From: Escherichia phage vB_EcoM_VR20
DNA length: 64,000 nt
Sequence record: NC_028894.1
Strand: one strand, 5' to 3'
In this document: positions 1-64,000 of the stretch, piece after piece
Position numbering within the stretch: the stretch's first letter is position 1
Layout: each line of letters begins with the position of its first letter
Translations under genes and position numbers: made by a program
Notes under the pieces: model-generated
Told to the model about the DNA's origin: nothing
The model's database searches: none
What the model saw: only the letters and a program-made list of their open reading frames with translations

Positions 1-1
1 A

Positions 2-2236
2 TTATTCCTTATTGGCCGCTTCCACGGCCCTCATGATTTGAGCAACGTTCTGTACTTGTTCAGTTGACATGGCGTTACGGTTATATAAAAAGTGTGAAAC
101 AATCGGGTGATTCTTTTCAAATTCAAAAACCATTTTATCGCTTGTTACCGAAGCGTTTTTGGTCAGGTCGTCATAAATCTTATTACAAAGGACCAATGTT
201 TCCTGCATGGTCTTATCAACCGTTCCACTGTTATATGCGTTATAAGCAAAGAACTTATTGAACTGCATTAGTTCGGCATAGTCGGTGTTCACATCTTTCT
301 GAACATCTTTTGCATAAAAATACTTGAACATAAAATTCAATTCTGCATATTCAGACAGGATAGGAATATAATAACGCGAACGGCTTGAAGCAGCAATGTA
401 CTGGTCCGCATCAACTGAATCAATCAATTCCACATAACGATTGACTGCAGCTTCAATCAGACAATCACACTGCGCCAGCTTGGTAACCTTTTTCTGAAGC
501 TGTGGACGAATAACACAGAATTCATTGATTTCCAACAGATTCGCCAGTTTGCACAATGTCTGGGTCCCGAAGGTCGTGGTGCCATATTCTTGATTCAACG
601 GGGAAATGCTACTGCGGTTAATGAATACAGCATAACCATCGATTTCCTCTGCATCAGCTGCACATGTAAATTCTTCAACAGACTGCCAGCGACCATTGGT
701 TTTAGTCCAACGAATCACCGATGGAGTCTTTGACTTAACACGCTCTTTCGGGTCCGCAACCGGAATCCAGTCTTTTACAAGAGCAGTCAGTTCAGATGTA
801 CGATAGATATTAACTGTATCGCCTTTAAATCGTTCTTGAAGTTGAACCATCAGACGTGTTTGAATTTCGCTGGTTGGGTCAACGAACAATAGACTACTAC
901 CCTGCACAGTCGGAACTTTACCAGATGCTTTGAGCTTTTTGGCTTTCGCGCTGGTGTCATACAGCATTGAACTGATACCACGAATCATCGCAATTCGCCC
1001 TTTAGCATCGTCAATAACAATATTCAAGGTATCATTATGAATACCAAACATGCTTGTCAGGCTTGCAGTATTCGTGTTCGAGCTTGAGTTACGCAGACGT
1101 TTCAGACGGGTAGTGCTATAGATATCATAGACAACCCCGGCATTAATAAGGTCTTTGTCCAGCTCGAACATTTCGTACATCTGGTTAAAAGTCAGTTGTG
1201 ATTTTGTAAATTTCGTTTCAGCATTACGAGCTTTCAGAAAATTACGAGCTTCATAATTCAAACTCTGCAATTCGCGATACGTATGGCGGATACATTCTGA
1301 TTCCTGCCATTTCTTACAATCATCTTCCATGACCTTCTTATCAAGCGATTCAATACGTTCAACGATATTTGCGACCGTACGTTTGTCCAGTGATAATGCT
1401 TCGCGAGAAGGCGCAATATCCAACGAACCCATCGGGAACTTAATAAAGACAACATCATTTTTGGCAGTCATCCAGGTTTTCTTTGTATAACCGTCACCAA
1501 TCGGATAAACAATACCGCCGTAAATTGCATAAAGTCCATAACGTTCTGGGCTGCTATAATCAATACGCGCTGGAGCATAATAATCATCAAATTCTGGGAA
1601 GTAATTAATTTCGCCCACGCCTTGTACTTCAGCTAGCCCAGCAAATGGACGCATGATATATGCAATCTCGTAGCGGAACTTACCAAAATCATTACTATCG
1701 ACCGGGACAACAACTTCAATCCCTGTACGGTCGCCAGGTTTCATTGGTTCGCTAAAGGTTGGTTTAATCTGTGGACCATCGCCGTCCATATAAGCGACAT
1801 AACCATTAACTTGACCATCATGATATGAAATCAGGCTAAACGTCTCTGTATAACTGAACGGAGATTTAGAACCCAGACCAAAGCCACCAATAAAATCATT
1901 GGATTCAGCCTTGGATGATGCAAAGAAACTGTTATACAGACCTGGAGTGTTTTCATCACCACGAATCTGGAAATCACTCATACCTGGACCAAAGTCACGA
2001 CACACAAAACGTGGGTCCAGTTCACCAGGAGCTTGAACAATGAATTTATCCTGACAGCCATTGAGCATATGAGCATCAATCATATTGGTAATCAGCTCAC
2101 GGACAACTGCGCGCACCTTGTTTGTATAAAGGTCGCTGGTCAGAATCTTAAACACCTTCGGAGATGCCTGGATTGTGAATGCTGATGCCTTGGCACCATT
2201 ACCAAGGATTGTTTCCTTTTCAGTTTCTAAAATCAT
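2..2236 (-). CDS. rIIA: rIIA membrane-associated protein with N-terminal GHKL-type ATPase-like region (744 aa)
   Basis: Long ORF; N-terminal ITNMIDAH and GGFGLGSKSPF ATPase-like motifs; size and position (left genome end, downstream of topoisomerase gene) match T4 rIIA. Confidence 0.85.
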   Translation of the reverse strand: MILETEKETILGNGAKASAFTIQASPKVFKILTSDLYTNKVRAVVRELITNMIDAHMLNGCQDKFIVQAPGELDPRFVCRDFGPGMSDFQIRGDENTPGLYNSFFASSKAESNDFIGGFGLGSKSPFSYTETFSLISYHDGQVNGYVAYMDGDGPQIKPTFSEPMKPGDRTGIEVVVPVDSNDFGKFRYEIAYIMRPFAGLAEVQGVGEINYFPEFDDYYAPARIDYSSPERYGLYAIYGGIVYPIGDGYTKKTWMTAKNDVVFIKFPMGSLDIAPSREALSLDKRTVANIVERIESLDKKVMEDDCKKWQESECIRHTYRELQSLNYEARNFLKARNAETKFTKSQLTFNQMYEMFELDKDLINAGVVYDIYSTTRLKRLRNSSSNTNTASLTSMFGIHNDTLNIVIDDAKGRIAMIRGISSMLYDTSAKAKKLKASGKVPTVQGSSLLFVDPTSEIQTRLMVQLQERFKGDTVNIYRTSELTALVKDWIPVADPKERVKSKTPSVIRWTKTNGRWQSVEEFTCAADAEEIDGYAVFINRSSISPLNQEYGTTTFGTQTLCKLANLLEINEFCVIRPQLQKKVTKLAQCDCLIEAAVNRYVELIDSVDADQYIAASSRSRYYIPILSEYAELNFMFKYFYAKDVQKDVNTDYAELMQFNKFFAYNAYNSGTVDKTMQETLVLCNKIYDDLTKNASVTSDKMVFEFEKNHPIVSHFLYNRNAMSTEQVQNVAQIMRAVEAANKE

Positions 2237-2243
2237 GTTTTTC

Positions 2244-2453
2244 TCACTTTATGTTACGTTTGATTAATTCTGCAACTTCAAGAAGTTCATCCTTTGTTGC
2301 GGTGTCTGAAGCTATTTTAATACGGATTTCTTTGAAGCGTTCTTTAAACTCTTCAGCTTCTCTTATATCAAAAAATCGTTGGATAACGCGGTATTCTTTA
2401 TGGACAGCTTTATCAAACAGTTCCATATTAACTTTGAAGTTCGTCATTTCCAA
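2244..2453 (-). CDS. small hypothetical protein at the rIIA.1 position
   Basis: 69-aa ORF, codirectional and tightly packed with rIIA. Confidence 0.4.
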   Translation of the reverse strand: MEMTNFKVNMELFDKAVHKEYRVIQRFFDIREAEEFKERFKEIRIKIASDTATKDELLEVAELIKRNIK

Positions 2454-2712
2454 TCTCCTGTAATATTTTTCTCATACTACGCATGGTAGCTTTATGTTCT
2501 TGGTCATGGTATATCAATGCAAGGAGTGCTTCAATTCGCTCCTCAGGGACCTTCTCGCCAGCCTTAATGCTCATGGCTGTTGTTCTTACAGCTAACAAGT
2601 AACTTCGCTTCCTGTCGCTATCTGGGAGCTCCTGTACCTTCCTCAGGCCTGCTTCCATGATACAGCGTGCAACATTCTGCAGATTAACTAAACTTCCGTC
2701 AGACATAATCAT
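2428..2712 (-). CDS. hypothetical protein
   Basis: 94-aa ORF, codirectional, short overlap with downstream gene. Confidence 0.4.
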   Translation of the reverse strand: MIMSDGSLVNLQNVARCIMEAGLRKVQELPDSDRKRSYLLAVRTTAMSIKAGEKVPEERIEALLALIYHDQEHKATMRSMRKILQEIGNDELQS

Positions 2713-2760
2713 ATTTTCACCTCAAAGACATATTAACACAATTTTTGTGGCTTGTACATA

Positions 2761-2785
2761 ATAAAAAGGTCTCCCGAAGGAGACC
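2761..2785 (-). terminator. stem-loop terminator, GGTCTCC-UUCG-GGAGACC followed by U-run on minus strand
   Basis: Perfect 7-bp stem with UUCG tetraloop then T-run, directly after the stop of the 2791..2979 ORF. Confidence 0.6.
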
Positions 2786-2790
2786 AAATT

Positions 2791-2979
2791 TTATTCTACT
2801 TTATAGACCTGACCATACGCCATGAAAGTTTCACCTTCCCAGGTTTCGCATGTGATTGTTACAAATTCTGCAAACAAAGGTTTTTTCTCTGCCCAGAGAA
2901 AACCATATTCACCGGTAGCGAGTGTAATCCAGTATTTAGTCATATTGTCTCCTAGTAGAGGGAGAATATTCTCCCACAT
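2791..2979 (-). CDS. small hypothetical protein
   Basis: 62-aa ORF between topoisomerase gene and terminator hairpin. Confidence 0.35.
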   Translation of the reverse strand: MWENILPLLGDNMTKYWITLATGEYGFLWAEKKPLFAEFVTITCETWEGETFMAYGQVYKVE

Positions 2980-2983
2980 CTAT

Positions 2984-4816
2984 TTATAGCGTCGCATTCA
3001 TCCAATCTTTACGCTGCTGGGAATCTTTACCGAATAGCATTTCGAACAGTTCTTTCCAGTTGTCGGGCAATTGAACAACTTCGAATACCGGTTCGAGCAA
3101 TACACGTTTATACTCGGAATCTTCCAGAGAGCCAAGCCCCTTGATATATCGGATGGTGTGCTTCGGAAGTTTATCCTTAGCTTCTTCATAATCAGGAAGA
3201 GAATAGAACCATTCTTGTTTATCTTTGAGCTGCGCAATAATAACAGGAGTTTTCACAAAGCGAATTCGTCCTTCATGGAACAGCTCTGGCCAGTTACTGA
3301 AAAACGCCAATAATGATGGATAGATACTACCGACGCCATCCACATCCGCATCTGTCATGATAGCAATGTTTCGGTAATTCATATTCTCGGCCGGTTGCCC
3401 AATCGTTAACCCAGTAATTGCACACACATCAAAGGCTTCAGCGTTCTTCATAACGTCAACAGCTTTCAAACCCCATGTGTTTTTAAACTTACCACGTAAC
3501 GGATAAGCACCTTGCAATTCACGGTCGCGAACCTTGATAAATGGACCCGTTGCAGAATCCCCTTCGGTCAGGAACAAAGTCGTTTCCAGTTTGTCATTGC
3601 CCCATTCGTTGGCCTTGATGTGTTTCTGTACCTTGGCCTTCGAAGCTTTCTTATTCGCCTTAGTCTCTGCAGCTTTCTCTGCCGCCAATTTACGAGCTAA
3701 TGCAGCTTCGACAATCGGCATAATCAGCGATTCATTTTTCAGAATAGCTTGTGCGATTTTCTTGGCATCAATCTTAATGTGATTTCGAATTTCACCAGCC
3801 GGGGAAGTCAATCGTTCCTTGGTCTGGGAATCAAATCGCATATTGCTCATATCGCGGATGAACATAAGCATGGTGAGGCATTCTTTAACTCGTGCCTTGG
3901 TCACCTCGATACCTTTGTATTTGCGCTTAATGGCTGGTTGGAGGTGTTCACAGATATCATCCATAACACATTCAACGTGGTGCCCACCATTCTTTGTATG
4001 GATGTTGTTAACATAAGTCAACTGACGGAAACCGTCTGGGCTGGTCGTGAAAGCCATTGATACCGTATCCGTTTCCTGGATAACAACTTCAGTCCCGAAT
4101 TGTTTGGAGAACTTCTTGAAGTTGCCATCAACCTTTTTACCATTAAAGGTGAACTGAATATCCGGGTAAACAACCGCAAGAGTCTGCAGACGGTCCAATG
4201 TAATATCCAGATAAATCTGGGACAAACTATTTTCTTCGAAGTGGCTAAAGTCCGGAACAAAGATAACAGTTGTGCCTTTACCCTTAGATTTCTTGGTAGA
4301 CCAACCTTTGTTTTCCATACCGTTGGAGCAGTTAACAGTAATTTCATTTACACCATCAGCGGTAATCCCTGTAAACAATACAGAGAAAATATTGGTCAGA
4401 GAAGACCCGACGCCATTCATCCCACCGGTTTTACGTTCAGCATCATCACCGAAGTTGCCCCCAGCTTTTGGAATAGTCCACGCTGCAACTGGCCCAGGGA
4501 TTTGTTCACCGCTTTGGTCGACAACCATTGCCTGCGGAATACCACGACCATTATCAGAAACTGAAATCTGATTATCTTTAATTTGAACATCAATTTTATT
4601 GGCAAATTTAAAACTGGTGCGAATTGCTTCATCAACAGAGTTATCGATAATTTCATCAATCAGTTTTACAATACCAGGAACATAGCTTACGGACTTATAT
4701 TCACCAAACAAGAATCGCTCATGCGCTTCATTTGAACTGGAACCAATATACATCCCGGAACGTTTTTTGATATGCTCGACGTCCGAGAGTACTTTAATTT
4801 CATTATTAATCATCAT
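2984..4816 (-). CDS. 39: DNA topoisomerase II large subunit, fused 39+60 type (GyrB-like ATPase plus Toprim)
   Basis: 610-aa ORF; GHKL ATPase motifs (DNSVDEAI, GGHHVECV region) and Toprim-like LTEGDSA and MTDADVDG motifs; T4 gene 39 position. Confidence 0.9.
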   Translation of the reverse strand: MMINNEIKVLSDVEHIKKRSGMYIGSSSNEAHERFLFGEYKSVSYVPGIVKLIDEIIDNSVDEAIRTSFKFANKIDVQIKDNQISVSDNGRGIPQAMVVDQSGEQIPGPVAAWTIPKAGGNFGDDAERKTGGMNGVGSSLTNIFSVLFTGITADGVNEITVNCSNGMENKGWSTKKSKGKGTTVIFVPDFSHFEENSLSQIYLDITLDRLQTLAVVYPDIQFTFNGKKVDGNFKKFSKQFGTEVVIQETDTVSMAFTTSPDGFRQLTYVNNIHTKNGGHHVECVMDDICEHLQPAIKRKYKGIEVTKARVKECLTMLMFIRDMSNMRFDSQTKERLTSPAGEIRNHIKIDAKKIAQAILKNESLIMPIVEAALARKLAAEKAAETKANKKASKAKVQKHIKANEWGNDKLETTLFLTEGDSATGPFIKVRDRELQGAYPLRGKFKNTWGLKAVDVMKNAEAFDVCAITGLTIGQPAENMNYRNIAIMTDADVDGVGSIYPSLLAFFSNWPELFHEGRIRFVKTPVIIAQLKDKQEWFYSLPDYEEAKDKLPKHTIRYIKGLGSLEDSEYKRVLLEPVFEVVQLPDNWKELFEMLFGKDSQQRKDWMNATL

Positions 4817-4861
4817 CTTTCCTCTTGTGTATGGAGGTATTATAAGTCACATATTTTAAAG

Positions 4862-4880
4862 CAAAAAGGCCCGAAGGCCT
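4862..4880 (-). terminator. stem-loop terminator, AGGCC-UUCG-GGCCU plus U-run
   Basis: Hairpin with UUCG loop and T-run overlapping the stop of the lipoprotein gene. Confidence 0.55.
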
Positions 4881-5140
4881 TATTCAAATCGAATGGTTGA
4901 ATTCTTGAACAACAATCCAGAACAAACAGTTCCTTTGACCTGTTTACCGGTCGGACCCACTGCTGTAAAACCAGTACGTTGGAAGTCATCTTCAGAACAC
5001 CCAAACAAACTATACCCAGTGATTTGGATTTGCTCAAAACCATTGGCATTCAAAACCTTAGTAGCATTATCGGCGTCAGTGCACCCGACCAGAGAAACGG
5101 CAAGAACCAGTGCAGCAATAGAACGATTTACGTATTTCAT
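4880..5140 (-). CDS. putative lipoprotein
   Basis: 86-aa ORF with signal peptide ending in lipobox-like LVGC. Confidence 0.5.
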   Translation of the reverse strand: MKYVNRSIAALVLAVSLVGCTDADNATKVLNANGFEQIQITGYSLFGCSEDDFQRTGFTAVGPTGKQVKGTVCSGLLFKNSTIRFE

Positions 5141-5146
5141 AATTTC

Positions 5147-5320
5147 TCACTTAAGCAGGTCGTAGAACCCGCCATTAACATGTTTAGGAGCAGAGACTAA
5201 CCGAACAGCCAGCCGATGGCAATCAGGACAAACATCAGTATCTCTTTCAGAGATTTTCTTGATTTTTTCGTATTCTTTCGCACAGTCTTCAGATTGGCAT
5301 TTGTAATCATAAAGTGGCAT
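5147..5320 (-). CDS. small zinc-ribbon protein (CxxC...CxxC), not in the ORF track
   Basis: Hand translation of minus strand gives MPLYDYKCQSEDCAKEYEKIKKISERDTDVCPDCHRLAVRLVSAPKHVNGGFYDLLK; two CxxC pairs. Confidence 0.4.
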   Translation of the reverse strand: MPLYDYKCQSEDCAKEYEKIKKISERDTDVCPDCHRLAVRLVSAPKHVNGGFYDLLK

Positions 5321-5327
5321 CTCTAAA

Positions 5328-5687
5328 TTATTCCTTAAAGTGTGCTTTCAACATCTGGAAAACTGACCAGGCTTCTTCATTATTACTAATGGTGATTTTA
5401 GTCAATGGGAATGCAGTGATTTCTGGAGCTTCAGTTTCTTCATCGCCGTCATCTTTTTCTTCTTCAAAGAAACGACGTTCATCTTCCTTTATGAATAGTT
5501 TCTCTATTCCACCGGTCGAAAATTCTATCCGATATACATCACCACCTTCAATTCCGACTGGTCTAAATCCTTCACCATTGATTATAGCATCAGCTATATT
5601 ATCATTATCCGTGCATAACAAACGGAATCTGCTTTCAGCAACATTATCTTTAAAATAATACCATTTATCAGTTTCAAATTTAGACAT
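5328..5687 (-). CDS. hypothetical acidic protein (start trimmed to MSKFETDKW)
   Basis: ORF 5328..5828 trimmed to an internal Met that abuts the upstream gene stop. Confidence 0.4.
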   Translation of the reverse strand: MSKFETDKWYYFKDNVAESRFRLLCTDNDNIADAIINGEGFRPVGIEGGDVYRIEFSTGGIEKLFIKEDERRFFEEEKDDGDEETEAPEITAFPLTKITISNNEEAWSVFQMLKAHFKE

Positions 5688-5904
5688 TATAAGTCTCCTT
5701 CCAAAAATCTGTACCATCTTCTGATTCTTCACGAAAAAGCGCATAGCTTGGTAGCTGTGCGTCTTTATTTTCATACACATAAATGATATCAGTTGTGCAA
5801 AGAAACTCATTGATGTTTTTCTTAACAATCACTTTATCACTTTCAGCAGTGTCCCAAAACTCTTCAGCGGTCAGGGAAGTGGTCACACAATCTTCATTGA
5901 ACAT
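5680..5904 (-). CDS. small hypothetical protein
   Basis: 74-aa ORF preceded by GAGGA-type ribosome-binding site. Confidence 0.4.
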   Translation of the reverse strand: MFNEDCVTTSLTAEEFWDTAESDKVIVKKNINEFLCTTDIIYVYENKDAQLPSYALFREESEDGTDFWKETYNV

Positions 5905-5952
5905 AATATTCTCCTCATTGATAGGGCAAAATTACCCTATCATTTTTATAAT

Positions 5953-6435
5953 TTATGCTTTTGCTGCGCCGCAATAATTAAAGATAAACTGCTCCGGGAC
6001 TACTTTATATGTTCCACGGAATACAATGTTGTAAAGCTTAACACCATCTTCAACCCACTGGTCTGTAATCCAACCTGCCATTTCTTTAGTTTCATATGCA
6101 TCGCCATACGGTTTAAATGGAACTGGAGTTATGAAACGAATACTTTTACCTAATTTCCATTTAAAATCAACACCAACATGAGACTGGTCAATGGTTTCAA
6201 CTTCTTCAACTACTGGAGCGATATATCCAGTAAATTCAGTTGATTCCAGGAATTTAGGATGTACATAAGCCAATTGAGTTTCAGTATGGCCATGTTTAGG
6301 AATAATACGCACTTTAACTTCTTTAATTCCACCTACTAAATTAGTGCGAAGACCCACAACCTCAACAAAACGCCCAGCAGCTTTAGAACGAGATTCTTTA
6401 GAAACACGTACAATATCACCAGCTTCAACTTTCAT
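5953..6435 (-). CDS. hypothetical protein sharing a C-terminal domain with the next gene
   Basis: 160-aa ORF; C-terminal GWITDQWVEDGVKLYNIVF...VVP also present in the 6512..7267 product. Confidence 0.5.
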   Translation of the reverse strand: MKVEAGDIVRVSKESRSKAAGRFVEVVGLRTNLVGGIKEVKVRIIPKHGHTETQLAYVHPKFLESTEFTGYIAPVVEEVETIDQSHVGVDFKWKLGKSIRFITPVPFKPYGDAYETKEMAGWITDQWVEDGVKLYNIVFRGTYKVVPEQFIFNYCGAAKA

Positions 6436-6511
6436 AATTTTCTCTCTTGGTTAATAAGTTTATTCTCCAGTGGGGTCATTATACTCTGACCCCAAGAGTT
6501 TGTACACAAAT

Positions 6512-7267
6512 TTAATTATAAATTTTAACTACCATAGAACGTGGTACAACAGTAAATTCACCAGCATGGACAACGTTCAGGAGTTCAACACCATCTTCAA
6601 TCCACTGGTCTGTTACCCAACCACAAATGGAACTATTAAATGGGCGTTTGATTTGAACTGGTTTACATAGCAAGTCAATAGGGTCACCCAGCTCGCTAAC
6701 TTCTTCCAGCAGTACAGATTCACGCGGATAAAGGATAGCTTCAAGATTGTCACCTGATTCGTTGACTGCAGTAAATTCAAAGATGCTTTGGTGATTGTGG
6801 TACTTAACTGTTTTAACGGTAAATGGAGTAAATCCAAAAATACCTTTCAGTACCCGCCAACCAGCATGCATTGCGACAGTCTTTCCAAATTGACTATCAT
6901 CTTCAATAAGCTGATAGGTTTTACCAACTTTGATAGGAGTTTCTTCAACTTCTTTGAAGAGTTCAATCTCAGCTTCATAAACCATAATTTTTTCTACTTC
7001 ATTTGTATCAAGGCGACGTGCATGTAGAATATATGCTTTATCAAACCAGTTACTTTTTACAAAAGTTTCAACAATAAATTCACCTTCACCTAAAGCATCA
7101 GTCAGAGTATTATACCCAGAAACCATAGCTGCATTTTGAATAATAGGTTCAACCAGTTGATAAGTTTTGTTAATTTCAATAGTCATATTTTGTTTCTCAA
7201 GTTTTAATGGTTTAATTGGGCGAACATACATACTTACAACATCAAAGTCAATAAATTCTGGTTTCAT
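6512..7267 (-). CDS. hypothetical protein, paralog of the 5953..6435 product, with internal KTYQL repeat
   Basis: 251-aa ORF; C-terminal GWVTDQWIEDGVELLNVV...VVP; INKTYQLVEP and VGKTYQLIED internal repeats. Confidence 0.5.
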   Translation of the reverse strand: MKPEFIDFDVVSMYVRPIKPLKLEKQNMTIEINKTYQLVEPIIQNAAMVSGYNTLTDALGEGEFIVETFVKSNWFDKAYILHARRLDTNEVEKIMVYEAEIELFKEVEETPIKVGKTYQLIEDDSQFGKTVAMHAGWRVLKGIFGFTPFTVKTVKYHNHQSIFEFTAVNESGDNLEAILYPRESVLLEEVSELGDPIDLLCKPVQIKRPFNSSICGWVTDQWIEDGVELLNVVHAGEFTVVPRSMVVKIYN

Positions 7268-7524
7268 TATGCAACCTTATTGAACATCGCCAGTTGATTA
7301 TGTTGTACAACCATAATTTCACGACGACCTTTTGTGTTTGACACATTCAAGTAAATGCCTTTGTTCATGTCTGTTTCTTTATCATATACCGCAATTTTAT
7401 TGACAGTAAAGATTTTACCACGAATATTTGTAAATGCACATTCAAACGCTTTAGTCAGACCTGCTTCAGCAGCTTGAAGAGCAGACATTTCATATTGTTG
7501 GCCAATTTCAAAAGAAGTAATCAT
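7267..7524 (-). CDS. hypothetical protein (start trimmed to MITSFEIG)
   Basis: Track ORF 7267..7572 reads through the conserved promoter leader (STTDEDNKM); trimmed to the Met after the GAGGA site. Confidence 0.45.
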   Translation of the reverse strand: MITSFEIGQQYEMSALQAAEAGLTKAFECAFTNIRGKIFTVNKIAVYDKETDMNKGIYLNVSNTKGRREIMVVQHNQLAMFNKVA

Positions 7525-7555
7525 TTTGTTATCCTCATCAGTAGTTGATGAGATG

Positions 7556-7585
7556 ATTATGTCTCTTTCCATTGGCCTTGTACAC
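7556..7585 (-). promoter_or_regulatory. sigma70-type early promoter, -35 TGTACA, 17-bp spacer, -10 CATAAT, with conserved CATCAACTACTGATGAGGA leader
   Basis: Motif read on minus strand upstream of the 7524 start; member of a repeated promoter family. Confidence 0.5.
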
Positions 7586-7591
7586 TACTTT

Positions 7592-8275
7592 TTATCGTTT
7601 TTTCGGTAAAGATAACGGGTCTGCATCTTCTTCGGAAGGAACTTCATCTAAACCAAGAGCATAGCGCTGGGCATACTTTAACATCAAAATATCTTTCGCG
7701 CAGTCATGTACCGAATCGTGCGCCACAAATCCATCTAAAGTCCCTTTCGGTAATGGGGTTTCACACATCTTACGGACGAGTGACAAGGCTTCGATGGCTG
7801 TCCTGATATCTCGCTGGTTCCAGAATACAACCGGCTCCAGGTTATAGGTATTCAATTCACGCTCAGGAATCCCCTCATTGCGCTGTAGGTCACGGATAAG
7901 GTCGACAAACAACGGGAAGTCAAAAGACATTCCACGGCACCACATAAGGCTTTCGTATTTGTTAATTCCATTACCATTCAGATAGTCAATCGCCTGTTGG
8001 ATACCGGTCAGAGTATCAACATCATGCGCAGAAGGAGCCAGGTTAACACGGGCTTCTGCTGATTGCTTTTTCCACCAACCCATGGTTGTTGTATCGAACA
8101 GACGCTTACCTTTCTGGTATTCTAGGCTGAACTTAATGCGTTTACCGCGATTAACCAGAGTTTCAAAAGATTCCACAATAGCCGGGTCAGATTCGAACGT
8201 AATCAGAGCCAGGTCAATAACGGCTCCCTTCGAGCCGTTTCCCAGAGTTTCAAAGTCAATAATAGCATCAATCAT
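7592..8275 (-). CDS. dexA: exonuclease A (DEDD-family 3'-5' exonuclease)
   Basis: About 227 aa; IIDFETLG N-terminal motif, WCRGMSFDFP and GFVAHDSVHDCAKD regions as I recall T4 DexA; correct position upstream of dda. Confidence 0.8.
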   Translation of the reverse strand: MIDAIIDFETLGNGSKGAVIDLALITFESDPAIVESFETLVNRGKRIKFSLEYQKGKRLFDTTTMGWWKKQSAEARVNLAPSAHDVDTLTGIQQAIDYLNGNGINKYESLMWCRGMSFDFPLFVDLIRDLQRNEGIPERELNTYNLEPVVFWNQRDIRTAIEALSLVRKMCETPLPKGTLDGFVAHDSVHDCAKDILMLKYAQRYALGLDEVPSEEDADPLSLPKKR

Positions 8276-8277
8276 CA

Positions 8278-8352
8278 CACATCTCTTTTAATTTCTGAAT
8301 TTCACCAGCAACCATCGCACATCTCTTTTAATTTCTGAATTTCACCAGCAAC
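8278..8352. repeat. tandem duplication, two 35-bp copies at a 40-bp period
   Basis: cacatctcttttaatttctgaatttcaccagcaac at 8278-8312 and again at 8318-8352; spans the dexA start and the 3' end of the upstream ORF. Confidence 0.85.
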
Positions 8353-8547
8353 ATAGTCGGAGATAAAAATTCCTGGCTCTTCATTGTTAAAATACTCAAT
8401 CGCGGCCATACGTTTCCGAATAAGATTCAGTTCCAGTAAAACGTAATTACCCTGCACGACGATAGTCGGATTATCTTCGAAAAATTCAACCGCGTCCTGA
8501 ATACCATAGATGAGATTATCTAAATCTTCTTTATGTACCTTATACAT
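8302..8547 (-). CDS. small hypothetical protein whose C-terminus is altered by the tandem duplication
   Basis: 81-aa ORF ending EIQKLKEMCDGCW; without the duplication it would end EMCDDD overlapping the dexA start. Confidence 0.45.
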   Translation of the reverse strand: MYKVHKEDLDNLIYGIQDAVEFFEDNPTIVVQGNYVLLELNLIRKRMAAIEYFNNEEPGIFISDYVAGEIQKLKEMCDGCW

Positions 8548-9868
8548 AATATGCGTCGTACCTCGCTCGTGTGATTCCTACATAAGCCAACTGGCTCGCT
8601 AATGAAGCTTCAGCCATATGGATGCATGGAGTATAGATGAATGCTTTGTCCACTGAAACGCCCTGGGCCTTGTGGATTGTACTAACCGGAAGAGCACGAA
8701 CTTTCAAGAAGGTCCGGCGAGCTTTCCAGAAGTCTTTCCACTCTGGACGTTTACCAGCGGCTTTCATCTGTTTGTATGTGTCAGCAACTTTAGCCAGATA
8801 TGCCTGGAATTTCGGTTGCTGGTCTTCTGGTAAAACTTTGATGCGGTCAACTTGATATTCTTCATCTTCATCAATTGACTCAACTTCCAGGTCCCAGTAA
8901 TTAATCACTAACTGGTGCGATTCACCTTTACAACGGAGAATTGTGGAAGTGTATTTGCAATCCTTGATGCGAACCAACTGACCATTATTAAAAATGGTTT
9001 CGCTGAATTTCTTACCTTCAAATTCCAGCTCTTTCATGTGTGGCTCTTGCATAACCAGGACTTCATACGGTAAAAATGCTTTATCCGTTTCATATAGCTT
9101 GCGACGAATAATATTATTCAGTTTTTCAACTGATTTATTCGTATACGCATACATCCTGTTTTCCATCAACATATCAGCATCTTTTACAATACTGAAATAG
9201 TTTACCATGAAATCCTTTAAAGCGGTTTGTGAGGTGAAACCCTGTACACCATGACCATCATACATACAGTCACGGAACCAACCCCCATTACGAATTTCTG
9301 TCGCCACTTCAATGATAGGAGCATTGCTTCGCATGACCTCAGTCAGATGAATCTGTTTGAACTTAGGATGCGTAAAGAATGGGCTTATCTTTTGTTGTGT
9401 GCTTCCTGGGTCAACTGGTTGCAGCTGGTGCATATCACCAATCCCAAGAATAGTACACCATTCAGGAACAGAGTTAAGAATAATCTTAAACAGAGACCCG
9501 TCATACATACTTGCTTCATCACAAACCAGAACATTACATTTTGACATGTCAGGCATTTCGCGCTGTTCAAAAACGTTTTGGTCTTCATATGTGGTCGGGT
9601 TAATCTTCAGAATACTATGGATTGTATTCGCTGTTTGACCAGACAATTTAGATAGAACCTTTTTTGCCTGGTGAGTTGGTGCAGCAAGCACAATTCCCAT
9701 AACTCCATTACGCACCAGATGGTCAATGACAAATTTTGTCAGAGTAGTTTTACCTGTACCAGCTGGACCATTCAGAGTGATACATTCCCCTGAACGTCGC
9801 TGAATAGCTTCAGTGATATAATCAAAAGCTTCTTTTTGTCCTGTGTTCAAGTCTTCAAATTTAATCAT
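8540..9868 (-). CDS. dda: Dda DNA helicase (superfamily 1)
   Basis: 442 aa; Walker A GPAGTGKTT; Walker B-like CDEASM; position and size match T4 dda. Confidence 0.85.
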   Translation of the reverse strand: MIKFEDLNTGQKEAFDYITEAIQRRSGECITLNGPAGTGKTTLTKFVIDHLVRNGVMGIVLAAPTHQAKKVLSKLSGQTANTIHSILKINPTTYEDQNVFEQREMPDMSKCNVLVCDEASMYDGSLFKIILNSVPEWCTILGIGDMHQLQPVDPGSTQQKISPFFTHPKFKQIHLTEVMRSNAPIIEVATEIRNGGWFRDCMYDGHGVQGFTSQTALKDFMVNYFSIVKDADMLMENRMYAYTNKSVEKLNNIIRRKLYETDKAFLPYEVLVMQEPHMKELEFEGKKFSETIFNNGQLVRIKDCKYTSTILRCKGESHQLVINYWDLEVESIDEDEEYQVDRIKVLPEDQQPKFQAYLAKVADTYKQMKAAGKRPEWKDFWKARRTFLKVRALPVSTIHKAQGVSVDKAFIYTPCIHMAEASLASQLAYVGITRARYDAYYV

Positions 9869-10164
9869 GCCAATTTTACTCGCTTAACATATAAAGTATC
9901 TAAAACTAATTTCAATTCTCGTGCGTGTTCTTCAGTAGGAAAAACAGTTTTTGTTTCCCGCTTATCAAACCACCATTTTCTGGGAATATACCGTGTTTCA
10001 ATACGTCCCATGCGTAAATAGCGGTTTGTAGTATATAAATAGTTGGCAAGTTCATACTCTGCGCCCGGTTTTGTGGTGTATAAGGTAACCTTTCCATCAT
10101 ACTCCAATGGGCGTTCAAAACCATCTTTATCTTTGTGAACCAGCACATATGCGTAGTACATCAC
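9865..10164 (-). CDS. hypothetical protein
   Basis: 99-aa ORF, start overlaps upstream stop. Confidence 0.4.
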   Translation of the reverse strand: MMYYAYVLVHKDKDGFERPLEYDGKVTLYTTKPGAEYELANYLYTTNRYLRMGRIETRYIPRKWWFDKRETKTVFPTEEHARELKLVLDTLYVKRVKLA

Positions 10165-10165
10165 A

Positions 10166-10912
10166 TTAACCTCTAATCAGTTTAAAAATTGACGCGTTCA
10201 AAGGTAGACCACGTTTCAGTTTTAATTTACCAATAAAACCAATCTTCTCAAAACGCTCAAGACCTTGAATGATTTTATCATAGCAATCAAAAAGCGTTTC
10301 AGCATTAGTTAATTTCTTGGTAACTTTCCAGTCATTACCTTTGAGCAATACATTCAATTTAGTAAGCTCATGACCTTCCGCAACACGGGAACCATCAATG
10401 CGAGCCTTCAGAGCAACCATTTTTAATTGGTTTTCTTTGGACTGCTCCGATTTACTCATTTGAGCATAATGCTTAACGCGATTCTCACGTTTGTGTTGGA
10501 TGTTCTTGATATGAGTATATGACTTTTTAATCTGTTCCCATTTCTCTGCAGTCAGATTTAACTTTTCAATCTTCTTGGCAGAGGGGCGAGCAATTTTTAC
10601 AGCAACATCATCGCGACGTTGTTTAAGCTCATCAAGGGACCAATCAGAACGCATGGTATTGTATTTCTTTTTAACAGGAATAACATTACCTTTGATATAA
10701 CCAATATCATTGTTAAAACGCTCTAATGATAACTTCTCATCTTCAATAGAGTTGTTAAATGCTTCACCAGAATAAGCACAAACTTTTTGGTCAAGAATGT
10801 TAACCAGATAATTAAAATCCAGGTTAAAGTCCTTACCGCGACGTTTAGCGGAAGCTTGAGTGTGTTCCAGACGACGTTTAACTTTCAGCGTTTTGGTTTT
10901 TGATAAAGTCAT
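10166..10912 (-). CDS. HNH-like nuclease-domain protein, possible freestanding homing endonuclease
   Basis: 248 aa; CAYSGEAF...SLERFNNDIGYIKGNVIPV resembles the core of phage HNH endonucleases, followed by a long basic region; own promoter upstream. Confidence 0.4.
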   Translation of the reverse strand: MTLSKTKTLKVKRRLEHTQASAKRRGKDFNLDFNYLVNILDQKVCAYSGEAFNNSIEDEKLSLERFNNDIGYIKGNVIPVKKKYNTMRSDWSLDELKQRRDDVAVKIARPSAKKIEKLNLTAEKWEQIKKSYTHIKNIQHKRENRVKHYAQMSKSEQSKENQLKMVALKARIDGSRVAEGHELTKLNVLLKGNDWKVTKKLTNAETLFDCYDKIIQGLERFEKIGFIGKLKLKRGLPLNASIFKLIRG

Positions 10913-10957
10913 GATATTTTTCTCATCTTACGGACGATTGAAAACTCAGTATGAAAT

Positions 10958-10986
10958 CATTATACACCATCCATTGGGTGTGTACA
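10958..10986 (-). promoter_or_regulatory. sigma70-type early promoter, -35 TGTACA, about 16-bp spacer, -10 TATAAT
   Basis: Minus-strand motif upstream of the HNH-like gene. Confidence 0.45.
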
Positions 10987-11046
10987 CTACTTTTTCACCT
11001 TTAACGCTTTTATTTTTACTGTGTATAATGGTTCTAAGGTCTTTGG

Positions 11047-11661
11047 TTAGTTCAAAACAGTTAAATGCCAAACAGTATAAAGGTTATTCAATGGGTGTGT
11101 TTCAATCAAATCTACGCGAAGCGTAGTCCCAGCGGGAAACATAAACTCATCCTCATCATTAACCAGGTGTAAGTTTGACTTCCTGGTTGCTTCTGGATAT
11201 GCACCATTGAACTCCTCAGGAGGAGCACCACAAATCATTTTAAAGATTGCTTCCTGATAGTTATACGCATATGGTGCATTGTTTATGCAGAAAATATTCC
11301 TTGTGCCATAGAAACTGTATGATGCGAAATTTCTTGCAACCTGCCAGTCCCTGGAAAAACTCATCACACGGTTGAACTCAATTGTTGCACCAACATATCT
11401 GAAATCTTCCAGGTATTCCATAGTTTTCTTTGATATACCACGGAACAATGCCACCGGCGGTGCAGTATTCAGATTGTTGCGGATAATCCTGGTTAAGTCT
11501 TCTTGAATCAGGTCAGGTTTATTTTCCATACACTGCCAGAGTACCGATTGCTCTTCATCTGTATAAAGAGCATTAATCTCCGCTTGACATTGGTCACGAA
11601 AAGACTCACTAGAGGCAGCAGTGTCAATAATTCCATTCAAAACATCATCAGTGTACAGCAT
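11047..11661 (-). CDS. modA: ADP-ribosyltransferase of the ModA/ModB family (start trimmed to MLYTDD)
   Basis: R-S-EXE-type motifs: LFRG, SFSRD, DEDEFMFPAG; track ORF N-terminus reads through the promoter leader; symbol assigned by gene order only. Confidence 0.6.
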   Translation of the reverse strand: MLYTDDVLNGIIDTAASSESFRDQCQAEINALYTDEEQSVLWQCMENKPDLIQEDLTRIIRNNLNTAPPVALFRGISKKTMEYLEDFRYVGATIEFNRVMSFSRDWQVARNFASYSFYGTRNIFCINNAPYAYNYQEAIFKMICGAPPEEFNGAYPEATRKSNLHLVNDEDEFMFPAGTTLRVDLIETHPLNNLYTVWHLTVLN

Positions 11662-11705
11662 TTTATTATCCTCATCAGTAGTTGATAGGAACATCTTAAC
11701 GTGTC

Positions 11706-12266
11706 TTATTGTGCTTGTACACAGTCAAGAACATAATAATCATCAACAAATCCAGCATCAACCACGACAAATTTCTGGTCAACTGGAACAAACCATTCAA
11801 GCTCAGAATCAATCATGTCCATGTATTCTTCACGTCTTAACGTTGCCGCCTGTTCGGAACCAGAAGCAGTATTGAAGAATTCCAGTGGAACGTCAAGCGC
11901 GATTTTGCGCATAGCATCATGGTAACAAAAAGCTTTTGTATGATTCAATCTGATGATAGTCCTTGATACATATTCCATTGCAGCAAAATCCCTGGCAATA
12001 CCATAGTCTTCTGTAAAGGAGGTTATCCTTCCAAATTCAAAAGGTTGCATTGATTCTTTTGCTTCATCTAACAAATCAATCTCTTGCTGGGTAACACCAC
12101 GATACAAGACTGTATCGGGTACAGATAACCTTGACTTGATGATTGAGTTGACATTTGAATGTAAGGTCTTATCAACCTTTGATGTGCGGCATTCAAATAA
12201 TGAAGCTATCTCCATTTCACTAAATTTTAACTGGTTGGGTTCGGTATCAGATTTGATGATGTTCAT
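11706..12266 (-). CDS. modB: ADP-ribosyltransferase of the ModA/ModB family, paralog of the previous gene
   Basis: LYRG, TSFTED, SELEWFVP motifs; symbol assigned by gene order only. Confidence 0.6.
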   Translation of the reverse strand: MNIIKSDTEPNQLKFSEMEIASLFECRTSKVDKTLHSNVNSIIKSRLSVPDTVLYRGVTQQEIDLLDEAKESMQPFEFGRITSFTEDYGIARDFAAMEYVSRTIIRLNHTKAFCYHDAMRKIALDVPLEFFNTASGSEQAATLRREEYMDMIDSELEWFVPVDQKFVVVDAGFVDDYYVLDCVQAQ

Positions 12267-12322
12267 AATGGCCTCTCTGTTGTAAGAAAGACCATTATGT
12301 CATTGGGAGGGGAGTAAGTAAA

Positions 12323-12613
12323 CTACTTAAATACTCCAAGTGGGACGCCAAAGACTGCAATGTCTACGGCCATGCCAATCGGAGATTGATATGATGAGTA
12401 AGAACTTTTCGATTCTGTCGGGCGTTTGACTTTAATTGTCTCAGATTCAGTCTTAAGCCTTTGTAAGCGATTAATTTTTTGTTGCTCAATTTCCTTATGA
12501 GCATGTTTACGGTCGATATCCAGCGCCGATGTGGGAATATTTGTTAACCAGTTCATCGTTTCACCCATGGTGCCCATGGAGGTGGGTCGTCGTAATATGA
12601 GGCCAGGTCGCAC
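12323..12613 (-). CDS. small hypothetical protein with SSYSSY motif
   Basis: 96-aa ORF. Confidence 0.35.
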   Translation of the reverse strand: MRPGLILRRPTSMGTMGETMNWLTNIPTSALDIDRKHAHKEIEQQKINRLQRLKTESETIKVKRPTESKSSYSSYQSPIGMAVDIAVFGVPLGVFK

Positions 12614-12731
12614 AGAACTTCCATTGGGAGACTAAAACCGTGCTTCTGTATAATCGCATCAAGTTCGTCAACTAGGTCCACACGGGCTTCTGTGGGAGCT
12701 TTAGGCTCTTCAAAAAGTTCAAATAAATCCA

Positions 12732-13220
12732 TTAGTAACCACCAATCGGACCGTAACCATACATACGAGCACGCATTTTAGTATCTTGAATAGCTTCTTC
12801 TGTTAAAGTAAAGCGCAGGCCGATATCAAAGTGCTTCCAAATCTGACGTTCAACTTCAGCAAGGTCGTCGGTAGTGGAAATCAGATATGTGCGACCTTTA
12901 AGGCGTTCTTCTGAAATTCTATCGGTATCTTTATAGAAAATATCCGCAGTACCTTCTGCATATGGGTCCGGGTGACGATAGCCTTTGATGTGTAGGGCTT
13001 CGGAAACAGTAAACGGACACCCTTCAGCCACATTAACGTTTTTGTTATGAAATACCTTCATCGTGACATTTTCTGGCATCGTCAGGTTCATTAATTTTGT
13101 TTCCAACTCAGTAACCGAATCCATGCCATTATATGCAAAGATAAGACATGCGGTAGCATCGTAAGGTCGTGTTTGTCCGGCAGAATCACGGACATAGAAT
13201 TCTAATTCATATACTTTCAT
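12732..13220 (-). CDS. hypothetical protein
   Basis: 162-aa ORF with GAGG site upstream. Confidence 0.45.
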
Positions 13221-13362
13221 AATGATTTCCTCTTACCAACTAATGGACCATCAGGAACTTTATTTTCCTTGATGTACTTTTCATTTTCTTCCATCATTTT
13301 ACTGCCAATTTTCAAAAGCAAATCCAGTGCTTCTTTTGCCTGACGTTCAGCTTCTTCTTGTG

Positions 13363-13557
13363 TCATGATTTATCTCCGTAGATATCACGCATCAGTTTAA
13401 GCGCAGCTCGTTCGGTCTTCTTTTCCTGCATAGCTTTAAGCCCTGTAGCAGCCCATTCTTCAGCTTCGCGCTGCATTTCTTCCTCGGCTCTGGCCACCCA
13501 GGAATCATCAATTCCTGGAGTAACCAACCAATCTTTAAGCCAACTTGTAATTCTCAT
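13363..13557 (-). CDS. small hypothetical protein
   Basis: 64-aa ORF abutting the next gene. Confidence 0.35.
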
Positions 13558-13917
13558 TTAATCACACGAGCTGGAAGACGAATCGCAGCTTCCTGAATCA
13601 TAGGAGGAATAAGACGAATCCCCAGTCCACGAACTGACAGCGGCCGCAGTAACCACAATCGAAGTGGTATCTATAATCGGTGTGGTATCAACATGACTCG
13701 TAGAACGTCTTGAATCCAAATGTTCTTTTAACTTTTTCGAATTCAATGGCAATGCACCTGGTCCGACATTACCGGCTTTTTCTGGTCGACGACGTACTTC
13801 TTCCATCATACCATCGCCCATGTAAACATATTCTCTTAGCTTGACATCTGGTAGGCTAACAGGAACCACACCTTCGCCCGGTTTGGTCTTGAATAAATTC
13901 TTGAGCCAACTAATCAT
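13558..13917 (-). CDS. hypothetical protein with Ser-rich low-complexity C-terminal tail
   Basis: 119-aa ORF ending GDSSYSSYDSGSCDSSSSSCD. Confidence 0.4.
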   Translation of the reverse strand: MISWLKNLFKTKPGEGVVPVSLPDVKLREYVYMGDGMMEEVRRRPEKAGNVGPGALPLNSKKLKEHLDSRRSTSHVDTTPIIDTTSIVVTAAAVSSWTGDSSYSSYDSGSCDSSSSSCD

Positions 13918-14108
13918 AGAAAACCTCGTTTAAATTCAACTTTACCATCATCACAACGGATTTCAATATTGAATTCTAAAGAATCATCATCGTGCATCAT
14001 GAACGAGTGTACGACAACCTCGTCAAACACACCCAGGCCATACTTAAAATGTACATCATGGGCAATAACTTCGTCTAAAGTTTTGTTCGGTTTAATCCAA
14101 CGGTTTAA
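13914..14108 (-). CDS. small hypothetical protein (start trimmed to MLNRWIKP)
   Basis: Track ORF 13914..14246 reads through the conserved leader (STTEENTM); trimmed. Confidence 0.4.
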   Translation of the reverse strand, partial: LNRWIKPNKTLDEVIAHDVHFKYGLGVFDEVVVHSFMMHDDDSLEFNIEIRCDDGKVEFKRGFL

Positions 14109-14156
14109 CATAGTATTCTCCTCTGTAGTTGAGATAATTATACCATCTCTATTAAA

Positions 14157-14182
14157 AGCAAAAAGGGAACCCGAAGGTTCCC
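14157..14182 (-). terminator. stem-loop terminator, GGGAACC-UUCG-GGUUCCC plus U-run
   Basis: Perfect 7-bp stem, UUCG loop and T-run just after the soc stop. Confidence 0.6.
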
Positions 14183-14187
14183 TATAA

Positions 14188-14421
14188 TTAAACAATATCA
14201 GTCGGCGTAAACATCGCCGCGTTCTTAGTTCGCCAATCGGCTGCATCGGTCACTACAGTAGTATAGGCTGCAACGGCCGAAGGGAAAGTCTGATAATGAG
14301 CATTGGCAATACGGTGCTCGTTTGAATAGATTTCAAACGGAACAGATACTTCAACACCTTTAACTTCTTTACCTTCACCAGCTGGATGCGTAAAGGTTTT
14401 GATATTAACGAAACCACCCAT
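14188..14421 (-). CDS. soc: small outer capsid protein Soc
   Basis: 77 aa; VNIKTF, GKEV, AHYQTFPS, AAYTTV match T4 Soc as I recall it. Confidence 0.75.
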   Translation of the reverse strand: MGGFVNIKTFTHPAGEGKEVKGVEVSVPFEIYSNEHRIANAHYQTFPSAVAAYTTVVTDAADWRTKNAAMFTPTDIV

Positions 14422-14453
14422 AATTAACTCCTTTGTTGTTTAATTACAGGCGT

Positions 14454-14461
14454 ATTTATAA
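14454..14461 (-). promoter_or_regulatory. candidate T4-type late promoter TATAAATA upstream of soc
   Basis: Plus-strand tatttata, about 33 nt upstream of the soc start codon. Confidence 0.45.
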
Positions 14462-14602
14462 CTTACAATTTGGCGGCTCGCCAGAGTTTTTCAATAATCT
14501 CTCGGTCTATTTCTTTAGTTATTTCATTACGTAATAAGGTAGTAAGGGCTTTCGCCCTTTTCTTATTCAACTTTTTGAGTTGACGTTTATTTAAACGAGC
14601 CA

Positions 14603-15139
14603 TTAATAACCTCGGTCTTGGCGAGCAAAGTTTTCGGCATTTTTCAGATAATACAATTTAAAGATTTCTTCTGCAGTCAGTCCAAGACCATGGAACATGT
14701 TCAGAACAAAGTGCAGGATATCAATCATCTCAAATTTAATTTCGAGCTGGTCTTCAGGAGATAAATCATTAATCAGGGTTTGCTGCATTTCGCCATGTTG
14801 TGCTTTCCATGGTTTCCATACGGCCGAGGCAGCTTTCTCGCCATTGGACATGCCACCTAATGCAGTAATCAGTTCACGGAATTCATCATCAATATAATCT
14901 TTCTGGTTGCGGAGCCAGGTAACAACTTCACCAGCAGTCGCCAGGTTATCAGGATGTTCGTTATATTCTGGTTTTTCTTTAGCCAGACGAACCTGCAATG
15001 ATTTCTGCATATCAAGCATAACTTGCAGTGGGTCAGTGCCTTCAAAAATTGCATTATCATAAGCGCCTTGAGCTTTATCAACACCAGCAATCAGTTGAGA
15101 ACACTCGTTAAAATGAGCCATTATATTTTTCCTTATCAA
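14603..15139 (-). CDS. 56: dCTP pyrophosphatase (MazG-like dCTPase/dUTPase)
   Basis: 178 aa; size and position match T4 gene 56. Confidence 0.75.
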   Translation of the reverse strand: MIRKNIMAHFNECSQLIAGVDKAQGAYDNAIFEGTDPLQVMLDMQKSLQVRLAKEKPEYNEHPDNLATAGEVVTWLRNQKDYIDDEFRELITALGGMSNGEKAASAVWKPWKAQHGEMQQTLINDLSPEDQLEIKFEMIDILHFVLNMFHGLGLTAEEIFKLYYLKNAENFARQDRGY

Positions 15140-15205
15140 TTCATGTTGTTTGTATGTTAATTATATCATATTGGTTTAAAGCATAAATACAAGAAAGGAG
15201 GATGT

Positions 15206-15403
15206 ATGCTAAAACTATCTAGTCTAATTCAAGCCATTAAAGGCAGTCGTAAGCGAACGATTCTGGTCCTTTCGGTACTCTGTTTAGTTCTACTCTGGAA
15301 TTTCATTGTTGCCCCTATTGCATTGGCACATGGTGTTATATTGCCAGTCGTCGCGCTCGAATCAGTTGTAGATGTTTCACTGGCATTAATCGGCCTTATA
15401 TAG
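15206..15403 (+). CDS. small hydrophobic membrane peptide on the plus strand
   Basis: 65-aa ORF with strong GGAGG site 7 nt upstream; predicted transmembrane segment. Confidence 0.4.
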   Translation: MLKLSSLIQAIKGSRKRTILVLSVLCLVLLWNFIVAPIALAHGVILPVVALESVVDVSLALIGLI

Positions 15404-15469
15404 GTGGAACTATGTGAACATTATTCTATCAGATTTGGAAATTAACCAGTAAGAAAGACAAGAAACATC

Positions 15470-15610
15470 ATGGGCTTTTTAACTCTTGATGTTTTCCTGT
15501 GGAACTTACTGGTTGTGCCTATCGCTGCAATACAAGGGGTACACTTACCCCAGGTCACAATGGAACATATCCATTCCATCATCGGTTACTTTACCGGAAT
15601 CCCTTCCTAA
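15470..15610 (+). CDS. small hydrophobic peptide, paralog of 15206..15403
   Basis: Hand translation MGFLTLDVFLWNLLVVPIAAIQGVHLPQV...; LWNLLVVPIA resembles LWNFIVAPIA of the neighbour; weak ribosome-binding site. Confidence 0.3.
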   Translation: MGFLTLDVFLWNLLVVPIAAIQGVHLPQVTMEHIHSIIGYFTGIPS

Positions 15611-16635
15611 ACTTTTGCGTACTTCGAAAGTCGCATTCTTGCCATCAATCCTTGGGCAACGTTATCAGCCATATATGATTCGATTTGTTCAGGGGTTGCC
15701 CCTTCTGATTTAACCATCTCATTTATGTCTTTCGTATGCCATGGTGCATTGTCCCAGAACATAACAGCTTCGCCAGCTTCAACGAGCTTCTTCATACGTT
15801 TAATCGTATCCGGATGTCTTGGCTCGTTGTCCATTACCCACACTCTGGTTTCTGGATAAGGAACGGCTTCTAATGCTAATGTTCCACCGGTTATCGCAAT
15901 GCTGTTAGGGATAAACAAACTATCAATCGGACCTTCCATTACCCATACGCGTTTACGCTCATCAATCTTGTCTACACCATAGACTTTGGAAGCTTCTGGG
16001 TGAGCTTTGATTGTGATATATTTTTGTGGTGCATCTTTGCGAAGAGCTCGTCCTTGGAAAGATTCGATTTCTTTTTTGCCGTTGAAGATAGGAATAACCA
16101 AGCGTGGTTCATTCGTTTCATTCTTATACGTCCCAGGATTAACGGAGTTAACTAATGCAGGCCATTTGTTTGTAAACCATAACCGGTTCCAAACATTGCT
16201 AGGAATACACCGACTTTTTACATACTTAATTATAGGATGCGCTTCTGGTAAAGTATCGAGTCTTTCACAAAAAGCAAGCTCTTCGATAACTGGAGTTTTT
16301 TCTGGTTCTTTCGGAGTTTCTACAACTTCATTACGTTGTCTGCCAAAGGCATTTTCCTTGTACTTCTCAACCATATATTCCCGGTGTAAATCCGGCTCAA
16401 ACTCTTTTATGTATTTGCTTATATGCGTGGAGTAGTCACAGTTAAAACATTTCACGTAAACCGCACCATCAGCCGGATTAGTATACGCCCAGAATCGAGC
16501 CTTGTGTGAATCTTTCTGGGAGTCCCCACAAACCTTGCAACGACAGTTTGCTTTAAATGTGCTCCCGGTGACTTCTCTATAACGTGGTTGATACGATAAA
16601 GCTCTGACCGCAAATTCTTTATCAATATATGACAT
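15607..16635 (-). CDS. 61: DNA primase (zinc finger plus Toprim)
   Basis: 342 aa; CxxC...CxxC zinc finger (CRCKVCGDS...CFNCDYS); size and position match T4 gp61. Confidence 0.85.
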   Translation of the reverse strand: MSYIDKEFAVRALSYQPRYREVTGSTFKANCRCKVCGDSQKDSHKARFWAYTNPADGAVYVKCFNCDYSTHISKYIKEFEPDLHREYMVEKYKENAFGRQRNEVVETPKEPEKTPVIEELAFCERLDTLPEAHPIIKYVKSRCIPSNVWNRLWFTNKWPALVNSVNPGTYKNETNEPRLVIPIFNGKKEIESFQGRALRKDAPQKYITIKAHPEASKVYGVDKIDERKRVWVMEGPIDSLFIPNSIAITGGTLALEAVPYPETRVWVMDNEPRHPDTIKRMKKLVEAGEAVMFWDNAPWHTKDINEMVKSEGATPEQIESYMADNVAQGLMARMRLSKYAKV

Positions 16636-16854
16636 AGTTTCCTCATTTCAATGGCCCCGGAGGACCATTATACTGTAGGTTTATCGTCTTTGTTCTTACG
16701 CTTTTTTGATGGGATTTGTTCAGGGCCTTTATTGACAACTGCCCCGGAAGTTGTACCTGTTGCGATATTAGTTGGATTTCCACCTGCATCACCGGCAACC
16801 ATATTTTCGTTGATAAAATCTTTGAATGTTTTCATAACACCCCCTTTCCGCTAT

Positions 16855-17046
16855 TTATACAACGAAGATAGCTTTATCACCATTTGCATCAGTCACTTCA
16901 TAAGTGTCTTCATGATACAACGGAATAATCCAGGTAACACCATCATCAGCGATAACATGGATTGCTTCTTGGTCTTGCGACACGATTTCATATTCTTCAA
17001 AAATCTGGAAGACAGAAATCTTAGAGCCCGTACACATTGCACTCAT
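16855..17046 (-). CDS. small hypothetical protein
   Basis: 63-aa ORF. Confidence 0.35.
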   Translation of the reverse strand: MSAMCTGSKISVFQIFEEYEIVSQDQEAIHVIADDGVTWIIPLYHEDTYEVTDANGDKAIFVV

Positions 17047-17242
17047 ATTGTTCCCTTCTTTTAATCAGTTGACGATGTGCCTTTTTAAGTTTACGAATCT
17101 GGCGTTTAGTTGGTCGCGCAACATAAGCTTGAGTAGTTACTCGTCCAAAAACCCCGTACTTGGGAGACGGAGTATCAATAAAGACTTCCCACTGGCAAGA
17201 GTAACTATATATTGCTTTAGAGAATTGGGTCAAAACAAACAT
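17021..17242 (-). CDS. small hypothetical protein
   Basis: 73-aa ORF. Confidence 0.35.
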   Translation of the reverse strand: MFVLTQFSKAIYSYSCQWEVFIDTPSPKYGVFGRVTTQAYVARPTKRQIRKLKKAHRQLIKRREQYECNVYGL

Positions 17243-17243
17243 A

Positions 17244-17597
17244 TTAACCTCGCTTCATGAAGGCATTAAAAATCTGGTCGTCAACAGACTGTTCTTGAGC
17301 TTTGACCCAAGCCCCTTCCAGAATGTCATTCGCTTCAGTAGATATCATGACCCCAATTTCAGGGTTTCCTGTTATCCATGCTGCACAATCGCGCACATTC
17401 TTTTTATCAAATGGATAGCCGCGAGTATCTTCATAAGGCCCATTCATTACCATAAATGAGCGAGCCTTTATGATAACATCATCTTTAACGATAATATAAC
17501 CAATCGCCTGATTAAACCGAGGCTCACGGAATTCATAATGAGCATTACCATCATTATTGCTCGCCAGTTCAAAATTCAGAAAATTATAATAACTCAT
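17244..17597 (-). CDS. hypothetical protein flanked by 37-bp direct repeats
   Basis: 117-aa ORF; C-terminus VDDQIFNAFMKRG is encoded within the repeat. Confidence 0.45.
   Translation of the reverse strand: MSYYNFLNFELASNNDGNAHYEFREPRFNQAIGYIIVKDDVIIKARSFMVMNGPYEDTRGYPFDKKNVRDCAAWITGNPEIGVMISTEANDILEGAWVKAQEQSVDDQIFNAFMKRG
17249..17285. repeat. 37-bp direct repeat, copy A
   Basis: ctcgcttcatgaaggcattaaaaatctggtcgtcaac, identical to 17604-17640. Confidence 0.85.
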
Positions 17598-17598
17598 A

Positions 17599-18033
17599 CT
17601 AATCTCGCTTCATGAAGGCATTAAAAATCTGGTCGTCAACTGAATATACAGGGGTTTCCAGAAGTTTCAAAAGACTGTTTTTGATGTACTTACCCGGGAT
17701 ACCCATATTAACAATACTGTCATTCAATTCATTATCAGGGTTGATGTCTTTAAATTCAAACCCGTCAAACTCAACCTTGTCAGGAATACCATCAGCGAAA
17801 AAATAAACCAATTGGTGCATTGTATTGCACGAAAATAATTTGGACTTGACCGCAATAAGTTCTTGCCAATGGTTTAATTCTCTGTTAAGGAGTTTATGGG
17901 CAAACGTAATTCTATTATCACTATCAACAAGAAAATAACCCAGGTATTGAAGGTCGTCGCTCCAAAACATCCTGTATGCTTGCGCATTTGGATTTTTACA
18001 ACGAAGTTTTTTGATAACTAAATTTCTGTTAAT
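17599..18033 (-). CDS. hypothetical protein (start trimmed to MINRNLVIKK); C-terminus shared with the downstream gene
   Basis: Track ORF 17599..18123 trimmed to the Met overlapping the upstream stop; ends VDDQIFNAFMKRD. Confidence 0.45.
   Translation of the reverse strand: MNRNLVIKKLRCKNPNAQAYRMFWSDDLQYLGYFLVDSDNRITFAHKLLNRELNHWQELIAVKSKLFSCNTMHQLVYFFADGIPDKVEFDGFEFKDINPDNELNDSIVNMGIPGKYIKNSLLKLLETPVYSVDDQIFNAFMKRD
17604..17640. repeat. 37-bp direct repeat, copy B
   Basis: Identical to 17249-17285. Confidence 0.85.
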
Positions 18034-18037
18034 CATT

Positions 18038-18331
18038 TTATTCACCTGTAACCCATTGAACAATTTTGCTATTGTCAAATGAAGCATCGCAATACAGAAC
18101 ATAGTTATACTGCATAACGTCACCAGAAGTCAATTGGTCAGATACTTCTTTAACCATATCAGGGCGGTCACGTTTAGTAATATTCATGATATCAGCATAA
18201 ATCTGATGTTCAACATCAGTCTGGTCAGCAGTCATAGACCACTCACAAAGGTCTTTATCAAGCCCAGCAGTAACTGGAGCTGTACCACATGATGCTACGG
18301 TAAGAATTGCTGCGATTAATAACTTTTTCAT
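18038..18331 (-). CDS. sp: periplasmic protein, Spackle-like (superinfection exclusion) by size, signal peptide and position
   Basis: 97 aa; signal peptide MKKLLIAAILTVASC; DKDLCEWSMTADQT region resembles T4 Sp as I recall; lies between 61 and 41. Confidence 0.5.
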   Translation of the reverse strand: MKKLLIAAILTVASCGTAPVTAGLDKDLCEWSMTADQTDVEHQIYADIMNITKRDRPDMVKEVSDQLTSGDVMQYNYVLYCDASFDNSKIVQWVTGE

Positions 18332-18391
18332 TTCAATCTCCTCAGTAGTTAATAGGGATAATATACTGCATTACCCCTTTGATGTAAACTG

Positions 18392-18733
18392 TTATTTTTC
18401 ACCTTCAACTGAAAAACCAGTCAATTTGTAATATTCAGCACGTGCAATATGAAGAGCCGCTTCAATATCAGTAAGGCAGATTTCTTCATTTAACAGTTGC
18501 GCTTCAACGGTCAAAATCAGATTACGCAATGCAGTACCCTTACGCATGTCTACTTTATGAATTAGCTTGTCATCAACAAAAGCTTCAACCAGCGCATTAT
18601 AGTTATCAGCAGTCTTTTGGACATACCAGTGAATACCTGCGGGATGGAACATGCTAGAACGTTCAAAAGATGGTACACCAACAGCACTCACTTTGATTGT
18701 TACTTTTACGCGGTCTTCTGGATTAAAAGCCAT
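18392..18733 (-). CDS. hypothetical protein, paralog of the next gene
   Basis: 113 aa; YNALVEAFVDD matches NNALVKAFVND of the 18734..18946 product. Confidence 0.4.
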   Translation of the reverse strand: MAFNPEDRVKVTIKVSAVGVPSFERSSMFHPAGIHWYVQKTADNYNALVEAFVDDKLIHKVDMRKGTALRNLILTVEAQLLNEEICLTDIEAALHIARAEYYKLTGFSVEGEK

Positions 18734-18946
18734 TTAGATTTCCTCAGATAAGTGGATATGATAATCATATTCAAAAACTTTATTGTCATTAACAAAGGCT
18801 TTAACCAGTGCATTATTCACTTCTGCATACTGCACTGTAACCCATTCAATCATATTTTTGTCACTGACATCCAGCGCGGTTTCTTTGGTAAACATATTAC
18901 CATTTTCAAACCAACCAATAAACACTACGTTCTCTAATTTATACAT
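18734..18946 (-). CDS. small protein, possibly Dmd-like (anti-RNase antitoxin) by position and motif
   Basis: 70 aa; FIGWFENGNMFTKE and QYAEVNNALVKAF resemble what I recall of T4 Dmd; uncertain. Confidence 0.35.
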   Translation of the reverse strand: MYKLENVVFIGWFENGNMFTKETALDVSDKNMIEWVTVQYAEVNNALVKAFVNDNKVFEYDYHIHLSEEI

Positions 18947-19264
18947 TTAGATTTCCTCACAAAACGCCCAGTCAGCGTGATAAACTGTTGCGCCTTTAGT
19001 ATCATTTAAGCAAACCACGTCAACAGGTGCAATCACACGATAAAGACGGGGTTCTCCTCCATATGAGCGAGCTGCTCTTCCTGCATAGATACGCGCCAAA
19101 CCAATATCTTCAGTAAAAAACACACGCCCTAAATTTTTCTTACGCCCAACTTCTGACAGAACACCAGTTGCATCAGGAGGACAAAGCATATTTTGGATTC
19201 CAGCATTAGAGCTTGACCCATGATAATAAACTTTGTATTCTGCCTTGCAATCAATGGTTTTCAT
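18947..19264 (-). CDS. hypothetical protein
   Basis: 105-aa ORF. Confidence 0.4.
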   Translation of the reverse strand: MKTIDCKAEYKVYYHGSSSNAGIQNMLCPPDATGVLSEVGRKKNLGRVFFTEDIGLARIYAGRAARSYGGEPRLYRVIAPVDVVCLNDTKGATVYHADWAFCEEI

Positions 19265-19301
19265 TTTATTCTCCAGTAGTTGATAGAGTCATTATAACAT
19301 A

Positions 19302-19323
19302 AGAAAAAGGGGCTGTAAGCCCC
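19302..19323 (-). terminator. stem-loop terminator, GGGGCU-UACA-GCCCC plus U-run
   Basis: Hairpin and T-run after the stop of the 19333..19635 gene. Confidence 0.5.
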
Positions 19324-19332
19324 TTTGTTCAC

Positions 19333-19635
19333 TTACGCCAACTCATAGTTGTGCATAGTCAGACAACGAATTTTCCCAGTAGTTGGGTGCATAACAGTCA
19401 CACTAATTGTGTAATCATCACACACGTTAACAAAAGGTTCAGCGATAACATATACTGCCCCGCCTGCCAACAGGTATTCACGAAGAGAGCTGCGAACAGA
19501 TGAAGGTTGAACATCGCTTTTGAGCTTTATTAATTTACCAGTTTGAATGCCTGATGCGATAAGAGCAGCACAGTTTTCATCACGGCGAGCGAATTGTCCA
19601 AAATAGTAACGATTCATGTCGGTTTGATTAAACAT
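19333..19635 (-). CDS. hypothetical protein
   Basis: 100-aa ORF with its own promoter and terminator. Confidence 0.45.
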   Translation of the reverse strand: MFNQTDMNRYYFGQFARRDENCAALIASGIQTGKLIKLKSDVQPSSVRSSLREYLLAGGAVYVIAEPFVNVCDDYTISVTVMHPTTGKIRCLTMHNYELA

Positions 19636-19685
19636 ATGGTTTTCCTTTTTAACAGTTGGTTTATTGTGTAACTCAGTATGGAATC

Positions 19686-19715
19686 ATTATGCCCTAGTAG
19701 AATTCAGTTGTACAC
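19686..19715 (-). promoter_or_regulatory. sigma70-type early promoter, -35 TGTACA, 17-bp spacer, -10 CATAAT
   Basis: Minus-strand motif between the gene 41 terminator and the 19635 start. Confidence 0.5.
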
Positions 19716-19726
19716 CCTTTTTAAAA

Positions 19727-19747
19727 TAAAAAAGGACCCGAAGGTCC
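19727..19747 (-). terminator. stem-loop terminator, GGACC-UUCG-GGUCC plus U-run
   Basis: Hairpin with UUCG loop immediately after the gene 41 stop. Confidence 0.6.
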
Positions 19748-19750
19748 TTG

Positions 19751-21190
19751 TTAGAATTTCATCTGCGCCGCAAGGTCGTCCAGGTCGCTCCTGTTGACCC
19801 TGGTTTGTCTATTCATTTCAGCCTGACGATTCATCTCACCGGTGGCTTCTTTCACCGTAGGGCCTTGTTTAGGAGCTGAATCATCATCAACCTCATACCA
19901 GCGTTGATTACCTTTCTTAACACCCATCTTGAATTTATTATAGTAGTTCTTATCGCCATAACGAGACTTAAGCTGTTTGATTAACTGCAGTCCCATTTGA
20001 GCGAATTCATCGGTCTCAACAACACCCAACATAAAGTCAGCCGTGTGAGCAATACCAAAGGATTCAGCGATGTCAGCCATGTCAATCTCGGCTGCAACGT
20101 TCGCGCCCCTTGTTGTCTGTGCTGCAGTCCACAGGACCACATTTTTCTCGACCGCCAGACCACGAAGTTCTTCTGCAACCATCTTAATCAGGCCGTAACT
20201 GTTTTCGGTAAACGTTTTCAGTCTTGAGCTTGCGCAGATTGCCAGGTAGTCAACAATAATCACATCCGGTACAAATCCTTGCTTCAGTTTGTACTCGTTC
20301 AGTAATGCACGGAAGGTATCCGCGTGTGCACCCCCAGTTGGATATTGTTTTATCTTCAGAGTCCCGAGAGTCCCGGAAGCACGCCATTTTTCCATTTTAC
20401 TTTTGTATTCTGCCCATGATATATGACCTTCATCAATATCATCCAGAGATACATCCAGCAAGTTGGCATCAATACGTTTGGCACATACTTCTTCGGCCAT
20501 TTCCATGCTTATATAAAGAACATTATGACCAGTCTGAAGATAGTCAGCAGCTAACGAACAAAGTCCCAGAGATTTGCCGACGTTTGTTCCGGCCAGTAAA
20601 ACGTTCTCTGTTCCATACTCAACTCCACCCTTCGTGATTTTATTCAGGATGTTAATACGGAACGGAACTTTCTTCGATTTGTTCAGATAAGTCTGGAATC
20701 GAGCTTCGTAATCGTTTAACCAGTCATGACCCAGAGCAGAGTCAAAACAGATAGACAATGCATCGCGCATGATGTCAGGAATAGCACCGATATCCGGGAT
20801 TCGTTTATCACGTTTATCTTTCGGAAGTTCGGCATTACTCTGAATTTCGATAATCCTGGATGTTGCATTGAACATCGCAGACTTCTGTACATACTTCTCG
20901 GTTTCTTTAACCAGCCATTCCTGGTCTTCTGGGGTATCAGCCAGGACTCCTAAGAGTTTCTTTGTGCCTTCATATTCAACTTCAGAAAGGTCAGAACCGT
21001 CGAGCGCGATATCAAGCGCAGTCTTAGTTGGAACTGCTTGATATTCTTTTACATGTTCGTTAATCGTATTAAAAAGGGTCTTCGCGGGACCCTTTTCAAA
21101 ATATGTGTTATTCAGATATGGCCAGACTTTAACAAAATATTCCTTGTTAAAGAGTAGCTGGGATAAAATAGTTTCTACCACTTCCACCAC
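19751..21190 (-). CDS. 41: replicative DNA helicase (DnaB-like)
   Basis: 479 aa; Walker A GTNVGKSLG; size and position match T4 gp41. Confidence 0.9.
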   Translation of the reverse strand: MVEVVETILSQLLFNKEYFVKVWPYLNNTYFEKGPAKTLFNTINEHVKEYQAVPTKTALDIALDGSDLSEVEYEGTKKLLGVLADTPEDQEWLVKETEKYVQKSAMFNATSRIIEIQSNAELPKDKRDKRIPDIGAIPDIMRDALSICFDSALGHDWLNDYEARFQTYLNKSKKVPFRINILNKITKGGVEYGTENVLLAGTNVGKSLGLCSLAADYLQTGHNVLYISMEMAEEVCAKRIDANLLDVSLDDIDEGHISWAEYKSKMEKWRASGTLGTLKIKQYPTGGAHADTFRALLNEYKLKQGFVPDVIIVDYLAICASSRLKTFTENSYGLIKMVAEELRGLAVEKNVVLWTAAQTTRGANVAAEIDMADIAESFGIAHTADFMLGVVETDEFAQMGLQLIKQLKSRYGDKNYYNKFKMGVKKGNQRWYEVDDDSAPKQGPTVKEATGEMNRQAEMNRQTRVNRSDLDDLAAQMKF

Positions 21191-21519
21191 CTCTTTTTCA
21201 TTTTAATCTTATCAATTTCATCTTGTATTTGCATTGTAACACACTTTTCTACATGCACTGCAAGCTCCGCTTTGCGGTCTTCGGAAGGGGTGCCGAAATC
21301 AACTGAAACTTTTCCAGATGGTTCAATTTTAATTCCGGTTACGTACACGATGTGACTGGACCCATCGGGAAGTGATAACAGAATTTCCTGTCGTACAGTT
21401 CCCATGGATTGCCGGATAATCTCCAAACTTTTTTCGTAGTAAGGTACAGAAGGAGCCTTAGCTCCCTCCGCATCTTTCTCGAAATTATCTAAATCAGATA
21501 AATCGATATCACTCATCAA
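21175..21519 (-). CDS. 40: gp40-like protein (head vertex assembly) by position and size
   Basis: 114 aa, same length as T4 gp40 and located between uvsX and 41. Confidence 0.5.
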   Translation of the reverse strand: MMSDIDLSDLDNFEKDAEGAKAPSVPYYEKSLEIIRQSMGTVRQEILLSLPDGSSHIVYVTGIKIEPSGKVSVDFGTPSEDRKAELAVHVEKCVTMQIQDEIDKIKMKKRWWKW

Positions 21520-22687
21520 GGTCTTCCATCATATCTAAATCGTTTTCGATGTCTGCCGCAGATGGTTTTGATTTGCCTTCTGGTGCAGAATATTTTTCAA
21601 CTTTCGAACTAATAAGCTCATCAACTTCGGCATCAACAACAGCATTGCTATCGATTGCACCCAGCTGGTAATGACGTTTGATTGCATCACGGAAAGGTTC
21701 GTGCTTGAACAGTGGGCCCCAGAATTCGGTGCAGTTGGTATCTTTTGCGCGCCATGATTTTTCTTCGCGGACCATTTCACCGGTCTCAACATCAAGATAT
21801 TCACGGTTATACCAACCAACTTTCGGTTTCACCACAAATCCGATTTCCATTGCCATATCAAGCAGGCCAGAATACGGGTCAATACCCCCATCGAATTTTA
21901 CATCAATGAAGAATTTACTTTTCTCTTTAACCATACGAGATTTTTCGGCGTTCAGAACAAATTGGAAACCTTCAAGTTCTTTACCAGTTTCTTTAATCTG
22001 GCGTTTACCGATAATGAATACGGTGTCCGCAGAATACATAACACCAGTACCGCCGGTCATAACGGTTTTGCTGTACATCTCAATCGTCTCGATTGTATGG
22101 TTAACCGCGACACAAGGAATATCCTTGATACTAAAGAACGGTGTTACAATACGGAACAGAGATTTCAGGGATTTAGCACGAGTCATATCGCCGACGACTT
22201 TTTCGTTCAATGCATCTTCTGTTTCTTTTTTCGATGCCATGTTACCGATTGAGTCAATAAAGATAATGACTTTTTCGCCACGCTCAATTGCTTCAAGCTG
22301 GTTAACCATATCAACTTTCAATTGTTCAACCGACTGGATTGGTGTGTGGATAACACGTTCCGGGTCTACTTTCATTGCACGAAGATATGCTTCTGTGATA
22401 CCAAATTCTGAATCATAGAACAAACAGATTGCTTCGGGGTATTTGTTCATATATGCAGAGACCATCGTTAAACCCATATTGGATTTAAAGTGTTTTGACG
22501 GACCAGCAAAAATAGTCAAACCTGACTGCATACCACCATCTAGTGCACCGCTGATTGCAATGTTCAGCATCGGGATTTTTGTACGAACTACATCTTTATC
22601 ATTAAAGAACTTGGACTTGGTAAGAGTCGCAGTCATTTTGGATGTAGAAGCTTTAATCAAACGGGATTTCAAATCTGCAATAGACAT
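21509..22687 (-). CDS. uvsX: UvsX recombinase (RecA-like)
   Basis: 392 aa; RecA-fold Walker A GPSKHFKS; size and position match T4 UvsX. Confidence 0.9.
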   Translation of the reverse strand: MSIADLKSRLIKASTSKMTATLTKSKFFNDKDVVRTKIPMLNIAISGALDGGMQSGLTIFAGPSKHFKSNMGLTMVSAYMNKYPEAICLFYDSEFGITEAYLRAMKVDPERVIHTPIQSVEQLKVDMVNQLEAIERGEKVIIFIDSIGNMASKKETEDALNEKVVGDMTRAKSLKSLFRIVTPFFSIKDIPCVAVNHTIETIEMYSKTVMTGGTGVMYSADTVFIIGKRQIKETGKELEGFQFVLNAEKSRMVKEKSKFFIDVKFDGGIDPYSGLLDMAMEIGFVVKPKVGWYNREYLDVETGEMVREEKSWRAKDTNCTEFWGPLFKHEPFRDAIKRHYQLGAIDSNAVVDAEVDELISSKVEKYSAPEGKSKPSAADIENDLDMMEDLDE

Positions 22688-22915
22688 TCATTTTTTCCAT
22701 AGGCACCATTATATTTTTCTCACAGGTTTAAGATAGGATAATTATATCACTGTATTTTAGAGCAATTAACGATTGAATCCACGATTAATTGCACGTTCAA
22801 CAATCTTCCGGGTCTGACGTTTGTCCCACCAGTACATAAAGCCAATACCAAATGCAGACAACAGCCATAGACCAATCAATAACATACCAATCATAATATT
22901 CTTCTCGCAGTTTGT

Positions 22916-23440
22916 TTAGTTAATACCTTGGCGTGCTTTCTCTTTAGCTACACATTTATTAATATAGCTCAGACGGTTTTGAGCAGAACGCTGATACATA
23001 TCGCGGTACTCATTAGCTTTTGGAGAACCCGTCTCCGCTGCCTGATAAGCTTCTGCGCGCATGATGTTTATCTGCATATTGATATATGACATGCAGACCT
23101 GTGAAATCTGGTTAACAGTGTCAAGGTCATTTTGTCGCTTGGTTTCTGCTTCCAGTTTGGCAATGATTTCGTCATGCTTCGCAGCTTGTTCGCGTTTGTA
23201 CTCAATTTCACGTTGAGCATATTTTGCGCAATTGTTTCCACATTGATTATTGGCGCGTTTGTAGATAAGTCCAGTGCCACCTTTGAAATCAAAGGAACCA
23301 TTATGCACCTGACGGTCTGCAGCAATTCGCGCTTTACCAATCTCACTGGCATTAACTACATCACCCTGGTAAGCACAACCAGATAGCAGCATAACAGCTG
23401 CGATAGCTAACTTTTTCATTTTATTTCCTAATTGAAACAT
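22916..23440 (-). CDS. putative lipoprotein
   Basis: 174 aa; signal peptide with lipobox LLSGC; occupies the T4 bgt/42 position. Confidence 0.5.
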   Translation of the reverse strand: MFQLGNKMKKLAIAAVMLLSGCAYQGDVVNASEIGKARIAADRQVHNGSFDFKGGTGLIYKRANNQCGNNCAKYAQREIEYKREQAAKHDEIIAKLEAETKRQNDLDTVNQISQVCMSYINMQINIMRAEAYQAAETGSPKANEYRDMYQRSAQNRLSYINKCVAKEKARQGIN

Positions 23441-23567
23441 TCATAACGGGCTTGGAGCCCCAAAAATACCCAACCCAAAATTAAAGTTGGAATCATATGC
23501 GGAGTCATTATTGCCCAATAGATTGACATACTAAAAAATGCAATCAGTACAATAATTGTAATTATCT

Positions 23568-23810
23568 TCATTTGGTTTCCTTGATGATAATTACTTGTGC
23601 GTTTGATTTACGTTCAGCAACGAGTGCCCAGATAAATGCAATAAACCATCCAACCATTGTCCAACCCAACAGAAGGTTAACAAAGAAGATTCCGCAATTA
23701 CTTTTGGTACCACGCAGTAGCGCGATAATCCACGGCAGAAAATATGCCAATGCAGCCAAGAATAAAGAACCAGCGCCAAGAACAAAAGTACCCGCAATTA
23801 TTGTTTCCAT
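23568..23810 (-). CDS. imm: small inner-membrane protein, Imm-like (superinfection immunity)
   Basis: 80 aa, two predicted transmembrane segments, directly beside gene 43 as T4 imm. Confidence 0.5.
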   Translation of the reverse strand: METIIAGTFVLGAGSLFLAALAYFLPWIIALLRGTKSNCGIFFVNLLLGWTMVGWFIAFIWALVAERKSNAQVIIIKETK

Positions 23811-23854
23811 TTTAATATCCTCAAGTTTGTCTAGTCATCAGTAGTTGATGAAAG

Positions 23855-23886
23855 AATAATACGGCAATCCATTGCCGTTGTAAACA
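23855..23886 (-). promoter_or_regulatory. sigma70-type early promoter, -35 GTTTACA, 17-bp spacer, -10 TATTAT, conserved CATCAACTACTGA leader
   Basis: Minus-strand motif upstream of imm. Confidence 0.5.
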
Positions 23887-23887
23887 C

Positions 23888-26602
23888 TTAAAAGTCAAAC
23901 ATATCAAAAAGAGTTGCTTTCTTTTCGTAATCAACCTTTGCAGCTTCAGAGAAACCTGTCAATGGCTTAACAAAAGTCTTCTGGAACAGTGTGTTGTAGT
24001 CCATCCATTGCAAGACCTGGTCGCGGATTTCAATCGGGAGTTCAATCCCCGATGGCCATGCAATCACAGTTTCACCAAACGGGTTACCGACTTTAAGAGG
24101 AAGCACATACACTTTTTCCCCTTCCATGATTTGCGGAACAGTCTTCAGACCTTTAGTTGCACGCATATAAGCAAGCACACCTTTGATATGAGCCGGGCAC
24201 TTAAATCCAGGGAAACCACCTTCATTATATTTCTGGATGTTGTTAACCGATGATACACCTGCGATGGTCATGTAGTTAAGCTCATTAAATTCCTTATTGA
24301 ATTCCTTGAAGTATGTCTGCAGAGATTCTTCACCTTCTTGCAGCATACGGCGAATACATTCTTTCAGAGCTTTCTGACATGCCTTTGGAGTACTCGACTT
24401 TTGAGTTTCCAGACCCATGATTTTCAATTTTGGAACAGCATATCGTGTGCCTTCCATATCGTACACGTTCAACGCATAACGCTTCTTCGCCGTCCAGAAT
24501 CCACCCACACCCTTAGAACCCAGCGGAGGACATGCAATCGCCTCACGGTCCATAAACATAAGGTGCTGTTTGTTGTTCATGTATTCAGCCAGCTCACGGA
24601 AAGCTTTATCGATTGCCGGTTCCAGACGGTCTTTCGCGAACTTGTCCATGAAGTCAACCAGGTGGTTTGTATCACGGAATTTAGATTCGCCACCAACCTT
24701 TTTAATCAGGTTATCGCATTGGATATAAATGGAGTCAGTATCGCCATAGAATACGTAAGTTTCACCGCTTGTACCGCAAACACCATCGAAGTATTCGTTA
24801 ACTTTACGCTCAATCCACTGCAATGCAAGTTGCCCGAAAGATGTAATCGCGGTTGCATTTCGCAGGTCAAAGTAACGGAACCAGATATTGCCCAGAGCAC
24901 CATAACAACTGTTGATAAGCAGTTTACGGTTAATCTGTGCGGTCATGCCTGCAACTTCTTCCATCTGCGCTTTATACAGCATACCATTTAGGACTGTTTG
25001 ATTCAGACCATGCAGGGCCGTTTTCATATTGTCATCAAAGTCATGGCGATAATCAACTTCAGGCTCGGTTGTACCAGTTCCTGGATTACGCAGAGCTTCC
25101 TTAATCAGTTCACCATTACGTTGAGCCGCAAGCATATAGCCTTTGTGTTCTTTACGCTGATTAAACACCTTGGTGACTTCTGTCGGAATAATACCCGCAA
25201 CATCTTTAAAATACATCATGCCATTTGGAGCACAACTAAATGTATCAGATGGGCGGTCAGCAGTTCCGGCGATGTATTCATGCATTTGCGCAGGAGCAAA
25301 TGAACCGGCAATCGTTTCTGGACTGATGTTAATCTGTCGGATGATGCTCGGATACAGAGATGTTAAGTCACAGCTCATTACATATTTGTATGCGTTCGGA
25401 ATCGGTTCCTTAACAAATGCACCAGGGAACGATTGACGAACATGCGATTTAGTTTCCGGGATAACCTTGTTTTGAGTCTTCAGGCTGTTAAAGATAATCG
25501 CATCCCAAGTTTTGATTGGGCTGAATACAGACTGAATCTGCATCTTTGCATAATAACCCATTGACTGACTCAGGTTAATAAACTGTCGCTTACGGTCAAT
25601 CTGCACAACACGATAAACGTCGATGATGTTATAAGAAATATACCGCTGGTGATTTGATTCGCGCAGTTTAGAAATCGGGCCATCATACGGAAGTTTACCA
25701 ACACCCAGTTCAGATTCTGCAACATAATCCAACGAATAAGACGGTTGGTTTGTGAAGCTGAACTTTTTATACAGGTCCAGATAATCCAGAACAGAGATAC
25801 CCAGAATCTGAATGATTTCTTGTTCTTCACCAAAGCCGTTGTTAATTACTTTAACTTTTGTACGACGATGTGGGCTCAGACGTTTTGCTGTAGCTTCACC
25901 AAATACATTTTTAAGGCGGTTGTAGATATATGGAATATCAAACTTCTCGATGTTCCAACCAGTTAACATAACCGGAGTTTTCTCGTTCCAGAATACCAAA
26001 TACTGCTGGAGCATTTCTTCTTCTGAATCGAAAGCCATATAAACAATTTTTTCCAGGATTTCTTCAGGAACTTCATCACCACCGTCTTCCTGCAGCTTAG
26101 CAGCAATATCAATAGACCATTGCTCCACAGTGGCGTATGGTGAGCCCAAAAGGTCAAAGACATAGAATTTATCGTCTACCGAATCATAGTGCGTCAGGGC
26201 GTCAATAGGGTGACGTGCTTCAGACGGTTCAGGGAACCCATCAGGAGATGTCACCTCGATATCGAAGTTAGCAACACGGATTTTACTTGAATCATATTTG
26301 ATTTCGTGTGGGTAACGGTCGGACAAGTATGCGAGTTTAAAGTCGTCCATACCCATAGCTTCGAGACCCATGTCATTCATTCGCTTCATCCACTGGGATG
26401 CATCACGCATGGAATCGAATTCTTTTTTCACACAACCTTTATTATAGATGTCTGTATACTTTGCAGCCTGGTCTTCGCGGGCATGCATAAACAAGCATGG
26501 AGCATAAGGGATTTCACGAACACGTTCATGACCATTCTTGTCAATATATCGTTCGTGTAGGTTGTCACCGATTTGTTCGATAGTTAAATAAAATTCTTGC
26601 AT
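23888..26602 (-). CDS. 43: DNA polymerase (family B) with 3'-5' exonuclease
   Basis: 904 aa; YGDTDS polymerase motif; FDIE exonuclease motif; size and position match T4 gp43. Confidence 0.9.
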   Translation of the reverse strand: MQEFYLTIEQIGDNLHERYIDKNGHERVREIPYAPCLFMHAREDQAAKYTDIYNKGCVKKEFDSMRDASQWMKRMNDMGLEAMGMDDFKLAYLSDRYPHEIKYDSSKIRVANFDIEVTSPDGFPEPSEARHPIDALTHYDSVDDKFYVFDLLGSPYATVEQWSIDIAAKLQEDGGDEVPEEILEKIVYMAFDSEEEMLQQYLVFWNEKTPVMLTGWNIEKFDIPYIYNRLKNVFGEATAKRLSPHRRTKVKVINNGFGEEQEIIQILGISVLDYLDLYKKFSFTNQPSYSLDYVAESELGVGKLPYDGPISKLRESNHQRYISYNIIDVYRVVQIDRKRQFINLSQSMGYYAKMQIQSVFSPIKTWDAIIFNSLKTQNKVIPETKSHVRQSFPGAFVKEPIPNAYKYVMSCDLTSLYPSIIRQINISPETIAGSFAPAQMHEYIAGTADRPSDTFSCAPNGMMYFKDVAGIIPTEVTKVFNQRKEHKGYMLAAQRNGELIKEALRNPGTGTTEPEVDYRHDFDDNMKTALHGLNQTVLNGMLYKAQMEEVAGMTAQINRKLLINSCYGALGNIWFRYFDLRNATAITSFGQLALQWIERKVNEYFDGVCGTSGETYVFYGDTDSIYIQCDNLIKKVGGESKFRDTNHLVDFMDKFAKDRLEPAIDKAFRELAEYMNNKQHLMFMDREAIACPPLGSKGVGGFWTAKKRYALNVYDMEGTRYAVPKLKIMGLETQKSSTPKACQKALKECIRRMLQEGEESLQTYFKEFNKEFNELNYMTIAGVSSVNNIQKYNEGGFPGFKCPAHIKGVLAYMRATKGLKTVPQIMEGEKVYVLPLKVGNPFGETVIAWPSGIELPIEIRDQVLQWMDYNTLFQKTFVKPLTGFSEAAKVDYEKKATLFDMFDF

Positions 26603-26662
26603 TTGATTTCCTTTATAGTCGAGTGATTGACTTTTGTTTTATGACTTGACGCTATTATACTA

Positions 26663-26681
26663 CAAAAGGGACCGAAGTCCC
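26663..26681 (-). terminator. stem-loop, GGGAC-UUCG-GUCCC plus short U-run
   Basis: Hairpin after the stop of the 26688..26915 gene. Confidence 0.45.
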
Positions 26682-26687
26682 TTTGCT

Positions 26688-26915
26688 TTAAATTTCTATT
26701 GTACGACGTTCGATAGTCGGATTGCCATTTTCATCTTTAGTTCTAACCATAGCCTGGAAGACTCTCTGACCAGGATGCAATAATTTATTGAGTTCCTTTT
26801 GAAATTCTATTTGAAGTTCTTCGGAAAGGTCAAAAATAGTTTGAGTTGGGAAAAGTCCGTATACTTCTTTAAGGCGTTCACATGTTTCAATTTCATGCTT
26901 CATATCAATTACCAA
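26688..26915 (-). CDS. small hypothetical protein
   Basis: 75-aa ORF. Confidence 0.4.
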   Translation of the reverse strand: MVIDMKHEIETCERLKEVYGLFPTQTIFDLSEELQIEFQKELNKLLHPGQRVFQAMVRTKDENGNPTIERRTIEI

Positions 26916-27273
26916 TTGTATATTTGGCTACGAGCTTCCAGTCGTCTTTTTGTTTGAAGGAGATAACACGGAAATTGTTTGTTACTGCGAACAATTCATT
27001 ATGCTCTTCTTCTTTGATAGCGATTAAGCCCCAGTCTTCAAGCAGTTGGGCAATGGAATCACGGCGCTGATAGTCTTCGCCGTCAATATCAACCTGACGA
27101 CCATCCATGCGCAGCATTTCTTTGAAGTGAACAATATAATAACGACCTTGCTTCTGGAGGATGTGGCAGCTCTGGTACAACACACGGTCTTTATTATTTG
27201 CGATGCCCATACGGGTCAGAGTTTCTTTAACTTTCAGGAAGTCTTCAGGTTGCTTTAATGTAATTTCAATCAT
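26905..27273 (-). CDS. regA: RegA translational repressor
   Basis: 122 aa; near-identical stretches to T4 RegA as I recall (MIEITLK.PEDFLKVKETLTRMGIANNKD, YYIVHFKEMLRMDGRQV). Confidence 0.85.
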   Translation of the reverse strand: MIEITLKQPEDFLKVKETLTRMGIANNKDRVLYQSCHILQKQGRYYIVHFKEMLRMDGRQVDIDGEDYQRRDSIAQLLEDWGLIAIKEEEHNELFAVTNNFRVISFKQKDDWKLVAKYTIGN

Positions 27274-27274
27274 T

Positions 27275-27853
27275 TTACCATTCCAATATTTGTTTTTTAA
27301 TTTCTTTTTGTTCTTTCACATTACTGGTAACGGTCTTTAAGAATTCATCCGTTACCAGACCTTTTGTCTTTTTCAAAACATCTTTAAGACTACCTTTGAC
27401 TTTCAATGTTTCCATATACATCAAAGCATCATCTGCATTAATTGTATAATATTTCATTAAAAGCTTGAGCACAAGCTGGACGTTGACTACATCCGGTTCA
27501 GCCTTGGCCCATTTGCCATAACGCTTGCCTTGTGGAACTGCATGCAGCAAATAATTATAATGCTGCTGGTCTGTTAACCCGGAACCGATTAAGTTCATCA
27601 CGTTCACCTGCATGATGCAATCAACATGTTGACTCAATGCGTTATCCAGCCAGAATTTATTGTAGTTTTCCGATTGAATCAGGTTCCGGGGTTTTTTGCT
27701 AACGGTTATGTCGTTAAGAATCGCGAACAATTCATTTTCTGCTTTCTCTTTGTATGAATCGGACAATTCCTGAATTTTGTTAAAGTCGCGTGATTTCCAC
27801 GCAACCTCATGTTCGTTTAATTGAACGTCATCATCAAAGAGACTTACAGCCAT
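27275..27853 (-). CDS. 62: clamp loader small subunit
   Basis: 192 aa; position between regA and 44. Confidence 0.7.
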   Translation of the reverse strand: MAVSLFDDDVQLNEHEVAWKSRDFNKIQELSDSYKEKAENELFAILNDITVSKKPRNLIQSENYNKFWLDNALSQHVDCIMQVNVMNLIGSGLTDQQHYNYLLHAVPQGKRYGKWAKAEPDVVNVQLVLKLLMKYYTINADDALMYMETLKVKGSLKDVLKKTKGLVTDEFLKTVTSNVKEQKEIKKQILEW

Positions 27854-28836
27854 TTCATTTCCCCAGCCAGTTGAGCAAACAGATAAGTCAGGTGAACTTC
27901 GGTATTGGCCGCAATGCCATGGTACTGATTATTCTCACCCACAATCTCATACATGCGGATGATACTTGCACCAGTCAGTTTGCCATACATTTCATCAGCC
28001 AGCTTTGCAATGAAGCTTGAATAATCATTTGCATGCTTAGGAGCCAGACCACGGAGAACTTTAAAGTTACGGTCCTTAAGGGCATCAATCACATCATCAA
28101 TTGGCGTGCGATTATTTGTCACGATACTTAAGATACCAGAATCGATAACACCCTTTGCAGAGTAACGGTCAAGCTCGTTAATTGTCTTACGCAGGTCCGG
28201 GAAGTTATGCTTAACCAGAGCAGCAACAACTTTCAGGTCTTCGATTTCAACGCCTTCGTTTTTACATACCGCAACTGCACGATGAATCATCTCTTTCATC
28301 ATGGTAGTCTGGTCAGCCGGAGTTGCTTCACCGAACTTAATGACGCGACAACGAGACTGCAACGGAGTGATGATGCCATCGATATTGTTCGCGGTCATAA
28401 TGATTGAACAGTTGCTCGAATAAGCTTCCATAAAGCTACGGAGGTGCCGTTGTGATTCAGCCAGACCCGCACGGTCGAACTCATCGATAACGATTACCTT
28501 GCGGCGACCTTCGATTGATTTGGATGATGCAAAGCGAGTCAATTCATTACGCACAAAGTCAATTCGGCAATCGGAGCCGTTAACAAACAGCATATCAGAA
28601 TTCGTATCTGCGCACATAGCTTTTGCAACTGTTGTCTTACCAGTACCAGGGGAACTACTGACCAGAATCAAGTTAGGAATCAAACCTTTTTTAACAATCG
28701 CCTCTAATGTTTCTTTATCATGAGCCGGGAGAATACACTCTGATAATGTACCTGGGCGGTATTTTTGTTCCCACATGAAGTCGGATTCGTTGACTGTTAG
28801 ACCGTTAATTACTGTTGCCATTATTATTTTCCTCAT
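27844..28836 (-). CDS. 44: clamp loader large subunit (AAA+ ATPase)
   Basis: 330 aa; Walker A SPGTGKTT; Walker B VIVIDEFD. Confidence 0.85.
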   Translation of the reverse strand: MRKIIMATVINGLTVNESDFMWEQKYRPGTLSECILPAHDKETLEAIVKKGLIPNLILVSSSPGTGKTTVAKAMCADTNSDMLFVNGSDCRIDFVRNELTRFASSKSIEGRRKVIVIDEFDRAGLAESQRHLRSFMEAYSSNCSIIMTANNIDGIITPLQSRCRVIKFGEATPADQTTMMKEMIHRAVAVCKNEGVEIEDLKVVAALVKHNFPDLRKTINELDRYSAKGVIDSGILSIVTNNRTPIDDVIDALKDRNFKVLRGLAPKHANDYSSFIAKLADEMYGKLTGASIIRMYEIVGENNQYHGIAANTEVHLTYLFAQLAGEMKWL

Positions 28837-29383
28837 TAAATTTTTTAACTATTTTATTCAATTCATTGGCTGAATAATTATACCCATAGTTCCGCAAAAG
28901 CGTACTGAACTTACCGCGCTTTGGTTTATCCAGCTCTATCCAAATTTTTAACAGTTCATCATAGTGATTCCAAACTTCAGAACGCTGCCATAACGAACAA
29001 TTCAATTTATGTGTTTTACTAAATGTTCGAGATACACCAGTACGTGATTCAGACATTTGTCTACGAGTTTCTTCTGTATGAAAATCAACTCCACCATTAC
29101 CGCCTGGATGAACATTAACACATTTATTTCCATATTCAATAAGACCTTTGGTAACAATCAAAGATTCATAGTGTTTAGCTTCTTTGAAAGTTTTTACTTC
29201 TTTAATAATTTTTGTATCGAATAACCAAAGTCCAGGAGTTAAATCATTTTCTTTTCGACAAGCTTTAATAAACGTTCCACTGCCGTGATATTCTTCACCG
29301 GTCAAACGATGTCTACCAAAATAATGATAAACATCGTTTGATGCAGTATTTGTTATTTTTGTATGATAACAAATGTATGACAT
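28805..29383 (-). mobile_element. GIY-YIG family homing endonuclease-like gene (Seg-like) inserted between 44 and 45
   Basis: Start trimmed to MSYICYHTKI after a GGAG site; YICYHTKITNTASNDVYHYFGRH GIY-YIG-like N-terminus; HTEETRRQMSESRTG matches the conserved Seg-type core. Confidence 0.55.
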
Positions 29384-29393
29384 TTTATTCTCC

Positions 29394-29411
29394 ATGGGGC
29401 CGAAGCCCCAT
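29394..29411 (-). terminator. stem-loop, AUGGGGC-UUCG-GCCCCAU, after gene 45
   Basis: Perfect 7-bp stem with UUCG tetraloop between the gene 45 stop and the endonuclease ribosome-binding site; no long U-run, so could instead be a stability or processing hairpin. Confidence 0.45.
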
Positions 29412-29414
29412 TTA

Positions 29415-30110
29415 TTAATCTTGGAATTCGTGGCTAGAGCCTTGTTCCATTGCAATCACATAGCTTGCTTGTGTGCCTTCAAACTTCGTAGCAAATTTAT
29501 CATCTTTCGCCCAAAGCATAACACGGTAATCAGCCGGAATCATTTTCATGTTCAGTTTGTTAATGATAAATTTAAACGCTGCATCGCCTTCGTAATCGCC
29601 ACACACCAGGGAATACAATGGGCGCGCTAATTCTTTATCTTCGAGCTGGTTATAACCATGGATAACAATCTTACCGTCTTTGTTGGTGATTGCAAAAGTA
29701 TCCAGAGACAAACCGCCAGCCACACGCAGAAGCTGCTGCAGGTCACTACCTTTCAGGTCGAAGATAACCTTAGCTACCGGGAAAGGAATCTTCTTAGCAG
29801 GGAACACGATAGTGCTCGGGTCAGCTGCAGGCCAGTGAATCGTTGAACGTTGGTCTTTGATAATGATGTTCGATGCATCTTCAGCCAGAGATACTTCAGC
29901 TTGGTCAGTTACCAGGCCCAGGATACTTAAGAAGCCGTTCAGGTCATAAATTGCAGCTTCAAAGTCAATTGTATCATTGATTTCAGATTCACCATATGAC
30001 GCTCCAGTTACGGAACGAGTCAGGATAGTATTACCTGGTTTAAGCATAATGCCAGAGTAGATGGAGGTGAAGTTTTTCAGAACGGCGATAGTGTCTTTAG
30101 AGAATTTCAT
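29415..30110 (-). CDS. 45: sliding clamp
   Basis: 231 aa; MKFSKDT...LLKNF N-terminus and FWPAADPST, LLLWAK regions resemble T4 gp45. Confidence 0.85.
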   Translation of the reverse strand: MKFSKDTIAVLKNFTSIYSGIMLKPGNTILTRSVTGASYGESEINDTIDFEAAIYDLNGFLSILGLVTDQAEVSLAEDASNIIIKDQRSTIHWPAADPSTIVFPAKKIPFPVAKVIFDLKGSDLQQLLRVAGGLSLDTFAITNKDGKIVIHGYNQLEDKELARPLYSLVCGDYEGDAAFKFIINKLNMKMIPADYRVMLWAKDDKFATKFEGTQASYVIAMEQGSSHEFQD

Positions 30111-30138
30111 TTAATTACCTTTTATTCAAATCAAAAAA

Positions 30139-30564
30139 TTAAGCAACAACTGCCATTTGTTTGCGGATAGCTTCCGGAAGAGATTCAATATACTCTGGAA
30201 GTTGCGCAGCAATAATAGAACCAGCTTGGACCAGGTGGTCGTCGAAGTCAACACAGTAATCATCTTCGAGACGTTCGGAGCCGTCACGGTCGATAACCAG
30301 TTTAGCACCAGCTGCCAGAGATTCGGTGTAATGACGTTGCATCAGTTCAATCCACTTATCAGATACATCAGTATCGATAACACCATACAGCATAAATTTA
30401 ACTTCTTGAGGAAGTGATTTCAGACGGGTAGCAGATACTTCATCACATGCCAGGACCCAGGATTTACGGATGCGGTTTTGGTTATGTGGGTTCGCGTCGG
30501 TGCGGATGGTTTTAACTTGGATATCTTTAGCAGTTACGTTGTTCATAATATTCTCTCTATTCAA
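30139..30564 (-). CDS. rpbA: RpbA-like protein (RNA polymerase binding) by position
   Basis: 141-aa ORF immediately next to gene 45. Confidence 0.45.
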   Translation of the reverse strand: MNRENIMNNVTAKDIQVKTIRTDANPHNQNRIRKSWVLACDEVSATRLKSLPQEVKFMLYGVIDTDVSDKWIELMQRHYTESLAAGAKLVIDRDGSERLEDDYCVDFDDHLVQAGSIIAAQLPEYIESLPEAIRKQMAVVA

Positions 30565-30569
30565 TTCAA

Positions 30570-30821
30570 TTAATCAAAGTATTCATATGCGAACCAGGCT
30601 TTGTGTCTGTTCGCGATTATTTTAACATATTCTTCACCGAAAGCGTTTTGCAAGTCACGTTCAGTAACTAGGTGTTCATCTTTCGAAAAGGTATTAACTA
30701 ACACATATCGTTTAATTTCGGGGACAGCTAGTAAATGCTGCCCGGTTAAGAAGTCAGCCATAACAGCCTCTATTATAACATCCTTGTTTAAAGCATTATT
30801 CCATAACAGTGAATCGACCAA
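30570..30821 (-). CDS. small hypothetical protein
   Basis: 83-aa ORF. Confidence 0.4.
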   Translation of the reverse strand: MVDSLLWNNALNKDVIIEAVMADFLTGQHLLAVPEIKRYVLVNTFSKDEHLVTERDLQNAFGEEYVKIIANRHKAWFAYEYFD

Positions 30822-32478
30822 CTTTTTTCATCTGGAGATGTTGCCCGTATGCTTCCGGGTCATGGTCTCGGTGACTGATAATAAAGATGTTGGTGTCTTC
30901 CAATTTGTTCAGGATGGTGGCAATTGCTTTAACACCCTCTACATCCGTGGCCGAGTCAAAAACTTCATCCAGAATCAAGGTGTTAATATTAACACCAGAT
31001 ACTTTCGCAGCAATATCACGCCATGTAAACAGCAATGCAATATCGATACGAGCTTTTTCACCCTGGCTAAATGATGCATAGCTGAAGTCTTCACGTCCAC
31101 GAGATTTAATCGTTTCGTTGAACTCTTCATCTAACGTAAAACTATAATCAGCTTCCATAACTTTAAGGTAAGCGTTTATCTGCTTATTAAAGATAGGAAT
31201 ATATTTCTTAATAATCGCGCCTTTGATACCGGAATCTTTCAACATATCCGTTAAGATACCACGTTGATATTTTTCCATCACAAGGTCGGATTTCTGTTTG
31301 ACTATTTTATCAAGCTGGTCTTGAAGCATTTTAATGTCTGCTGCATGGTCAATAAATTCTGACTTAGCTTGCTCGATTAATGCTTTAACCTTTTTAGCTT
31401 TTTCGACAGTCTGGACTAAGGTTTGTTTCTTAGTTTGAATGTCTTGAGCTATTGTACGTTGTTTTTGTCTTGCAGCAGAATACGCATCAAATTGCTCCTG
31501 AACAGCTTTCTGGCGAGCTTTATGGTTATCAGCTGATACATTACATTCTTCAATCTTTGACTCAATCCTGGCGACAATAGGGTCTCCTGGATGCAACTGA
31601 CTGGCACAAGTCTGACAACAACCACCTTTCTCGTACAGACCAACAACCTTTCGGTAATCGTCTATCTTCGACTTAATCAGGAATGATTCCTGCTTTAACT
31701 TCGTTAGTTCATGCTCAGGGTCTTCTCCCAAGATTATCTCGGTCAGTCTTGTCGTTGCTTCTTCGATAGTTGTCTTAATTCCACGTGCTTCTGTGGCAAG
31801 TTCATCATACATCGTTTGCAGCCGCAACAGATTATCACCTGATAATTTTCTTTGACGGTCTTCGTTGTCCTGATAGATTTTAATCTGTTGAACAATACCA
31901 TCATGCTGCACATCCATCACCTGGATTTGACTATTGACTTCGCGGATAAGAGATTTGTTCAGCTTATCCATATCGGCCAGTACAGAAACCTCTAAAAGGT
32001 CTTCGACAAGTTTTCTTCTTGCAGGAGTGGATAGGCCCATAAAAGGGGTATATCCAGCTGTGCCGAGTACGACAATCTGTTTGAAGCTTGCATAGGACAT
32101 TCCGATAAGCTGTTCAAATTCCGCTTGGAAGTCTTTACTGCTGGCAGATTCATCAAGACGTTCACCGCCACAAGAGATTTCAAAAACGTTGGGTTTTTGC
32201 CCGCGCTTGATATAGTATTCTTTTCCATCATATTCCATCCACAATTCAACGAGCATATCTTTTTTGTTGCTCGAGTTAATCAGCTGACCTTTCTTTACAT
32301 CACGGAAAGGCTTACCGAACATAGCAAAGGTAACCGCTTCAAGGAACGTAGATTTACCTGCGCCATTCTTGCCGGTGACCAGAGTTTTTTGGACTTTATC
32401 CAGTTCAACAGTAATCGGTTGAGCACCAACCGACATAATATTTTTATAGATAACTTTCTTAAGCTTAAAAGTCTTCAC
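30796..32478 (-). CDS. 46: recombination endonuclease subunit (Rad50/SbcC-like ATPase)
   Basis: 560 aa; Walker A GKNGAGKST; central coiled coil with CQTC zinc hook; Walker B LILDE. Confidence 0.85.
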   Translation of the reverse strand: MKTFKLKKVIYKNIMSVGAQPITVELDKVQKTLVTGKNGAGKSTFLEAVTFAMFGKPFRDVKKGQLINSSNKKDMLVELWMEYDGKEYYIKRGQKPNVFEISCGGERLDESASSKDFQAEFEQLIGMSYASFKQIVVLGTAGYTPFMGLSTPARRKLVEDLLEVSVLADMDKLNKSLIREVNSQIQVMDVQHDGIVQQIKIYQDNEDRQRKLSGDNLLRLQTMYDELATEARGIKTTIEEATTRLTEIILGEDPEHELTKLKQESFLIKSKIDDYRKVVGLYEKGGCCQTCASQLHPGDPIVARIESKIEECNVSADNHKARQKAVQEQFDAYSAARQKQRTIAQDIQTKKQTLVQTVEKAKKVKALIEQAKSEFIDHAADIKMLQDQLDKIVKQKSDLVMEKYQRGILTDMLKDSGIKGAIIKKYIPIFNKQINAYLKVMEADYSFTLDEEFNETIKSRGREDFSYASFSQGEKARIDIALLFTWRDIAAKVSGVNINTLILDEVFDSATDVEGVKAIATILNKLEDTNIFIISHRDHDPEAYGQHLQMKKVGRFTVME

Positions 32479-32693
32479 AAAAGATTCCTTTTAATGTATC
32501 TTTTAGACCATTCTATCATATCATCATAATCTAAAAAGCATTCATCAAATTCAGCCATGCAAACCACCCCCTGCGCCGTTTTTGATGTGATATAAATTAT
32601 TCCGACATATCTAGAATCTTCTTCGGTATAATCAATATTTGCTACAAATTCATCATCAAGATTAAATTCAAAAGTCTTCATCATAATAAGCAT
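32475..32693 (-). CDS. small hypothetical protein
   Basis: 72-aa ORF. Confidence 0.4.
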   Translation of the reverse strand: MLIMMKTFEFNLDDEFVANIDYTEEDSRYVGIIYITSKTAQGVVCMAEFDECFLDYDDMIEWSKRYIKRNLL

Positions 32694-32931
32694 CCTTGAT
32701 GCATGATTCAGCCATATGAATTAATGTCTCTGGAGTATCATCTTCCATTACATTAAAGCTAAATTCCACGGCCCAATCGGTGACTACATAGACTTTGATA
32801 AGTTGACCAGTTTCCCGGTCAGTGATAGCTTCAAACCAATACTTAATAGTATTCGGTTGATTATCGTCGTCAACCACATCACATTCGCGGATATGCTCAA
32901 GCCCCGCTTCATTAAAATCATAAAGTCTCAT
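32668..32931 (-). CDS. small hypothetical acidic protein
   Basis: 87-aa ORF. Confidence 0.4.
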   Translation of the reverse strand: MRLYDFNEAGLEHIRECDVVDDDNQPNTIKYWFEAITDRETGQLIKVYVVTDWAVEFSFNVMEDDTPETLIHMAESCIKDAYYDEDF

Positions 32932-33974
32932 GGTTGCACCTCAAGATATAATTTATTGGCCAATGCTTTGAGAGCTTTTGATTCTTTCTCATTGGCGTCA
33001 GGTAATGCATCGATATATTCTGCCATCATATCAGTTAAGCGTTTTATATCTAACTCTTCATCAGAGTCAGTCGTATCAACACTGTTATCAACCTTATTGA
33101 CAACACGCAATTCATGTACACGCTTTTCTAATTCGGATTCGAACTTGGTCAGGTCTTTATCGACTTTTTCTACAATAACACGGACTGATAAGTCTTTGAA
33201 GTCGTCGTAGTTAATAGTTTCGTTTGGATAGAAAATCTTCCGATGCCAGGTGGTTTCATTCGGAATAAATTTCATCTCTTCGGTTTCGGTATCAAATTCC
33301 CAGAACCCACGCGGGTCGTTCTCATCACCCGCTGTTAATGTCCATGGTGTCCCGATGTACTTAACGTTTGCAGCTTCTGAAATGGTATGAAAGTGACCAG
33401 ACCAAACTTGTTTGTACTTCTTAAGGAAATCAGGTTCAAGTCCGTGGGATTTCAATCCTTTATAGAAATAAAACCCAGTTAATTCCCAGTGACCGATGCA
33501 ATATTCAGCCCCAGAAGTTTTGATGTGTTGATGAATGTCAGTTGCGTTCTCGTCGCACATCCATGGAATCATATCAATCTGGCAACCGTCAAAATCAACA
33601 GTCGTTGGCTTATCGTAGATTTTAACATGGTCATACTTATTCAGGAGCTCAGTGATAGCATTAGGATGAATCTTATTCTTCAGATTCATGTCATGGTTCC
33701 CGACTATCGTGTGCATAGTAATTCCTGCTTCACGAAGGAGTTCCATAATCTCACGGCTGAATTCCATCGTCTTATGCGTTACGGCCTTACGGACGTCAAA
33801 AATATCACCATACTGAATCCAGACTTTAATTCCATTCGCTTTGGAATATGCAATCGCCTGTAAAATACCATCACGTTGAATGTTTTGAGCCCATGGGTCG
33901 TCAGCTTTGACACCTAAGTGCCAATCACCTAAATTTAAAATTTTCATAAGCCAAGCACCGTTATCGCAATGCAA
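32928..33974 (-). CDS. 47: recombination endonuclease subunit (Mre11/SbcD-like phosphoesterase)
   Basis: 348 aa; phosphoesterase motifs LGDWH, GDIFD, GNHD. Confidence 0.85.
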   Translation of the reverse strand: MHCDNGAWLMKILNLGDWHLGVKADDPWAQNIQRDGILQAIAYSKANGIKVWIQYGDIFDVRKAVTHKTMEFSREIMELLREAGITMHTIVGNHDMNLKNKIHPNAITELLNKYDHVKIYDKPTTVDFDGCQIDMIPWMCDENATDIHQHIKTSGAEYCIGHWELTGFYFYKGLKSHGLEPDFLKKYKQVWSGHFHTISEAANVKYIGTPWTLTAGDENDPRGFWEFDTETEEMKFIPNETTWHRKIFYPNETINYDDFKDLSVRVIVEKVDKDLTKFESELEKRVHELRVVNKVDNSVDTTDSDEELDIKRLTDMMAEYIDALPDANEKESKALKALANKLYLEVQP

Positions 33975-34375
33975 AATAAAATTACTGAAATGAACCCGTC
34001 AGGAGTAGAAAAGAATCCTATCCAACAAGCTCTTGTGAATGTGTAGAATGCCATGAATAGCACGACATATCCTAAAAATAATTCCATATACTCTCCTCAG
34101 TTGGTTCATTTTATCATCCCGAATATAAAGCAAAAAGGAAGCACTAGGCTTCCTTTCCAATTAATACACCGTACAGAGGTTCGTGAGAAGACCTGAACTT
34201 GATAGGCTTATAGGTAATAGTACCTTCATTTTCTGCTTTAATACGAGCAGCTTCAAATTGAAGAATCATCTCGTTTTTGTCAGATTTAATCTTATCAAAA
34301 TCCGTCGAATTCGTCATTCATATGACCTCTTAAAAATCTGGATGTTCGTCGTTCATTAGCCACCTGTCCATGTTA

Positions 34376-34576
34376 TCATCGTTGCCACCATTTCTTAAGT
34401 TGATGAGAATCGACCCAAACCTTGGCTACAGGCTCAATCTGAAAAATACCATCAGAATATTGGCCCATCATTTTGTATTCGGTTTCGGTTTGCTTGATAC
34501 AGATATTACCATATGAGCGAAGTCTGAAAGCGGCTCCAACAAGAAGCCGTTTAAAAGGTTTATTTACTAATGCCAT
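34376..34576 (-). CDS. small hypothetical protein
   Basis: 66-aa ORF. Confidence 0.35.
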   Translation of the reverse strand: MALVNKPFKRLLVGAAFRLRSYGNICIKQTETEYKMMGQYSDGIFQIEPVAKVWVDSHQLKKWWQR

Positions 34577-34871
34577 TTACGATTTCCCAAATTTGTTTGC
34601 GAGTAGAATCCCACATCAACTTAATCAGGTCTTCCGTAACGGGTTGGCGGTAAATCCCACGCAGTTTAACAAGAGCATATTTGTATGCTTCAAAATTGTT
34701 TTCCAGCACTGCGCCTTGAGCATGCTTATTCAGTCGTGCAATTTCACGAGCATTCTTTTTCAGAATCTTCGCTGCTTGACTGGTTGCTTCGAGTGCGTTC
34801 GCTTCTTCGAGACGTTCCTGTGCTTCTTCAATCTGCTTATCGGTCAGTTGAGAAATATCTGGAGCTTGCAT
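34560..34871 (-). CDS. hypothetical protein
   Basis: 103-aa ORF. Confidence 0.4.
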   Translation of the reverse strand: MQAPDISQLTDKQIEEAQERLEEANALEATSQAAKILKKNAREIARLNKHAQGAVLENNFEAYKYALVKLRGIYRQPVTEDLIKLMWDSTRKQIWEIVNGISK

Positions 34872-34872
34872 A

Positions 34873-35124
34873 TTAATCCTTGGGAGTTAACTCAATTGTA
34901 AAATATAGATTAGCATTATCCACATGATAACGGTAATCAACGTTATTGTCCGGAGAAGTAAATTCCAGATTCCGGACGTTTAAAGGGTCGATATCAATTG
35001 GAAGACCTTTTATGTCTCGCAGATAAAGTTTAATGAAATATGGGAGAGCCGTAAAGTCTTCCTCGATTTTATCTAAAAAATCGGTAATATCAAATTGATG
35101 TTCCATATAAAAAATCCAAATCAC
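34873..35124 (-). CDS. small hypothetical protein
   Basis: 83-aa ORF. Confidence 0.4.
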
Positions 35125-35647
35125 CCTCTTTATCTTTGGCGCTCTTATCAGACCCTGGCGCTTTAACTAAAGAGGATTCGTACTGTGTCATTTTGTCATA
35201 GATGTCCTGGATAAATGTTTCATCAGCCAGAGCCACCATATCGTCGTCACGTGAATCATATACGTTATGGACGAAGTAGCTATATTTCTTTGCCATTTCT
35301 TTACGTTCTTTTTTGATACGCTGAACGAAAGCATTGAAGCAAGCCATTGTTATGTAAGCATGTGGATTATCGTATTTTGTTTCGTCGAAGTTGTGAAGAC
35401 CTTTTATTGCGGCCTCAATTCCGTCTGCTATCATTTCTTGCTTCCAGGATTGGGTATATCCGGAGAAGTTGAAACGTTTGCTAAGACCTTCGGCTATAAG
35501 CATAATCGCCAGACCAATAACATCGTTCTGGCGAATAATTTTGTTCGGGTCGGTGTTCGCATTCAGCTTCTGTTTCCACTCCGAAATAGCTTTCAAAAGC
35601 TCTTTATTATTTACATAGTTATTCTTGGTTAATTTAATTTCGTTCAT
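35090..35647 (-). CDS. 55: late-transcription sigma factor
   Basis: 185 aa; long stretches match T4 gp55 as I recall ([55 protein letters not shown]). Confidence 0.9.
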
Positions 35648-35695
35648 ATCGCCTCACTTAGTATATGAATATTATATCATCCTTTATACAAAGCA

Positions 35696-35962
35696 TTAGC
35701 GAAGTAAACAGTAAGCCTGGAAGACCTTCTCCATAATTGCCTTAAATTCATGGATGTCAATATAAGGGATAACCTCGGCATCACTAATGAATTCCATCAG
35801 ACGGTCATGCTCGTTGCGGTATTGTCCTTCATTCAACATACTGATATGGGACTCCCAAGAGCCATACCCTTCTGCGTGTGGGAAGAATGTTATTTTCATG
35901 AATTCATCCACCCAAAACGTTCCCAGGTCCTGGATGGATATCATTGTATGATTGATGTGCAT
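35696..35962 (-). CDS. small hypothetical protein
   Basis: 88-aa ORF. Confidence 0.4.
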   Translation of the reverse strand: MHINHTMISIQDLGTFWVDEFMKITFFPHAEGYGSWESHISMLNEGQYRNEHDRLMEFISDAEVIPYIDIHEFKAIMEKVFQAYCLLR

Positions 35963-36228
35963 CAGTACACCAATTGGGCAGCTTCTAAAACATCATCAAG
36001 CTTATCAAACTGGTCAATATAATCAATCCCACCAACTTCATCTTTAGCATACAACCAATATTGGTGAAATTCATATTCAATAATAAAGTGGTCACCTTCA
36101 ATCTGGAGAACGCCAGCATTATTAAATTGAACTGCATAACCCGTAAAGCGAACATCATTCAGGAGTTCTTCTTTCATAGTAATCATTTCCAAGTTTTTAT
36201 CGTAATTAGAGAGTTTTATTTTAATCAT
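35962..36228 (-). CDS. small hypothetical protein
   Basis: 88-aa ORF. Confidence 0.4.
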   Translation of the reverse strand: MIKIKLSNYDKNLEMITMKEELLNDVRFTGYAVQFNNAGVLQIEGDHFIIEYEFHQYWLYAKDEVGGIDYIDQFDKLDDVLEAAQLVY

Positions 36229-36484
36229 TTAAGTAGTCCAGGAATTCGTCTAATGTCATGCCTTCCGCCCAAGCTTCCCAGGCATCGATTTTAGTGTACT
36301 TGGTTTTAGTACACATAGGATAGATTCTGAATTCATATCCCATTGAAATGAAATAATTTAAAGTCCTTTGTAAATAGTAACCTTGACTAATTTTATGAGC
36401 TCGGCGAATTCCATTAGCATACGTATGTTTGTATGATACTATTACCGCAACACCTTCAGGTAATTCAATAGCAGGACACATCAT
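36221..36484 (-). CDS. small hypothetical protein
   Basis: 87-aa ORF. Confidence 0.4.
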   Translation of the reverse strand: MMCPAIELPEGVAVIVSYKHTYANGIRRAHKISQGYYLQRTLNYFISMGYEFRIYPMCTKTKYTKIDAWEAWAEGMTLDEFLDYLND

Positions 36485-36831
36485 TTCGCACCCTTAATAA
36501 TTTTCAGGTCAACAAAACCTTTCTTGCGCTGGGACTTCATACGCTTGATAGCTTTATCAGAAACTTCTTTGTTTTCGCGCAGAAGCGGCAGACCAAACGC
36601 TACTACATCGAATTCATTCAGGATATACTGGACAAGGCTTTCACGAATACGTGCTTTACCCATTGTCTGACCTTCTGCAATAATCAGCTTCTGTACATCG
36701 CCTTCCCACTGGTCCAGAATCTCAGGGGTAACGAAACCAGATTTCATCAGAGTGTTAACTTTAGCAAATGCGAAATTAGCGATGGTGTTAGTGATAGATG
36801 CAGTCATGATATATTCCTCAGTCTCATTCAA
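36481..36831 (-). CDS. hypothetical protein
   Basis: 116-aa ORF. Confidence 0.4.
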   Translation of the reverse strand: MNETEEYIMTASITNTIANFAFAKVNTLMKSGFVTPEILDQWEGDVQKLIIAEGQTMGKARIRESLVQYILNEFDVVAFGLPLLRENKEVSDKAIKRMKSQRKKGFVDLKIIKGAK

Positions 36832-36879
36832 TTAAAATTTTATTATCCTAGGGTCATTATACCATGACCCCGTTGGTTT

Positions 36880-37077
36880 TTACTGCGCTTTAGCGCCTTT
36901 CCAACCTTCATACATCATTGCGGCGGAAATTAACAAAGCACCCGAGCAACTTGAATATTTGTGATTCCAAAACCAGTTTAGAAAAACTTCGTCATCAATA
37001 CCTTGAGCTATCATATTTTCAAAGAACTGACGGCGCGATTCAGCAATTCGCTGTGATAATTTAGATTCAGGATTCAT
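36880..37077 (-). CDS. small hypothetical protein
   Basis: 65-aa ORF. Confidence 0.35.
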   Translation of the reverse strand: MNPESKLSQRIAESRRQFFENMIAQGIDDEVFLNWFWNHKYSSCSGALLISAAMMYEGWKGAKAQ

Positions 37078-37216
37078 TTAAATTTTCCAGTTACCGTTTT
37101 CATCAATAAATTTAATCCAGTCATTTACTGACCACTTAGTTGTATCGCCTTTTGGAGCAGGATTTAAAGTGTATAATCCTTGTTTAAAAAGCATTCGTTT
37201 GATATTCATGTTTTCC

Positions 37217-37510
37217 TCAGCTGTAACGATAACACTCGTTTGATTTACGTTTTGCGACACGATGAGAAGTATTATAATCCAAATCATCCTCAACGTATAC
37301 ATCTTTTTTCAACTGACGAACTTCTTTACGCAGTTGACGATTCATCTCATTCTTGACTTCTGAATCAACGCCACGCATACGCTTCCATTTGTCTGAACGG
37401 AAGATATTTTCTTCAACTTGTTCCTGACTTACACCATCAGGCGCCTGACGACGCCCTGAATAATAAAAATCTTTTACAGACAATTCTTTGCGACGAATAG
37501 TTTTACCCAT
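37217..37510 (-). CDS. small basic hypothetical protein
   Basis: 97-aa ORF. Confidence 0.4.
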   Translation of the reverse strand: MGKTIRRKELSVKDFYYSGRRQAPDGVSQEQVEENIFRSDKWKRMRGVDSEVKNEMNRQLRKEVRQLKKDVYVEDDLDYNTSHRVAKRKSNECYRYS

Positions 37511-37512
37511 AG

Positions 37513-37767
37513 TTACCTCAGCAGTTTGTATCCAATAAGATTTTTAATGTACTGGATATCTTTGACATCCAAATCCAACTTAAGGTCTTTCAGACGGTCA
37601 CCCAGGGTCAAAAAGGTTACATGTTTCCAATTCTTCACTGGGCAACAATAAGTCTTAGGACCATTTGCAATTTCAATATTCTTATCAGTGACGGTGATAA
37701 AAATCAAACGTTCATCATCAAGATTAAGGGTGGCGACATTTTTCATTGAATGCAATTTCAGGCTCAT
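37513..37767 (-). CDS. small hypothetical protein
   Basis: 84-aa ORF. Confidence 0.4.
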   Translation of the reverse strand: MSLKLHSMKNVATLNLDDERLIFITVTDKNIEIANGPKTYCCPVKNWKHVTFLTLGDRLKDLKLDLDVKDIQYIKNLIGYKLLR

Positions 37768-37769
37768 AA

Positions 37770-37940
37770 TTTAATTTCCTTAGCTATCGAACAAAATACA
37801 CCACGGTCACAAATCATTTTAATATTAAGGTCAATTATGGTATACCACACATCCAGGCTAGATATTTCAGTTACTAGAACAGCTTTGCCGTTGATTGAAT
37901 AATACTGGTTGACTTTAATTTCTTTATCTTGGATAGTCAT
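37770..37940 (-). CDS. small hypothetical protein, not in the ORF track
   Basis: Hand translation MTIQDKEIKVNQYYSINGKAVLVTEISSLDV...; sits directly downstream of a family promoter and GAGGA site. Confidence 0.35.
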
Positions 37941-37971
37941 AATGTTTTCCTCATCAGTAGTTGATGGGATA

Positions 37972-38000
37972 ATGATACACCATTCAAAGGGGCTTGTACA
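37972..38000 (-). promoter_or_regulatory. sigma70-type early promoter, -35 TGTACA, 17-bp spacer, -10 TATCAT, conserved TATCCCATCAACTACTGATGAGGA leader
   Basis: Minus-strand motif upstream of the 37940 start. Confidence 0.5.
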
Positions 38001-38008
38001 CCCCTTTT

Positions 38009-38326
38009 TTAATCTTCAATTAAGTCCTGGTCATACCCCAGGGATATCAGTTTTGTTTTAAAGGCAGGAATATTGGTCATTTTTTCATCATTGACAAAAA
38101 TCACCGGGTAACGAATGTTAAGGGTAGGATATCCAGCACGCTTAGCCAGAGACACGATTAAAGGCCTGTCATAAGCGATTTCAGAGCCTTGTTTGTTAAG
38201 GACTGAATAGAATGTATAAGGAAGGTTTAAGGAGCCCAGAAGGCTCCTGACGTGCATACAACCAGGGCATCGACCGACTTCTTCGGGGATACCATAGATT
38301 TCAATCTTAGTCGAGTTTTGGCCCAC
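38009..38326 (-). CDS. nrdH: glutaredoxin-like protein, NrdH-like
   Basis: 105 aa; CPGC redox motif near N-terminus; located beside nrdG and nrdD. Confidence 0.55.
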   Translation of the reverse strand: MGQNSTKIEIYGIPEEVGRCPGCMHVRSLLGSLNLPYTFYSVLNKQGSEIAYDRPLIVSLAKRAGYPTLNIRYPVIFVNDEKMTNIPAFKTKLISLGYDQDLIED

Positions 38327-38618
38327 AGGAAATCACTCCTTGGTAGTCCCAGGTTTTTAGAACTTCTTCACAAACAGCTTCGTCATCAACAGTTTCATAA
38401 GGAACATAAATCTGAATAAGAAATCCGGTATCGTCGAAGCTGAAATAAACCGTCGGTTTGATTCCGTGAATCTCTGATAGAGCATAGATGTCTTTAAGGT
38501 CTTCTTCCTTATCGACAAAGAATTCCGGGTTCAGGTCACAGTCGTGGAAGTACCATTCATCACCGAACTTGTCCCACGCGGTCCAATTAGTAGTTACATA
38601 TTCTTCAAAACGTTTCAT
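38307..38618 (-). CDS. hypothetical acidic protein
   Basis: 103-aa ORF. Confidence 0.4.
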   Translation of the reverse strand: MKRFEEYVTTNWTAWDKFGDEWYFHDCDLNPEFFVDKEEDLKDIYALSEIHGIKPTVYFSFDDTGFLIQIYVPYETVDDEAVCEEVLKTWDYQGVISCGPKLD

Positions 38619-38854
38619 TCTTTCACCTTCATCATTTTTGCGATGGTACTATGGATAGCCTGGATTCGTTTGTTGAATTCAGAGCTTTCGAGGCCAGGAT
38701 TGGTGCTTAACCAACCGATGATAACAAACAGCAAACCAAACGGGATGGCCAGAATAAGCAGACAAACGATGAACAAAACAAGCGTTATGTTTGCCAGAAT
38801 ATCTGCTGCAGCATTACGAAATTTATCCATATTTACCCTTAATTGATTAACCAA
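38615..38854 (-). CDS. small membrane protein
   Basis: 79-aa ORF with long hydrophobic segment. Confidence 0.4.
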   Translation of the reverse strand: MVNQLRVNMDKFRNAAADILANITLVLFIVCLLILAIPFGLLFVIIGWLSTNPGLESSEFNKRIQAIHSTIAKMMKVKE

Positions 38855-38944
38855 GCATTGATAAGCACTAAACTATACTGCGAATAAAATTCTGGACCAA
38901 AATGAAAAATCATATCATTTATAGTACCCATAATGTAATTCAAT

Positions 38945-39415
38945 TTAATCATGTTTCCACACCCCATCGGTATTTGACCAAAGTCGCTGATTATCTGACC
39001 CTCGCCACAGTTTTTTGGTCGGAAGATTTTTCTCATACTTCCCATCAATAATAACATCAACATATTTAAGCATTTCTAGTTGTTTAATATCTTCAAACTT
39101 ATATCCTGTCCACATCCAAATGCTTTTATTGGGATAAAGATTTTTAATAGTTTGAACCACAGAGTGAATAACATCTCGGTTATCAGGATAGAGAGGGTCT
39201 CCTCCAGTTATAGTTAATCCTTCTATATAATCATTATTCAAACATTCAATTAATTGTTCTAGTGTTTCACCAGTGAATGGAACGCCATTTCTAGCATTCC
39301 ATGTTGATTTATTATAACACCCTTCGCATTTATGCAAACAACCTGTAACGAAAAGAACGACCCTACATCCAGGGCCATTCACAAAATCGCAAGGATAAAT
39401 TCTATCATAATTCAT
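38945..39415 (-). CDS. nrdG: anaerobic ribonucleotide reductase activating protein (radical SAM)
   Basis: 156 aa; CxxxCxxC-type cluster motif (GCLHKCEGC). Confidence 0.85.
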   Translation of the reverse strand: MNYDRIYPCDFVNGPGCRVVLFVTGCLHKCEGCYNKSTWNARNGVPFTGETLEQLIECLNNDYIEGLTITGGDPLYPDNRDVIHSVVQTIKNLYPNKSIWMWTGYKFEDIKQLEMLKYVDVIIDGKYEKNLPTKKLWRGSDNQRLWSNTDGVWKHD

Positions 39416-41229
39416 TGATGTTTAACCCTATGCATGATTTCTTTATTTTTGCCGAGATTAAATCCACGTTCGTTCGGATTCCCTAAATAGCCGCATGTTC
39501 TTCTTATTGTGTTCATCTTTTTAGGGTCAGTTTCTCCACAAATAGAACAAACAAATCCGTTTTCAGTAGGAGTCATTTCATGGGTACTTCCACACGTAAA
39601 ACATTTATCTACTGGCATATTAACACCAAAATAATCTAAATGTTGTGCAGCATAATCCCATACAGCCTCAAGACCTTTTAAGTTATTTTTCATATCAGGA
39701 AGTTCAACATAAGAAATGTGACCGCCTGTCGCAATGAAATGATATGGGGCTTCACGAGAAATCTTTTCAAACGGGGTAATATTTTCTTCTACTGAAACAT
39801 GGAAACTGTTAGTGTACCAGCCTTTATCGGTAACATCTTTTACACTTCCGTATTTTTCGGTATCAAGTTTACAGAAGCGATAGCACAGGTTTTCAGCAGG
39901 AGTAGAATACAAACTAAAAGCAAATCCGGTTCTTTCAGTCCACTGCTTAAGACGAGCATTCATTTTAGTTAAAATTTCTTGTCCAATATCACGACCGACA
40001 AGAATATTCAATTCGTGAATACCAATGTATCCCAAAGACACTGAACTTCTACCGTTTTTAAATAACTCAATTATATCGTCATCAGGTTTAAGACGAACCC
40101 CGAATGCACCTTCTTGGTAAAGAATAGGAGCAACAGTCGCTTTAACTCCTTTTAAGGAACTAATTCTACACATCAAAGCTTCAAAACATAAATCCATTCG
40201 CTCATTGAACAATTCAGTAAATTTCTGTTCATTGAACTGTGTTCCAATATAAGAATCTAACGCAATACGAGGAAGATTTAATGTTACAACACCAAGATTA
40301 TTACGTCCATCAAGAATTTCATTACCAGTCGAATCTTTCCATACGCCCAAGAAACTACGACAACCCATTGGAGAAACAGGAATAGATGAACCAGTGATAG
40401 CTTTGTTATTCTTAGCTGAAATGATATCAGGATACATTCTTTTGCTTGCACACTCTAAAGCAAGCTGCTTAATATCATAGTTTGGGTCGTCTTTATAAAG
40501 ATTAACACCTTCTTCAACGAACATAACAAGTTTAGGGAAAATAGGAGTTATCCCATCACGACCAAGACCTTTAATACGATTTTTCAGAATTGCTTTCTGA
40601 ATCATTCGTTCAGTCCAGTCAGTTCCAGTACCAAATGTAATTGTCACAAAAGGAGTCTGACCATTTGAACTAAAGAGAGTATTTACTTCATATTCATAAG
40701 CTTGGAATGCATCATATACGTCTTTTTCTGTTTTAGATTGAGCATAATTCAACGCATCAGTGATTTGCCATTTTTCCGCGTCCTCAATATGTTTCGCATA
40801 GGTACGTTTAACATAAGGAGAAAGTACTTTATCTACATTCGCAAAAGTCGTTCCGCCATATTGATGGGAAGCAACCTGTGCAGTAATTTGTGCCATAATT
40901 GCAGTAGCAACACTGATTGATTTAGGAGTTTCAATCTGTGCATTACCGAGCTTAAACCCGTTCTCAAGCATTCCTTTTAAATCTACTAAACAGCAATTAG
41001 TAAATGGAAGAGCAGGGGAATAATCAATATCATGGAAATGAATAATTCCGCTTTCATGTGCTTTCATAATAAAAGACGCGACCATATTTTTGGCAATGTG
41101 TTTAGATACAATACCAGCCATAAGGTCACGTTGGGTTGGAAAAACACGAGAATCTTTATTAGCATTCTCGTTTAAAAGGTCTTTATTAGTTTTATGAATC
41201 AATCCTTCAATTTCGTTTTCAATTGTCAT
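39412..41229 (-). CDS. nrdD: anaerobic ribonucleoside-triphosphate reductase
   Basis: 605 aa; C-terminal CxxC zinc site and RRTCGYLG glycyl-radical motif; uninterrupted ORF. Confidence 0.9.
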   Translation of the reverse strand: MTIENEIEGLIHKTNKDLLNENANKDSRVFPTQRDLMAGIVSKHIAKNMVASFIMKAHESGIIHFHDIDYSPALPFTNCCLVDLKGMLENGFKLGNAQIETPKSISVATAIMAQITAQVASHQYGGTTFANVDKVLSPYVKRTYAKHIEDAEKWQITDALNYAQSKTEKDVYDAFQAYEYEVNTLFSSNGQTPFVTITFGTGTDWTERMIQKAILKNRIKGLGRDGITPIFPKLVMFVEEGVNLYKDDPNYDIKQLALECASKRMYPDIISAKNNKAITGSSIPVSPMGCRSFLGVWKDSTGNEILDGRNNLGVVTLNLPRIALDSYIGTQFNEQKFTELFNERMDLCFEALMCRISSLKGVKATVAPILYQEGAFGVRLKPDDDIIELFKNGRSSVSLGYIGIHELNILVGRDIGQEILTKMNARLKQWTERTGFAFSLYSTPAENLCYRFCKLDTEKYGSVKDVTDKGWYTNSFHVSVEENITPFEKISREAPYHFIATGGHISYVELPDMKNNLKGLEAVWDYAAQHLDYFGVNMPVDKCFTCGSTHEMTPTENGFVCSICGETDPKKMNTIRRTCGYLGNPNERGFNLGKNKEIMHRVKHQ

Positions 41230-41699
41230 TTTAAACTCTTTCTAAGCTGCTTCTTAAATGAAGCCATTAATTGTGTTTTTGTGTCAGATTCATTATAAGT
41301 CATACCGTTCAAAAGCATTTCCCGAATCATTTCTTCTTTCCCCAGACGGCCAAACTCTTTGGCTTTGTCTGTTACAAAATTGGGGTGAATATTGTTTTCG
41401 GTATAATCAGATTTCAGATAGACAAGCAAACTCTCCAACCATTCCAGGTAGTCAACATTGCGACCTTTCAGACCCGAACGGCTGAACTTATGCTTCATTT
41501 GCCCTTCTGTTCCATTGCACAGATTGCATAGTAACCCGCGAACCTTACCAGCTTTTGGCCCGTTCAATTCGTGGTCATGGTCAAGATGGTTGGCCTGAAC
41601 ATCAGAGTCCAAATCACGGTGGCAAATTGGACACTTACCAGCTTGTGCATCATAAAGTTTTTGTTTTTCTTCTTTGTATAATTTGCCAGTCAACAACAT
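41226..41699 (-). CDS. 49: endonuclease VII (Holliday junction resolvase)
   Basis: 157 aa; CPICHRDL...HLDHDHE...CNLCN zinc and active-site motifs. Confidence 0.85.
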   Translation of the reverse strand: MLLTGKLYKEEKQKLYDAQAGKCPICHRDLDSDVQANHLDHDHELNGPKAGKVRGLLCNLCNGTEGQMKHKFSRSGLKGRNVDYLEWLESLLVYLKSDYTENNIHPNFVTDKAKEFGRLGKEEMIREMLLNGMTYNESDTKTQLMASFKKQLRKSLK

Positions 41700-41734
41700 A
41701 ATAAACCCTTACCATTATTAGATAAGGGTATTTA

Positions 41735-41920
41735 TTATTTTTCAAATGTGCTATAGAACGAACGATGCAACCGTTTAAATTGACGAATCATCTTTTTGGT
41801 AGGACGAGTATACAATCCCACACAGGTGGCCATAAACTGGTCAGTAGGACTTCCTTTGATAAGAAGTTTCCAGACCTTGTCACCGTTTAACTTTTCAGTA
41901 TAGACTAATTTAGTTTTCAT
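41735..41920 (-). CDS. small hypothetical protein
   Basis: 61-aa ORF. Confidence 0.35.
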   Translation of the reverse strand: MKTKLVYTEKLNGDKVWKLLIKGSPTDQFMATCVGLYTRPTKKMIRQFKRLHRSFYSTFEK

Positions 41921-42189
41921 TAAACAATCCTAAAACAAGGATAATGGCAGTCAACGTTACCATTATCAATTATCATATACTCAGTGATACAGGTCCATGA
42001 CCCTTCAATTTCTATGGTATCAAAAAGGTATTCATCTGTTTCAACAACGTCCCAAACATTACATTTAACATCAGGGTCAAAACGTTGTCTTAACGCCTGG
42101 ATAACATCGCCATTTTTAAATCCTGCGTCTTTAAGCTCTTTCATAAAACCTGATTGAGCAGCATGAATATTAACAATTTCTAAAAACAT
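41920..42189 (-). CDS. small hypothetical protein
   Basis: 89-aa ORF. Confidence 0.4.
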   Translation of the reverse strand: MFLEIVNIHAAQSGFMKELKDAGFKNGDVIQALRQRFDPDVKCNVWDVVETDEYLFDTIEIEGSWTCITEYMIIDNGNVDCHYPCFRIV

Positions 42190-42479
42190 TAAAAGACCTC
42201 ATCAGAAAAGCGGAGTTGAGCTTCAAGCCAATGAATATAGTCAGCTGCAGCAAAAATTAAAGCAGATTCTTCATCGGGTAACTTACGAGAATCCGACAAT
42301 TCGTAAAGCGAATGTTCAATCAGACGGCCTTTATGACGGCCAACTTCAATTTTGGTACTCATATCCAAACTCCATATCGATTAAATCATTGTTTGAAGGT
42401 TCATTATAATCTATTTCGGAATCGTTGTAAACAGGTTCCTCTGGCTCGACAGTTTCCCATCGAGCGGTATACCATGGTT

Positions 42480-42812
42480 TTATAGCGTAATCCATTCTCT
42501 GATAGTTTGGGTTACGACACGTTCTTGGAGCTTAACCAGCTCAACAGTCGGGACCATATGGTCCCAGTCAGTATGATAAGAGCCGGTACGAGTTTCGTTT
42601 ACAGCCACATGCACATTATGTTTTTTACTGAAATAAATTGCCTGGCGATATTGGTATTTGCCGGTTTGTGTCCATTCGCCTAATTCAACCGGAACCAGGT
42701 AGTCCGAAAATTCAAACTCGTATGATTCAGTAAACGCATCATGGTCTTCAATGATTTCGCTTAAAACAGCATCAACATCTAATTCATTTTCAATAGTCAT
42801 TGGTCGCTCCAA
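42480..42812 (-). CDS. hypothetical acidic protein
   Basis: 110-aa ORF. Confidence 0.4.
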   Translation of the reverse strand: MERPMTIENELDVDAVLSEIIEDHDAFTESYEFEFSDYLVPVELGEWTQTGKYQYRQAIYFSKKHNVHVAVNETRTGSYHTDWDHMVPTVELVKLQERVVTQTIREWITL

Positions 42813-43105
42813 TAGCTTGATACTTCAAAATCAGGCTCGCCGTTGTCCCAGTACCAAGGACCAACCGGATGCCAATCGCCATGCTTATCTTCTTCGTATA
42901 TTTCAGATTCAAGTCCAACATATTGCCATTGGACTTCATAAGCAGTGCCACCAATTACAACAGTGTTCTCACCGTACGGGTTAGCCACAGCAAAGTCAAT
43001 ACCTTCTTCTTTCGCCAGAGCTACCATGTATTCATAGAGTTTATATTCCAGGTCGTCTTCTTTACCGTCACCCAGATAAATTGTTTGTCCACTTAATTCA
43101 CTCAT
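42797..43105 (-). CDS. hypothetical acidic protein
   Basis: 102-aa ORF. Confidence 0.4.
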   Translation of the reverse strand: MSELSGQTIYLGDGKEDDLEYKLYEYMVALAKEEGIDFAVANPYGENTVVIGGTAYEVQWQYVGLESEIYEEDKHGDWHPVGPWYWDNGEPDFEVSSYWSDQ

Positions 43106-43291
43106 AATTCCACCATAAATTCGTCAATCATTTAAAGTTCCAGAATGAAGCACCAACCAGAAATAAAGGCCAACAAATCATTGACGTCAGCCACCAACAA
43201 AAATCACCTGCACCGAAATCATCTAATTTAGCTAGGGTCTTAGCATACCCAATACCAATGATAATATACAAAACACCCAACATTAATTCAA

Positions 43292-43555
43292 TCATTTGAA
43301 ATATTCTCGCAGTTCATTGAACCCACCAATATGACTTCCGTCCGGAGCAAACACTTGGGGCATAGTCAAGCCAATTTGAGATTCGCGACCAAGTGCAGCC
43401 AGGAGTTGAGCAATCTTCTCATCAGCAAACACACCTTTTTCTGGCATAACGTTGATGAATTCGTAAGGTTGTTTTTTAACATCCAAAAAACGTTTTGCAT
43501 TATCGCAGAATACACAGCGATGAATAGATGAATCATAACCATATACTTTAAACAT
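43292..43555 (-). CDS. nrdC: thioredoxin/glutaredoxin NrdC
   Basis: 87 aa; near-identical to T4 NrdC as I recall (MFKVYGYDS...CV.CDNAKR, LTMPQVFAPDGSHIGGF). Confidence 0.85.
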   Translation of the reverse strand: MFKVYGYDSSIHRCVFCDNAKRFLDVKKQPYEFINVMPEKGVFADEKIAQLLAALGRESQIGLTMPQVFAPDGSHIGGFNELREYFK

Positions 43556-43556
43556 A

Positions 43557-43814
43557 TTATTCCTTAATTCCTAATACTTGTTTGAAGGTCTCAGTATAAT
43601 CGGAGTATTGACCGGTTTGTTCTTTATGTTTGACCATAATACCATAAACATCTGAACGCATATTATTATATGAACGAGTTAAAGCAGATTTCAATACTGA
43701 ATAACTATCCGGAAGTTTACCGTGTTCTTTATAATAGGCCAGAGTTAATTCACGGACCGCCTTATCAGCAGTCTCAAGATATTCTTTACGCTTTGCCATT
43801 TTCTTCTCGCTCAA
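43557..43814 (-). CDS. small hypothetical protein
   Basis: 85-aa ORF. Confidence 0.4.
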
Positions 43815-44010
43815 ATCGGTGTTTACAATGTCTGCATTTATATTGAAGCGGAGAGCTACGCCAATAAGTCAATTGGACCTGTTCAGTTCCACATTCAGGG
43901 CAGTTCGGAACGTTTTTAGAAGCGCGTTCACGTCGTTCGACAATTTTAATAATCGCATTCCAATCAGGAATCCCGTATTCTGCAATGTCTTCTCTTAAAC
44001 GTTGTTTCAT
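43786..44010 (-). CDS. small zinc-ribbon protein
   Basis: 74 aa; CPECG...CRHCKH. Confidence 0.4.
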
Positions 44011-44999
44011 TTCAGCAGCTCCAGAGCCTGCTCCAGTTTATCCAGACGATTGGTTGATTCTTCCCAAAGTCGCTTGACTTTTGTATAGTCTTCCGTTGCC
44101 TTTTTATTAACAGCAAGAGCTTCATTATACGCTGTTTCCAGGGCAACAATTTCAGGCGCTTTTTGTTTCACTGGTTCATTATTCAGATTATCAATCAGGT
44201 CTTCAAGGGTGGTAACTTCTTGCGGTGTATTCATAATTTCCTCATTTTTCTTTTTATAGATTTCTGCAATAGTTGGTTGTTTTGCGCATTTAACTTCGCG
44301 TAATGTCACCGCAATTTTCCAACCTTTCCAACCATGAGCACTGGTGATAGGGTCTACTTTAATTTTTTCAACAGTGCGCATATAATTAAGGGCACACTGT
44401 ACCTGATGAGTAAGAACACATGCAATATCAAGATACTTTTTAACATTTTCTGGGGTAGCTTGTGGAGTAAAGAACTCATACTTAACTGTAATAATTACCT
44501 GGTTTTCACCAGACTCTTTAACATTTATCATGTGCTCAGCCAGATGGGAGATAGTGCGAAAATCACCACCCATCAATTTTGTCGCTGATTTGATGATAGA
44601 CATTTTGTTATCTCTGAATTCACGTGCCCAGCAATTTGCGAATTCAGAAGCAGTATAGCCTTGTTTATCGAGATAGTATTTTTCAACATCACCAAACCAA
44701 TGATATCCAATTGTACCTTTACCGCGTCTGGATTCAACACCAAACTTATTAAGAAGGTCTTTATTAACCAGGTATGCCAGGACTCGGGAACCTTTAAAAG
44801 TTTTCTTGATATCATCGTTACCAGCACGACTCGCAATAGTTGCAATGTCTTTCTTGAAGCGGCCAGATGCAACAATCGTCGAGTCAATCTGATTTAACCA
44901 GAAATTGATAATTGAAAGGATAGCCGATTCACCTATTAATGGTTTTACTTTTGAATCGATAGTGGTGTTAAAGGCCTGGATATATTCATTACGTGTCAT
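44007..44999 (-). CDS. hypothetical protein with C-terminal coiled coil
   Basis: 330-aa ORF. Confidence 0.5.
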   Translation of the reverse strand: MTRNEYIQAFNTTIDSKVKPLIGESAILSIINFWLNQIDSTIVASGRFKKDIATIASRAGNDDIKKTFKGSRVLAYLVNKDLLNKFGVESRRGKGTIGYHWFGDVEKYYLDKQGYTASEFANCWAREFRDNKMSIIKSATKLMGGDFRTISHLAEHMINVKESGENQVIITVKYEFFTPQATPENVKKYLDIACVLTHQVQCALNYMRTVEKIKVDPITSAHGWKGWKIAVTLREVKCAKQPTIAEIYKKKNEEIMNTPQEVTTLEDLIDNLNNEPVKQKAPEIVALETAYNEALAVNKKATEDYTKVKRLWEESTNRLDKLEQALELLK

Positions 45000-45057
45000 A
45001 GTGTTCTCCTCATAAAGTAGGAATTCATTATACTCCCTCCATCCTTGGAAGTAAACA

Positions 45058-45990
45058 TTATTTTAATGCTTTGATTGCAGCTTGCAATTTATTGCGTTGT
45101 TTTTCCATGTTCTTGATGCGATTCAGAACATCCTGGATACCCTTTTTCTCATCTTCAATCAGACCATTTAAACGGTTGACTGATTCCTGGATAGTATCAG
45201 CATGATAGCTCTCAATAGGCTTCATCGTAGGGTTAGTAACCACTATAGAATTATAAGGTTTAATTTTCCACTGATACTGTTTGGAATCGAATGGACCAGG
45301 CACCGCGGTGGTTTTGAATTTGTCATAGGCTGCATACTGGCCTACGCTGTCACATGATACTGTAGAGGTAGCGATAGAGATACGTTCCATTTCTGGTTCC
45401 TTTTTCTCTTGATAAGGAGCATAAGACAAAAGATATTCTTTAGTTAATTTAATATCAATGGCTATAGTTTTAAGGAATTTTTCCGTTTGGTGGATATAAT
45501 TTGTATCTTCATCAAACGTGTACGATTCAACAGCATGGCGCATATAAAACAGCGCAATACCCATAACCTCTTTAAAGTTATGACAAAGAGCAACATCGCC
45601 CTTGGTGGTTGGTTTGAACTTAATCTGTACACCATCATTCTTGATATTGATAATCAAGTTGTCAGAGTTAAAATTATAGTTCTTGATGTTAACCGGAGCT
45701 TTGCGAATACGAAATCCGCCGGCCAGAATTTCCTTGATACTCTTACGAACCGTGGCACCAAACAAAAACGCTGGGCGGCGGCAGTAATCATTCAGAGAGT
45801 TAATTCTTACAATACGTTGGCCATACCCCTGGGTAGCAGAACCTGATTTGATTTTGCCAAAGTTAACCAAAGAATTCATTGCGATAAGACGAGTCACACG
45901 ACCGTCATGTGGTTCATAACTACTAGCATATTCAGCGCGAGTTTTAATTTTCATATCATAGTCCAAATAATTTTTCATAAAATTTAGCAA
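45058..45990 (-). CDS. hypothetical protein with C-terminal coiled coil
   Basis: 310-aa ORF. Confidence 0.5.
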   Translation of the reverse strand: MLNFMKNYLDYDMKIKTRAEYASSYEPHDGRVTRLIAMNSLVNFGKIKSGSATQGYGQRIVRINSLNDYCRRPAFLFGATVRKSIKEILAGGFRIRKAPVNIKNYNFNSDNLIINIKNDGVQIKFKPTTKGDVALCHNFKEVMGIALFYMRHAVESYTFDEDTNYIHQTEKFLKTIAIDIKLTKEYLLSYAPYQEKKEPEMERISIATSTVSCDSVGQYAAYDKFKTTAVPGPFDSKQYQWKIKPYNSIVVTNPTMKPIESYHADTIQESVNRLNGLIEDEKKGIQDVLNRIKNMEKQRNKLQAAIKALK

Positions 45991-46171
45991 TAGGCCAAAA
46001 CACCATCATAATTGCCCAAACAAACCAAAGCAGAGGCCATACTAGTGTAATGAATACTGCGTCATAGCTTGATTCAATTTCGATTGGATTCCAATCACCC
46101 GATTTATGAATGATAATGGTCGTTATGAATCCTAGCACAAAGTAAAGGAGAATAAAACCTACTATTTCCAT
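45956..46171 (-). CDS. small membrane protein
   Basis: 71-aa ORF with two hydrophobic segments. Confidence 0.4.
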   Translation of the reverse strand: MEIVGFILLYFVLGFITTIIIHKSGDWNPIEIESSYDAVFITLVWPLLWFVWAIMMVFWPIAKFYEKLFGL

Positions 46172-46257
46172 ATTAACCTACACGATATTTGAGAATATAA
46201 GCCACAGAATACCTGTGGCGACAATTACATAACCAAGAACAGCAAGCCATTCCATCA

Positions 46258-47106
46258 TTAATCCTTAAGCAATTCAATAACGTTCATCAGTTTTTGACGT
46301 TCAGCTTTTGCTGCACTGTTCAGTCCTGACAGGCGGAAAATTTCATCATCTTGTTGCTGGATGGTGATGTTAAGTTCTTCAATCTGTTTAGTGAAAAGCT
46401 CAATTTGCTCTGAATATTTTTCATTGCTTCGCACTGGAACAGGTTCCATTTTAGGAGCTTGCTCTGAAGGACTATCAACTACAACTCGGTCTTTAATTTG
46501 ACATAATTTAATACGCTGGACGCCTCCAGTTTTAACATCATAAAATACAAGAATTCCATGGGTCTCTAGTTCAGACAAAGCCAAACGGAGGTGGAATTTC
46601 CAGTTTTCGTATTGACATCCGCTAAAAGAAGAAATACTGTATTCGCCTTCATTTTGACCTTTAATAACATTAAATAGTTTGTAATCTAAAGAATTATTGG
46701 TTTTAAAGGTCATTTGTTTATCTTGACCGCTTGCCAGACGAGCACCAAGAGCTAATAAACGTCGTTGGTTAGTATGAAGGTCTTTGACCACTTCATCAAA
46801 TGTCATGGTGCTAATCGCACGACCATAAAGGTCATAACCTTTATTATAATTTTTAAGTAAAATTTTGGCATTAGCACGAGACAACATACCCGAACGTTGA
46901 AGAGATTTCATGACTCGGTCTTCTAATGTAAGCAAGCCCGTTGTTTTATTAAAGATTTTAGTGAATTCAGCAGAATTAGTACAAACATTGAACTTATTCC
47001 ACATCATATATAAAACATTTAAAACCACATCTTTAGTGCTCGGAATACTGTTAAATTTAACAACTTTTTTAACTTCAGAACGAATTTCATTAATTGCTTG
47101 TGACAT
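46258..47106 (-). CDS. hypothetical protein with C-terminal coiled coil
   Basis: 282-aa ORF. Confidence 0.5.
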   Translation of the reverse strand: MSQAINEIRSEVKKVVKFNSIPSTKDVVLNVLYMMWNKFNVCTNSAEFTKIFNKTTGLLTLEDRVMKSLQRSGMLSRANAKILLKNYNKGYDLYGRAISTMTFDEVVKDLHTNQRRLLALGARLASGQDKQMTFKTNNSLDYKLFNVIKGQNEGEYSISSFSGCQYENWKFHLRLALSELETHGILVFYDVKTGGVQRIKLCQIKDRVVVDSPSEQAPKMEPVPVRSNEKYSEQIELFTKQIEELNITIQQQDDEIFRLSGLNSAAKAERQKLMNVIELLKD

Positions 47107-47169
47107 ATTATTTTCCTCAATAGATTAATCAAAGGTCAGAACCATTATACCATCCTTGGTATAAAGCGT

Positions 47170-47694
47170 TTATGCGAGAACCGTCTTTAAACGCTCTTCA
47201 AACTTCTGAAGGAGTACATGGCGCTCTGCTCTTTGTTTGATATAGGTTTCAATACGCTCTGAAGTGAGATTGTATTGTTCATTAACTGATTCCCTCATGA
47301 ATTCAGGAATCTCTTTACATGCTTTGATTTCATTGAACTTATCAAGCACCGCTTGTTGTTCAGCAATCAGACCATCATAATATTGGATATCTGATTTGAT
47401 GTTTTGTACATCAGATTCAGTAGGCATATTTTTCTTTGCTCTTGCCGCTTGATATTCTGCATTAGTCTCTCTTGACCAGAACAAAGAGCGGTTTTTGTTG
47501 GTGTTTTTATATACATCAACAATACCAACTGAATCAACAGTCACAATCCAGTTCCAGGCGTTTTTATAAGTTTGACCACCTGATACTGTAATCTCACCCG
47601 CACAAGCAACATCATTAAAGAACTTGCTTTGCGCTTCTGATTTAAAATTACCATTATTGTAATTAATCAGATTAAAGATTGATTTAGCTTCCAT
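47170..47694 (-). CDS. hypothetical protein
   Basis: 174-aa ORF with family promoter upstream. Confidence 0.45.
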   Translation of the reverse strand: MEAKSIFNLINYNNGNFKSEAQSKFFNDVACAGEITVSGGQTYKNAWNWIVTVDSVGIVDVYKNTNKNRSLFWSRETNAEYQAARAKKNMPTESDVQNIKSDIQYYDGLIAEQQAVLDKFNEIKACKEIPEFMRESVNEQYNLTSERIETYIKQRAERHVLLQKFEERLKTVLA

Positions 47695-47762
47695 TTTATT
47701 CTCCAGTATTTGGTAACTCAGTATGGGAACATTATACGTCTATCCCCATACTATGTACACCT

Positions 47763-48065
47763 TTAATTAAAAGTTCTTTCAGTATTTTCACCACTGAACC
47801 AGACGCTCTTAACAGCTTGCTGGGCACGATGAAGCTGCTCTGCCATATAAACACCAAGGGCCTCAGCTTTACGTGTCCTGTGGGCTTCTGCGGCGACCAT
47901 TTGCAGCTTATCCATCATGATAAGAGCTTTACATTTCTCCTTCAGAGCATATCGCTTTTTCTCTTCTGGAGTTTTGACCATTCCTCTTAACTTGTGCATT
48001 TTCAACTTAAAATGGTCAGCAGATTTCAGACATGCCTCAATCATGTCAAGTTCATACTTTTTCAT
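47763..48065 (-). CDS. hypothetical basic protein
   Basis: 100-aa ORF. Confidence 0.4.
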   Translation of the reverse strand: MKKYELDMIEACLKSADHFKLKMHKLRGMVKTPEEKKRYALKEKCKALIMMDKLQMVAAEAHRTRKAEALGVYMAEQLHRAQQAVKSVWFSGENTERTFN

Positions 48066-48071
48066 AATTCC

Positions 48072-48290
48072 TCACTTGCGACGACGTTTTGGTAATGGTT
48101 TAGGGAAGAACATTGCTTTACCTGCAGGGGTCAAAGTCACACGCAAAGCATTACCAATACCAAGGGATGCTTTAACCAGACCTTTGGCTTTTAACTCGCC
48201 AAATGCTTGACGTTGTTCAGGGTCACGAGTGTTAACCATCAGACCTTTTTCACCAGCAGCTTTGATTAATTCTAACATTTTATTCTCCAT
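48072..48290 (-). CDS. small hypothetical protein
   Basis: 72-aa ORF. Confidence 0.4.
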   Translation of the reverse strand: MENKMLELIKAAGEKGLMVNTRDPEQRQAFGELKAKGLVKASLGIGNALRVTLTPAGKAMFFPKPLPKRRRK

Positions 48291-48360
48291 TTGTTTATTT
48301 GGTAACTCAGTATGGAATCATTATGCATCATGACCATCTGGTTGTACACTACTTTTTAAA

Positions 48361-48385
48361 ATAAAAAAGGACCCCGAAGGGTCCT
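48361..48385 (-). terminator. stem-loop terminator, AGGACCC-UUCG-GGGUCCU plus U-run
   Basis: Hairpin with UUCG loop and T-run after the stop of the 48392..49432 gene. Confidence 0.6.
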
Positions 48386-48391
48386 TAGAAT

Positions 48392-49432
48392 TTAACGATA
48401 ATAGGAATTGTGGTTGTCAAGATATACCTCTTCAACAAACTTGTCCCAGAACTTCATGTCTACCTTATCAGGCATACCATTCTTAGCGGCCCAGATGGCA
48501 TTAGTTTCGACTTCATCAATGATAGCTTCAAGTTCGGCCTGTACATCTTTAAAAGCATGAAGCCCTTGTTTGATTTCAAGGATAAATGGTGCTGTACGTA
48601 AAGGATATTGGAGGTCACCAGTTTGATAGATTTCCTTCAACTGGTATCCAGCACGATAAGCATGGCTCAGAGCTTTCCAGTCAATACCTTCATTGGCTTC
48701 TGCCTTACGAGCACGTTCACCATATTCGGCATCGAGTTTATTCAGAGATTGCTTGAGCTCGATTAAAGACAAGGTGGTTTGGTACTTACGTCCAAGAACA
48801 GTATAGAACGTTTGAGGGCCTGTTTTCTCGTGGTTATGGAATACCCATTCACAGAACTCATTTTCAGGGAGTCGATGTTTGATATCTTCTACCTTAGTGC
48901 GACGTTGCTTAGTCGAACCATCTTCTTGATAGTCGACCCACTGTTCAGGAATCTGGTTAACGATTGCCAGTACACCACGTAGAGCGGCCAATCGAGAACC
49001 TTTAACACCATACTTAGAAGCTTGCTTGCGGACATAACCCAAATAGGCTTTCATGTTAGTTGTATAGAACCGTGAACGGTTATCCTGGATAAACTTCCAT
49101 ACATCTGGTAAATCGGATTTGACAACCAGGTCAGCCGGGGTGTGAATCATATCCAGGGCAACGGTTTCGCCTTCGGCCGCCAGTTTAAAGAAATATTTCA
49201 GACTATAAAGTTCATGGTCAACATCATCTTTTGTATTTTTGGTAGCCGTGTTATTCGTGTTCAGGTTGGTATGGTTCATCGCCGTCCCAAGTAGAATATC
49301 ACGAGGATGTGGAACAAAGATTTCTTTAAAATCGACATCAGATTCTGGGGTACTTGTTCCATAAAGGTGGCTACCGAAGTAGCCTTTCATAACTGTTCTC
49401 ATTTTTTGTCCTCGAAGTGGATTACAGGACAC
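48392..49432 (-). CDS. predicted nucleotidyltransferase (Pol-beta-like fold)
   Basis: 346 aa; N-terminal GSHLYGTSTPESDVDF fits the GS-x(9-13)-DxD nucleotidyltransferase signature. Confidence 0.5.
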   Translation of the reverse strand: MSCNPLRGQKMRTVMKGYFGSHLYGTSTPESDVDFKEIFVPHPRDILLGTAMNHTNLNTNNTATKNTKDDVDHELYSLKYFFKLAAEGETVALDMIHTPADLVVKSDLPDVWKFIQDNRSRFYTTNMKAYLGYVRKQASKYGVKGSRLAALRGVLAIVNQIPEQWVDYQEDGSTKQRRTKVEDIKHRLPENEFCEWVFHNHEKTGPQTFYTVLGRKYQTTLSLIELKQSLNKLDAEYGERARKAEANEGIDWKALSHAYRAGYQLKEIYQTGDLQYPLRTAPFILEIKQGLHAFKDVQAELEAIIDEVETNAIWAAKNGMPDKVDMKFWDKFVEEVYLDNHNSYYR

Positions 49433-49851
49433 ATCTTAGATTTACGAGCTTTAATGTATTGAATAACGATGTTTTCTTTAGTTTCCTTTCCTTCACGTTT
49501 GGCTAGAATACGTTGCCATTCCTTTTCTTCTTTATGTAAATCATACCAGGACCATAAATTCATTAGACCATACATTAAACCAAATGCTACCGCCAGAATA
49601 AGAGCCAGTGTAGCTAGTCCTAAAATAAACCCTAAGCCTAAACCGACCGGGGTACTTAATACAAAGAAATGCTCTAATACACCGGCCCCCGCGACAGTTA
49701 ATCCAAAAACCATACTACCGATAAAAATGGCACAAACAAAACAAGCCCAAACCATTTTCCAAAAGTAAGCACACAATGAGTGTGGACGAGAATGGCGGTC
49801 ATAAAAACGGTCATGGAAGCGAGCGTGCCAAGAGTTTGCATTGATAATCAT
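49399..49851 (-). CDS. integral membrane protein
   Basis: 150 aa with several hydrophobic segments. Confidence 0.45.
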   Translation of the reverse strand: MIINANSWHARFHDRFYDRHSRPHSLCAYFWKMVWACFVCAIFIGSMVFGLTVAGAGVLEHFFVLSTPVGLGLGFILGLATLALILAVAFGLMYGLMNLWSWYDLHKEEKEWQRILAKREGKETKENIVIQYIKARKSKMCPVIHFEDKK

Positions 49852-49861
49852 AATATTTTCC

Positions 49862-50419
49862 TTAAGAGTTCATAGTTGGGATAACAGAGTTCAGATAAGA
49901 GACTAAAACTTTTAGCTCGTCCTTAGTAAATACCACTTCACTTTCACCGTCGTGGGTCTGAACGATGGATAATAAGTCACGACCCTCGTGTTGATGAACC
50001 GTAAGCTCTGTATTATAATCGCCTTCTTCGTCACCTTCAAACGTTTCACTAGAACGAATCAGTGCATCTTGACCAGGGACTTTCCATTCAACTTCTGGCT
50101 TGCATTCTTCCTGGAAGAGTTTGAAAATACAATCAAAGAATTTATCAGAATCGCTGATGCTCAGACATTCAATACCATTTTCCAGATTAAACCCGTTTTC
50201 GTTTTTATAGATATAGGCATACATATCATCATTGATATCAATAGGAGCACTAGCACGACCATTAAGATAATCGTGTCTATCCAAAACCATTAAATCATAA
50301 AGCGGTTTAATATCAGCGATAGTCAGCACGATTTTATCGTCTTCTTGTGAAAGCTCAATTGCGTTATTAACTACTTCAGCGGTCAGTTCGCCAAACAATT
50401 CAGTTGTTTCAATAATCAT
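49862..50419 (-). CDS. hypothetical acidic protein
   Basis: 185-aa ORF. Confidence 0.45.
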   Translation of the reverse strand: MIIETTELFGELTAEVVNNAIELSQEDDKIVLTIADIKPLYDLMVLDRHDYLNGRASAPIDINDDMYAYIYKNENGFNLENGIECLSISDSDKFFDCIFKLFQEECKPEVEWKVPGQDALIRSSETFEGDEEGDYNTELTVHQHEGRDLLSIVQTHDGESEVVFTKDELKVLVSYLNSVIPTMNS

Positions 50420-50429
50420 TTTCTGTTCC

Positions 50430-50720
50430 TCAACGGTTATGTTTTAAAATACTATAAAGAGCTTCTACTTGGCTTGCATCCAGGTAAATAACATCATCAT
50501 CTTGCTCAATGGAAATCCCACCAGTATTGCCTTCAACGAAATTACATTCGCACACTTCAACGGGGCGGTATACGTCACCAACTGGATGTTCAGGCTCCAG
50601 AACAATCACACCATTTTCAGAATTACCACTTGGGTCGTATAACATTACAGTTTCCTCGCTAACCATGAAAAGAATAAACCAATTAAAACAGGCCCTACAG
50701 CCATTATTAACCAAGCCCAA
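50430..50720 (-). CDS. small hypothetical protein
   Basis: 96-aa ORF, start uncertain. Confidence 0.35.
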   Translation of the reverse strand: MGLVNNGCRACFNWFILFMVSEETVMLYDPSGNSENGVIVLEPEHPVGDVYRPVEVCECNFVEGNTGGISIEQDDDVIYLDASQVEALYSILKHNR

Positions 50721-50736
50721 GGTTCAAGATAGTAAA

Positions 50737-50994
50737 TCATCTCATGCTCCTATGCCAACAGTTACGTGGCTCACGTTTAAAAATTTCATCATGCATTGAT
50801 TGACAACCAACACAATATATCACACCTTTAATCGCTTGTCTCCGCGCTTCAGGAATTTTTTCGTCGCAGTCAAAACAGAATTCAGCAGACTCCCTTTCAA
50901 CTGCAACCTGTGCTCTCGCATAGGTGATAGCGGCTTGTACAACCGCTTCCATCTCTAACTGTTCAGCGCCATCTTTTGCAAATCCAACAGCCAT
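50737..50994 (-). CDS. TraR/DksA-like C4 zinc-finger protein
   Basis: 85 aa; CFDCDEKIPEARRQAIKGVIYCVGCQ. Confidence 0.45.
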   Translation of the reverse strand: MAVGFAKDGAEQLEMEAVVQAAITYARAQVAVERESAEFCFDCDEKIPEARRQAIKGVIYCVGCQSMHDEIFKREPRNCWHRSMR

Positions 50995-51176
50995 TATTCT
51001 TTCAACCCATTCAGATATTCAACCAAATTAGCTTTAGAGTTATTCAAATCACGCTTACACTGTTCTATTCCAGAATATGAATATCCTTCACATAATTCCA
51101 CTGCCAGGTCATTAGATGCGTTTTCAATATGCCAGGCAAGTTTAATAATTTTTTCAATTTGTTCAGTAGTTAACAT
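50994..51176 (-). CDS. small hypothetical protein
   Basis: 60-aa ORF. Confidence 0.35.
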   Translation of the reverse strand: MLTTEQIEKIIKLAWHIENASNDLAVELCEGYSYSGIEQCKRDLNNSKANLVEYLNGLKE

Positions 51177-51180
51177 AATA

Positions 51181-51417
51181 TCACCAGTATTTGTTGATGG
51201 TAGAAATTAATTCTTGGACTTGAGTATTTTTCAGTTTACACCCGCAACTTTTTAATGTTTCTTTAAAAAGCTCAACCTCTTTAAGCTGTTCCTTTTCCAG
51301 GCGGATTCTGTACCCCCTGTAATCAGCAAATATGCTTCTGTCATCAAATATCTTAATTTCAAGAATATGATTGTTGGTTTCATATTCCAATGAAACCATA
51401 GTATTTGTAAGTTTCAT
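51181..51417 (-). CDS. small hypothetical protein
   Basis: 78-aa ORF. Confidence 0.4.
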   Translation of the reverse strand: MKLTNTMVSLEYETNNHILEIKIFDDRSIFADYRGYRIRLEKEQLKEVELFKETLKSCGCKLKNTQVQELISTINKYW

Positions 51418-51620
51418 TATTCCACCACATATGATAATGAGAAAATTGCTGATGAAAGATGAGTAGCATCTTCTTCACACAGTTCAAATGGAGCTTTCTG
51501 CAAGAGTTCAACCACTTCTTCATCAGTGGCACTGTCCATAAAGATTGCATAATCGTTAAGATAGATAACAACCTCATCACCAGTATTAACTGCATCAATC
51601 TTGATGTTCTTAATTCTCAT
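51417..51620 (-). CDS. small hypothetical protein (start trimmed to MRIKNIKID)
   Basis: Track ORF 51417..51701 reads through the conserved leader (STTEENTM); trimmed. Confidence 0.4.
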   Translation of the reverse strand: MRIKNIKIDAVNTGDEVVIYLNDYAIFMDSATDEEVVELLQKAPFELCEEDATHLSSAIFSLSYVVE

Positions 51621-51648
51621 TGTATTCTCCTCAGTAGTTGATGGGATA

Positions 51649-51678
51649 ATAGTACACCCTTTTGATGAGGATGTAAAC
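51649..51678 (-). promoter_or_regulatory. sigma70-type early promoter, -35 GTTTACA, 17-bp spacer, -10 TACTAT, conserved TATCCCATCAACTACTGAGGAG leader
   Basis: Minus-strand motif between the terminator at 51690-51716 and the 51620 start. Confidence 0.5.
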
Positions 51679-51689
51679 CCCCTAAATGA

Positions 51690-51716
51690 AAAAAGGTCCA
51701 CCCGAAGGCAGACCTT
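51690..51716 (-). terminator. stem-loop terminator with UUCG loop plus U-run
   Basis: GGUCUGCC-UUCG-GGUGGACC (two G-U wobble pairs) followed by T-run, after the stop of 51722..52105. Confidence 0.5.
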
Positions 51717-51721
51717 TTGAA

Positions 51722-52105
51722 TTACTCTAATGTTAACAGGTACTTGGTTTGAAAGAAAACGCCAACGATATCGTCCAGAGTCGATTGAATAGCCTTGGGT
51801 ACAACTTTATAGACTCTTTCAGAGCTTTTAATCATTTCATCTAAAAACAAAATTGTATCTTTCGGCAAGTCCGAGGCGGACGGTAATGCAGCTTTGTATT
51901 GTTTCCCGCTGTAACCTAACCATTGCTCACTGAACTGGTCGAGTGGACCTTGGATTTCTGTGAAGTAGAAATCATAAGCTTTATGGCGGGCGTAACTTTT
52001 GGTTTCAAGATGGGCGGATTTAAAATAAGCCAAAGAGACTAACAACCACCCAATATATGAATCCACCTCAGACCCACGACCTGTTACGAAATCATCGAAT
52101 TTCAT
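51722..52105 (-). CDS. hypothetical protein
   Basis: 127-aa ORF. Confidence 0.4.
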   Translation of the reverse strand: MKFDDFVTGRGSEVDSYIGWLLVSLAYFKSAHLETKSYARHKAYDFYFTEIQGPLDQFSEQWLGYSGKQYKAALPSASDLPKDTILFLDEMIKSSERVYKVVPKAIQSTLDDIVGVFFQTKYLLTLE

Positions 52106-52388
52106 CTTCCAATTTTACCTTCATTAATTTAGCGTATTCGACTGCAGCAGCCCGGCCATCAATTTGACATGTGATTTCATTTACACATTGACTCTTATTG
52201 TTCCATTCAGTTTTAATAAAAGCCCAAAATTGTTCGGACTGCTCGACGCTGGGTTCTTTGAATTGCGAATAGATTTGCATCGCACTATCTGCATATTGTG
52301 TAAATTTACCATCTGTAGCAGAGGACAGATTTGGGCCTAAACAGCCCATTAGTAATAGACTTAGAGAAAGTCCTCGAATAAGGTCCAT
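52092..52388 (-). CDS. rI: lysis inhibition regulator RI-like (antiholin), start trimmed to MDLIRGL
   Basis: Signal-anchor N-terminus; SVEQSEQFWAFIKTEW...C...EITCQIDGRAAAVEYAKLMKVKLEDE resembles T4 RI as I recall; upstream of tk. Confidence 0.6.
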   Translation of the reverse strand: MDLIRGLSLSLLLMGCLGPNLSSATDGKFTQYADSAMQIYSQFKEPSVEQSEQFWAFIKTEWNNKSQCVNEITCQIDGRAAAVEYAKLMKVKLEDEIR

Positions 52389-52462
52389 AAAGGACTCCTT
52401 ATTGTTGGTCATGATTACGCTTTGCAGCCTTAACATAGCGGAATACTAGTTAGTAACTGTAT

Positions 52463-52738
52463 TTATAATCTTTTAAACTTGAAACAATATATTGCAAATA
52501 AATCAGAAAAATGTCTATCAACCCATATTCTTTGCACTGGACTAGTAACAGTCAGCATATAATGTGCTTTTTGTAAATTTATTCCATTTTTATTCGGGCA
52601 TTCTTTATTAACAGAATGGTACGTGCTTGCTACTATTTCAATTTCCCTTTCATATCTCTCGCTATCTGTTTGTGTGGGGATAAATGCAATTCCAGCAATA
52701 ACAAAAATAGAGATATACGTCCAAATCTTATATATCAT
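52463..52738 (-). CDS. small signal-anchored protein
   Basis: 91 aa with N-terminal hydrophobic segment. Confidence 0.4.
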   Translation of the reverse strand: MIYKIWTYISIFVIAGIAFIPTQTDSERYEREIEIVASTYHSVNKECPNKNGINLQKAHYMLTVTSPVQRIWVDRHFSDLFAIYCFKFKRL

Positions 52739-52745
52739 AAGGACC

Positions 52746-53318
52746 TCAGCTTGTCAATTCGAGCCAATGTTTCCTGCATAAAGATACGTACGATTCATTC
52801 CCACCGACTAACACTTGCTCGCCGTCCTTTACAGCAGCACCGTCGATTACTCGAGCGGTCATGGTTGCTTTCCGGCCGCAATGGCAGACGCCCTTTAATT
52901 CAACCAGTTTATCCGAAATAGCCAGAAGTCTGGCTGAACCGGGAAATAACTGACCCCGAAAATCTGTTCTTAGCCCGTAACACATAACGGGGATATTATA
53001 ATTATCAACCACTCGTGCTAACTGGTCAATTTGCTCTGGTAACAAAAATTGAGCTTCATCAACCAGGACACAATGGATATCCTTTTGAGACTCGGCCCAT
53101 TTATAGAATTCAAACAGGTTCATGTCGGCCGTTACCAGGTTTGCTTCCTGGCTAATACCAATACGTGATTTAATTTCAGATTCCGAGTCCCGATTATCAA
53201 TAACAGGTTTTAGCAAAAGCACACTCATTCCACGCTCTTTATAGGAATAAGCTGCAGTCAGCAATGAAGCTGTTTTGCCTGCATTCATTGCTGCGTAATG
53301 ATAAATTAAACTCGCCAT
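52746..53318 (-). CDS. tk: thymidine kinase
   Basis: 190 aa; P-loop NAGKTASL; Walker B LVDEAQF; C-terminal CxCG zinc site. Confidence 0.85.
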   Translation of the reverse strand: MASLIYHYAAMNAGKTASLLTAAYSYKERGMSVLLLKPVIDNRDSESEIKSRIGISQEANLVTADMNLFEFYKWAESQKDIHCVLVDEAQFLLPEQIDQLARVVDNYNIPVMCYGLRTDFRGQLFPGSARLLAISDKLVELKGVCHCGRKATMTARVIDGAAVKDGEQVLVGGNESYVSLCRKHWLELTS

Positions 53319-53327
53319 ATCACCTTC

Positions 53328-53513
53328 TTAAAGAGTATTCACATAAGCAATTAATTCGTTTTCTTTCTCATCAAACCGATTAGCAAATTCTTCCTGATGT
53401 TCGGCATCTATCGGGCCGTGTTCATCATAAAAAGCGTTCGCTTCCGTATGCTCGTCCAAAAGCTCATGGATAAGCTCAAACAATCTACTTTTCTGACTAA
53501 TACTTAAACTCAT
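53328..53513 (-). CDS. small hypothetical protein
   Basis: 61-aa ORF. Confidence 0.35.
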   Translation of the reverse strand: MSLSISQKSRLFELIHELLDEHTEANAFYDEHGPIDAEHQEEFANRFDEKENELIAYVNTL

Positions 53514-53716
53514 TTCGGTTCACCTTGTTTTACAAAGTCTGGATACGGTTGAAACCCGGAATAGAAACCAGCGCCTGCATGATTCACACACCCTTTATTA
53601 GAACAATAGCACCAATAATCAAAATCACATATCATTTCATCGTTGCATAAAGCAAAAACAACTGGCCATTTACACTTTTCACAGTGAGCATTTTTAAGAA
53701 TACTAGTTTGACTCAT
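53510..53716 (-). CDS. small Cys-rich hypothetical protein
   Basis: 68 aa with CEKC and several further Cys. Confidence 0.4.
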   Translation of the reverse strand: MSQTSILKNAHCEKCKWPVVFALCNDEMICDFDYWCYCSNKGCVNHAGAGFYSGFQPYPDFVKQGEPK

Positions 53717-54167
53717 AATCCACCACTATCAAATCAATGTCAGGAGTAAACATATCAATTAACCGGGAAACCTTATCCCAATCACCACCTGCAATACCAC
53801 AGCCAATCCTGGGAATATAAATCACGGGCTTGAACAAAAGTGATTCTGCTTGTCGATTTAATTCTATCATGCAATTTAATAAAGCACCATAATCCAGATT
53901 TGGACCCGGTTCATACTGGGTATAAAGGTTATAGCACATACCAAATCCAGTTGGCTTATGTTTAAAAACGATAGACATATCACCGAGTTTTTCTCGGGAA
54001 CCGTATTCAGTTGATGTTTTATCCATTTCTAAAATTTTTGGGTAAGCCTTTGCCAGTTGGCCAGCAACGCCTGACCCCATTGTATGGAAGCAGTTACAGC
54101 CATGAGCTATGATGTTTCCTTCGAGAAAGAGGGCGACGATATCGCCCTTAATATAGTTAACAATCAT
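53703..54167 (-). CDS. macrodomain protein (ADP-ribose binding or hydrolysing)
   Basis: 154 aa; GDIVAL...IAHGCNCFHTMGSGVAGQL and IPRIGCGIAGGDW fit macrodomain signature regions. Confidence 0.55.
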   Translation of the reverse strand: MIVNYIKGDIVALFLEGNIIAHGCNCFHTMGSGVAGQLAKAYPKILEMDKTSTEYGSREKLGDMSIVFKHKPTGFGMCYNLYTQYEPGPNLDYGALLNCMIELNRQAESLLFKPVIYIPRIGCGIAGGDWDKVSRLIDMFTPDIDLIVVDYESN

Positions 54168-54523
54168 TTAGAGTTCAATCCTCTGTTATAGGAATCGACT
54201 AACCTGTCAACCATACTGGTACAGGCCGCTTTATATTTGGCACTCGACAGAATACAATCCATTTCAAATAGTTTCTTTTCATATTTGTTAGATAAAGTAC
54301 TCTTTTTCATAAGAGTGTGTTCAACATCATTTTGACCGTCTTTATAGGCAGCAGTGAGTTTGGCACTGAACTGGATTATACAATCCACATTGCTTGATGC
54401 GCAATAATCTTTGGCCGTCCTCGTTGCATATTCTACGATGCTGTTGTTGTCGACGCTCTGTACTGAAGCTATTCCTCCCGTGCTGAATACTAACCCCATG
54501 GCTAAAGTTATGACTCTTACCAT
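54164..54523 (-). CDS. secreted hypothetical protein
   Basis: 119 aa with N-terminal signal peptide. Confidence 0.45.
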   Translation of the reverse strand: MVRVITLAMGLVFSTGGIASVQSVDNNSIVEYATRTAKDYCASSNVDCIIQFSAKLTAAYKDGQNDVEHTLMKKSTLSNKYEKKLFEMDCILSSAKYKAACTSMVDRLVDSYNRGLNSK

Positions 54524-55066
54524 TTAATCCACCATTTTTAATAGGCCTCGTGATTTTAAGTAGTTAGCTTTTTCTAGGACCTGCGAAGCATATGTATTTC
54601 CAGCTTTCACATTCCACCCTGCATTATATGATGATAGTGTTTTTCTTATGTCCCCCTTGTGAATGTTCAACCAATATGAAAGCTCAATATAGGCCCAGCG
54701 CGCGCTGTTTTCTCTCTTGCTTATCATCTTGATTATTTCTTTATCTGTCATTGTCCACCCAACCTGTTTTACACGCTCGCGTACGGTTGGAAGATAATTT
54801 TGGAATATACCATATGCATGATGCTTATCTTTATTTAATCCTGTATTAACACCAGCAGATGATTCCTGCCAGGTTAAACCAGCCATGATATATCCCAAAC
54901 CATTATGTTGGTGCGGATTTTCTTTGTACTTACCATTTTTCTGGAACTGTTCTCCAAACGCATAAGCATATTGAAGATTTTCCATCTGTTCATTACTGAA
55001 AGTAGGCTCTACGCTATGGGCAGACATACTAACTGTCAATAGTAAGGTGGCGATTACTTTTTTCAT
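54524..55066 (-). CDS. secreted lytic-transglycosylase-like protein
   Basis: 180 aa; signal peptide; GLTWQESSAG...AYGIFQ resembles the catalytic E-S and GxxQ motifs of the SLT domain. Confidence 0.5.
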   Translation of the reverse strand: MKKVIATLLLTVSMSAHSVEPTFSNEQMENLQYAYAFGEQFQKNGKYKENPHQHNGLGYIMAGLTWQESSAGVNTGLNKDKHHAYGIFQNYLPTVRERVKQVGWTMTDKEIIKMISKRENSARWAYIELSYWLNIHKGDIRKTLSSYNAGWNVKAGNTYASQVLEKANYLKSRGLLKMVD

Positions 55067-55076
55067 GAATTCCTCA

Positions 55077-55535
55077 CTAGATATAAATCACTTTTGTGCT
55101 AATTTTTCCTTCCAGACGATTAGAGTTAACAAACGCCATACGACAACACATGGTTGGAGACTTCCCAGGTAATGCCGGGTTAACTGTCATTCCTAACCAT
55201 AGGTTCTTGTCTGTGATTTCCAGACGAAGTGGACGGTAGTTCACATTCGGGTCAATTTGTGCTTCAACTTCTGGAAGCGGTTCCATTTTTAAGAATTCAA
55301 CAATTTCTTTTACATGTGGTGTGATTTTTCCAAACAAGTCAAAAACATATTGTTCGTCAATTTCACGTTGGATTGCACGGTCCAACAGGTGTGGACTGTA
55401 CTTAATGAAGAATGCTTCAAGGCCTGCTTCTTTACAAGCCTTGTTGATAGCATTATTAATTTTGAGGAACTCCGTTTCAAAAATACGACGAAGTTTATTG
55501 CGGCGAATGTAAACACTTGAATCAATAGTAGTCAT
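55077..55535 (-). CDS. regB: RegB endoribonuclease (start trimmed to MTTIDSS)
   Basis: About 152 aa from the trimmed start; VYIRRNKLRR, YSPHLLDRAIQREIDEQYVFDLF, YRPLRLEITDKNLWLG match T4 RegB as I recall. Confidence 0.8.
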   Translation of the reverse strand: MTTIDSSVYIRRNKLRRIFETEFLKINNAINKACKEAGLEAFFIKYSPHLLDRAIQREIDEQYVFDLFGKITPHVKEIVEFLKMEPLPEVEAQIDPNVNYRPLRLEITDKNLWLGMTVNPALPGKSPTMCCRMAFVNSNRLEGKISTKVIYI

Positions 55536-55563
55536 GATTATCTCCTTTTGTTTGATGGGATAA

Positions 55564-55591
55564 TCATAACTCATTTCAACCTGCTTGTACA

Positions 55592-55592
<1 letters not shown>
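55564..55592 (-). promoter_or_regulatory. sigma70-type early promoter, -35 TGTACA, 17-bp spacer, -10 TATGAT, TATCCCATCAAAC leader
   Basis: Minus-strand motif immediately upstream of regB. Confidence 0.5.
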
Positions 55593-56171
<579 letters not shown>

Positions 56172-56175
<4 letters not shown>

Positions 56176-56405
56176 TTCACTTCCTCGCCAGTTGCGATAT
56201 CATATTCTACCAAACGAAGGCCATCAGTCCAACCTTGCACGGAGATATAGGTAGTCGGGTAAACAATTTCTTTACCATTCCATTGGCCACCGTCCCAGCA
56301 TTCCATAAAGCCTTGTTCGCCCTGTTCGTGGAACCAGTCAACAAACATCTTCAGAGCTTCATCAGAGCCTTCAATTGTCAATTTAGACATATTTTTTCCA
56401 GTCAC
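56172..56405 (-). CDS. small hypothetical protein
   Basis: 77-aa ORF. Confidence 0.4.
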
Positions 56406-56682
56406 TAATTAATCGCACATCCTGGTCATAGGTCAGGAGGCTACGAGTGATAATACCCTTACAAGGTCCAGAAATAAATTCCAGAGTAAAGTAAGGAACC
56501 AACTTCATCAAGCGAATACTCGGAGCAGTGCAACGAAATCTGGACCCAACAAAAGGTCCAGACAAAAACACATACTCAAAGAAATTTGCTTTATTAAAGA
56601 TTTCAAAATTCTTTACGAAATCTTCAGACCTAACTTTTGGAATAAAATAGATTTGGTCAAAAAGCTCTTCATGGGTCATCAT
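56383..56682 (-). CDS. small hypothetical protein
   Basis: 99-aa ORF. Confidence 0.4.
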   Translation of the reverse strand: MMTHEELFDQIYFIPKVRSEDFVKNFEIFNKANFFEYVFLSGPFVGSRFRCTAPSIRLMKLVPYFTLEFISGPCKGIITRSLLTYDQDVRLISDWKKYV

Positions 56683-57206
56683 TGCATTCCTATCACAAAG
56701 AATAACGGCAAAGGCTTATCACCTTGACACATAAATTTATTCATCATTACCTGATAAGCTTCATAGAACTTATCCATTGCAGGGAGGCGAATAGGTTCTT
56801 CAATAATGATTAAAAGACGCGTAAAACGCAATCCACGGTACTTATGGAAATTATCTTCATCAAGGAAACTGCGTACAGTATCATAGACAACGAATCCAGG
56901 TCGCTCAACATTAAGATGTGGTTGTGCCTTAGAAACCCGCTTTATTATATTACAGATTTCTCGTGAGCGATGCGAAGAACTCGACATAACAATCACATCA
57001 TTACCTTTGGAAACCCAATCCGCAGCAAACTGCGCAATGGCACTTGTTTTACCTGTTTGTCGTCCACCGTCAAGTCTAAGGGTACCAAACTCTTGCATTC
57101 TTGAAGCTGGTTCATACCAGGTGTATTGGTCTGAATCTAAACGTTCAATGGCGCGTTCAGCGAAGGCGTGCATTAAGGTTAGATAAATGGGAGTTAAAAA
57201 TTTCAT
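56679..57206 (-). CDS. small P-loop NTPase
   Basis: 175 aa; Walker A GGRQTGKTS; Walker B-like LLIIIEEP. Confidence 0.45.
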   Translation of the reverse strand: MKFLTPIYLTLMHAFAERAIERLDSDQYTWYEPASRMQEFGTLRLDGGRQTGKTSAIAQFAADWVSKGNDVIVMSSSSHRSREICNIIKRVSKAQPHLNVERPGFVVYDTVRSFLDEDNFHKYRGLRFTRLLIIIEEPIRLPAMDKFYEAYQVMMNKFMCQGDKPLPLFFVIGMQ

Positions 57207-57366
57207 AGTTGTCTCTTAGTTGTGGGGCCATTCCTTGGCACATAATTCGTCCATGTATCCGTATGTAAACCCTTTACCGCACTTGGGCTCGACCTTATTA
57301 CAGGTAGGGAAAGGCCCATCACTCAGAGGACGCGACGTTCATGAGGAGAGGGTCGGCTTGCCTTTA
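57207..57366. other. unusually G+C-rich 160-bp intergenic region, possible structured RNA or regulatory element
   Basis: No convincing ORF; central stretch roughly 55-60% G+C by hand count in an AT-rich genome; plus-strand ORF 57220..57417 judged spurious. Confidence 0.3.
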
Positions 57367-57666
57367 TTAGAAAGAACCAGAGCCTTTAATTGTGTTCTGG
57401 CGACCTTTATTTTCTAATTCAGAATGGTCAATTTCATATGCTTGTGCTACGCCAAAGGCCTTTTTAACTTTAGCTAAAGAACCTTTAGATGTAACAATAT
57501 TAAAAGTATTACCTTTAGTAAAATCAACCAAATCCACTTGTACACCTTGTTTACCGAGGCTTGCGACAATAGCATCAACATATTGTTGGTCTAAATTGCC
57601 CTGGACTCCGATTTGAAATGCTTTAGGAGCTTTAGCTTCTGTGATAAATTCTTGATAAGTTTTCAT
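57367..57666 (-). CDS. internal-protein-like gene 1 with capsid-targeting sequence
   Basis: 99 aa beginning MKTYQEFITEAK, matching the conserved N-terminal targeting and prohead-protease cleavage sequence of T4 internal proteins. Confidence 0.6.
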   Translation of the reverse strand: MKTYQEFITEAKAPKAFQIGVQGNLDQQYVDAIVASLGKQGVQVDLVDFTKGNTFNIVTSKGSLAKVKKAFGVAQAYEIDHSELENKGRQNTIKGSGSF

Positions 57667-57722
57667 TTATTCTCTCCAAGTTGATGGGATAATTATGCAC
57701 TATCCCATCAAAAAGTAAACAG

Positions 57723-57986
57723 TTATGCTTTACCGCCAGAAACAATACCAAAGGTCTCAAAGTCCCATTCAATATCGTCAACATCAACTTTCTTACCAGC
57801 AACCACGAATGCGATTTCGCGACGTTTTGCATAGGTGACAATTTCTTTACCATCACCGCCAAAGAAAGAATAACCATTGCGCTTCATGGTGCCAAAGTCT
57901 TCAGCATCACCAGCAAACGCGCGGACTTTAAAGGAACCAGCAGGAGCTTTAGCAGATTCAGTAATAAATTCTTGATAAGTTTTCAT
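57723..57986 (-). CDS. internal-protein-like gene 2 with capsid-targeting sequence
   Basis: 87 aa beginning MKTYQEFITESAK. Confidence 0.6.
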   Translation of the reverse strand: MKTYQEFITESAKAPAGSFKVRAFAGDAEDFGTMKRNGYSFFGGDGKEIVTYAKRREIAFVVAGKKVDVDDIEWDFETFGIVSGGKA

Positions 57987-57999
57987 AATGTCTCTTTAA

Positions 58000-58314
58000 T
58001 TAAGCTTTAGGGAAATCGCGCAAAAACGCATCATAAAGTTTATTACCAATACGACGGAATGCTTTTGCTGCATGAACGTTATCCGGGTTTGCAATTTTAA
58101 TCTGCATTACATGACTACCCGCCCATGATTTAGCTTCGTCATAATAACCTTTAATTTCTTTAATAGTCTTGCGTTTGCCGCCAGGACCATCAACAGTAAT
58201 TTTCCACGAACCCGTGCTTGTTTCACTTGGTGGGGTTAATTGTTCAATCCAGACATAACCGCCTTCAACACGTTTTTGGGTGGATTCAGTAATAAATTCT
58301 TGATAAGTTTTCAT
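58000..58314 (-). CDS. internal-protein-like gene 3 with capsid-targeting sequence (start trimmed to MKTYQEFITE)
   Basis: Track ORF 58000..58353 contains MKTYQEFITEST at residue 14; trimmed to that Met. Confidence 0.55.
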   Translation of the reverse strand: MKTYQEFITESTQKRVEGGYVWIEQLTPPSETSTGSWKITVDGPGGKRKTIKEIKGYYDEAKSWAGSHVMQIKIANPDNVHAAKAFRRIGNKLYDAFLRDFPKA

Positions 58315-58362
58315 TTTATATTCCATTGTTTGGTTGATAAAATCATTATACAACCTTTTTAG

Positions 58363-58779
58363 TTAAGCGTACACAGCTTTCCCATAGTATTTGTACCAGG
58401 TAGGCTTTTGAGAAATTTTCTCATTCAATCTGGCTTGACTGATTTCAATTGACCAGATTGATGGTTGATAATCATTCTTCCATTCATCAGGAATATCATT
58501 TAAATCTTGGGTAGAAATATCTTTTATGTTAAACCCTCGCTTTAAACATTCCGCAATAAGTTCTTGATGACGGTTTTTAAGGAACAAAAGTTTATCATAA
58601 AAGAAGGTGACATGACCAGTCCCTAAAAGAAAAGATGATGGGATTTTAAAGTCAGAAACCTTTTTACCATTTTGTACATGTTTGCGAACCGCACCAAACA
58701 CGCGAGGAAGCTCACGATATTCAGCCATAAGATGTTGGTCAGCAAGTTCAGATACCAGGGTTAAATTAATGCGAGTCAT
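58363..58779 (-). CDS. denV: endonuclease V (pyrimidine dimer DNA glycosylase)
   Basis: 138 aa; [35 protein letters not shown] and [10 protein letters not shown] match T4 DenV as I recall. Confidence 0.9.
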
Positions 58780-58805
58780 GTTTGTTCCTCCAAGTAGTTG
58801 ATGGG

Positions 58806-58838
58806 ATAATAATACATCAATACGAGGAGGTTGTAAAC
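58806..58838 (-). promoter_or_regulatory. sigma70-type early promoter, -35 GTTTACA, 17-bp spacer, -10 TATTAT, TATCCCATCAACTACTTGGAGGA leader
   Basis: Minus-strand motif upstream of denV, overlapping the 3' end of the internal-protein-like gene 4. Confidence 0.5.
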
Positions 58839-59120
58839 TTATTTTGTGGAAGCAGCCGAGATATATTTTTCAAGACGCTGTTTCATCAGCGAGCCGTTCT
58901 TAGCGATTTCTTCCGGTTTATCGCACATACGCAATAGAGCTTCAAGCTTAGTGATATCAGATGTCCGCTCAAATTTGCGAGTATCTACCTTACTAGCAAG
59001 TTCGGAAATACGCGCTAACAGACTTTCGGCTTCTACCAAAGCTGTGCCCAGCTTAGTTGCAAATGTGTCAGTAGCTTCATTAAGAGTGGTCACGGTCAAA
59101 AATTCATTATAGGTTTTCAT
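58839..59120 (-). CDS. internal-protein-like gene 4 with divergent capsid-targeting sequence
   Basis: 93 aa beginning [15 protein letters not shown]; between e and denV where T4 carries ipIII and ipII. Confidence 0.55.
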
Positions 59121-59601
59121 ATGCTTTCCAAGTTCCTGTTTTAAATGTTGAGATTACACGTTTCGCTCGATTAGGTGTTTGTTTGTACCATTTGGATTGA
59201 GCCAGGTTAACAGCAGCTTCGTCCCAACGTTTCTGTTGAAGCAACCGAAGGGAGTTAGTAAACCCAGCAACGCCGGCTTCACCCATTTGGAAGACCATAT
59301 TAATCAGGGCACAGCGACGAACTTCGTCAAGACTATCATACACTGGTTTTAATTTAGCATTACGCATAACACTCGCACGTGCTTTTTCCACTGAACGGTT
59401 AAACAAGGTTTCAGCTTCAACCTGGGTTATGCGACCATTGCAGACGCGACCCATGAGCTTGTCGAGCTCGGCACGAGCAACATCTTTAGACGGGTTCTTA
59501 GTTATCAGTTGCCCGATACCGATGGTCCAAAAGCCTTCGGTATCTTTATACAAATCCAACTTACAACCTTCATCTATGCGTAACATTTCGAATATATTCA
59601 T
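59107..59601 (-). CDS. e: lysozyme (endolysin)
   Basis: 164 aa; [12 protein letters not shown]...[16 protein letters not shown] matches T4 lysozyme with catalytic Glu/Asp/Thr context. Confidence 0.9.
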
Positions 59602-59627
59602 AATACCCCCTTATATAGGGGTATTTA

Positions 59628-60083
59628 TTATCCGAAAATTTGGGTCAGTACCTTGTACATCGATTTGCCCATCACGTATTGCCATTGGCTCGGTTTAATC
59701 AGAGCAAAAGCATCGAACTCTGGGACTGTACTACCATCCGGGAAGGTATGATAGGCAGAGCATTTACTATGTCTGAATTGTTCATGCTCAACCGGAACCG
59801 TATACAAAAACAGGTGAAGGTTTTTGTTATCTGAATAACGGAACTCACCGAGGTCTTTTAAGAATGCTGGGTCGTATTGGGTAAATCCGGTTTCTTCTTC
59901 GGTTTCACGAATAGCGGCTTCAATCGGGGATTCACCAGCTTCAACATGACCCTTAGGGATGTCCCATTTGTGCGCAGACATACCTGGTTTACGAGAACCG
60001 GTCACACGACCCATGAATAACTCTTTATCTTCAGTCATGAAAATAATGCCAGCAGATAATTCCTTCACTTTCTTACTCATCAT
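59628..60083 (-). CDS. nudE: Nudix hydrolase (start trimmed to MMSKKVKEL)
   Basis: Nudix box GHVEAGESPIEAAIRETEEETG; about 151 aa from the trimmed start; directly after e as in T4. Confidence 0.8.
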   Translation of the reverse strand: MMSKKVKELSAGIIFMTEDKELFMGRVTGSRKPGMSAHKWDIPKGHVEAGESPIEAAIRETEEETGFTQYDPAFLKDLGEFRYSDNKNLHLFLYTVPVEHEQFRHSKCSAYHTFPDGSTVPEFDAFALIKPSQWQYVMGKSMYKVLTQIFG

Positions 60084-60309
60084 CACGTTCCCAAGATTTT
60101 TTAAAGATTTCGGCCACAATAATTTCAACGCATGTTTCTGTTGACGGGCTTTCACTATCAGATATTTGGACCATATAATCGGAAATTGGGCGGAACATAT
60201 CTAAGTCAGTTTCTAAATCATCTTTGATTTTCTCTTCTGATGTACCTGTATCATAGGAATACAGATAAGAATCACATGACTCGGATTTAATATAAATTGC
60301 AATACTCAT
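60073..60309 (-). CDS. small hypothetical acidic protein
   Basis: 78-aa ORF. Confidence 0.4.
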   Translation of the reverse strand: MSIAIYIKSESCDSYLYSYDTGTSEEKIKDDLETDLDMFRPISDYMVQISDSESPSTETCVEIIVAEIFKKSWERDDE

Positions 60310-60896
60310 TTACGGCATTCCTCAATAAAAGAGTTCAATGTATTTTTCTTATTGATATCGTCATATAGCTTTTTAACTTTAGAAATACGAAAAGGTACTT
60401 CAATAGCCATAGTCCATAAAAATGATGCAATAAGTCCAATAGCAGCAGAAGAAACACACGCGCCCATTACAGCTACAGGTGCTTCATTTTTACCTGTCAA
60501 GAAAAACAACAGGATTGGTAAAAATAAGATTCCAGCCCACGCATAAAACCTGGAACAAATTAACTTATCAAATTCATCTTTCCAGGTACGAAATCCATAT
60601 TTCTTGCTATAAGAAATTAATGGGTCAGGTGTCTGTTCTTTGAGTGGTTCTGGTTGATGTCCATTAATGATGTATCCCATTTTATATTCCTTAATTAAAA
60701 GCTCTTTCACATGACGATTGCATCGCGACCAATCAACATTTTCCACCTTGATTCCTTCATCACCATCATCAAGGTTCGCCCAATATTTTTTGGTAATCAT
60801 AAATTCGTCTCTTGATACAATTATACCTGCATTTTCTGCCCGGCGGATGAAGTTTACATCAACACCCATGCACCCAGGTTCATACAGCATTACCAT
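60306..60896 (-). CDS. membrane protein
   Basis: 196 aa with two hydrophobic segments in the C-terminal half. Confidence 0.45.
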   Translation of the reverse strand: MVMLYEPGCMGVDVNFIRRAENAGIIVSRDEFMITKKYWANLDDGDEGIKVENVDWSRCNRHVKELLIKEYKMGYIINGHQPEPLKEQTPDPLISYSKKYGFRTWKDEFDKLICSRFYAWAGILFLPILLFFLTGKNEAPVAVMGACVSSAAIGLIASFLWTMAIEVPFRISKVKKLYDDINKKNTLNSFIEECRK

Positions 60897-61576
60897 CCCT
60901 CCATAGGGAATTCCAGATATACTTGAGCATTAACGCGGATTTCATTTGTAATCTTTTTAACACGGTCGGTATTACGAGACACACGACCAAACCAGCGCCA
61001 CCCGTTACTTACTGCACGAGAACCTGTATGCCATGTCTGCCAATCAAACTGGAGCAACGTGCGGTCAGGAGCATCCCACTTGGTTAATTCATTGGACTCA
61101 ATTTTTTCCAGAACTTCTTTATGCCACTGGCGATAGATAAGTTCACCTTCAGGAATCTGACTAAATTGGGCAGTTCCGGTTGCAAAATAAGTAGGACACA
61201 CATCAGCGTTAACAAGACCAAGAATATGTTCAGAATGGTAACGAGGATTATCATAATCAGGTTGCCCTGCAGTAATAAAGTGTTGACCAACCGGAATATC
61301 CGGACGCGGTACATCATCATGGTGATAACCTGGGATAGCAGGATACCAACCAGGCATTAACATATGTACACGAGAATCGAATACGACATTTTCATTAGTC
61401 CAATCAATCGGAAGATTGGTAATAAAACTACGAGTGATTGGGCCGCCTTTATCCCAAGCAAAACTCAAATCACAGTTAAAGAACATCGGTTCATTTTTGA
61501 TTTGATCGTTTTGAACATCGTGAGCAAAACCACTTACGGCACGAGCTCGGCTATTAAACACTTTAGAACTATTCAT
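60890..61576 (-). CDS. hypothetical protein
   Basis: 228-aa ORF with GAGGA site. Confidence 0.45.
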   Translation of the reverse strand: MNSSKVFNSRARAVSGFAHDVQNDQIKNEPMFFNCDLSFAWDKGGPITRSFITNLPIDWTNENVVFDSRVHMLMPGWYPAIPGYHHDDVPRPDIPVGQHFITAGQPDYDNPRYHSEHILGLVNADVCPTYFATGTAQFSQIPEGELIYRQWHKEVLEKIESNELTKWDAPDRTLLQFDWQTWHTGSRAVSNGWRWFGRVSRNTDRVKKITNEIRVNAQVYLEFPMEGW

Positions 61577-61635
61577 AATATTTTCCTCATTGATTGTGGG
61601 ACCATTGTGTCATGGTCCCACTTGGATGTACACAC

Positions 61636-62595
61636 TTATTTTGTGAAAGGGCGAATTAAATGTTGGTTAGCCTTGAAGCGTTTAACATAGTCTTCGCGAC
61701 CCAGGGTGTTGTACATATTAACCACTTCCTGGTAATGTTCCCAGGCATACTCACGGAACCATCCAGAAGTAATGGAGGTACAGACTTTTTCCAGTGCAAT
61801 ATGGAAGCTCACGGATGGAGAAATATTGAACTCATTAGGAACCTGCGAACGCTCCAGAGCGAGCACACATGCTTCTTCATAAACCCCTGCCAGTTTAATA
61901 ACATCAGGGAGTGCTTCAAATTTTTCACGTGAGGTCATGACTTCTGAATCATCCTTCATATAGAACTTATATGCAGGCTTATCAGCAAGCGCCACGGCCT
62001 CGTGGATGGAGTCATGGTCAAGGGTATAGATTGTATCATTAAAGAAAGTTTTCTTGCCCACGTCTAGTTTAGGGTGACTGTATGACAGTGTTTCTGCCTG
62101 ACGCTGCAGCATGATTTTCTGCAGCTCATCATTAAGAACAATACCCTTATTGCGAAGGTAATTAATATGACTCATGGTCTTCAGGAAGAATGGATTGTTC
62201 TTCAGGTAACGATGAGATAATTTAATTGCCAGACAAATATCAGGAGTCGCCCAGTAAAAACCTGTAAGACGGTCCTTTTTAATATGATTTTCAGCATATT
62301 TCAGGAGACGATAACTTGAGGTGAAATCTTCGTCTTGAAGCTCGCCAGTAATTTCTCGTACGTTGGTCAGGGCACGGACAATATAAGCTTCAAAATAGGT
62401 TTCTTTGCCATTGTACATACATTTAAAAGCTTGGACATCAGGGTTATCCACAGGAATATGAGCACCGAACATACGTGCTTTAAAGTGGTTCCATGAGCCT
62501 TGGTCGGCAATGAAATCCCAATCAGAGTTTTCAATTTTCTGACTTTCAATCAGACCAGCGTTATGTAATGCACGAGAACCAATAACTAACATCAT
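61636..62595 (-). CDS. hypothetical protein
   Basis: 319-aa ORF. Confidence 0.5.
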   Translation of the reverse strand: MMLVIGSRALHNAGLIESQKIENSDWDFIADQGSWNHFKARMFGAHIPVDNPDVQAFKCMYNGKETYFEAYIVRALTNVREITGELQDEDFTSSYRLLKYAENHIKKDRLTGFYWATPDICLAIKLSHRYLKNNPFFLKTMSHINYLRNKGIVLNDELQKIMLQRQAETLSYSHPKLDVGKKTFFNDTIYTLDHDSIHEAVALADKPAYKFYMKDDSEVMTSREKFEALPDVIKLAGVYEEACVLALERSQVPNEFNISPSVSFHIALEKVCTSITSGWFREYAWEHYQEVVNMYNTLGREDYVKRFKANQHLIRPFTK

Positions 62596-62608
62596 AATAT
62601 TTTCCTCA

Positions 62609-62776
62609 TTAGTAAAGACGAGTTACTTCATATTTTCCAAGTGCCGATTTTTTCGCTTCAATTCGTGAGGCAGCAAGATTGGCGGCCTCTAGTGAAGAAA
62701 ATTGAACCACTTGAGAAGTATTCTGTCTTACTCCACCTTGCGGGTGAGTGACAAAAACAATAAGAACATTATACAT
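62609..62776 (-). CDS. small hypothetical protein, not in the ORF track
   Basis: Hand translation MYNVLIVFVTHPQGGVRQNTSQVVQFSSLEAANLAASRIEAKKSALGKYEVTRLY; follows a family promoter. Confidence 0.35.
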   Translation of the reverse strand: MYNVLIVFVTHPQGGVRQNTSQVVQFSSLEAANLAASRIEAKKSALGKYEVTRLY

Positions 62777-62879
62777 AATATTTTCCTCATTAGTTGACGA
62801 GATAATGATACTACGTTTCTTTAGGCTTGTACACTAAATTTCTGCACATAAGTCCTCCTATCACATCCTTGTGATAATT

Positions 62880-63113
62880 TTAGCAGCTACTCGGATACCA
62901 GATTTTACCATCGGCACGAGCAACGAAGGTACGACCAGCTTCTTCACCATAACAAGAGCTGTTCAACCAGTCTTCAAGACGGACTTCGCCGTCATAATCA
63001 TCAAGCTCAACACCAAAATCTTGAGCAGAAGCCATATCTTTTACTTTCTTATACAGTGCAGCCAGTTCAAGGGCGGCTTTTTCTAATTCAGCATGTTCAA
63101 CAGCAGTAGTCAT
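62880..63113 (-). CDS. small acidic protein, tandem paralog family member
   Basis: 77 aa ending WYPSSC. Confidence 0.45.
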   Translation of the reverse strand: MTTAVEHAELEKAALELAALYKKVKDMASAQDFGVELDDYDGEVRLEDWLNSSCYGEEAGRTFVARADGKIWYPSSC

Positions 63114-63122
63114 TTTATCACC

Positions 63123-63350
63123 TTAGCAAGACATAGAGGAGTTGTACCAGAAACCTTTACCTTCTGGGATACCATAATCACCGTGAATCCAGTCATATTT
63201 TTTATATTCTGGGCAACCCGCGGGAATATATCGCTGAAGACTGTCAGCATATACATGAAAGTATTCACCAGTTTTATCGGCCAGCTGTTCACCTTCACAG
63301 ATTAGTGCACGGATTTGGTCTTCAATTTCTTTAACAGTTTTAGTAGTCAT
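63123..63350 (-). CDS. small acidic protein, tandem paralog family member
   Basis: 75 aa ending WYNSSMSC. Confidence 0.45.
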   Translation of the reverse strand: MTTKTVKEIEDQIRALICEGEQLADKTGEYFHVYADSLQRYIPAGCPEYKKYDWIHGDYGIPEGKGFWYNSSMSC

Positions 63351-63358
63351 TTATTTCC

Positions 63359-63571
63359 TTAGCATTCGTAAGAGGAGGACACCCAGGAGTTACCGCTAAT
63401 AGTAATACAACCATTATAAAGCGTGATATGTTGTTCCAGATTACGCTGACCATCGATATAGATATCAGCTTCTTCACGTTCTTCTTTACAAATCTGGATA
63501 ACATTTTCAATAGCTGCCGCGGCAGTACGGATTGCACAATCTAATTCACGAGACATAACATTCCTTAACAT
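63359..63571 (-). CDS. small acidic protein, tandem paralog family member
   Basis: 70 aa ending WVSSSYEC. Confidence 0.45.
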   Translation of the reverse strand: MLRNVMSRELDCAIRTAAAAIENVIQICKEEREEADIYIDGQRNLEQHITLYNGCITISGNSWVSSSYEC

Positions 63572-63846
63572 TCAGCAGAAGAGGACACCCAACCACCATT
63601 TTCCAGGTCAGTTGTATAGTCATGAGTATTAACAATAGCCCATTCAGGATGACCATGTTCTTCCCAATGAGCAAGGTCAGCTTTCAGGGCGCCAGGAGAA
63701 TAATAGTCACCGCCCATACCGCGAGCAGGGTATATATTAAAATGAGTCTCATATTTGTCTGCAATTTCCTCGGCACGACGAATAGCTTTATGGATGTCAT
63801 TTACTGCGTTAGCCAGTTCTTTATTTTTACGGTAATCATTCATCAT
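63565..63846 (-). CDS. small acidic protein, tandem paralog family member
   Basis: 93 aa ending WVSSSAEC. Confidence 0.45.
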   Translation of the reverse strand: MMNDYRKNKELANAVNDIHKAIRRAEEIADKYETHFNIYPARGMGGDYYSPGALKADLAHWEEHGHPEWAIVNTHDYTTDLENGGWVSSSAEC

Positions 63847-63855
63847 AGCGTTTCC

Positions 63856-64000
63856 TTAGCACATTGCCGAAGAGGAGACCCAAGCACCAACTGTAACGAC
63901 ACCGTTTTCAACTTCACCGCCGTTGTTTTCAATTTCATCTTTAAACCACTGGGAGCATTCATAACCGACAGGATAATATGTACGGCCCGAACCATAATCA
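63856..64000 (-). CDS. tandem paralog family member, 5' end beyond the window edge
   Basis: Hand translation of the minus strand ends ...GAWVSSSAMC followed by a stop; start lies outside the window. Confidence 0.4.
   Translation of the reverse strand, partial: DYGSGRTYYPVGYECSQWFKDEIENNGGEVENGVVTVGAWVSSSAMC

Follow-up and report, generated by a model that had tools for sequence, protein, structure and literature searches.

An uninterrupted gene 39 encodes the topoisomerase II large subunit of Escherichia phage vB_EcoM_VR20

Gene 39 and its genomic neighbourhood

The analysed stretch of 64,000 nucleotides from Escherichia phage vB_EcoM_VR20 (NC_028894.1), hereafter called the window, was placed in the genus Gaprivervirus by megablast over 4 kb, with nucleotide identities of 94.7% to TH54, 94.5% to VR25 and 93.6% to SP18. 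The gene for the large subunit of the phage topoisomerase and the signals preceding it are located as follows:

2984..4816, minus strand: gene 39, topoisomerase II large subunit, uninterrupted (ORF listing, blastp, profile search)
4820..4824, minus strand: Shine-Dalgarno sequence GAGGA, with distances of 4 nt and 7 nt from the end of its GAGG core to the first and second ATG, respectively
4839..4863, minus strand: putative MotA-dependent middle promoter composed of TGCTTTA (4857-4863), a 12-nt spacer and TATAAT (4839-4844) (sequence and MotA-box consensus)
4866..4881, minus strand: terminator-like hairpin AAGGCCTTCGGGCCTT with a T-run after gene 39.1 (conserved in VR25, SP18, T4 and T6)

Counted from the first ATG, the ORF comprises 610 codons with zero internal stops (ORF listing and codon display), and it matches the profile phrog_543 'DNA topoisomerase II large subunit' over aa 1-609 with an E-value of 9e-279. 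The single 610-aa ORF of the initial annotation is hence confirmed, with two additions regarding its strand (minus), which had been left unstated, and its start. The ORF opens with ATGATG (4811-4816), and translation probably begins at the second of these codons (4813), which would yield a protein of 609 aa, because VR7, T4 and T6 exhibit the second ATG only, at a distance of 7 nt from GAGG, and because VR25, whose DNA is identical to that of the window in the start region, is nevertheless annotated from the second ATG. The numbering below follows the 610-aa ORF.

The motif TGCTTTA is presumably a MotA box, an assignment that we base on the consensus; T4 and T6 harbor the arrangement AGCTTTA-12 nt-TATAAT at the matching place. 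A generic sigma-70 scan did not report the promoter at 4839..4863 among its predictions. From the motifs upstream of the gene we infer that gene 39 is expressed from a middle promoter.

The gene order of the window is rIIA (2..2236), rIIA.1 (2244..2453; Pfam T4_RIIA1), a DUF7367 gene (2428..2712), a PHROG 4369 gene and gene 39, followed by 39.1, 39.2, goF/cef, motB, dexA and dda, which corresponds to the order in the rIIA-39-dda region of T4. The DUF7367 gene (minus strand, 94 aa, E=4e-38) has a 26-nt overlap with the start of rIIA.1, which is likewise encoded on the minus strand. The ORF located downstream of gene 39 (2791-2979, minus strand) has a length of 62 aa, and PHROG 4369 matches only its aa 13-62, equivalent to positions 1-50 of the 50-position profile. 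The gene therefore probably starts at the ATG at 2943 and encodes 50 aa, in agreement with the annotation of SP18, VR7 and VR25. It is followed by a strong bidirectional terminator-like hairpin, GGTCTCCCGAAGGAGACC (2768-2785). The interval between gene 39 and rIIA.1 differs among the phages compared: the window contains the DUF7367 gene and the 50-aa gene, T6 is devoid of genes in this interval, and T4 carries gene 60 and mobA remnants.

Two further observations concern more distant parts of the window. The ORFs in the positions of MotB (5953-6435, minus strand, 160 aa) and MotB.1 (6512-7267, minus strand, 251 aa) have a C-terminal segment of about 55 aa in common (GW[IV]TDQW[IV]EDGV..L.N[IV]V..G.[FY].VVP; 40% identity, E=6e-12), which suggests that they share a domain or go back to an old duplication. 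In the region 44007-47106 (minus strand), ORFs of 330, 310 and 282 aa follow one another, and each has a coiled-coil-like end rich in Leu, Lys and Glu; a BLASTP comparison of the 330-aa with the 310-aa ORF provided no significant similarity (E=0.8).

Domain composition and closest relatives of gp39

The domains were assigned by Pfam profiles, motif scans and alignments:

4247..4669, minus strand: GHKL ATPase domain, aa 50-190 (Pfam HATPase_c, E=2.4e-10, 41.2 bits versus a cut-off of 26.4)
3659..4066, minus strand: transducer domain, aa 251-386 (Pfam DNA_gyraseB, E=1.9e-15, 57.2 bits versus a cut-off of 27)
3332..3580, minus strand: core of the Toprim domain, aa 413-495 (sub-threshold Pfam Toprim match, motifs and colinear alignments)
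2993..3250, minus strand: TOPRIM_C or GyrB-tail region, aa 523-608 (Pfam TOPRIM_C, E=1.1e-8, above the cut-off)

The GHKL signatures that were checked, namely the N-box ExxxN, the G1 box DxGxG and the glycine motifs of the G2 box and ATP-lid, are all present in the form of EIIDNSVDE (55-63), DNGRGIP (88-94) and GGMNGVGS (131-138). The transducer domain contains the QTK loop with its lysine at aa 331-333, and the TOPRIM_C region the motif KGLG at aa 559-562. The Pfam match for the Toprim domain scores 16.2 bits and lies under the gathering cut-off of 23.1; the region exhibits the catalytic Glu of EGDSA (418-422), PLRGK (439-443) and the acidic DxDxD motif DADVDG (489-494), and it aligns with the Toprim of T6 gp39 and of human, yeast and bacterial type IIA structures. 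EGDSA and DADVDG are encoded in one frame and reside on one continuous chain. The claim that one ORF spans both the ATPase and the Toprim region hence stands, and the full set of type IIA catalytic motifs is, as judged from the sequence, intact. The protein classifies as the ATPase/Toprim subunit of a type IIA topoisomerase (T-even gp39/GyrB/ParE; PHROG 543).

The closest characterised equivalent is gp39 of T6. Residues 1-604 of the T6 chain (PDB 8ylu_C) correspond to aa 2-607 of the window protein with 74% identity (E=0) and 5 gap columns in the whole protein, and an engineered gp39-gp60 fusion of T4 (8yo3_C) is matched as well. The gp39 of T6 and T2 (605 aa; PDB 8ylu and related entries; PMC11461880) resembles that of the window in being a single, naturally fused polypeptide with the same domain order, and the upstream layout of T6 is also equivalent (terminator hairpin, MotA-box-like motif, TATAAT, Shine-Dalgarno sequence). 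The differences comprise about 26% of the residues, a C-terminus that is 2 residues longer in the window (..NATL versus ..SQ), and an RB69ORF005c-like ORF upstream of gene 39, which is present in T6 but not in the window. Bacterial GyrB and ParE and the N-terminal half of eukaryotic Topo II have the same GHKL-transducer-Toprim architecture and motifs but are far more distant (PDB matches: human TOP2A, E=1e-60; yeast Top2, 3e-51; S. pneumoniae ParE, 7e-47; E. coli GyrB, 6e-35). The phage enzyme lacks the insertion of about 170 aa found in enterobacterial GyrB, and the enzyme of T4 relaxes DNA but is not known to supercoil it.

Within Gaprivervirus, gp39 of SP18 (ADO19347), VR25 (AIZ02349) and VR7 (ADR32380) has the same length, genomic position and flanking genes as that of the window and differs by few substitutions. 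The coordinates of gene 39 in SP18 are even identical (2984..4816). Amino-acid identity to the window protein amounts to 99.2% in SP18 and to 98.2-98.4% in VR7 and VR25. The high conservation of gp39 compared with the nucleotide identity of 93.6% to SP18 across the surrounding 4 kb suggests purifying selection. The genes of VR7 and VR25 bear the annotation 'DNA topoisomerase II large subunit'. In SP18 (record piece 2485-4317) and CJ20 (MT533174), the gene has its full length of 610 aa but carries the label 'topoisomerase II large subunit N-terminal region', which is wrong, a legacy carry-over from phages with a split gene.

ATP-dependent strand-passage activity has been shown for the enzymes of T6 and T4 (PMC11461880). 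Given the 74% identity to the characterised T6 subunit, the gp39 of VR20 is expected to function in the same way. The single GyrB-like polypeptide, composed of the GHKL ATPase, the transducer, the Toprim domain and a C-terminal tail, would assemble as two copies with two GyrA-like gp52 into a heterotetramer gp39(2)gp52(2), by homology with the enzymes of T6 and T4. Binding and hydrolysis of ATP at the N-terminal gate would drive the passage of one DNA duplex through a transient double-strand break, and the acidic Toprim residues would hold the Mg2+ for cleavage and religation. A tblastn search for gp52 found no match in the 64-kb window, which is expected because gene 52 of T4 lies beyond rIIB and the window starts at rIIA. 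In VR25, gp52 is located at 164742-166121, a position syntenic with T4 and about 4 kb upstream of rIIB.

The split and bypass sites of T4 and their counterparts in VR20

In T4, the same enzyme is encoded by gene 39 and gene 60, and a comparison with both proteins at the codon level allowed us to pinpoint the corresponding positions in the window:

2996..3391, minus strand: gp60-equivalent (T4 gp60 28-159 = window aa 476-607), continuing the gp39-equivalent part in the same frame without a break (blastp, tblastn)
3389..3412, minus strand: empty MobA site, 5' boundary (T4/RB14 aa 466-473 = window aa 469-476; codon-level comparison with T4 and T6)
3332..3337, minus strand: codons GGC GTC (G494 V495), equivalent to the T4 take-off codon GGA and the landing position and contiguous here (codon display, alignment of T4 gene 60)

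The alignment to T4 gp39 and gp60 that the initial annotation had proposed showed both parts to be colinear. Residues 1-473 of gp39 correspond to aa 2-476 of the window protein (blastp, 73% identity, E=0), and the gp60-equivalent C-terminus is not missing but follows directly (blastp, 70% identity, E=9e-70). The catalytic motifs are the same over these shared parts. Profiles of the gp60 type, phrog_7229 (aa 455-608) and phrog_19082 (aa 478-494), were also found on the window ORF. A tblastn search with T4 gp60 against the whole 64-kb window provided 2996..3391 as the sole match (E=2.7e-66), and no second gp60 copy or displaced gp60-like fragment was detected. The absence of a separate gene 60, as claimed initially, is consequently borne out, since the only gp60-like sequence of the window sits within gene 39.

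The T4 residues without counterpart in the window protein are gp39 474-516 and gp60 1-27 (blastp), both of which are extensions that stem from the MobA element. T4 differs from the window by an insertion of about 1.1 kb with a mobA pseudogene, by the resulting 43-aa extension on gp39 and a unique leader of about 30 aa on gp60, and by a re-encoded homologous region of 16 aa and a coding gap of 50 nt. The Toprim domain is divided between gp39 and gp60 in T4, whereas it forms one chain in the window.

Based on the published definition of the MobA insertion site (bioRxiv 10.1101/2022.08.31.505936), the site is empty in the window, which reads ...GLTIGQPA|ENMNY... without a C-terminal extension. 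Across the whole split site the window protein has the sequence ...GLTIGQPA-ENMNYRNIAIMTDADVDG-VGSIYPS... and T6 the equally long ...GLVLGEKA-ENLNYHNIAIMTDADHDG-LGSIYPS..., and T4 gene 39 departs from the shared sequence after ...GLVLGEKA into its 43-aa extension. The segment from CAITG to GSIYPS is of the same length in the window and T6, with zero extra residues. The bypass site (DADVDG|VGS, aa 489-497) is represented by the unbroken codons GAT GGC GTC GGT (3340-3329), with neither a stop nor a gap, in contrast to T4, where DADHD and the take-off codon GGA give way to TAG and then to the 50-nt gap.

Searches for remnants of the cassette were negative throughout the 64-kb window. The take-off hairpin of T4 has zero matches at up to 3 mismatches, the intact MobA of T4T as query was not found (best tblastn E=0.64), and neither the C-terminal nor the N-terminal extension of T4 has a significant tblastn match. 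The gp39 extension gave one weak hit at 45592-45678 (E=0.009, with a very small database), which falls within the unrelated 310-aa ORF and is regarded as a chance match. The statement that no split or bypass element is visible therefore holds at both sites, where the ORF is continuous, and for the hairpin, MobA and T4-type extensions. Gene 39 of VR20 does not belong to the MobA-split class represented by genes 39 and 60 of T4, and since there is no MobA split, no recoding is needed.

Prevalence and origin of the unsplit gene

The distribution of the two forms was investigated with the T4 insertion (1,104 bp, comprising the gene 39 tail, mobA/60.1, and the gene 60 leader with the gap) and with a junction query of 124 aa that spans both T4 junctions. 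The insertion is present in 43 of 50,697 phage records, all with at least 95% identity. The junction query matched 1,996 records, 1,901 of which contain at least 80% of it at a single place. That other T4-like phages carry the fused form, as stated initially, is supported, and this form represents the majority state. The unsplit form is common and ancestral, and the T4 split is an exception due to a mobile element. The arrangement seen in VR20 has already been described and annotated.

MobA-split genes have been reported for 28 genomes of six clades; for each clade there is an unsplit "parental" relative of near-identical sequence, and the insertions were judged to be recent and independent (bioRxiv 10.1101/2022.08.31.505936). 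The topoisomerases of T2 and T6 are composed of two subunits and have relaxation activity (PMC11461880). The continuity of gene 39 in VR20 is best explained by its never having acquired the MobA homing-endonuclease element of about 1.1 kb, or at least by its having kept no trace of it; it is this element that divides Toprim between gp39 and gp60 in T4 and a few relatives and introduces the 50-nt translational bypass.

We consider the ORF with a probability of about 0.97 to be an ordinary full-length gene 39, encoding the large (ATPase and Toprim) subunit of a T4-like phage topoisomerase II. A secondary re-fusion, in which the single ORF was restored after an ancestor had first carried and then shed the cassette with the MobA split and bypass, is very improbable. 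Such events are on record, namely as the 'hit and run' scenario proposed for some Aeromonas phages (bioRxiv 10.1101/2022.08.31.505936), and recombination with an unsplit allele would be a scarless replacement. However, known re-fused genes keep sequence derived from the terminal extensions, whereas the segment from CAITG to GSIYPS has exactly the T6 length in the window and neither T4 extension gives a significant match. Moreover, the 361-bp junction segment is uninterrupted in all 32 genus-level records (at least 92.8% nucleotide identity). Fainter still is the notion that the long ORF represents a copy in decay or without function, or that an artefact of assembly masks a real interruption. 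Its sole hint is the designation 'N-terminal region' in SP18 and CJ20, but this sits on a complete CDS of 610 aa with the same coordinates and represents a transfer from split-gene annotations. The intact catalytic motifs, an amino-acid identity to relatives (98-99%) that exceeds the nucleotide identity (about 93-95%), and the same uninterrupted segment in 32 independently sequenced relatives all speak for a functional gene and against an artefact.

An apparent interruption of gene 39 in SP18, VR7, CJ20 and RZ, with an extra 400-1,100 bp and matches in two or three pieces, was rejected after inspection of annotation and alignment, as the extra DNA is located upstream, between genes 39 and 39.1. 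The junction between these two genes, an intergenic region at 4817-4879 in the window, varies within the genus. VR7 (record piece 4311-5006) and RZ (record piece 3323-4030) contain a gene of 231-235 aa of the Endonuclease VII family (Pfam PF02945, E ~1e-18) immediately upstream of gene 39, and SP18, RZ and T6 an RB69ORF005c-like ORF at the junction. The site is empty in the window and VR25, which have neither the endonuclease gene nor the RB69ORF005c-like ORF. Compared with the window, gene 39 of VR7 shows an identity of 81% over nt 1-100 and of 90-100% elsewhere, and that of RZ an identity of 56-79% over approximately nt 1-1,100 and of 89-98% thereafter. These mosaic 5' ends beside an endonuclease gene resemble the pattern of co-conversion around a free-standing homing endonuclease.

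A tentative reading, which we regard as possible but rather doubtful, is that gene 39 of VR20 represents an unoccupied and still cleavable homing site, both for a MobA-type element within the Toprim coding region (aa 469-494) and for the upstream gene of the Endonuclease VII family. If so, VR20 would receive either element when infecting together with a carrier, and homing of this kind would have left the mosaic 5' ends of VR7 and RZ as co-conversion tracts. The MobA target differs from that of T6 by 29-35% of its nucleotides, with 34 of 48 positions identical in the homologous region and 82 of 126 in the wider region. Alternatively, this divergence could make the site naturally immune, which might be a reason why no Gaprivervirus has the split.

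Whatever its susceptibility to homing, the proper name for the ordinary full-length gene 39 of VR20 is "DNA topoisomerase II large subunit" and not "N-terminal region", and neither a gene 60 nor a recoding event is to be sought in this genome. The gene is a further unsplit "parental" allele, and it fits the view that the three-subunit enzyme of T4 and its translational bypass go back to a recent MobA insertion and do not represent a general trait of T4-like phages.

Follow-up and report, generated by a model that had tools for sequence, protein, structure and literature searches.

The early promoters (Pe) of phage T4 have reportedly been characterised by Liebig & Rueger (1989), Wilkens & Rueger (1994) and Miller et al. 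(2003). They are reviewed in PMC2988021, and T4-type phages also carry promoter-early stem-loop (PeSL) mobile cassettes (Arbiol et al. 2010, PMC2839356; Comeau et al. 2014, PMC4122927), so that cassettes of the sort reported below are an element kind already described (PMC2839356, PMC4122927, PMC2988021). The RegB/S1 target has been defined as GGAGRAYARAA, in its T4 form GGAGAAUAAAA (Durand et al. 2006, PMC1702504; Uzan & Miller 2010, PMC3014915), with no requirement for RegB on the 5' side of GGAG (PMC1702504). Strong phage promoters such as T5 N25 are known to be affected by their initial transcribed sequence (ITS) (Kammerer et al. 1986, as cited in PMC5961368; Heyduk & Heyduk 2018, PMC5961368).

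The stretch of DNA analysed here (the window, 64,000 nt) represents the early-gene arm of a T4-like coliphage of the genus Gaprivervirus, and every gene in it lies on the minus strand. We counted ~21 sigma-70 early-promoter cassettes in the window, each consisting of a promoter, a short leader and a ribosome site. The initial annotation had claimed a family of a dozen or more minus-strand early promoters, and this was borne out, with a site at every position it listed and the leader present at 12. Searches with GTKTACA-N18-ANNNT gave 16 matches, all on the minus strand, compared with 1.9 expected, and at least 16 matches occurred in 0 of 100 shuffles, placing the motif far above the expectation from base composition. 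With up to three mismatches (<=3), TATCCCATCAACTACTGA matched seven times in the window, again exclusively on the minus strand (0.07 expected), and the most over-represented 9- and 10-mers of that strand were leader k-mers (ATCAACTACT, seven occurrences versus 0.09 expected). Reading the sites as early promoters is supported by their T4 early-promoter geometry, by the orthologues of T4 early genes downstream (denV, sp, imm, regB, mobD.5, 55.6, srd, and motB), and by positional orthology, as several sites correspond in position to T4 early promoters with an identical ATCAACTAC start. The annotated early start 'Pe133295' in the T4 record coincides with the predicted +1, with the ATCAAC start at the same position. 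Among genes behind the cassettes, ORFs lacking a T4 homologue were not significantly over-represented (8/19 vs 31/115, p = 0.18). We consider it probable (roughly 0.8) that the cassettes are the immediate-early promoters of this phage, repeated as compact promoter-leader-RBS units of the T4 Pe/PeSL kind, with promoter activity and +1 positions predicted from the geometry and from T4. As such, they would turn on the first phage genes and mark points of gene swapping between related phages.

Each cassette runs from an A-rich upstream region, often preceded by an intrinsic terminator or by a stem-loop embracing the -35 element, through -35 GTKTACA, the spacer, and -10 TAnnAT (TAnnnT in the general layout) to a C-rich 6-nt discriminator (TATCCC) and the +1 A. 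After +1 come a G-free, unstructured ITS (AUCAACUACU), a strong Shine-Dalgarno (SD) sequence (GAGG/GGAG), and the AUG at +20 to +26. The spacer, previously given as 16–17 bp, is 17 bp when counted from the 7-mer, and 16 bp at two sites only. Information content was 1.29 bits per column at the -35 element, 0.43 in the spacer, 1.17 at the -10 element, and 1.29 from +1 to +12. The ATCAAC start invariably lies exactly 6 nt past the -10 hexamer, and each of the seven exact copies of ATCAACTA on the gene strand is separated from a preceding TAnnnT hexamer by exactly 6 nt. UUCG-tetraloop terminators, said to stand directly upstream of several sites, were found at 51718-51691, 48386-48367, 19749-19732, and 14183-14164.

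A single conserved leader had been proposed; the leader is present and its ATCAAC is fixed in position, but the cassettes fall into two leader classes. Class A, with ATCAACTACTGA(T)GAGGA, comprises 12 of the 21, a different leader (ATACTGAGTTACC, class B) is found in four, and the other five have neither, showing that an early promoter can do without the class A leader, which is missing from 9/21 cassettes.

Among the class A cassettes, all on the minus strand, the one at 62774..62834 (-35 GTGTACA at 62834, -10 TATCAT at 62810-62805, +1 62798 with GTCAACTAATGAGG, ATG 62776) precedes a 55-aa ORF without T4 homologue, and a 575/840-nt indel in the relatives TH57/TH41 is bounded here by 62789/90 and 62832/3. 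The denV cassette (58777..58838; -35 GTTTACA, -10 TATTAT, +1 58802 with ATCAACTACTTGGAGG, ATG 58779) has T4 promoter 65413 as its positional orthologue; its homology with the relatives ends at 58805/6, the promoter being replaced up to ATCAACTAC. The sites annotated at 57690 and 55564 are promoters that retain only ATCAA(C) of the leader: the former (57664..57720; +1 57685, ATCAACTTGGAGAG, ATG 57666) precedes an internal-protein-like gene (MKTYQEFITE...) and has a breakpoint at 57666/7 in TH40 and TH41, and the latter (55533..55592; +1 55556, ATCAAACAAAAGGAG, ATG 55535) lies upstream of regB. Behind a UUCG terminator, the cassette of the mobD.5 orthologue (51618..51718) has -35 GTTTACA at 51678, -10 TACTAT, and +1 51642 (ATCAACTACTGAGGAGAATACAATG), and that of the 55.6 orthologue (37938..38010; -10 TATCAT, +1 37965, ATG 37940) has its -35 within the stem-loop GGGGTGTACAAGCCCC. 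The cassette at 23808..23885 (+1 23849; orthologue of T4 27080) directly follows gene 43 (DNA polymerase) and precedes imm; it has a long leader of 39 nt, and its spacer forms a CGGCAA/TTGCCG hairpin. At 19262..19332 (-10 TATAAT, +1 19284 with ATCAACTACTGGAGAATAAAATG, RegB site 11/11), the -35 sits in the loop of a AAAGGGGCTTACAGCCCCTTT stem-loop with a T-run. The sp (spackle) cassette (18329..18389; +1 18353 with ATTAACTACTGAGGAG) is the orthologue of T4 20109, with a breakpoint at 18390/1 in TH40. At 14109..14183, after a UUCG terminator and ahead of the mrh.2 orthologue, the -10 hexamer (TATAAT, 14142-14137) and the leader (+1 ~14131, TCAACTACAGAGGAG, with a 3-nt deletion) were confirmed, but there is no recognisable -35. 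The last two are at 11659..11722 (-10 TAAGAT, +1 11686 with ATCAACTACTGATGAGGATAATAAAATG, RegB site 11/11), followed by a ModA/ModB-like gene, and at 7522..7585 (-10 CATAAT, +1 7549 with ATCAACTACTGATGAGGATAACAAAATG), followed by an 85-aa ORF without T4 homologue.

The annotated sites at 10958 and 19686 are likewise promoters, but their leader differs (ATACTGAGTT...) and is shared with two previously unlisted sites at 48313 and 47724; these four are the class B cassettes, also on the minus strand. One follows a UUCG terminator (48276..48386; +1 48313 with ATACTGAGTTACCAAATAAACAAATGGAGAATAAAATG), and a 1011-nt insertion in TH40 is bounded there at 48349/50. The cassette of the nrdC.8 orthologue (47692..47760) corresponds to a T4 promoter (53943) of class A. 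The third (19633..19749), also behind a UUCG terminator, precedes a 100-aa ORF, and the whole module of cassette and ORF (19327-19750) is missing from TH57 and TH40. The srd cassette (10910..10987) has a 40-nt leader, whose CGTCCGTAAGATG is common to the T4 srd leader. The five early-promoter-like cassettes with neither leader, again on the minus strand, are at 61574..61633 (-35 at 61633; ACAATCAATGAGGAAAATATTATG), 58312..58374 (-35 at 58374; ATCAACCAAACAATGGAA) ahead of a second internal-protein-like gene, 44997..45056 (-35 at 45056; nrdC.4 orthologue, corresponding to T4 50973), 12264..12323 (-35 at 12323) upstream of a ModB-like gene, and 6433..6507 (-35 at 6507; motB, leader beginning ACTGGAGAATAAAC, orthologue of T4 7215).

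The suggestion that these are terminator-promoter cassettes for gene shuffling was upheld by breakpoints inside cassettes in comparisons with three close relatives (TH40, TH41, and TH57), and by a module series after gene 41, where one, two, or three promoter-ORF modules are present depending on the phage. Eight of 34 structural differences had a boundary inside cassettes, which occupy 2.6% of the window (1.4 expected from random placement, P = 5e-5), and the junctions coincided with the -35 element, with the stretch separating the -10 from the leader, or with the ATG. Under a null of random gene junctions, the enrichment was only ~2-fold (eight observed vs ~4 expected for 19 gene-scale indels), the ~4 being our own estimate, with ~16% of gene junctions carrying a cassette. 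The repeated cassettes may act as homology patches at which gene modules are inserted, deleted, or replaced.

Identity of the ITS was 0.76 between genera, compared with 0.77 and 0.74 within genomes, while the discriminator, -10 variant, and upstream region were genome-specific (p <= 0.001). Among the three close relatives, which are non-independent samples, the ITS differed at 14/516 sites and the spacer at 58/770 (p = 1.7e-4), a ~3-fold lower variation in the ITS; the discriminator differed at 19/258 sites (p = 0.004 against the ITS), and for class A alone the contrast was weak (8/252 vs 24/377, p = 0.09). These comparisons indicate that the first ~12 transcribed bases are under a selective constraint of their own, strictly coupled to the promoter. 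From this constraint and coupling, we infer that the ITS acts at initiation or escape, or as the mRNA 5' end, and think a general translation signal unlikely.

Conservation would need no function of the ITS itself if the cassettes were recent duplicates or subject to gene conversion, with the ITS hitch-hiking between a selected -10 and SD. Cassettes do recombine, some T4 paralogues have near-identical spacers, and the greater similarity of discriminator, -10 variant, and upstream region within than between genomes is a mark of concerted evolution. Yet the spacer, likewise flanked by two selected elements, is near-random among paralogues (0.3–0.4 identity, 0.43 bits), whereas the ITS is less variable among close relatives and, across two genera with proteins of just 30–80% identity, is conserved to the same degree as within a genome; we regard such passive conservation as rather unlikely. 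The strict promoter coupling and cross-genus conservation would also suit a recognition tag at +1 to +12, read as DNA or RNA 5' end by a phage or host factor controlling a subset of immediate-early genes, for instance in the shut-off of T4 early promoters. According to reviews, the mechanism of this shut-off is not understood (PMC2988021, PMC3014915), and T4 early promoters contain extra consensus regions of unknown role (PMC2988021). The element is found on only about half of the early promoters, has neither dyad symmetry nor structure, degenerates to ATC/ATCAAC in RB69, and has no known candidate binding factor, so a tag seems unlikely. A leader that is G-free, A/C/U-rich, and unstructured, directly 5' of a strong SD and within the 30S footprint given an AUG at +20 to +26, might instead be mainly a translational enhancer, as an S1 docking site or through 16S rRNA pairing like the T7 epsilon sequence. 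Promoter-less genes have many internal SDs, none of them preceded by the motif, and the best duplex of the leader with E. coli 16S rRNA was weaker than most shuffles (-8.3 vs a mean of -9.4 kcal/mol), revealing no 16S complementarity beyond shuffles and making this role quite unlikely.

The question of whether the leader forms a structure was addressed by folding 20 leaders, of which 18 had minimum free energies (MFE) of 0 to -1.3 kcal/mol and 18 had z-scores above 0; no RNA structure was found, and the window gave no Rfam match. A regulatory CAUCA-ACUAC-UGAUG hairpin, with an apparently compensatory UAUCA/UGAUA form in T4, can be drawn as a 4–5-bp stem in variants that contain GAT and in the long leaders of T4. 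This stem contributes only -0.6 kcal/mol, is missing from GAGGAG variants, and has its seemingly covarying pair at -1, outside the predicted transcript; together with the z-scores and Rfam result, this leaves the hairpin highly improbable. In-frame read-through of the leader does produce N-terminal extensions of ORFs (MERDIIISSTTDEDNKM, MFLSTTDEDNKM, and ...STTEENTM), which were rightly called spurious. Genuine extensions (STTDEDNKM and similar) might be argued from the 8/12 leaders that are stop-free and in frame with the ATG, but 4/12 are out of frame or stopped, and the shared frame follows from fixed +1-SD-ATG distances and a 3-nt (GAT) indel. With the SD-proximal ATG being the first start codon after +1, any upstream in-frame ATG/GTG falling in the promoter spacer or terminator, and T4 denV, sp, and regB beginning at the short ATG, the chance of a coding leader is close to nil.

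Whether the leader forms a binding site had also been asked; its 3' half is the known RegB/S1 site, and the leader lacks structure. The SD, 3' of the G-free ITS, often lies within the published cleavage consensus, and the site GGA(G/U)RAYARAA matched at 11/11 positions in five leaders and at 10/11 in three (~8/20). The window encodes a RegB orthologue (55077..55535, minus strand) with 60% amino acid identity to T4 RegB, an endoribonuclease that would cut the GGAG/GGAU of the leaders. By analogy with T4, where these steps have been shown, unmodified host sigma-70 RNA polymerase would fire the cassettes upon DNA entry, and the very short unstructured leader would permit immediate ribosome loading; in ~8/20 leaders the RegB/S1 site encloses the SD, so that RegB could inactivate those mRNAs minutes later.

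Compared with T4 Pe, the window promoters share the GTTTAC-type -35, 17-bp spacer, TAnnnT -10, A-rich upstream region, and +1 A, with positional orthologues at denV, sp, post-gene 43, regB, motB, and srd. About 17 T4 promoters read TACTAT-ACAACT-ATCAACTACTGA, including those of motA, denV, sp, imm.1, cef, ipI, and regB; by contrast, the window has GTGTAC as often as GTTTAC at -35, TATNAT/CATAAT rather than TACTAT at -10 in the same-leader subclass, TATCCC instead of ACAACT as discriminator, and the largely genus-specific class B leader in place of the long ATCAACTACTGATACAG leader of T4. In T-even phages, ~70-bp repeats are said to lie beside internal-protein genes (reportedly Repoila et al. 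1994, EMBO J). Similarly, an early promoter overlapped by an inverted repeat precedes each of the two internal-protein-like genes, behind the cassettes at 58374 and 57720, a locus polymorphic among the relatives, whereas the window cassettes extend beyond such loci over the whole early arm. They resemble PeSL in being repeated intergenic units of early promoter, stem-loop or terminator, SD, and start codon, within which indels or replacements between close relatives end; they differ in that a clear stem-loop is present in only ~8/21 and in that the terminators are UUCG-tetraloop hairpins, not the poly-G/poly-C stems of RB49. Cross-genus conservation of the transcribed start is not a feature that the PeSL papers emphasise. 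Like the RegB/S1 site, the 3' half of many leaders is the exact 11-mer, single-stranded and in the SD of early genes, but a match of at least 10/11 is limited to 8/20 leaders, the GGAA present in several is reportedly cut poorly by RegB, and the 5' half AUCAACUACU lies outside the site. The ITS is unrelated in sequence to that of T5 N25, and the TG at +5/+6 of class B is a motif associated with pausing at initiation (PMC5961368), so one 'fast escape' rationale does not fit both classes. As in T5 N25, a conserved sequence lies 3' of +1 in very strong early phage promoters, and class A, having no G and hence no YG step from +1 to +10, would on sequence evidence fit a pause-free, fast-escaping ITS (PMC5961368).

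Site-by-site reading of the window revealed 21 cassettes on the minus strand, each comprising a sigma-70 early promoter (Pe), a short leader, and a ribosome site; 20 intergenic promoter sites had a recognizable -35. Twelve cassettes carry the ATCAAC-type leader described in the initial annotation (class A; +1 at 62798, 58802, 57685, 55556, 51642, 37965, 23849, 19284, 18353, ~14131, 11686, and 7549, minus strand), four carry a second leader, ATACTGAGTTACC..., starting with ATACTG (class B; +1 at 48313, 47724, 19679, and 10952, minus strand), and five carry neither (-35 at 61633, 58374, 45056, 12323, and 6507, minus strand). The annotation had placed a complete promoter with one conserved leader at a dozen or more sites. 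The class A leader does occur at twelve of them, but two listed sites belong to class B, site 14142 has no recognizable -35, and 55564 and 57690 retain only ATCAA(C). The motif was commoner than chance: the 18-mer TATCCCATCAACTACTGA, allowing up to three mismatches, gave 7 matches compared with 0.07 expected, and GTKTACA-N18-ANNNT gave 16 exact matches in the window compared with 1.9 expected, both on the minus strand only, and the most over-represented 9- and 10-mers on this strand were leader k-mers. A generic sigma-70 plus terminator scan of the window returned 63 promoter-like sites against 57 expected, and was uninformative in such AT-rich DNA; it is the family-specific sequence, not the generic sigma-70 pattern, that carries significant signal. 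In-frame read-through of the leader, which had been held responsible for spurious STTDEDNKM and STTEENTM N-terminal extensions, was confirmed, and from the cassettes the correct start codon can be read for at least five genes that the mechanical ORF caller over-extends (7524, 11661, 14111, 51620, and 55535). No promoters were annotated in the inspected region of the Gaprivervirus reference record (VR7); the cassettes define early transcription units of a member of this genus. Two paralogous genes at 57367–57666 and 58000–58314 (minus strand), each with its own cassette, begin with MKTYQEFITE, the leader that targets T4 internal proteins to the capsid; their locus, between denV and the vs genes, is variable among three close relatives of the phage (TH40, TH41, and TH57).

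The 20 promoters with a -35 were aligned on the -10 hexamer for analysis of geometry and information content. The proposed early-promoter architecture was borne out, with a GTTTAC-like -35, a spacer of ~17 bp, and a TAnnnT -10 on the early-gene strand, and the genes downstream are orthologs of T4 early genes in 11 of the 21 cases, with 10 promoter pairs aligned with T4. Upstream of the -35, an aaaAAA consensus with a raised information score forms an A-rich, UP-like region at about -40 to -45; the corresponding region of T4 early promoters, tttttcacaaaac, is stronger and more uniform. The gap between the -10 and ATCAAC or ATACTG was constant at 6 nt. All seven exact copies of ATCAACTA on the gene strand lie at this distance from a TAnnnT hexamer, and none was found upstream of the many internal Shine–Dalgarno sequences on that strand. 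Transcription usually starts at the seventh base after the -10, and the feature 'Pe133295' in the T4 record is the predicted +1 of a promoter whose -35 begins at 133331; from these two points we infer that ATCAACUACU would be the mRNA 5′ end. The 6-nt gap and 'Pe133295' likewise support a predicted start at an A ~7 nt after the -10 and probable immediate activity with unmodified host RNA polymerase. A dRNA-seq study of T4 5′ ends exists (bioRxiv 10.1101/2024.04.04.588121). The class A AUG lies at about +20 to +26 and that of class B at +31 to +45, and in all 20 of the 20 cassettes GGAG, GAGG, or AGGA precedes the ATG (+19 to +44). Per-position information content in class A was 1.29 bits for the -35, 0.43 for the spacer, 1.17 for the -10, 0.86 for the discriminator (the 6 nt between -10 and +1), and 1.29 for the initial transcribed sequence (+1 to +12), the last value being partly circular because the class is defined by its leader; among 20 promoters picked on -35 and -10 alone, +1 to +12 reached 0.61 bits compared with 0.28 for the spacer. 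Three otherwise unlike spacers (-35 at 7585, 10987, and 23885) share the motif CAATGGA, which in the promoter at 23885 corresponds to the loop of a CGGCAA/TTGCCG hairpin. A perfect early-promoter-like sequence, GTTTACA-N17-TATAAT, also occurs within coding sequence at 42403–42432 (minus strand, gene 49.1 region) and is conserved at the equivalent position of T4 (47452) and RB69 (48625); it may drive the downstream genes from within the coding region.

A 4-kb piece of the window showed 93–97% nucleotide identity to Escherichia phages of Gaprivervirus (Straboviridae, Tevenvirinae), a genus with roughly 50 genomes, and the whole window is syntenic with ~0–70 kb of the T4 map, including rIIA, topoisomerase, dda, modA/B, primase, gene 41, uvsX, DNA polymerase, 44/62/45, 46/47, 55, nrdD/G, the nrdC region, tk, regB, denV, and e, with every gene on the minus strand. 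Mean nucleotide identity to T4 was 72%, over the approximately half of the window alignable at all. A 1.3-kb tract in nrdD (39395–40691, minus strand; ORF 39412–41229) is 94.6% identical to T4 43518–44814, compared with the 72.5% window average; its T4 counterpart stops where the nrdD group I intron (I-TevII) is inserted, the window nrdD is intron-less, and the tract looks like a putative co-conversion or recent-exchange tract beside a homing site. Scanning the whole T4 genome, we found ~17 promoters of the form tttttcacaaaacNGTTTACa-N-tggTACTAT-acaact-ATCAACTACTGA..., preceding genes that include denB, ndd, motA, frd.2, ipI, trna.4, e.8, denV, mobD.5, nrdC.8, imm.1, sp, dexA, cef, and regB, among others. 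A 33-nt class A query matched 778 phage records, essentially all T4-like and infecting Escherichia, Shigella, Klebsiella, Yersinia, Salmonella, and Citrobacter, at 7–9 places per genome in Gaprivervirus and 1–4 elsewhere. The element is degenerate in RB69, where many promoters start with ATC or ATCAAC and few have the whole 12-mer. The class B leader, ATACTGAGTTACCAAATAAAC...GGAGAATAAAATG, was found by BLAST at 10–14 places per genome, almost exclusively in Gaprivervirus (VR7, VR25, SP18, TH44, and others); it looks like a possible 5-nt-deleted relative of class A, CCAT[CAACT]ACTGAG, and like a counterpart of the T4 long leader ATCAACTACTGATACAG...TTGGAGAATAAAATG. A scan of viral contigs for ANNNT-N6-ATCAACTACTGA, with only 14 specified bases, returned almost entirely chance matches in unrelated contigs, and a full-text literature search for the motif string returned only unrelated primer sequences. 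We do not claim the ATCAAC start as new; Liebig & Rueger 1989 or Miller et al. 2003 may already describe it.

Three comparisons argue that +1 to +12 is probably under selection rather than hitch-hiking with the promoter. Among paralogous promoters (n = 11 in the window, n = 13 in T4), identity over +1 to +12 was 0.76 between genera compared with 0.77 and 0.74 within, whereas discriminator identity was 0.57 and 0.52 within genomes compared with 0.31 between them (p = 0.001). Genome specificity was also seen for the -10 variant and the upstream region, and the spacer was near random in all of these comparisons. Among positional orthologs, the denV, sp, and post-gene-43 promoters are class A in both genera with unrelated spacers and discriminators, the mobD.5 and 55.6 promoters are class A in the window but not in T4, and the nrdC.8 promoter is class A in T4 and class B in the window. 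This mixture of classes suggests that leaders have been exchanged among sites while the sequence itself was kept. Finally, among the 90–97% identical relatives TH40, TH41, and TH57, which are not independent samples, 14 of 516 positions differed in +1 to +12, compared with 58 of 770 in the spacer (p = 1.7e-4), 19 of 258 in the discriminator (p = 0.004), and 213 of 3994 in the first 90 coding bases (p = 0.01); for class A alone, the polymorphism contrast was weak (p = 0.09). The uniform, lineage-specific discriminator and -10 variant would be produced alike by concerted evolution, through recombination among cassettes, and by lineage-specific selection.

The 3′ half of the leader is a Shine–Dalgarno sequence and in many cases also a target of the RegB endoribonuclease. 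The T4 target of RegB with ribosomal protein S1 is GG*AGRAYARAA (T4 form GGAGAAUAAAA), and GGAU is cleaved too, provided that the A-rich portion follows the consensus strictly (PMC1702504, PMC3014915). This consensus was matched at 11 of 11 positions in five of 20 leaders and at 10 of 11 in three, the other 12 matching poorly, and one of the cassettes precedes a regB ortholog (60% identity). The five full matches are in the leaders with +1 at 7549, 11686, 19284, 47724, and 48313, and the leaders at 37965 and 62798 carry GGAA. The 5′ half, AUCAACUACU, is G-free and falls outside the RegB site, and Durand et al. found no specific need 5′ of GGAG for RegB (PMC1702504). A structural role for the leader, raised in the initial annotation, failed: minimum free energies were 0 to -1.3 kcal/mol in 18 of 20 leaders, shuffle z-scores were above zero in 18 of 20, and Rfam gave no match in the whole window at the gathering threshold, so a structured cis-regulatory RNA was rejected. 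One candidate, a CAUCA/UGAUG hairpin, reaches only -0.6 kcal/mol and is missing from the GAGGAG variants, and its apparent compensatory pair in T4, at -1, falls outside the predicted transcript. An epsilon-type translational enhancer was also rejected, as the duplex energy of the element with E. coli 16S rRNA was no better than that of shuffled versions and the motif never occurs upstream of internal Shine–Dalgarno sequences. The likeness of TTATCCCAT to a DnaA box, noted by eye, was set aside since T4 equivalents have no such box. The translation initiation region AATGAGGAAAATATTATG recurs (e.g. 62776–62790 and 61576–61590, minus strand), with AATGAGGAAA occurring six times; it resembles AU-rich targets of the T4 RegA repressor, and a regA ortholog is present at 26905–27273.

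UUCG-tetraloop terminators, which the annotation had noted before several promoters, lie directly upstream of four cassettes (51718, 48386, 19749, and 14183). In three others (38001, 19320, and 51678) the -35 lies within the loop of a G/C stem, and the cassette at 23885 has a spacer hairpin; in total a stem-loop or terminator was clear in ~8 of 21 cassettes, with no convincing stem in the others. As in the promoter-early stem-loop (PeSL) cassettes of T4-type phages, the Shine–Dalgarno sequence and start codon lie at the 3′ end of a unit repeated across intergenic spaces. Two more UUCG-tetraloop terminators with T-runs, at 4866–4881 and 2768–2785 (minus strand), have no promoter cassette after them, and TH41 carries a 390-nt insertion exactly at the former.

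Indels relative to phage UPEC01 in 33–43 kb did not touch any cassette, which led to whole-arm comparisons with three relatives. Alignment with TH57, TH40, and TH41 revealed 34 distinct structural differences, eight of which have a boundary inside a cassette (-35 to ATG, 2.6% of the window) compared with 1.4 by random placement (P = 5e-5), in agreement with the suggestion that the cassettes shuffle genes between T4-type genomes; this null is lenient, since an indel of whole genes can only have its ends in between genes. Under a gene-junction null, in which ~16% of junctions carry a cassette, an estimated ~4 would be expected among 19 gene-scale indels compared with 8 observed, a modest, ~two-fold excess. 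ORFs without a T4 homolog were not significantly enriched behind cassettes (8 of 19 compared with 31 of 115 elsewhere, p = 0.18). The positions and content of the junctions are more telling than the counts. After gene 41, a single module (class A with a 105-aa ORF) is present in TH57 and TH40, the window has two (a UUCG terminator, class B, and a 100-aa ORF, followed by class A and its ORF), and TH41 has three, with an extra UUCG terminator, class A leader, and ~80-aa ORF in front; this series of one, two, and three promoter-ORF modules at one locus is a clean example of PeSL-type modular exchange. At denV, where the window has an extra 93-aa ORF compared with TH57, homology resumes exactly at ATCAACTAC and the promoter upstream differs, and in TH57 the position of the single window cassette at 62834 is occupied by two additional ORFs and a further ATCAAC promoter. 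Clamp-loader gene 44 and clamp gene 45 are separated by another insertion, of 550–600 nt (28780–29455), which is absent in all three relatives and contains an ORF (28805–29455) with a weak match to the T4 mobD HNH homing endonuclease.

By extension from T4, where each of these steps has been shown, host sigma-70 polymerase would use these very strong promoters right after infection, the short unstructured leader with its strong Shine–Dalgarno sequence would allow immediate translation, RegB would cut GGAG or GGAU in a subset of leaders and end translation, and the upstream terminators would insulate each module. The strict promoter coupling, cross-genus conservation, and low polymorphism of +1 to +12 point to a probable function tied to the promoter or the 5′ end; it is neither a structure nor a 16S-pairing enhancer. 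Efficient promoter escape is a plausible role. YG steps around +6 lead to initiation pausing (PMC5961368). Because class A lacks G throughout +1 to +10, its first possible YG step is at +10/+11; class B, with TG at +5/+6, may therefore behave differently in kinetic terms. A bolder reading is that AUCAACUACUGA, common to some of the immediate-early promoters of two or more genera in which the spacer drifts and the discriminator is lineage-specific, serves as a dedicated recognition tag, read either in the DNA (+1 to +12) or at the mRNA 5′ end by a phage or host factor that would co-regulate these genes, for instance in T4 early-promoter shut-off or 5′-end-dependent mRNA fate. We consider this recognition tag unlikely, with a probability of roughly 0.12; were it true, the largely Gaprivervirus-specific class B leader would be a second tag. 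Reviews describe early-promoter shut-off as unexplained and point to extra consensus regions in T4 early promoters whose role is not understood (PMC2988021, PMC3014915); the constraint on the initial transcribed sequence bears on this old question of what their 'additional regions of consensus' do.

Slightly beyond the accessible literature are the separate cross-genus constraint that the first 12 transcribed bases appear to be under, compared with a discriminator that is lineage-specific, the class B leader, which is largely confined to Gaprivervirus, and the one-, two-, and three-module series after gene 41. The elements have those defining features of T4 early promoters that were tested, the stem-loop-bearing subset likewise has those of PeSL cassettes, and the 3′ halves of many leaders match the RegB/S1 site. 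They are further members of an already described kind, and would hold no surprise for a T4 specialist.

Follow-up and report, generated by a model that had tools for sequence, protein, structure and literature searches.

In Escherichia phage vB_EcoM_VR20 (NC_028894.1), a short sequence covering the end of one gene and the start of the next, dexA, is present twice in succession. This raises the question of whether the second copy is an error of assembly, a fresh mutation peculiar to this genome or an inherited allele, and of what the duplication does to the two genes that it joins. The window analysed here is a stretch of 64,000 nucleotides of this record, given as one strand 5′ to 3′, and all coordinates refer to it.

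A 40-bp tandem duplication spans the dexA start

An earlier note on the window, made from the sequence alone, had described a 35-bp sequence occurring twice, as a tandem duplication at the junction of dexA and the ORF upstream of it, and both points were confirmed. An exact search for the plus-strand 35-mer CACATCTCTTTTAATTTCTGAATTTCACCAGCAAC returned exactly two occurrences, at 8278-8312 and 8318-8352, and there were no matches in 100 dinucleotide-preserving shuffles with up to three mismatches allowed (chance expectation, zero). Tandem Repeats Finder reported the interval 8269-8352 with a period of 40, 2.1 copies, a 95% match and a score of 154, which is the strongest tandem repeat of the 64-kb window (the runner-up scores 53), and single-copy relatives show a clean 40-bp gap at this place. 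In-register reading places the units at 8273-8312 and 8313-8352; they lie head-to-tail with no spacer and their sole difference is A8277 versus G8317. The minus-strand sequence of the unit is GTTGCTGGTGAAATTCAGAAATTAAAAGAGATGTG(C/T)GATG, which starts at a codon boundary (Val) of the upstream ORF and ends with the dexA ATG. The features of the region, in the order in which they are transcribed, are as follows.

8540..9868, minus strand: dda helicase gene (Dda SH3 domain, E = 1.9e-33), in the operon-like context dda, ORF, dexA
8302..8547, minus strand: 81-aa ORF of the DexA.2/DexA.1 (T4 Y00H/Y00G) family (phrog_5263, E = 2.9e-32, residues 1-78)
8313..8352, minus strand: copy A of the 40-bp unit, the first to be transcribed; sequence GTTGCTGGTGAAATTCAGAAATTAAAAGAGATGTGCGATG; a clean 40-bp gap against single-copy relatives
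8323..8328, minus strand: duplicate of the Shine-Dalgarno-like AAAGAG, with a 7-nt spacer before the mini-ORF ATG (read from the sequence; putative function)
8268..8315, minus strand: mini-ORF MVAGEIQKLKEMCDD* of 15 codons, made by the duplication (translated in silico; putatively translated in the cell)
8273..8312, minus strand: copy B of the 40-bp unit, downstream and contiguous with the body of dexA; TGT where copy A has TGC
8283..8288, minus strand: native Shine-Dalgarno-like AAAGAG, with a 7-nt spacer before the dexA ATG (read from the sequence; function suggested by the spacing)
7592..8275, minus strand: dexA (exonuclease A), 227 aa, with its ATG at 8275..8273 (PF16473, E = 4.4e-16; phrog_255 exonuclease, E = 5.4e-75)

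The minus-strand gene order is thus dda, the 81-aa DexA.2-like ORF and dexA, with an overlap of 8 nt between the end of dda and the start of the ORF. The protein encoded by the ORF has the same sequence as VR20_014 of Escherichia phage vB_EcoM_VR20. It is assigned to the DexA.2/DexA.1 family by a significant sequence match together with the same place between dda and dexA; PF26837 (Phage_T4_Y00H_G) is recorded for a protein identical to it, and the local copy of Pfam gave no match for the ORF. The dexA product has an Rv2179c-like exonuclease domain, and its start is placed equivalently in all annotated relatives.

Annotation of the small ORFs on either side of the junction varies among relatives. 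In UPEC01, UPEC07, CJ20 and YenM_P8 the annotated DexA.2-like ORF is longer by 12 residues at the N-terminus (MLESHERGTTHI-; 91 or 93 aa in total), and this extension overlaps dda by 44 nt and corresponds to 8548-8583 on the minus strand of the window. In the window, codon 2 of this extension is TAG (M*ESHERGTTHIMYK), through a change that is synonymous in dda, and the extended form therefore cannot be made here; throughout the family, the true start is probably the short one, at 8547. The ORF directly downstream of dexA (window 7267-7572, minus strand) is annotated as 101 aa (306 nt) or 85 aa (258 nt), depending on the relative, and phrog_17795 covers only residues 17-101 of the 101-aa version, which favours the 85-aa start.

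The same junction is found in other Gaprivervirus genomes

Positions 7500-9200 of the window were used as a megablast query against 50,697 phage records, this comparison with related genomes having been proposed earlier as a check of the repeat. The 32 records matched represent 27 distinct phages, all of them Gaprivervirus (SP18/VR7-like Tevenvirinae), at 93.7-97.5% identity, and no record of the collection exceeds 97.5% identity to the window over this region. Nine of the 27 phages (UPEC01, UPEC07, ECML-359, MN01, TH22, TH41, TH54, TH55 and TH57) matched as one 1701-bp piece and carry the duplication, and 18 matched as two pieces spanning 1661 bp and have a single copy. The carrier isolates originate from Uganda, the USA and Bangladesh. 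All five members of the VR7 clade that serves as outgroup (VR7, VR25, VR26, TH15 and TH40) have one copy, indicating that a single copy is the ancestral state.

The junction was extracted from 26 loci fetched from these relatives. The breakpoint …GAGATGTGCGATG|GTTGCTGGTGAAATTCA… is the same in 9 of 9 carriers, and the remaining fetched loci have a clean single copy; the junction may also be written …GCGATG|GTTGCTGG…, that is, GCGATGGTTGCTGG. The exact 81-aa …DGCW protein encoded by the duplicated allele was found in 30 blocks of a public assembly collection, and it was present in all 23 contigs read. These contigs include the ENA metagenome assemblies ERZ28618124, ERZ27274741, ERZ27235397 and ERZ15185071 as well as Logan assemblies; the look-up took in identical ORF proteins only, which gives a biased view of the haplotypes. 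These contigs all have that junction, which recurs in several independent assemblies from sewage or metagenomes and proved identical in the nine isolates and in six further contigs, and in 16 of 16 carriers examined. Among the 15 members listed of the 55 in the 90% identity protein cluster, the …DGCW form (81 or 93 aa) occurs on 18 contigs and the …DD form (79 or 91 aa) on 71. The duplication thus has a frequency of about 20-35% of sampled genomes, the sampling being non-random (isolates, and 15 of 55 cluster members). The only matches to motif scans for the dexA start in IMG/VR, the JGI metagenomes and the GTDB genomes were VR25, VR26 and a metagenome contig with one copy, none of them a carrier. 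Only one-copy and two-copy states were seen, and none with more than two copies. With its copies head-to-tail, its outgroups single-copy and its junction the same in independent genomes, the repeat is a heritable tandem-duplication polymorphism.

Haplotypes and recombination around the repeat

SNPs specific to one or the other copy distinguish at least five haplotypes among the carrier isolates and metagenome contigs. The window and UPEC01 have …CAG…TGC in copy A and …CAG…TGT in copy B, and eight isolates have …CAG…TGC in copy A and …CAA…TGC in copy B. Metagenome contigs add three more combinations: in one, both copies have TGT, and two others have GTTGTTGG in copy B. The SNPs of copy B are also found in single-copy genomes, with TGT present in DK-13, PSD2001 and L029 and CAA (TTCAA) in M719-6WT.2.

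Carriers are not monophyletic in neighbour-joining trees built from 250-bp or 700-bp flanks on either side of the repeat, and the flanks of carriers sharing the duplication differ from the window by 2-6%. A four-gamete test of flanking SNPs against the indel, using 16 carriers and 18 single-copy sequences, showed all four gametes at 98 of 183 informative sites, and no SNP is perfectly associated with the indel, an apparent association at 9177 being due to trimming of the sequence ends. The nearest sites with four gametes are 8198 and 8437, at 75 and 85 bp from the repeat, showing that the indel is in linkage equilibrium with SNPs 75-85 bp away. Two comparisons involve nearly invariant backgrounds: over 7298-8662 the 40-bp indel is all that separates ECML-359 (two copies) from EAWsc9 (one copy), and M719-6WT.2 (one copy) equals ECML-359 over 7833-8578 apart from the indel, while carrying the base specific to copy B.

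The duplication is an ordinary indel polymorphism, rather than an assembly error or a fresh mutation. Its history is very probably that of an old 40-bp illegitimate tandem duplication of single origin, which now persists as a near-neutral length polymorphism shuffled by recombination. One fairly old illegitimate event would have taken place in the SP18-like branch of Gaprivervirus, a genus of T4-like phages of E. coli, Shigella and Yersinia, and the very active homologous recombination of T-even phages would since have moved the duplication between genetic backgrounds. Loss may occur occasionally, by recombination or slippage between the two copies, and such collapse may already have happened. 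Exchange between the copies in either register could have produced both the G-type (EAWsc9, YenM_P8) and the A-type (M719) single-copy siblings of the ECML-359 haplotype; the ECML-359/EAWsc9 pair can be read as a loss by collapse or as a gain or loss through short-patch recombination. Homologous recombination in T4 drops steeply below about 50 bp of homology, which would help a 40-bp repeat to persist.

Coding consequences and predicted effect on dexA

In the single-copy allele, the upstream ORF ends …EMCDD and its TGA, with the stop 5 nt past the dexA ATG, overlaps that ATG (ATGATTGA). In the duplicated allele, the ORF enters copy B out of frame because 40 = 3n+1; it reads GAT GGT TGC TGG TGA and ends …EMCDGCW, with its stop at 8304..8302. 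These two endings had been deduced from the window, the first as an ancestral-looking terminus (written EMCDDD) overlapping the dexA start, and they are borne out respectively by the single-copy relatives and by the translation of 8302..8547. There are consequently two allelic protein lengths, 79 aa (…EMCDD) versus 81 aa (…EMCDGCW), with the last residue lost and three gained, and the changed tail lies beyond the conserved part of the protein, since the match to the phrog_5263 profile ends at residue 78.

Copy A encodes residues VAGEIQKLKEMCD of the 81-aa ORF and holds the duplicate of the dexA ribosome-binding site and ATG. Together with the 14 codons of copy B that come after it, read in the original frame of the ORF, this duplicated ATG (8315..8313) forms the mini-ORF, whose stop is the native TGA at 8270..8268 that overlaps the true dexA ATG (ATGATTGA). 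In copy B, dexA keeps its own AAAGAG (8288..8283), the 7-nt spacer and its ATG. In the two-copy allele the stop of the full-length ORF is 11 nt beyond the mini-ORF ATG and 26 nt short of the dexA ATG, and the stop of the mini-ORF lies 5 nt past the dexA ATG. Single-copy alleles hence have a stop/start overlap between the ORF and dexA, and the duplicated allele has one between the mini-ORF and dexA. Both dexA and the upstream ORF are intact in the one-copy and the two-copy state, and the mini-ORF is intact in every haplotype seen.

This arrangement suggests why the duplication is tolerated. The unit has its ends at an ORF codon boundary and at the dexA ATG and leaves one intact copy of every signal; straddling the gene boundary, with one intact copy of each gene end remaining, the duplication is expected to be near neutral, a reading that draws on sequence logic and on a thermodynamic fold. 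The spare dexA start in copy A would open a 15-codon mini-cistron ending at the original stop over the dexA ATG, and the ancestral geometry of termination and reinitiation at the dexA start would thereby be kept. Judged from the order of starts and stops, a relay of termination-reinitiation from the ORF to the mini-ORF and on to dexA is possible, with the dexA ribosome-binding site unchanged.

RNA folding of the one-copy and two-copy mRNAs showed no meaningful difference in accessibility at the dexA start. For the dexA initiation region (-14..+3), the predicted probability of being unpaired averaged 0.38 in the duplicated allele, compared with 0.37 and 0.42 in the two single-copy versions that are possible, and the idea that the duplication unmasks a sequestered dexA start was dropped, as the predicted accessibility is unchanged. 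A scan of 7400-10200 for sigma-70-like promoters and intrinsic terminators found none in or beside the repeat, the total matches being no more numerous than in shuffles, and no Rfam family matched within 7900-8700 at E ≤ 1. A duplicated middle promoter was also rejected: by eye, the TTGCTGGTG of the unit matches the T4 MotA box poorly and lacks a TAnnnT at the right distance.

It is unlikely that selection keeps the duplication as an adaptive regulatory variant, either for retuning the translation of dexA or for the altered C-terminus of the DexA.2-like protein. The routes proposed for such an effect, namely a second ribosome-binding site, a leader mini-cistron and the displacement of the ORF stop to 26 nt from the dexA ATG, are equally doubtful; the collapsibility of the repeat might in addition make it a reversible switch. 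Selection would account for the intermediate frequency of the duplication over continents, for the persistence of a direct repeat in a highly recombinogenic phage, for the intact mini-ORF in all haplotypes seen and for the apparent gain or loss on identical backgrounds, but the predicted accessibility of the dexA initiation region does not change, the altered tail of the ORF is outside the conserved part and only one-copy and two-copy states occur. Moreover, the SNPs are too few for a constraint test on the mini-ORF, and the look-up of identical ORF proteins biases the view of its conservation. A frequency of about 20-35% over continents is compatible with weak positive or balancing selection as well as with near-neutrality. 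A more specific proposal, that the duplication is a selectively maintained and occasionally reverting translational tuner that, through the second ribosome-binding site and the 15-codon relay cistron placed between the DexA.2-like gene and dexA, would shift the amount of exonuclease A relative to Dda and DexA.2, is rather improbable, and little credence is given to its corollary that host- or frequency-dependent selection would keep both alleles in the population.

Breakpoints and alternative origins

On the minus strand, …CTAT precedes the unit, the unit runs G…GATG, and ATTG follows it. There is no exact microhomology of 2 nt or more at the breakpoints, which are unambiguous, and the nearby homology is imperfect only (around both breakpoints, minus-strand ATG·TTG·TG and plus-strand CA.CAA.). 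Slippage on exact microhomology was rejected as the source of the duplication, as there is no shared exact repeat and a slip via the common ATG would give 39 bp, not 40. The lack of exact microhomology makes it unlikely that the duplication arose independently several times at the same two nucleotides, and parsimony applied to the identical junction points to a single origin. The suggestion of a recombination scar in the earlier note holds only loosely, in the sense of a product of illegitimate recombination or template switching.

A recurrent origin, in which a hotspot re-forms the same 40-bp duplication, perhaps when two single-copy phages infect one cell and exchange unequally, and carriers on different backgrounds would stem from independent events, is improbable. 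Polyphyletic carriers would be expected from it, the copy B SNP of each main haplotype is known from single-copy genomes, as unequal exchange between two parents would give, and there is imperfect homology around both breakpoints. Heavy recombination, however, accounts for the polyphyly without new events, given the four-gamete failures within 75-85 bp, and a junction that lacks exact microhomology and does not correspond to an ATG-guided slip, which would give 39 bp rather than 40, is exactly the same in 16 of 16 carriers examined.

That the duplication is very recent, as in the main reading of the earlier note, and confined to this genome or its closest lineage is highly improbable. The near-identity of the copies in the window (one difference per 40 bp) speaks for it, but the duplication is common to phages that are 2-6% different in the flanks, it occurs in at least five haplotypes on carriers from several continents and in linkage equilibrium with SNPs at 75-85 bp, and even the TGC/TGT difference between the copies of the window is also present in UPEC01. 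An artefact of assembly or sequencing, raised in the same note, in which the true genome has a single copy and the assembler made the second, has a negligible probability, as the same junction occurs in nine independently sequenced GenBank isolates and in ENA and Logan metagenome assemblies from different assemblers (contig names k141_, k119_, NODE_ and scaffold_), the SNPs between the copies are stable across isolates, and the 80-bp structure is shorter than ordinary short reads, so that single reads would span both copies. The old, single-origin duplication shuffled by recombination is the reading retained below.

Comparison with known systems

T-even phages undergo short tandem duplications and deletions by illegitimate recombination or template switching, known from classical T4 rII work, and the duplication at dexA is of this long-known kind, here as a natural segregating allele. 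It resembles those duplications in being head-to-tail, spacerless, tens of bp long and bordered by imperfect end-point homology, in arising in a phage with recombination-dependent replication and in being potentially reversible by exchange between copies. It differs from them in that it segregates in wild phages rather than being a laboratory mutant, its junction has no exact microhomology and its copies have diverged. No mention of this junction was found in literature on Gaprivervirus and dexA or on T4 tandem duplication and illegitimate recombination.

At the equivalent junction of T4, dexA.1 and dexA have a TAATG stop/start overlap, like the ATGATTGA of the single-copy allele. The duplicated allele retains an overlap of the T4-like type, between the mini-ORF and dexA, with putative coupling, but differs in that its ORF ends 26 nt before the dexA ATG with a 15-codon relay cistron in between. 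The 81-aa ORF shares 31% identity with T4 DexA.2 (E = 2e-9), which has the same position between dda and dexA, and 28% identity with T4 DexA.1 (E = 2e-4). These T4 proteins (Y00H/Y00G) are small early proteins, and the duplicated Gaprivervirus allele differs by the C-terminal change from D to GCW. T4 has both dexA.2 and dexA.1 between dda and dexA, whereas Gapriverviruses have one such gene; by sequence similarity, the T4 genes (AF158101, 1409-1889) look like tandem paralogues of one ancestral small gene.

The polymorphism also resembles variable-number tandem repeats and contingency loci in that copy number differs between close genomes, even those with identical flanks. It is unlike them in having a long, unique 40-bp unit, one-copy and two-copy states only, and both genes intact in both states, and its reading as a phase-variable locus is weak.

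Use of the two alleles and further observations on the region

Public records already annotate the product of the duplicated allele as a hypothetical protein of 81 or 93 aa. The 81-aa …DGCW and 79-aa …DD forms are two real alleles, and assemblies should not 'correct' the duplication. The locus is a natural example of an out-of-frame duplication across a gene boundary that is tolerated, with each signal surviving in one copy. Its length, scored by PCR, could serve as a marker with which to trace recombination among Gaprivervirus phages, a group that includes components of phage-therapy cocktails, and if the adaptive reading were true the locus would provide a small case study of the tuning of translational coupling; its significance for biology at large is little.

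Other irregularities were noted among the relatives. The record PQ671644.1 (Escherichia phage DCP80, 140,978 bp) has the dda-dexA region twice, at about 69.6-71.3 kb and about 116.6 kb, which suggests that it holds a duplicated or mis-joined segment. A mosaic patch lies at about 6008-6110, an indel or replacement block in the region of the motB/motB.1 junction. In a second patch, at about 10360-10660 on the srd/dda.1 side, eight phages (PSD2001, P479, P896, EAWsc9, YenM_P8, M719-6WT.2, MN01 and ECML-359) appeared to diverge from the window by about 50%, a figure computed with wrong gap columns.

Follow-up and report, generated by a model that had tools for sequence, protein, structure and literature searches.

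A predicted PacI-type His-Me finger domain in the Srd orthologue of Escherichia phage vB_EcoM_VR20

The window analysed here is a stretch of 64,000 nucleotides from Escherichia phage vB_EcoM_VR20 (NC_028894.1), and positions are counted from its first letter. The minus strand carries five genes in tandem: modB-like, modA-like, srd, dda.1 and dda (Table 1). The srd open reading frame begins with ATG and encodes 248 amino acids and a stop codon. Its product is basic, with a computed pI of 9.9 and a combined lysine and arginine content of 22% overall, rising to 25% within residues 109–200, and the translation contains the string CAYSGEAF…SLERFNNDIGYIKGNV. An earlier note on this DNA, made from the letters alone, had quoted that string and described a 248-residue product with a Lys/Arg-rich region, all of which is confirmed. 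It had also placed the gene downstream of dda, which is mistaken: all of these genes are on the minus strand, and transcription reaches srd before dda.1 and dda. Three parts can be told apart in the product: an N-terminal domain predicted to be a PacI-type His-Me finger (HNH-like), a hairpin of basic helices and a small conserved block at the C-terminus. The modA/modB-like pair immediately upstream consists of tandem ADP-ribosyltransferase genes (phrog_832), whose match to the Pfam DRAT model is weak and sub-threshold.

Table 1. Positions of the srd gene, its neighbours, and the features assigned to the gene and its product.
Feature	Position	Strand	Basis or remark
modB-like gene	12266–11706	(-)	upstream neighbour
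modA-like gene	11694–11047	(-)	upstream neighbour
Sigma-70-type (T4 early-type) promoter, TGTACA-16-TATAAT	10959–10986	(-)	motif scan, 10/12 matches
Terminator-like hairpin and T-run	10961–10984	(+)	overlaps the srd promoter on the opposite strand; probably a chance match
5'-UTR and ribosome-binding block, CGTCCGTAAGATGAGAAAAATATC	10913–10936	(-)	24 nt before the start codon
srd orthologue, open reading frame	10166–10912	(-)	ATG start, 248 aa and stop codon
N-terminal PacI-type His-Me finger (HNH-like) domain, residues 1–108	10589–10912	(-)	predicted structure
C45, lone invariant cysteine	10778–10780	(-)	aligns with first Cys of PacI CxxC zinc ligand pair
Predicted active-site segment, E64-R65…Y72…N76…N85	10658–10723	(-)	conservation and PacI alignment
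Codon of E64	10723–10721	(-)	
Codon of R65	10720–10718	(-)	
Codon of Y72	10699–10697	(-)	
Codon of N76	10687–10685	(-)	
Codon of N85	10660–10658	(-)	
Two long Lys/Arg-rich helices, residues 122–153 and 159–191	10340–10549	(-)	AF2 secondary structure
Conserved C-terminal block, residues 203–248, YDKIIQGLERFEKIGFIGKLKLKRGLPLNASIFKLIRG	10169–10306	(-)	conservation
dda.1	10164–9865	(-)	downstream neighbour
dda	9868–8540	(-)	downstream of dda.1

The promoter match upstream of srd ends 46 nt ahead of the ATG and coincides with the end of the interval that the earlier note had delimited. Equivalent -35/-10 pairs are present at the same place upstream of srd in T4 and T6 (TTTACA-17-TATAGT) and upstream of the gene in Phi1 (TTGACA-17-AATAAT), and their conserved position fits the published description of T4 early promoters. 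The proposal that the gene has a promoter of its own is supported by these equivalents; the number of promoter-like sites in the region is not enriched, at 5 observed against 5.3±2.9 in shuffled sequences. The terminator-like hairpin on the plus strand overlaps the promoter and is probably a chance match. The ribosome-binding block directly before the start codon, CGTCCGTAAGATGAGAAAAATATC, is nearly identical in T4 and T6, while the remainder of the modA–srd spacer has diverged. This block could be a conserved translational or RNA-processing element.

The assignment of the gene to srd is based on the protein sequence and the gene order. The product matches phrog_1400 ('Srd anti-sigma factor') with an E-value of 4.8e-99, residues 4–248 aligning with positions 2–249 of the 251 in the profile. 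It is 68% identical and 83% similar to T4 Srd over 248/248 residues with no gaps. T4 Srd (NP_049634; srd, T4p019) has the same length and the same neighbours, modA and dda.1/dda, and differs from the VR20 protein only by the divergence typical of another genus (Tequatrovirus as against Gaprivervirus). A fully identical protein, CJ20_029, is encoded by the Gaprivervirus Escherichia phage CJ20. T6, T4, CJ20 and the distant Krischvirus Phi1, whose orthologue is 30% identical, all retain modB–(modA)–srd–dda.1–dda–…–dexA as their gene order, and the arrangement modB–modA–srd–dda.1–dda holds across Straboviridae genera. By sequence, the VR20 gene is the orthologue of T4 srd in a CJ20-like Gaprivervirus. 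As a genome feature it is ordinary, being an already known, annotated and conserved T4-type early gene.

The family is widespread. A tblastn search gave matches in 1169 phage records, 1080 of which cover at least 80% of the protein length; the T-even phage matches are about 68% identical, and the gene is annotated there as srd. The labels on the 1169 matching records are mostly srd or anti-sigma factor. Among the matches listed, the GenBank labels are inconsistent and also include 'decoy of sigma70', 'hypothetical protein', 'HNH endonuclease' (Roth80, Abraxas) and 'anti-termination' (EP01). A strong match to Dda occurs in 1473 phage records. Counted by host, the dda and srd records number 608 and 600 for Escherichia, 83 and 83 for Shigella, 30 and 30 for Salmonella, 33 and 32 for Yersinia, and 70 and 69 for Acinetobacter, so that srd accompanies dda in about 99% of the records from phages of these five hosts. 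Among Klebsiella phages, 279 records have dda and only 161 have srd; there srd has either diverged past tblastn detection or been lost in some lineages.

These distributions bear on the reading put forward in the earlier note, which saw in the product an architecture reminiscent of Mob-type homing endonucleases. According to that reading, the gene would be a free-standing selfish element of the HNH type, cutting related phage genomes that lack it and copying itself into them. Such an element would agree with the HNH-like fold of the N-terminal domain, with a small basic protein expressed from its own promoter, with the 'HNH endonuclease' label carried by some GenBank relatives, and with the weak, sub-threshold HTH-like matches at the N-termini of some members of the wider superfamily. 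The protein is, on the other hand, a full-length member of the Srd family that is collinear with T4 Srd, and the gene is found in one and the same syntenic position in four genera or species, with identities between 30 and 100%. Its co-occurrence with dda in about 99% of the records from the five hosts is the opposite of a patchy distribution; in these phages the presence or absence of srd follows that of dda at close to 1:1 and is not sporadic in the manner of a homing endonuclease. The near 1:1 counts, together with the fixed synteny, indicate a vertically inherited gene. Profile searches, which the note had proposed as a check, gave no match to Pfam HNH, HNH_3 or NUMOD/IENR-type models even at E ≤ 1, and a six-frame scan of the window detected a single copy of the N-terminal domain. 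A Mob-type homing endonuclease is accordingly rejected on the grounds of family assignment, fixed synteny and co-occurrence with dda, and retains next to no likelihood. The gene proves to be srd, which the note itself had named as the outcome contrary to its reading.

The domain on which that reading was built is nonetheless present. In the AlphaFold model, which has a pLDDT of 89 over the full length and of 92.8 when residues 1–105 are modelled alone and template-free, the N-terminal part consists of helices at residues 5–24 and 33–40, strand β1 at 61–65, an Ω-loop at 66–76, strand β2 at 77–81, a core helix at 82–88 and a further helix at 93–108. As modelled, two helices followed by a β-loop-β-α unit correspond to the ββα topology of His-Me fingers. 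The top structural neighbours of the model are PacI, DraIII, Cas9 HNH domains, Hpy99I and the Gme HNH nickase. Given the model of the N-terminal domain, Foldseek places PacI first (3ldy_A, probability 1.00, TM 0.60), with the Gme HNH nickase and Cas9 HNH domains next. PacI heads the structural neighbours in two programs and is also the best sequence-profile match in the PDB. The predicted structure therefore places the N-terminal ~105 residues in the HNH/His-Me finger fold of the PacI kind, and the HNH-like core that had been suggested from the letters is upheld by this fold and by its PacI and HNH neighbours.

Among PHROG families, those labelled endonuclease, HNH endonuclease and endonuclease VII match the N-terminal domain with E-values from 5e-20 to 4e-9. 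Pfam and NCBIfam scans of the whole protein returned nothing significant, and a PADLOC scan gave no meaningful match. No Pfam model covers the N-terminal domain in 41 domain relatives or in 10 multi-domain relatives; Endonuclease_7 is weakly touched by one of the 41. When profiles were compared with PDB sequences, the N-terminal domain of the Srd clade by itself found no match, and the full-length family profile found coiled-coil noise only. The match to PacI came only after the profile had been widened with distant relatives: with the 41-relative profile, PacI is the best match in the PDB (E 0.0099, 19 bits), a score that is borderline when taken alone. Sequence identity between Srd and PacI is about 17–18%.

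The residues that are conserved in this domain are informative as to its kind. In an alignment of 35 sequences of the Srd clade, reaching down to 27% identity, all of the invariant residues fall within the first 85 positions: A22, R25, K27, C45, A46, Y47, S48, E50, E64, R65, G71, Y72, G75, N76, V77, V80, K81, Y84 and N85. The N-terminal domain is the most strongly conserved part of the protein, whereas the middle varies. Among 234 domains taken from the 190 nearest cluster representatives of the superfamily, an acidic residue at position 64 is kept in 233, R65 in 233, Y72 in 233, N76 in 234 and N85 in 231. The pair E64-R65 aligns with the D-R of PacI at the end of β1, Y72 with the tyrosine of the Ω-loop ('EGY'), N76 with the asparagine before β2, and N85 with the metal-binding asparagine of the core helix; the aligned motifs read HCGYCG … LGVDRSDSFEGYSPQNARLACFICNRIKS in PacI and VCAYSG … LSLERFNNDIGYIKGNVIPVKKKYNTMRS in Srd. 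Judged from this alignment, Srd keeps the complete PacI catalytic set of an acidic residue plus arginine, the Ω-loop tyrosine, the structural asparagine and the metal-binding asparagine.

The position of the catalytic histidine, at the end of β1, is held in Srd by R65. The earlier note had remarked that the first histidine of the canonical motif was not obvious, which is correct, and had suggested that the protein could be a degenerate derivative that only binds DNA. The substitute tyrosine of PacI and the metal ligands are, however, present and invariant, and the suggestion of degeneracy is unsupported. PacI has no catalytic histidine, a tyrosine of the Ω-loop takes its place, and the metal is bound by one aspartate and one asparagine. 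Groups of His-Me fingers that are regarded as inactive have lost the histidine and the substitute tyrosine alike. PacI is active with the histidine missing in this way, and Srd, which resembles it here, keeps the tyrosine and metal ligands, so that the absence of the histidine is not evidence of decay. From its sequence, the Srd domain appears to be of the PacI type rather than obviously degenerate.

The zinc site is a different matter. C45 is the lone invariant cysteine in the Srd clade, is a cysteine in 234/234 superfamily domains, and aligns with the first cysteine of a CxxC zinc ligand pair in PacI. The other three aligned zinc cysteines correspond to S48, K81 and Y84 in Srd, and the CxxC…CxxC zinc knuckle is absent.

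Beyond the N-terminal domain, the two long Lys/Arg-rich helices vary in sequence and length among relatives and have only generic helical-hairpin or coiled-coil matches. The C-terminal block has the consensus YDIIIxGLxRFENLSxxDKxKLKKGLPLNAS, and neither a Pfam scan nor a comparison of the block profile with the PDB found a relative for it. Of the 190 nearest representatives, 93 carry both the N-terminal domain and the C-terminal block and are 191–344 aa long; the others have a single domain or tandem domains. A search of 1.84 billion representative proteins with the N-terminal domain profile gave 14,876 cluster representatives at E ≤ 0.001, with the common motif C…S/T-x-D/E-R-x-D/N…G-Y…N…N. 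This superfamily includes proteins with two to four tandem copies of the domain, one of them 852 aa long with four copies, and some members have Cys-rich or HTH-like N-termini, the HTH-like matches being weak and sub-threshold.

What is known of the function of Srd comes from T4. As described in papers citing Qi et al. (2015), T4 Srd stimulates RNase E, with whose N-terminal catalytic half it associates, and thereby speeds the decay of host mRNA. In a 2026 paper, Srd is described as a protein that 'binds Rne to stimulate degradation', without further mechanism. Expression of srd from a plasmid impairs the growth of E. coli. By orthology with T4 Srd, the VR20 protein would likewise bind host RNase E in its N-terminal catalytic half and would accelerate host mRNA decay early in infection. 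The gene would belong to the early host-takeover genes, expressed from its own sigma-70-type promoter and transcribed just ahead of dda.1 and dda. The His-Me domain is probably the part of Srd that engages nucleic acid, and it may still cleave nucleic acid or at least bind it.

A different role is implied by the records of T4 and T6, which carry the older label 'postulated decoy of sigma factors RpoD and RpoS'. On that account Srd would be an anti-sigma factor or a decoy of sigma-70/sigma-S that mimics sigma and titrates either the RNA polymerase core or a sigma partner. The historical annotation in T4, T6 and many other records speaks for it, as does the toxicity of the expressed protein in E. 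coli. Between Srd and E. coli RpoD, however, BLASTP detected no similarity (best E 0.94), the 35-sequence family profile gave an hhalign probability of 0.4% against RpoD, and the Pfam models of the Sigma70 regions had no match in the protein even at E ≤ 1. The best-conserved part of the protein is a nuclease fold, and later experimental work, as related in citing papers, ties Srd to RNase E. Measured against E. coli RpoD and the Pfam sigma-70 models, the 'anti-sigma factor' label finds no detectable support in the sequence, and an anti-sigma role for Srd seems very improbable.

There are two ways in which the His-Me domain could contribute. It may be that Srd is a catalytically silent adaptor whose domain only binds RNA or RNase E; RNase E would then be activated allosterically or by delivery of substrate, in a manner resembling RapZ. 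The analogy between RapZ and Srd has been drawn in the literature, and some His-Me domains, such as Smad MH1 and Enpp, are known to have turned into binding modules. The loss of the zinc knuckle in Srd would also be in keeping with a silent domain. Set against this, the known inactive His-Me groups have lost both histidine and tyrosine, whereas Srd keeps the tyrosine and both metal ligands invariant. The adaptor model is a serious candidate, although it falls somewhat short of being probable.

Alternatively, Srd itself could be an active, tyrosine-dependent nuclease of the PacI type whose own cuts underlie the phenotype. It might nick host RNA and so provide 5'-monophosphate ends, which the 5' sensor of RNase E prefers, or it might cut unmodified host DNA and help to bring about host shut-off. 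His-Me nucleases leave 5'-phosphate ends, which speaks for this reading. The full PacI catalytic set is retained and invariant, PacI is active with the same variant site, expression of Srd is toxic in E. coli, and the N-terminal domain is the best-conserved part of the protein. These points are opposed by several others: no nuclease activity has been reported for Srd, the papers that describe its effect at second hand ascribe it to a stimulated RNase E, Srd lacks the zinc sites by which PacI is stabilised, and the substrate and product are pure conjecture. An active nuclease appears rather unlikely. A more specific and quite doubtful version joins the two activities in a relay, in which Srd docks on RNase E and nicks host RNA, and the resulting 5'-monophosphate ends trigger the 5'-end-dependent pathway of RNase E. 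If this were true, the 'stimulation' of RNase E would be a two-enzyme relay and not allosteric activation, and the unnamed domain, with its ~15,000 cluster representatives and no Pfam model, would define a large family of His-less nucleases.

The explanation favoured here is the broader one, that the VR20 gene is an srd orthologue, that its product is a partner of RNase E, and that the product carries a PacI-type domain engaging nucleic acid. As a whole it is considered highly probable. Several points weigh against it. In the citing papers it is RNase E, stimulated by Srd, to which the effect on host mRNA is credited. Srd has lost three of the four zinc-ligand cysteines that align with PacI, and its sequence-level link to PacI is borderline alone. 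The structure is a prediction, and the conserved residues could have been retained for structure or for binding.

A nuclease fold of the PacI type, with the catalytic residues of PacI, is the best-conserved part of Srd. This has apparently gone unremarked in open-access papers: a search of that literature found none in which HNH, PacI or nuclease activity is mentioned in connection with Srd. Where relatives carry the label 'HNH endonuclease', as a scattered few do, the name fits the structure but leaves the mechanism unqualified. The domain assignment offers a testable lead on how Srd works.

Among known systems, the E. coli adaptor RapZ resembles T4 Srd in what it does: in both cases a protein that binds RNase E in its catalytic half stimulates cleavage. 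The analogy is functional only, as RapZ has no sequence or fold relationship to Srd. The two also differ in their targets, RapZ being specific to a single sRNA and Srd reportedly acting on mRNAs of the host. T4 endonuclease VII and the canonical HNH enzymes (Pfam Endonuclease_7, HNH and HNH_3; the Cas9 HNH domain; Hpy99I) differ from Srd in the active site, where Srd has arginine in place of the catalytic histidine, and in the zinc knuckle, which Srd lacks. PacI (PDB 3ldy/3m7k), the best structural neighbour, belongs to His-Me finger 'group 20' of Jablonska et al. (2017); it is likewise without the catalytic histidine and has an Ω-loop tyrosine instead. Srd and PacI have in common the D/E-R at the end of β1, the G-Y of the Ω-loop, the asparagine before β2 and the N-x-x-K/R of the core helix. 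PacI has two Cys4 zinc sites, while Srd keeps one of the four aligned cysteines. PacI is a homodimeric, site-specific DNA restriction enzyme of 142 aa; Srd is known as a partner of RNase E and, unlike PacI, carries a 140-aa helical and C-terminal extension.
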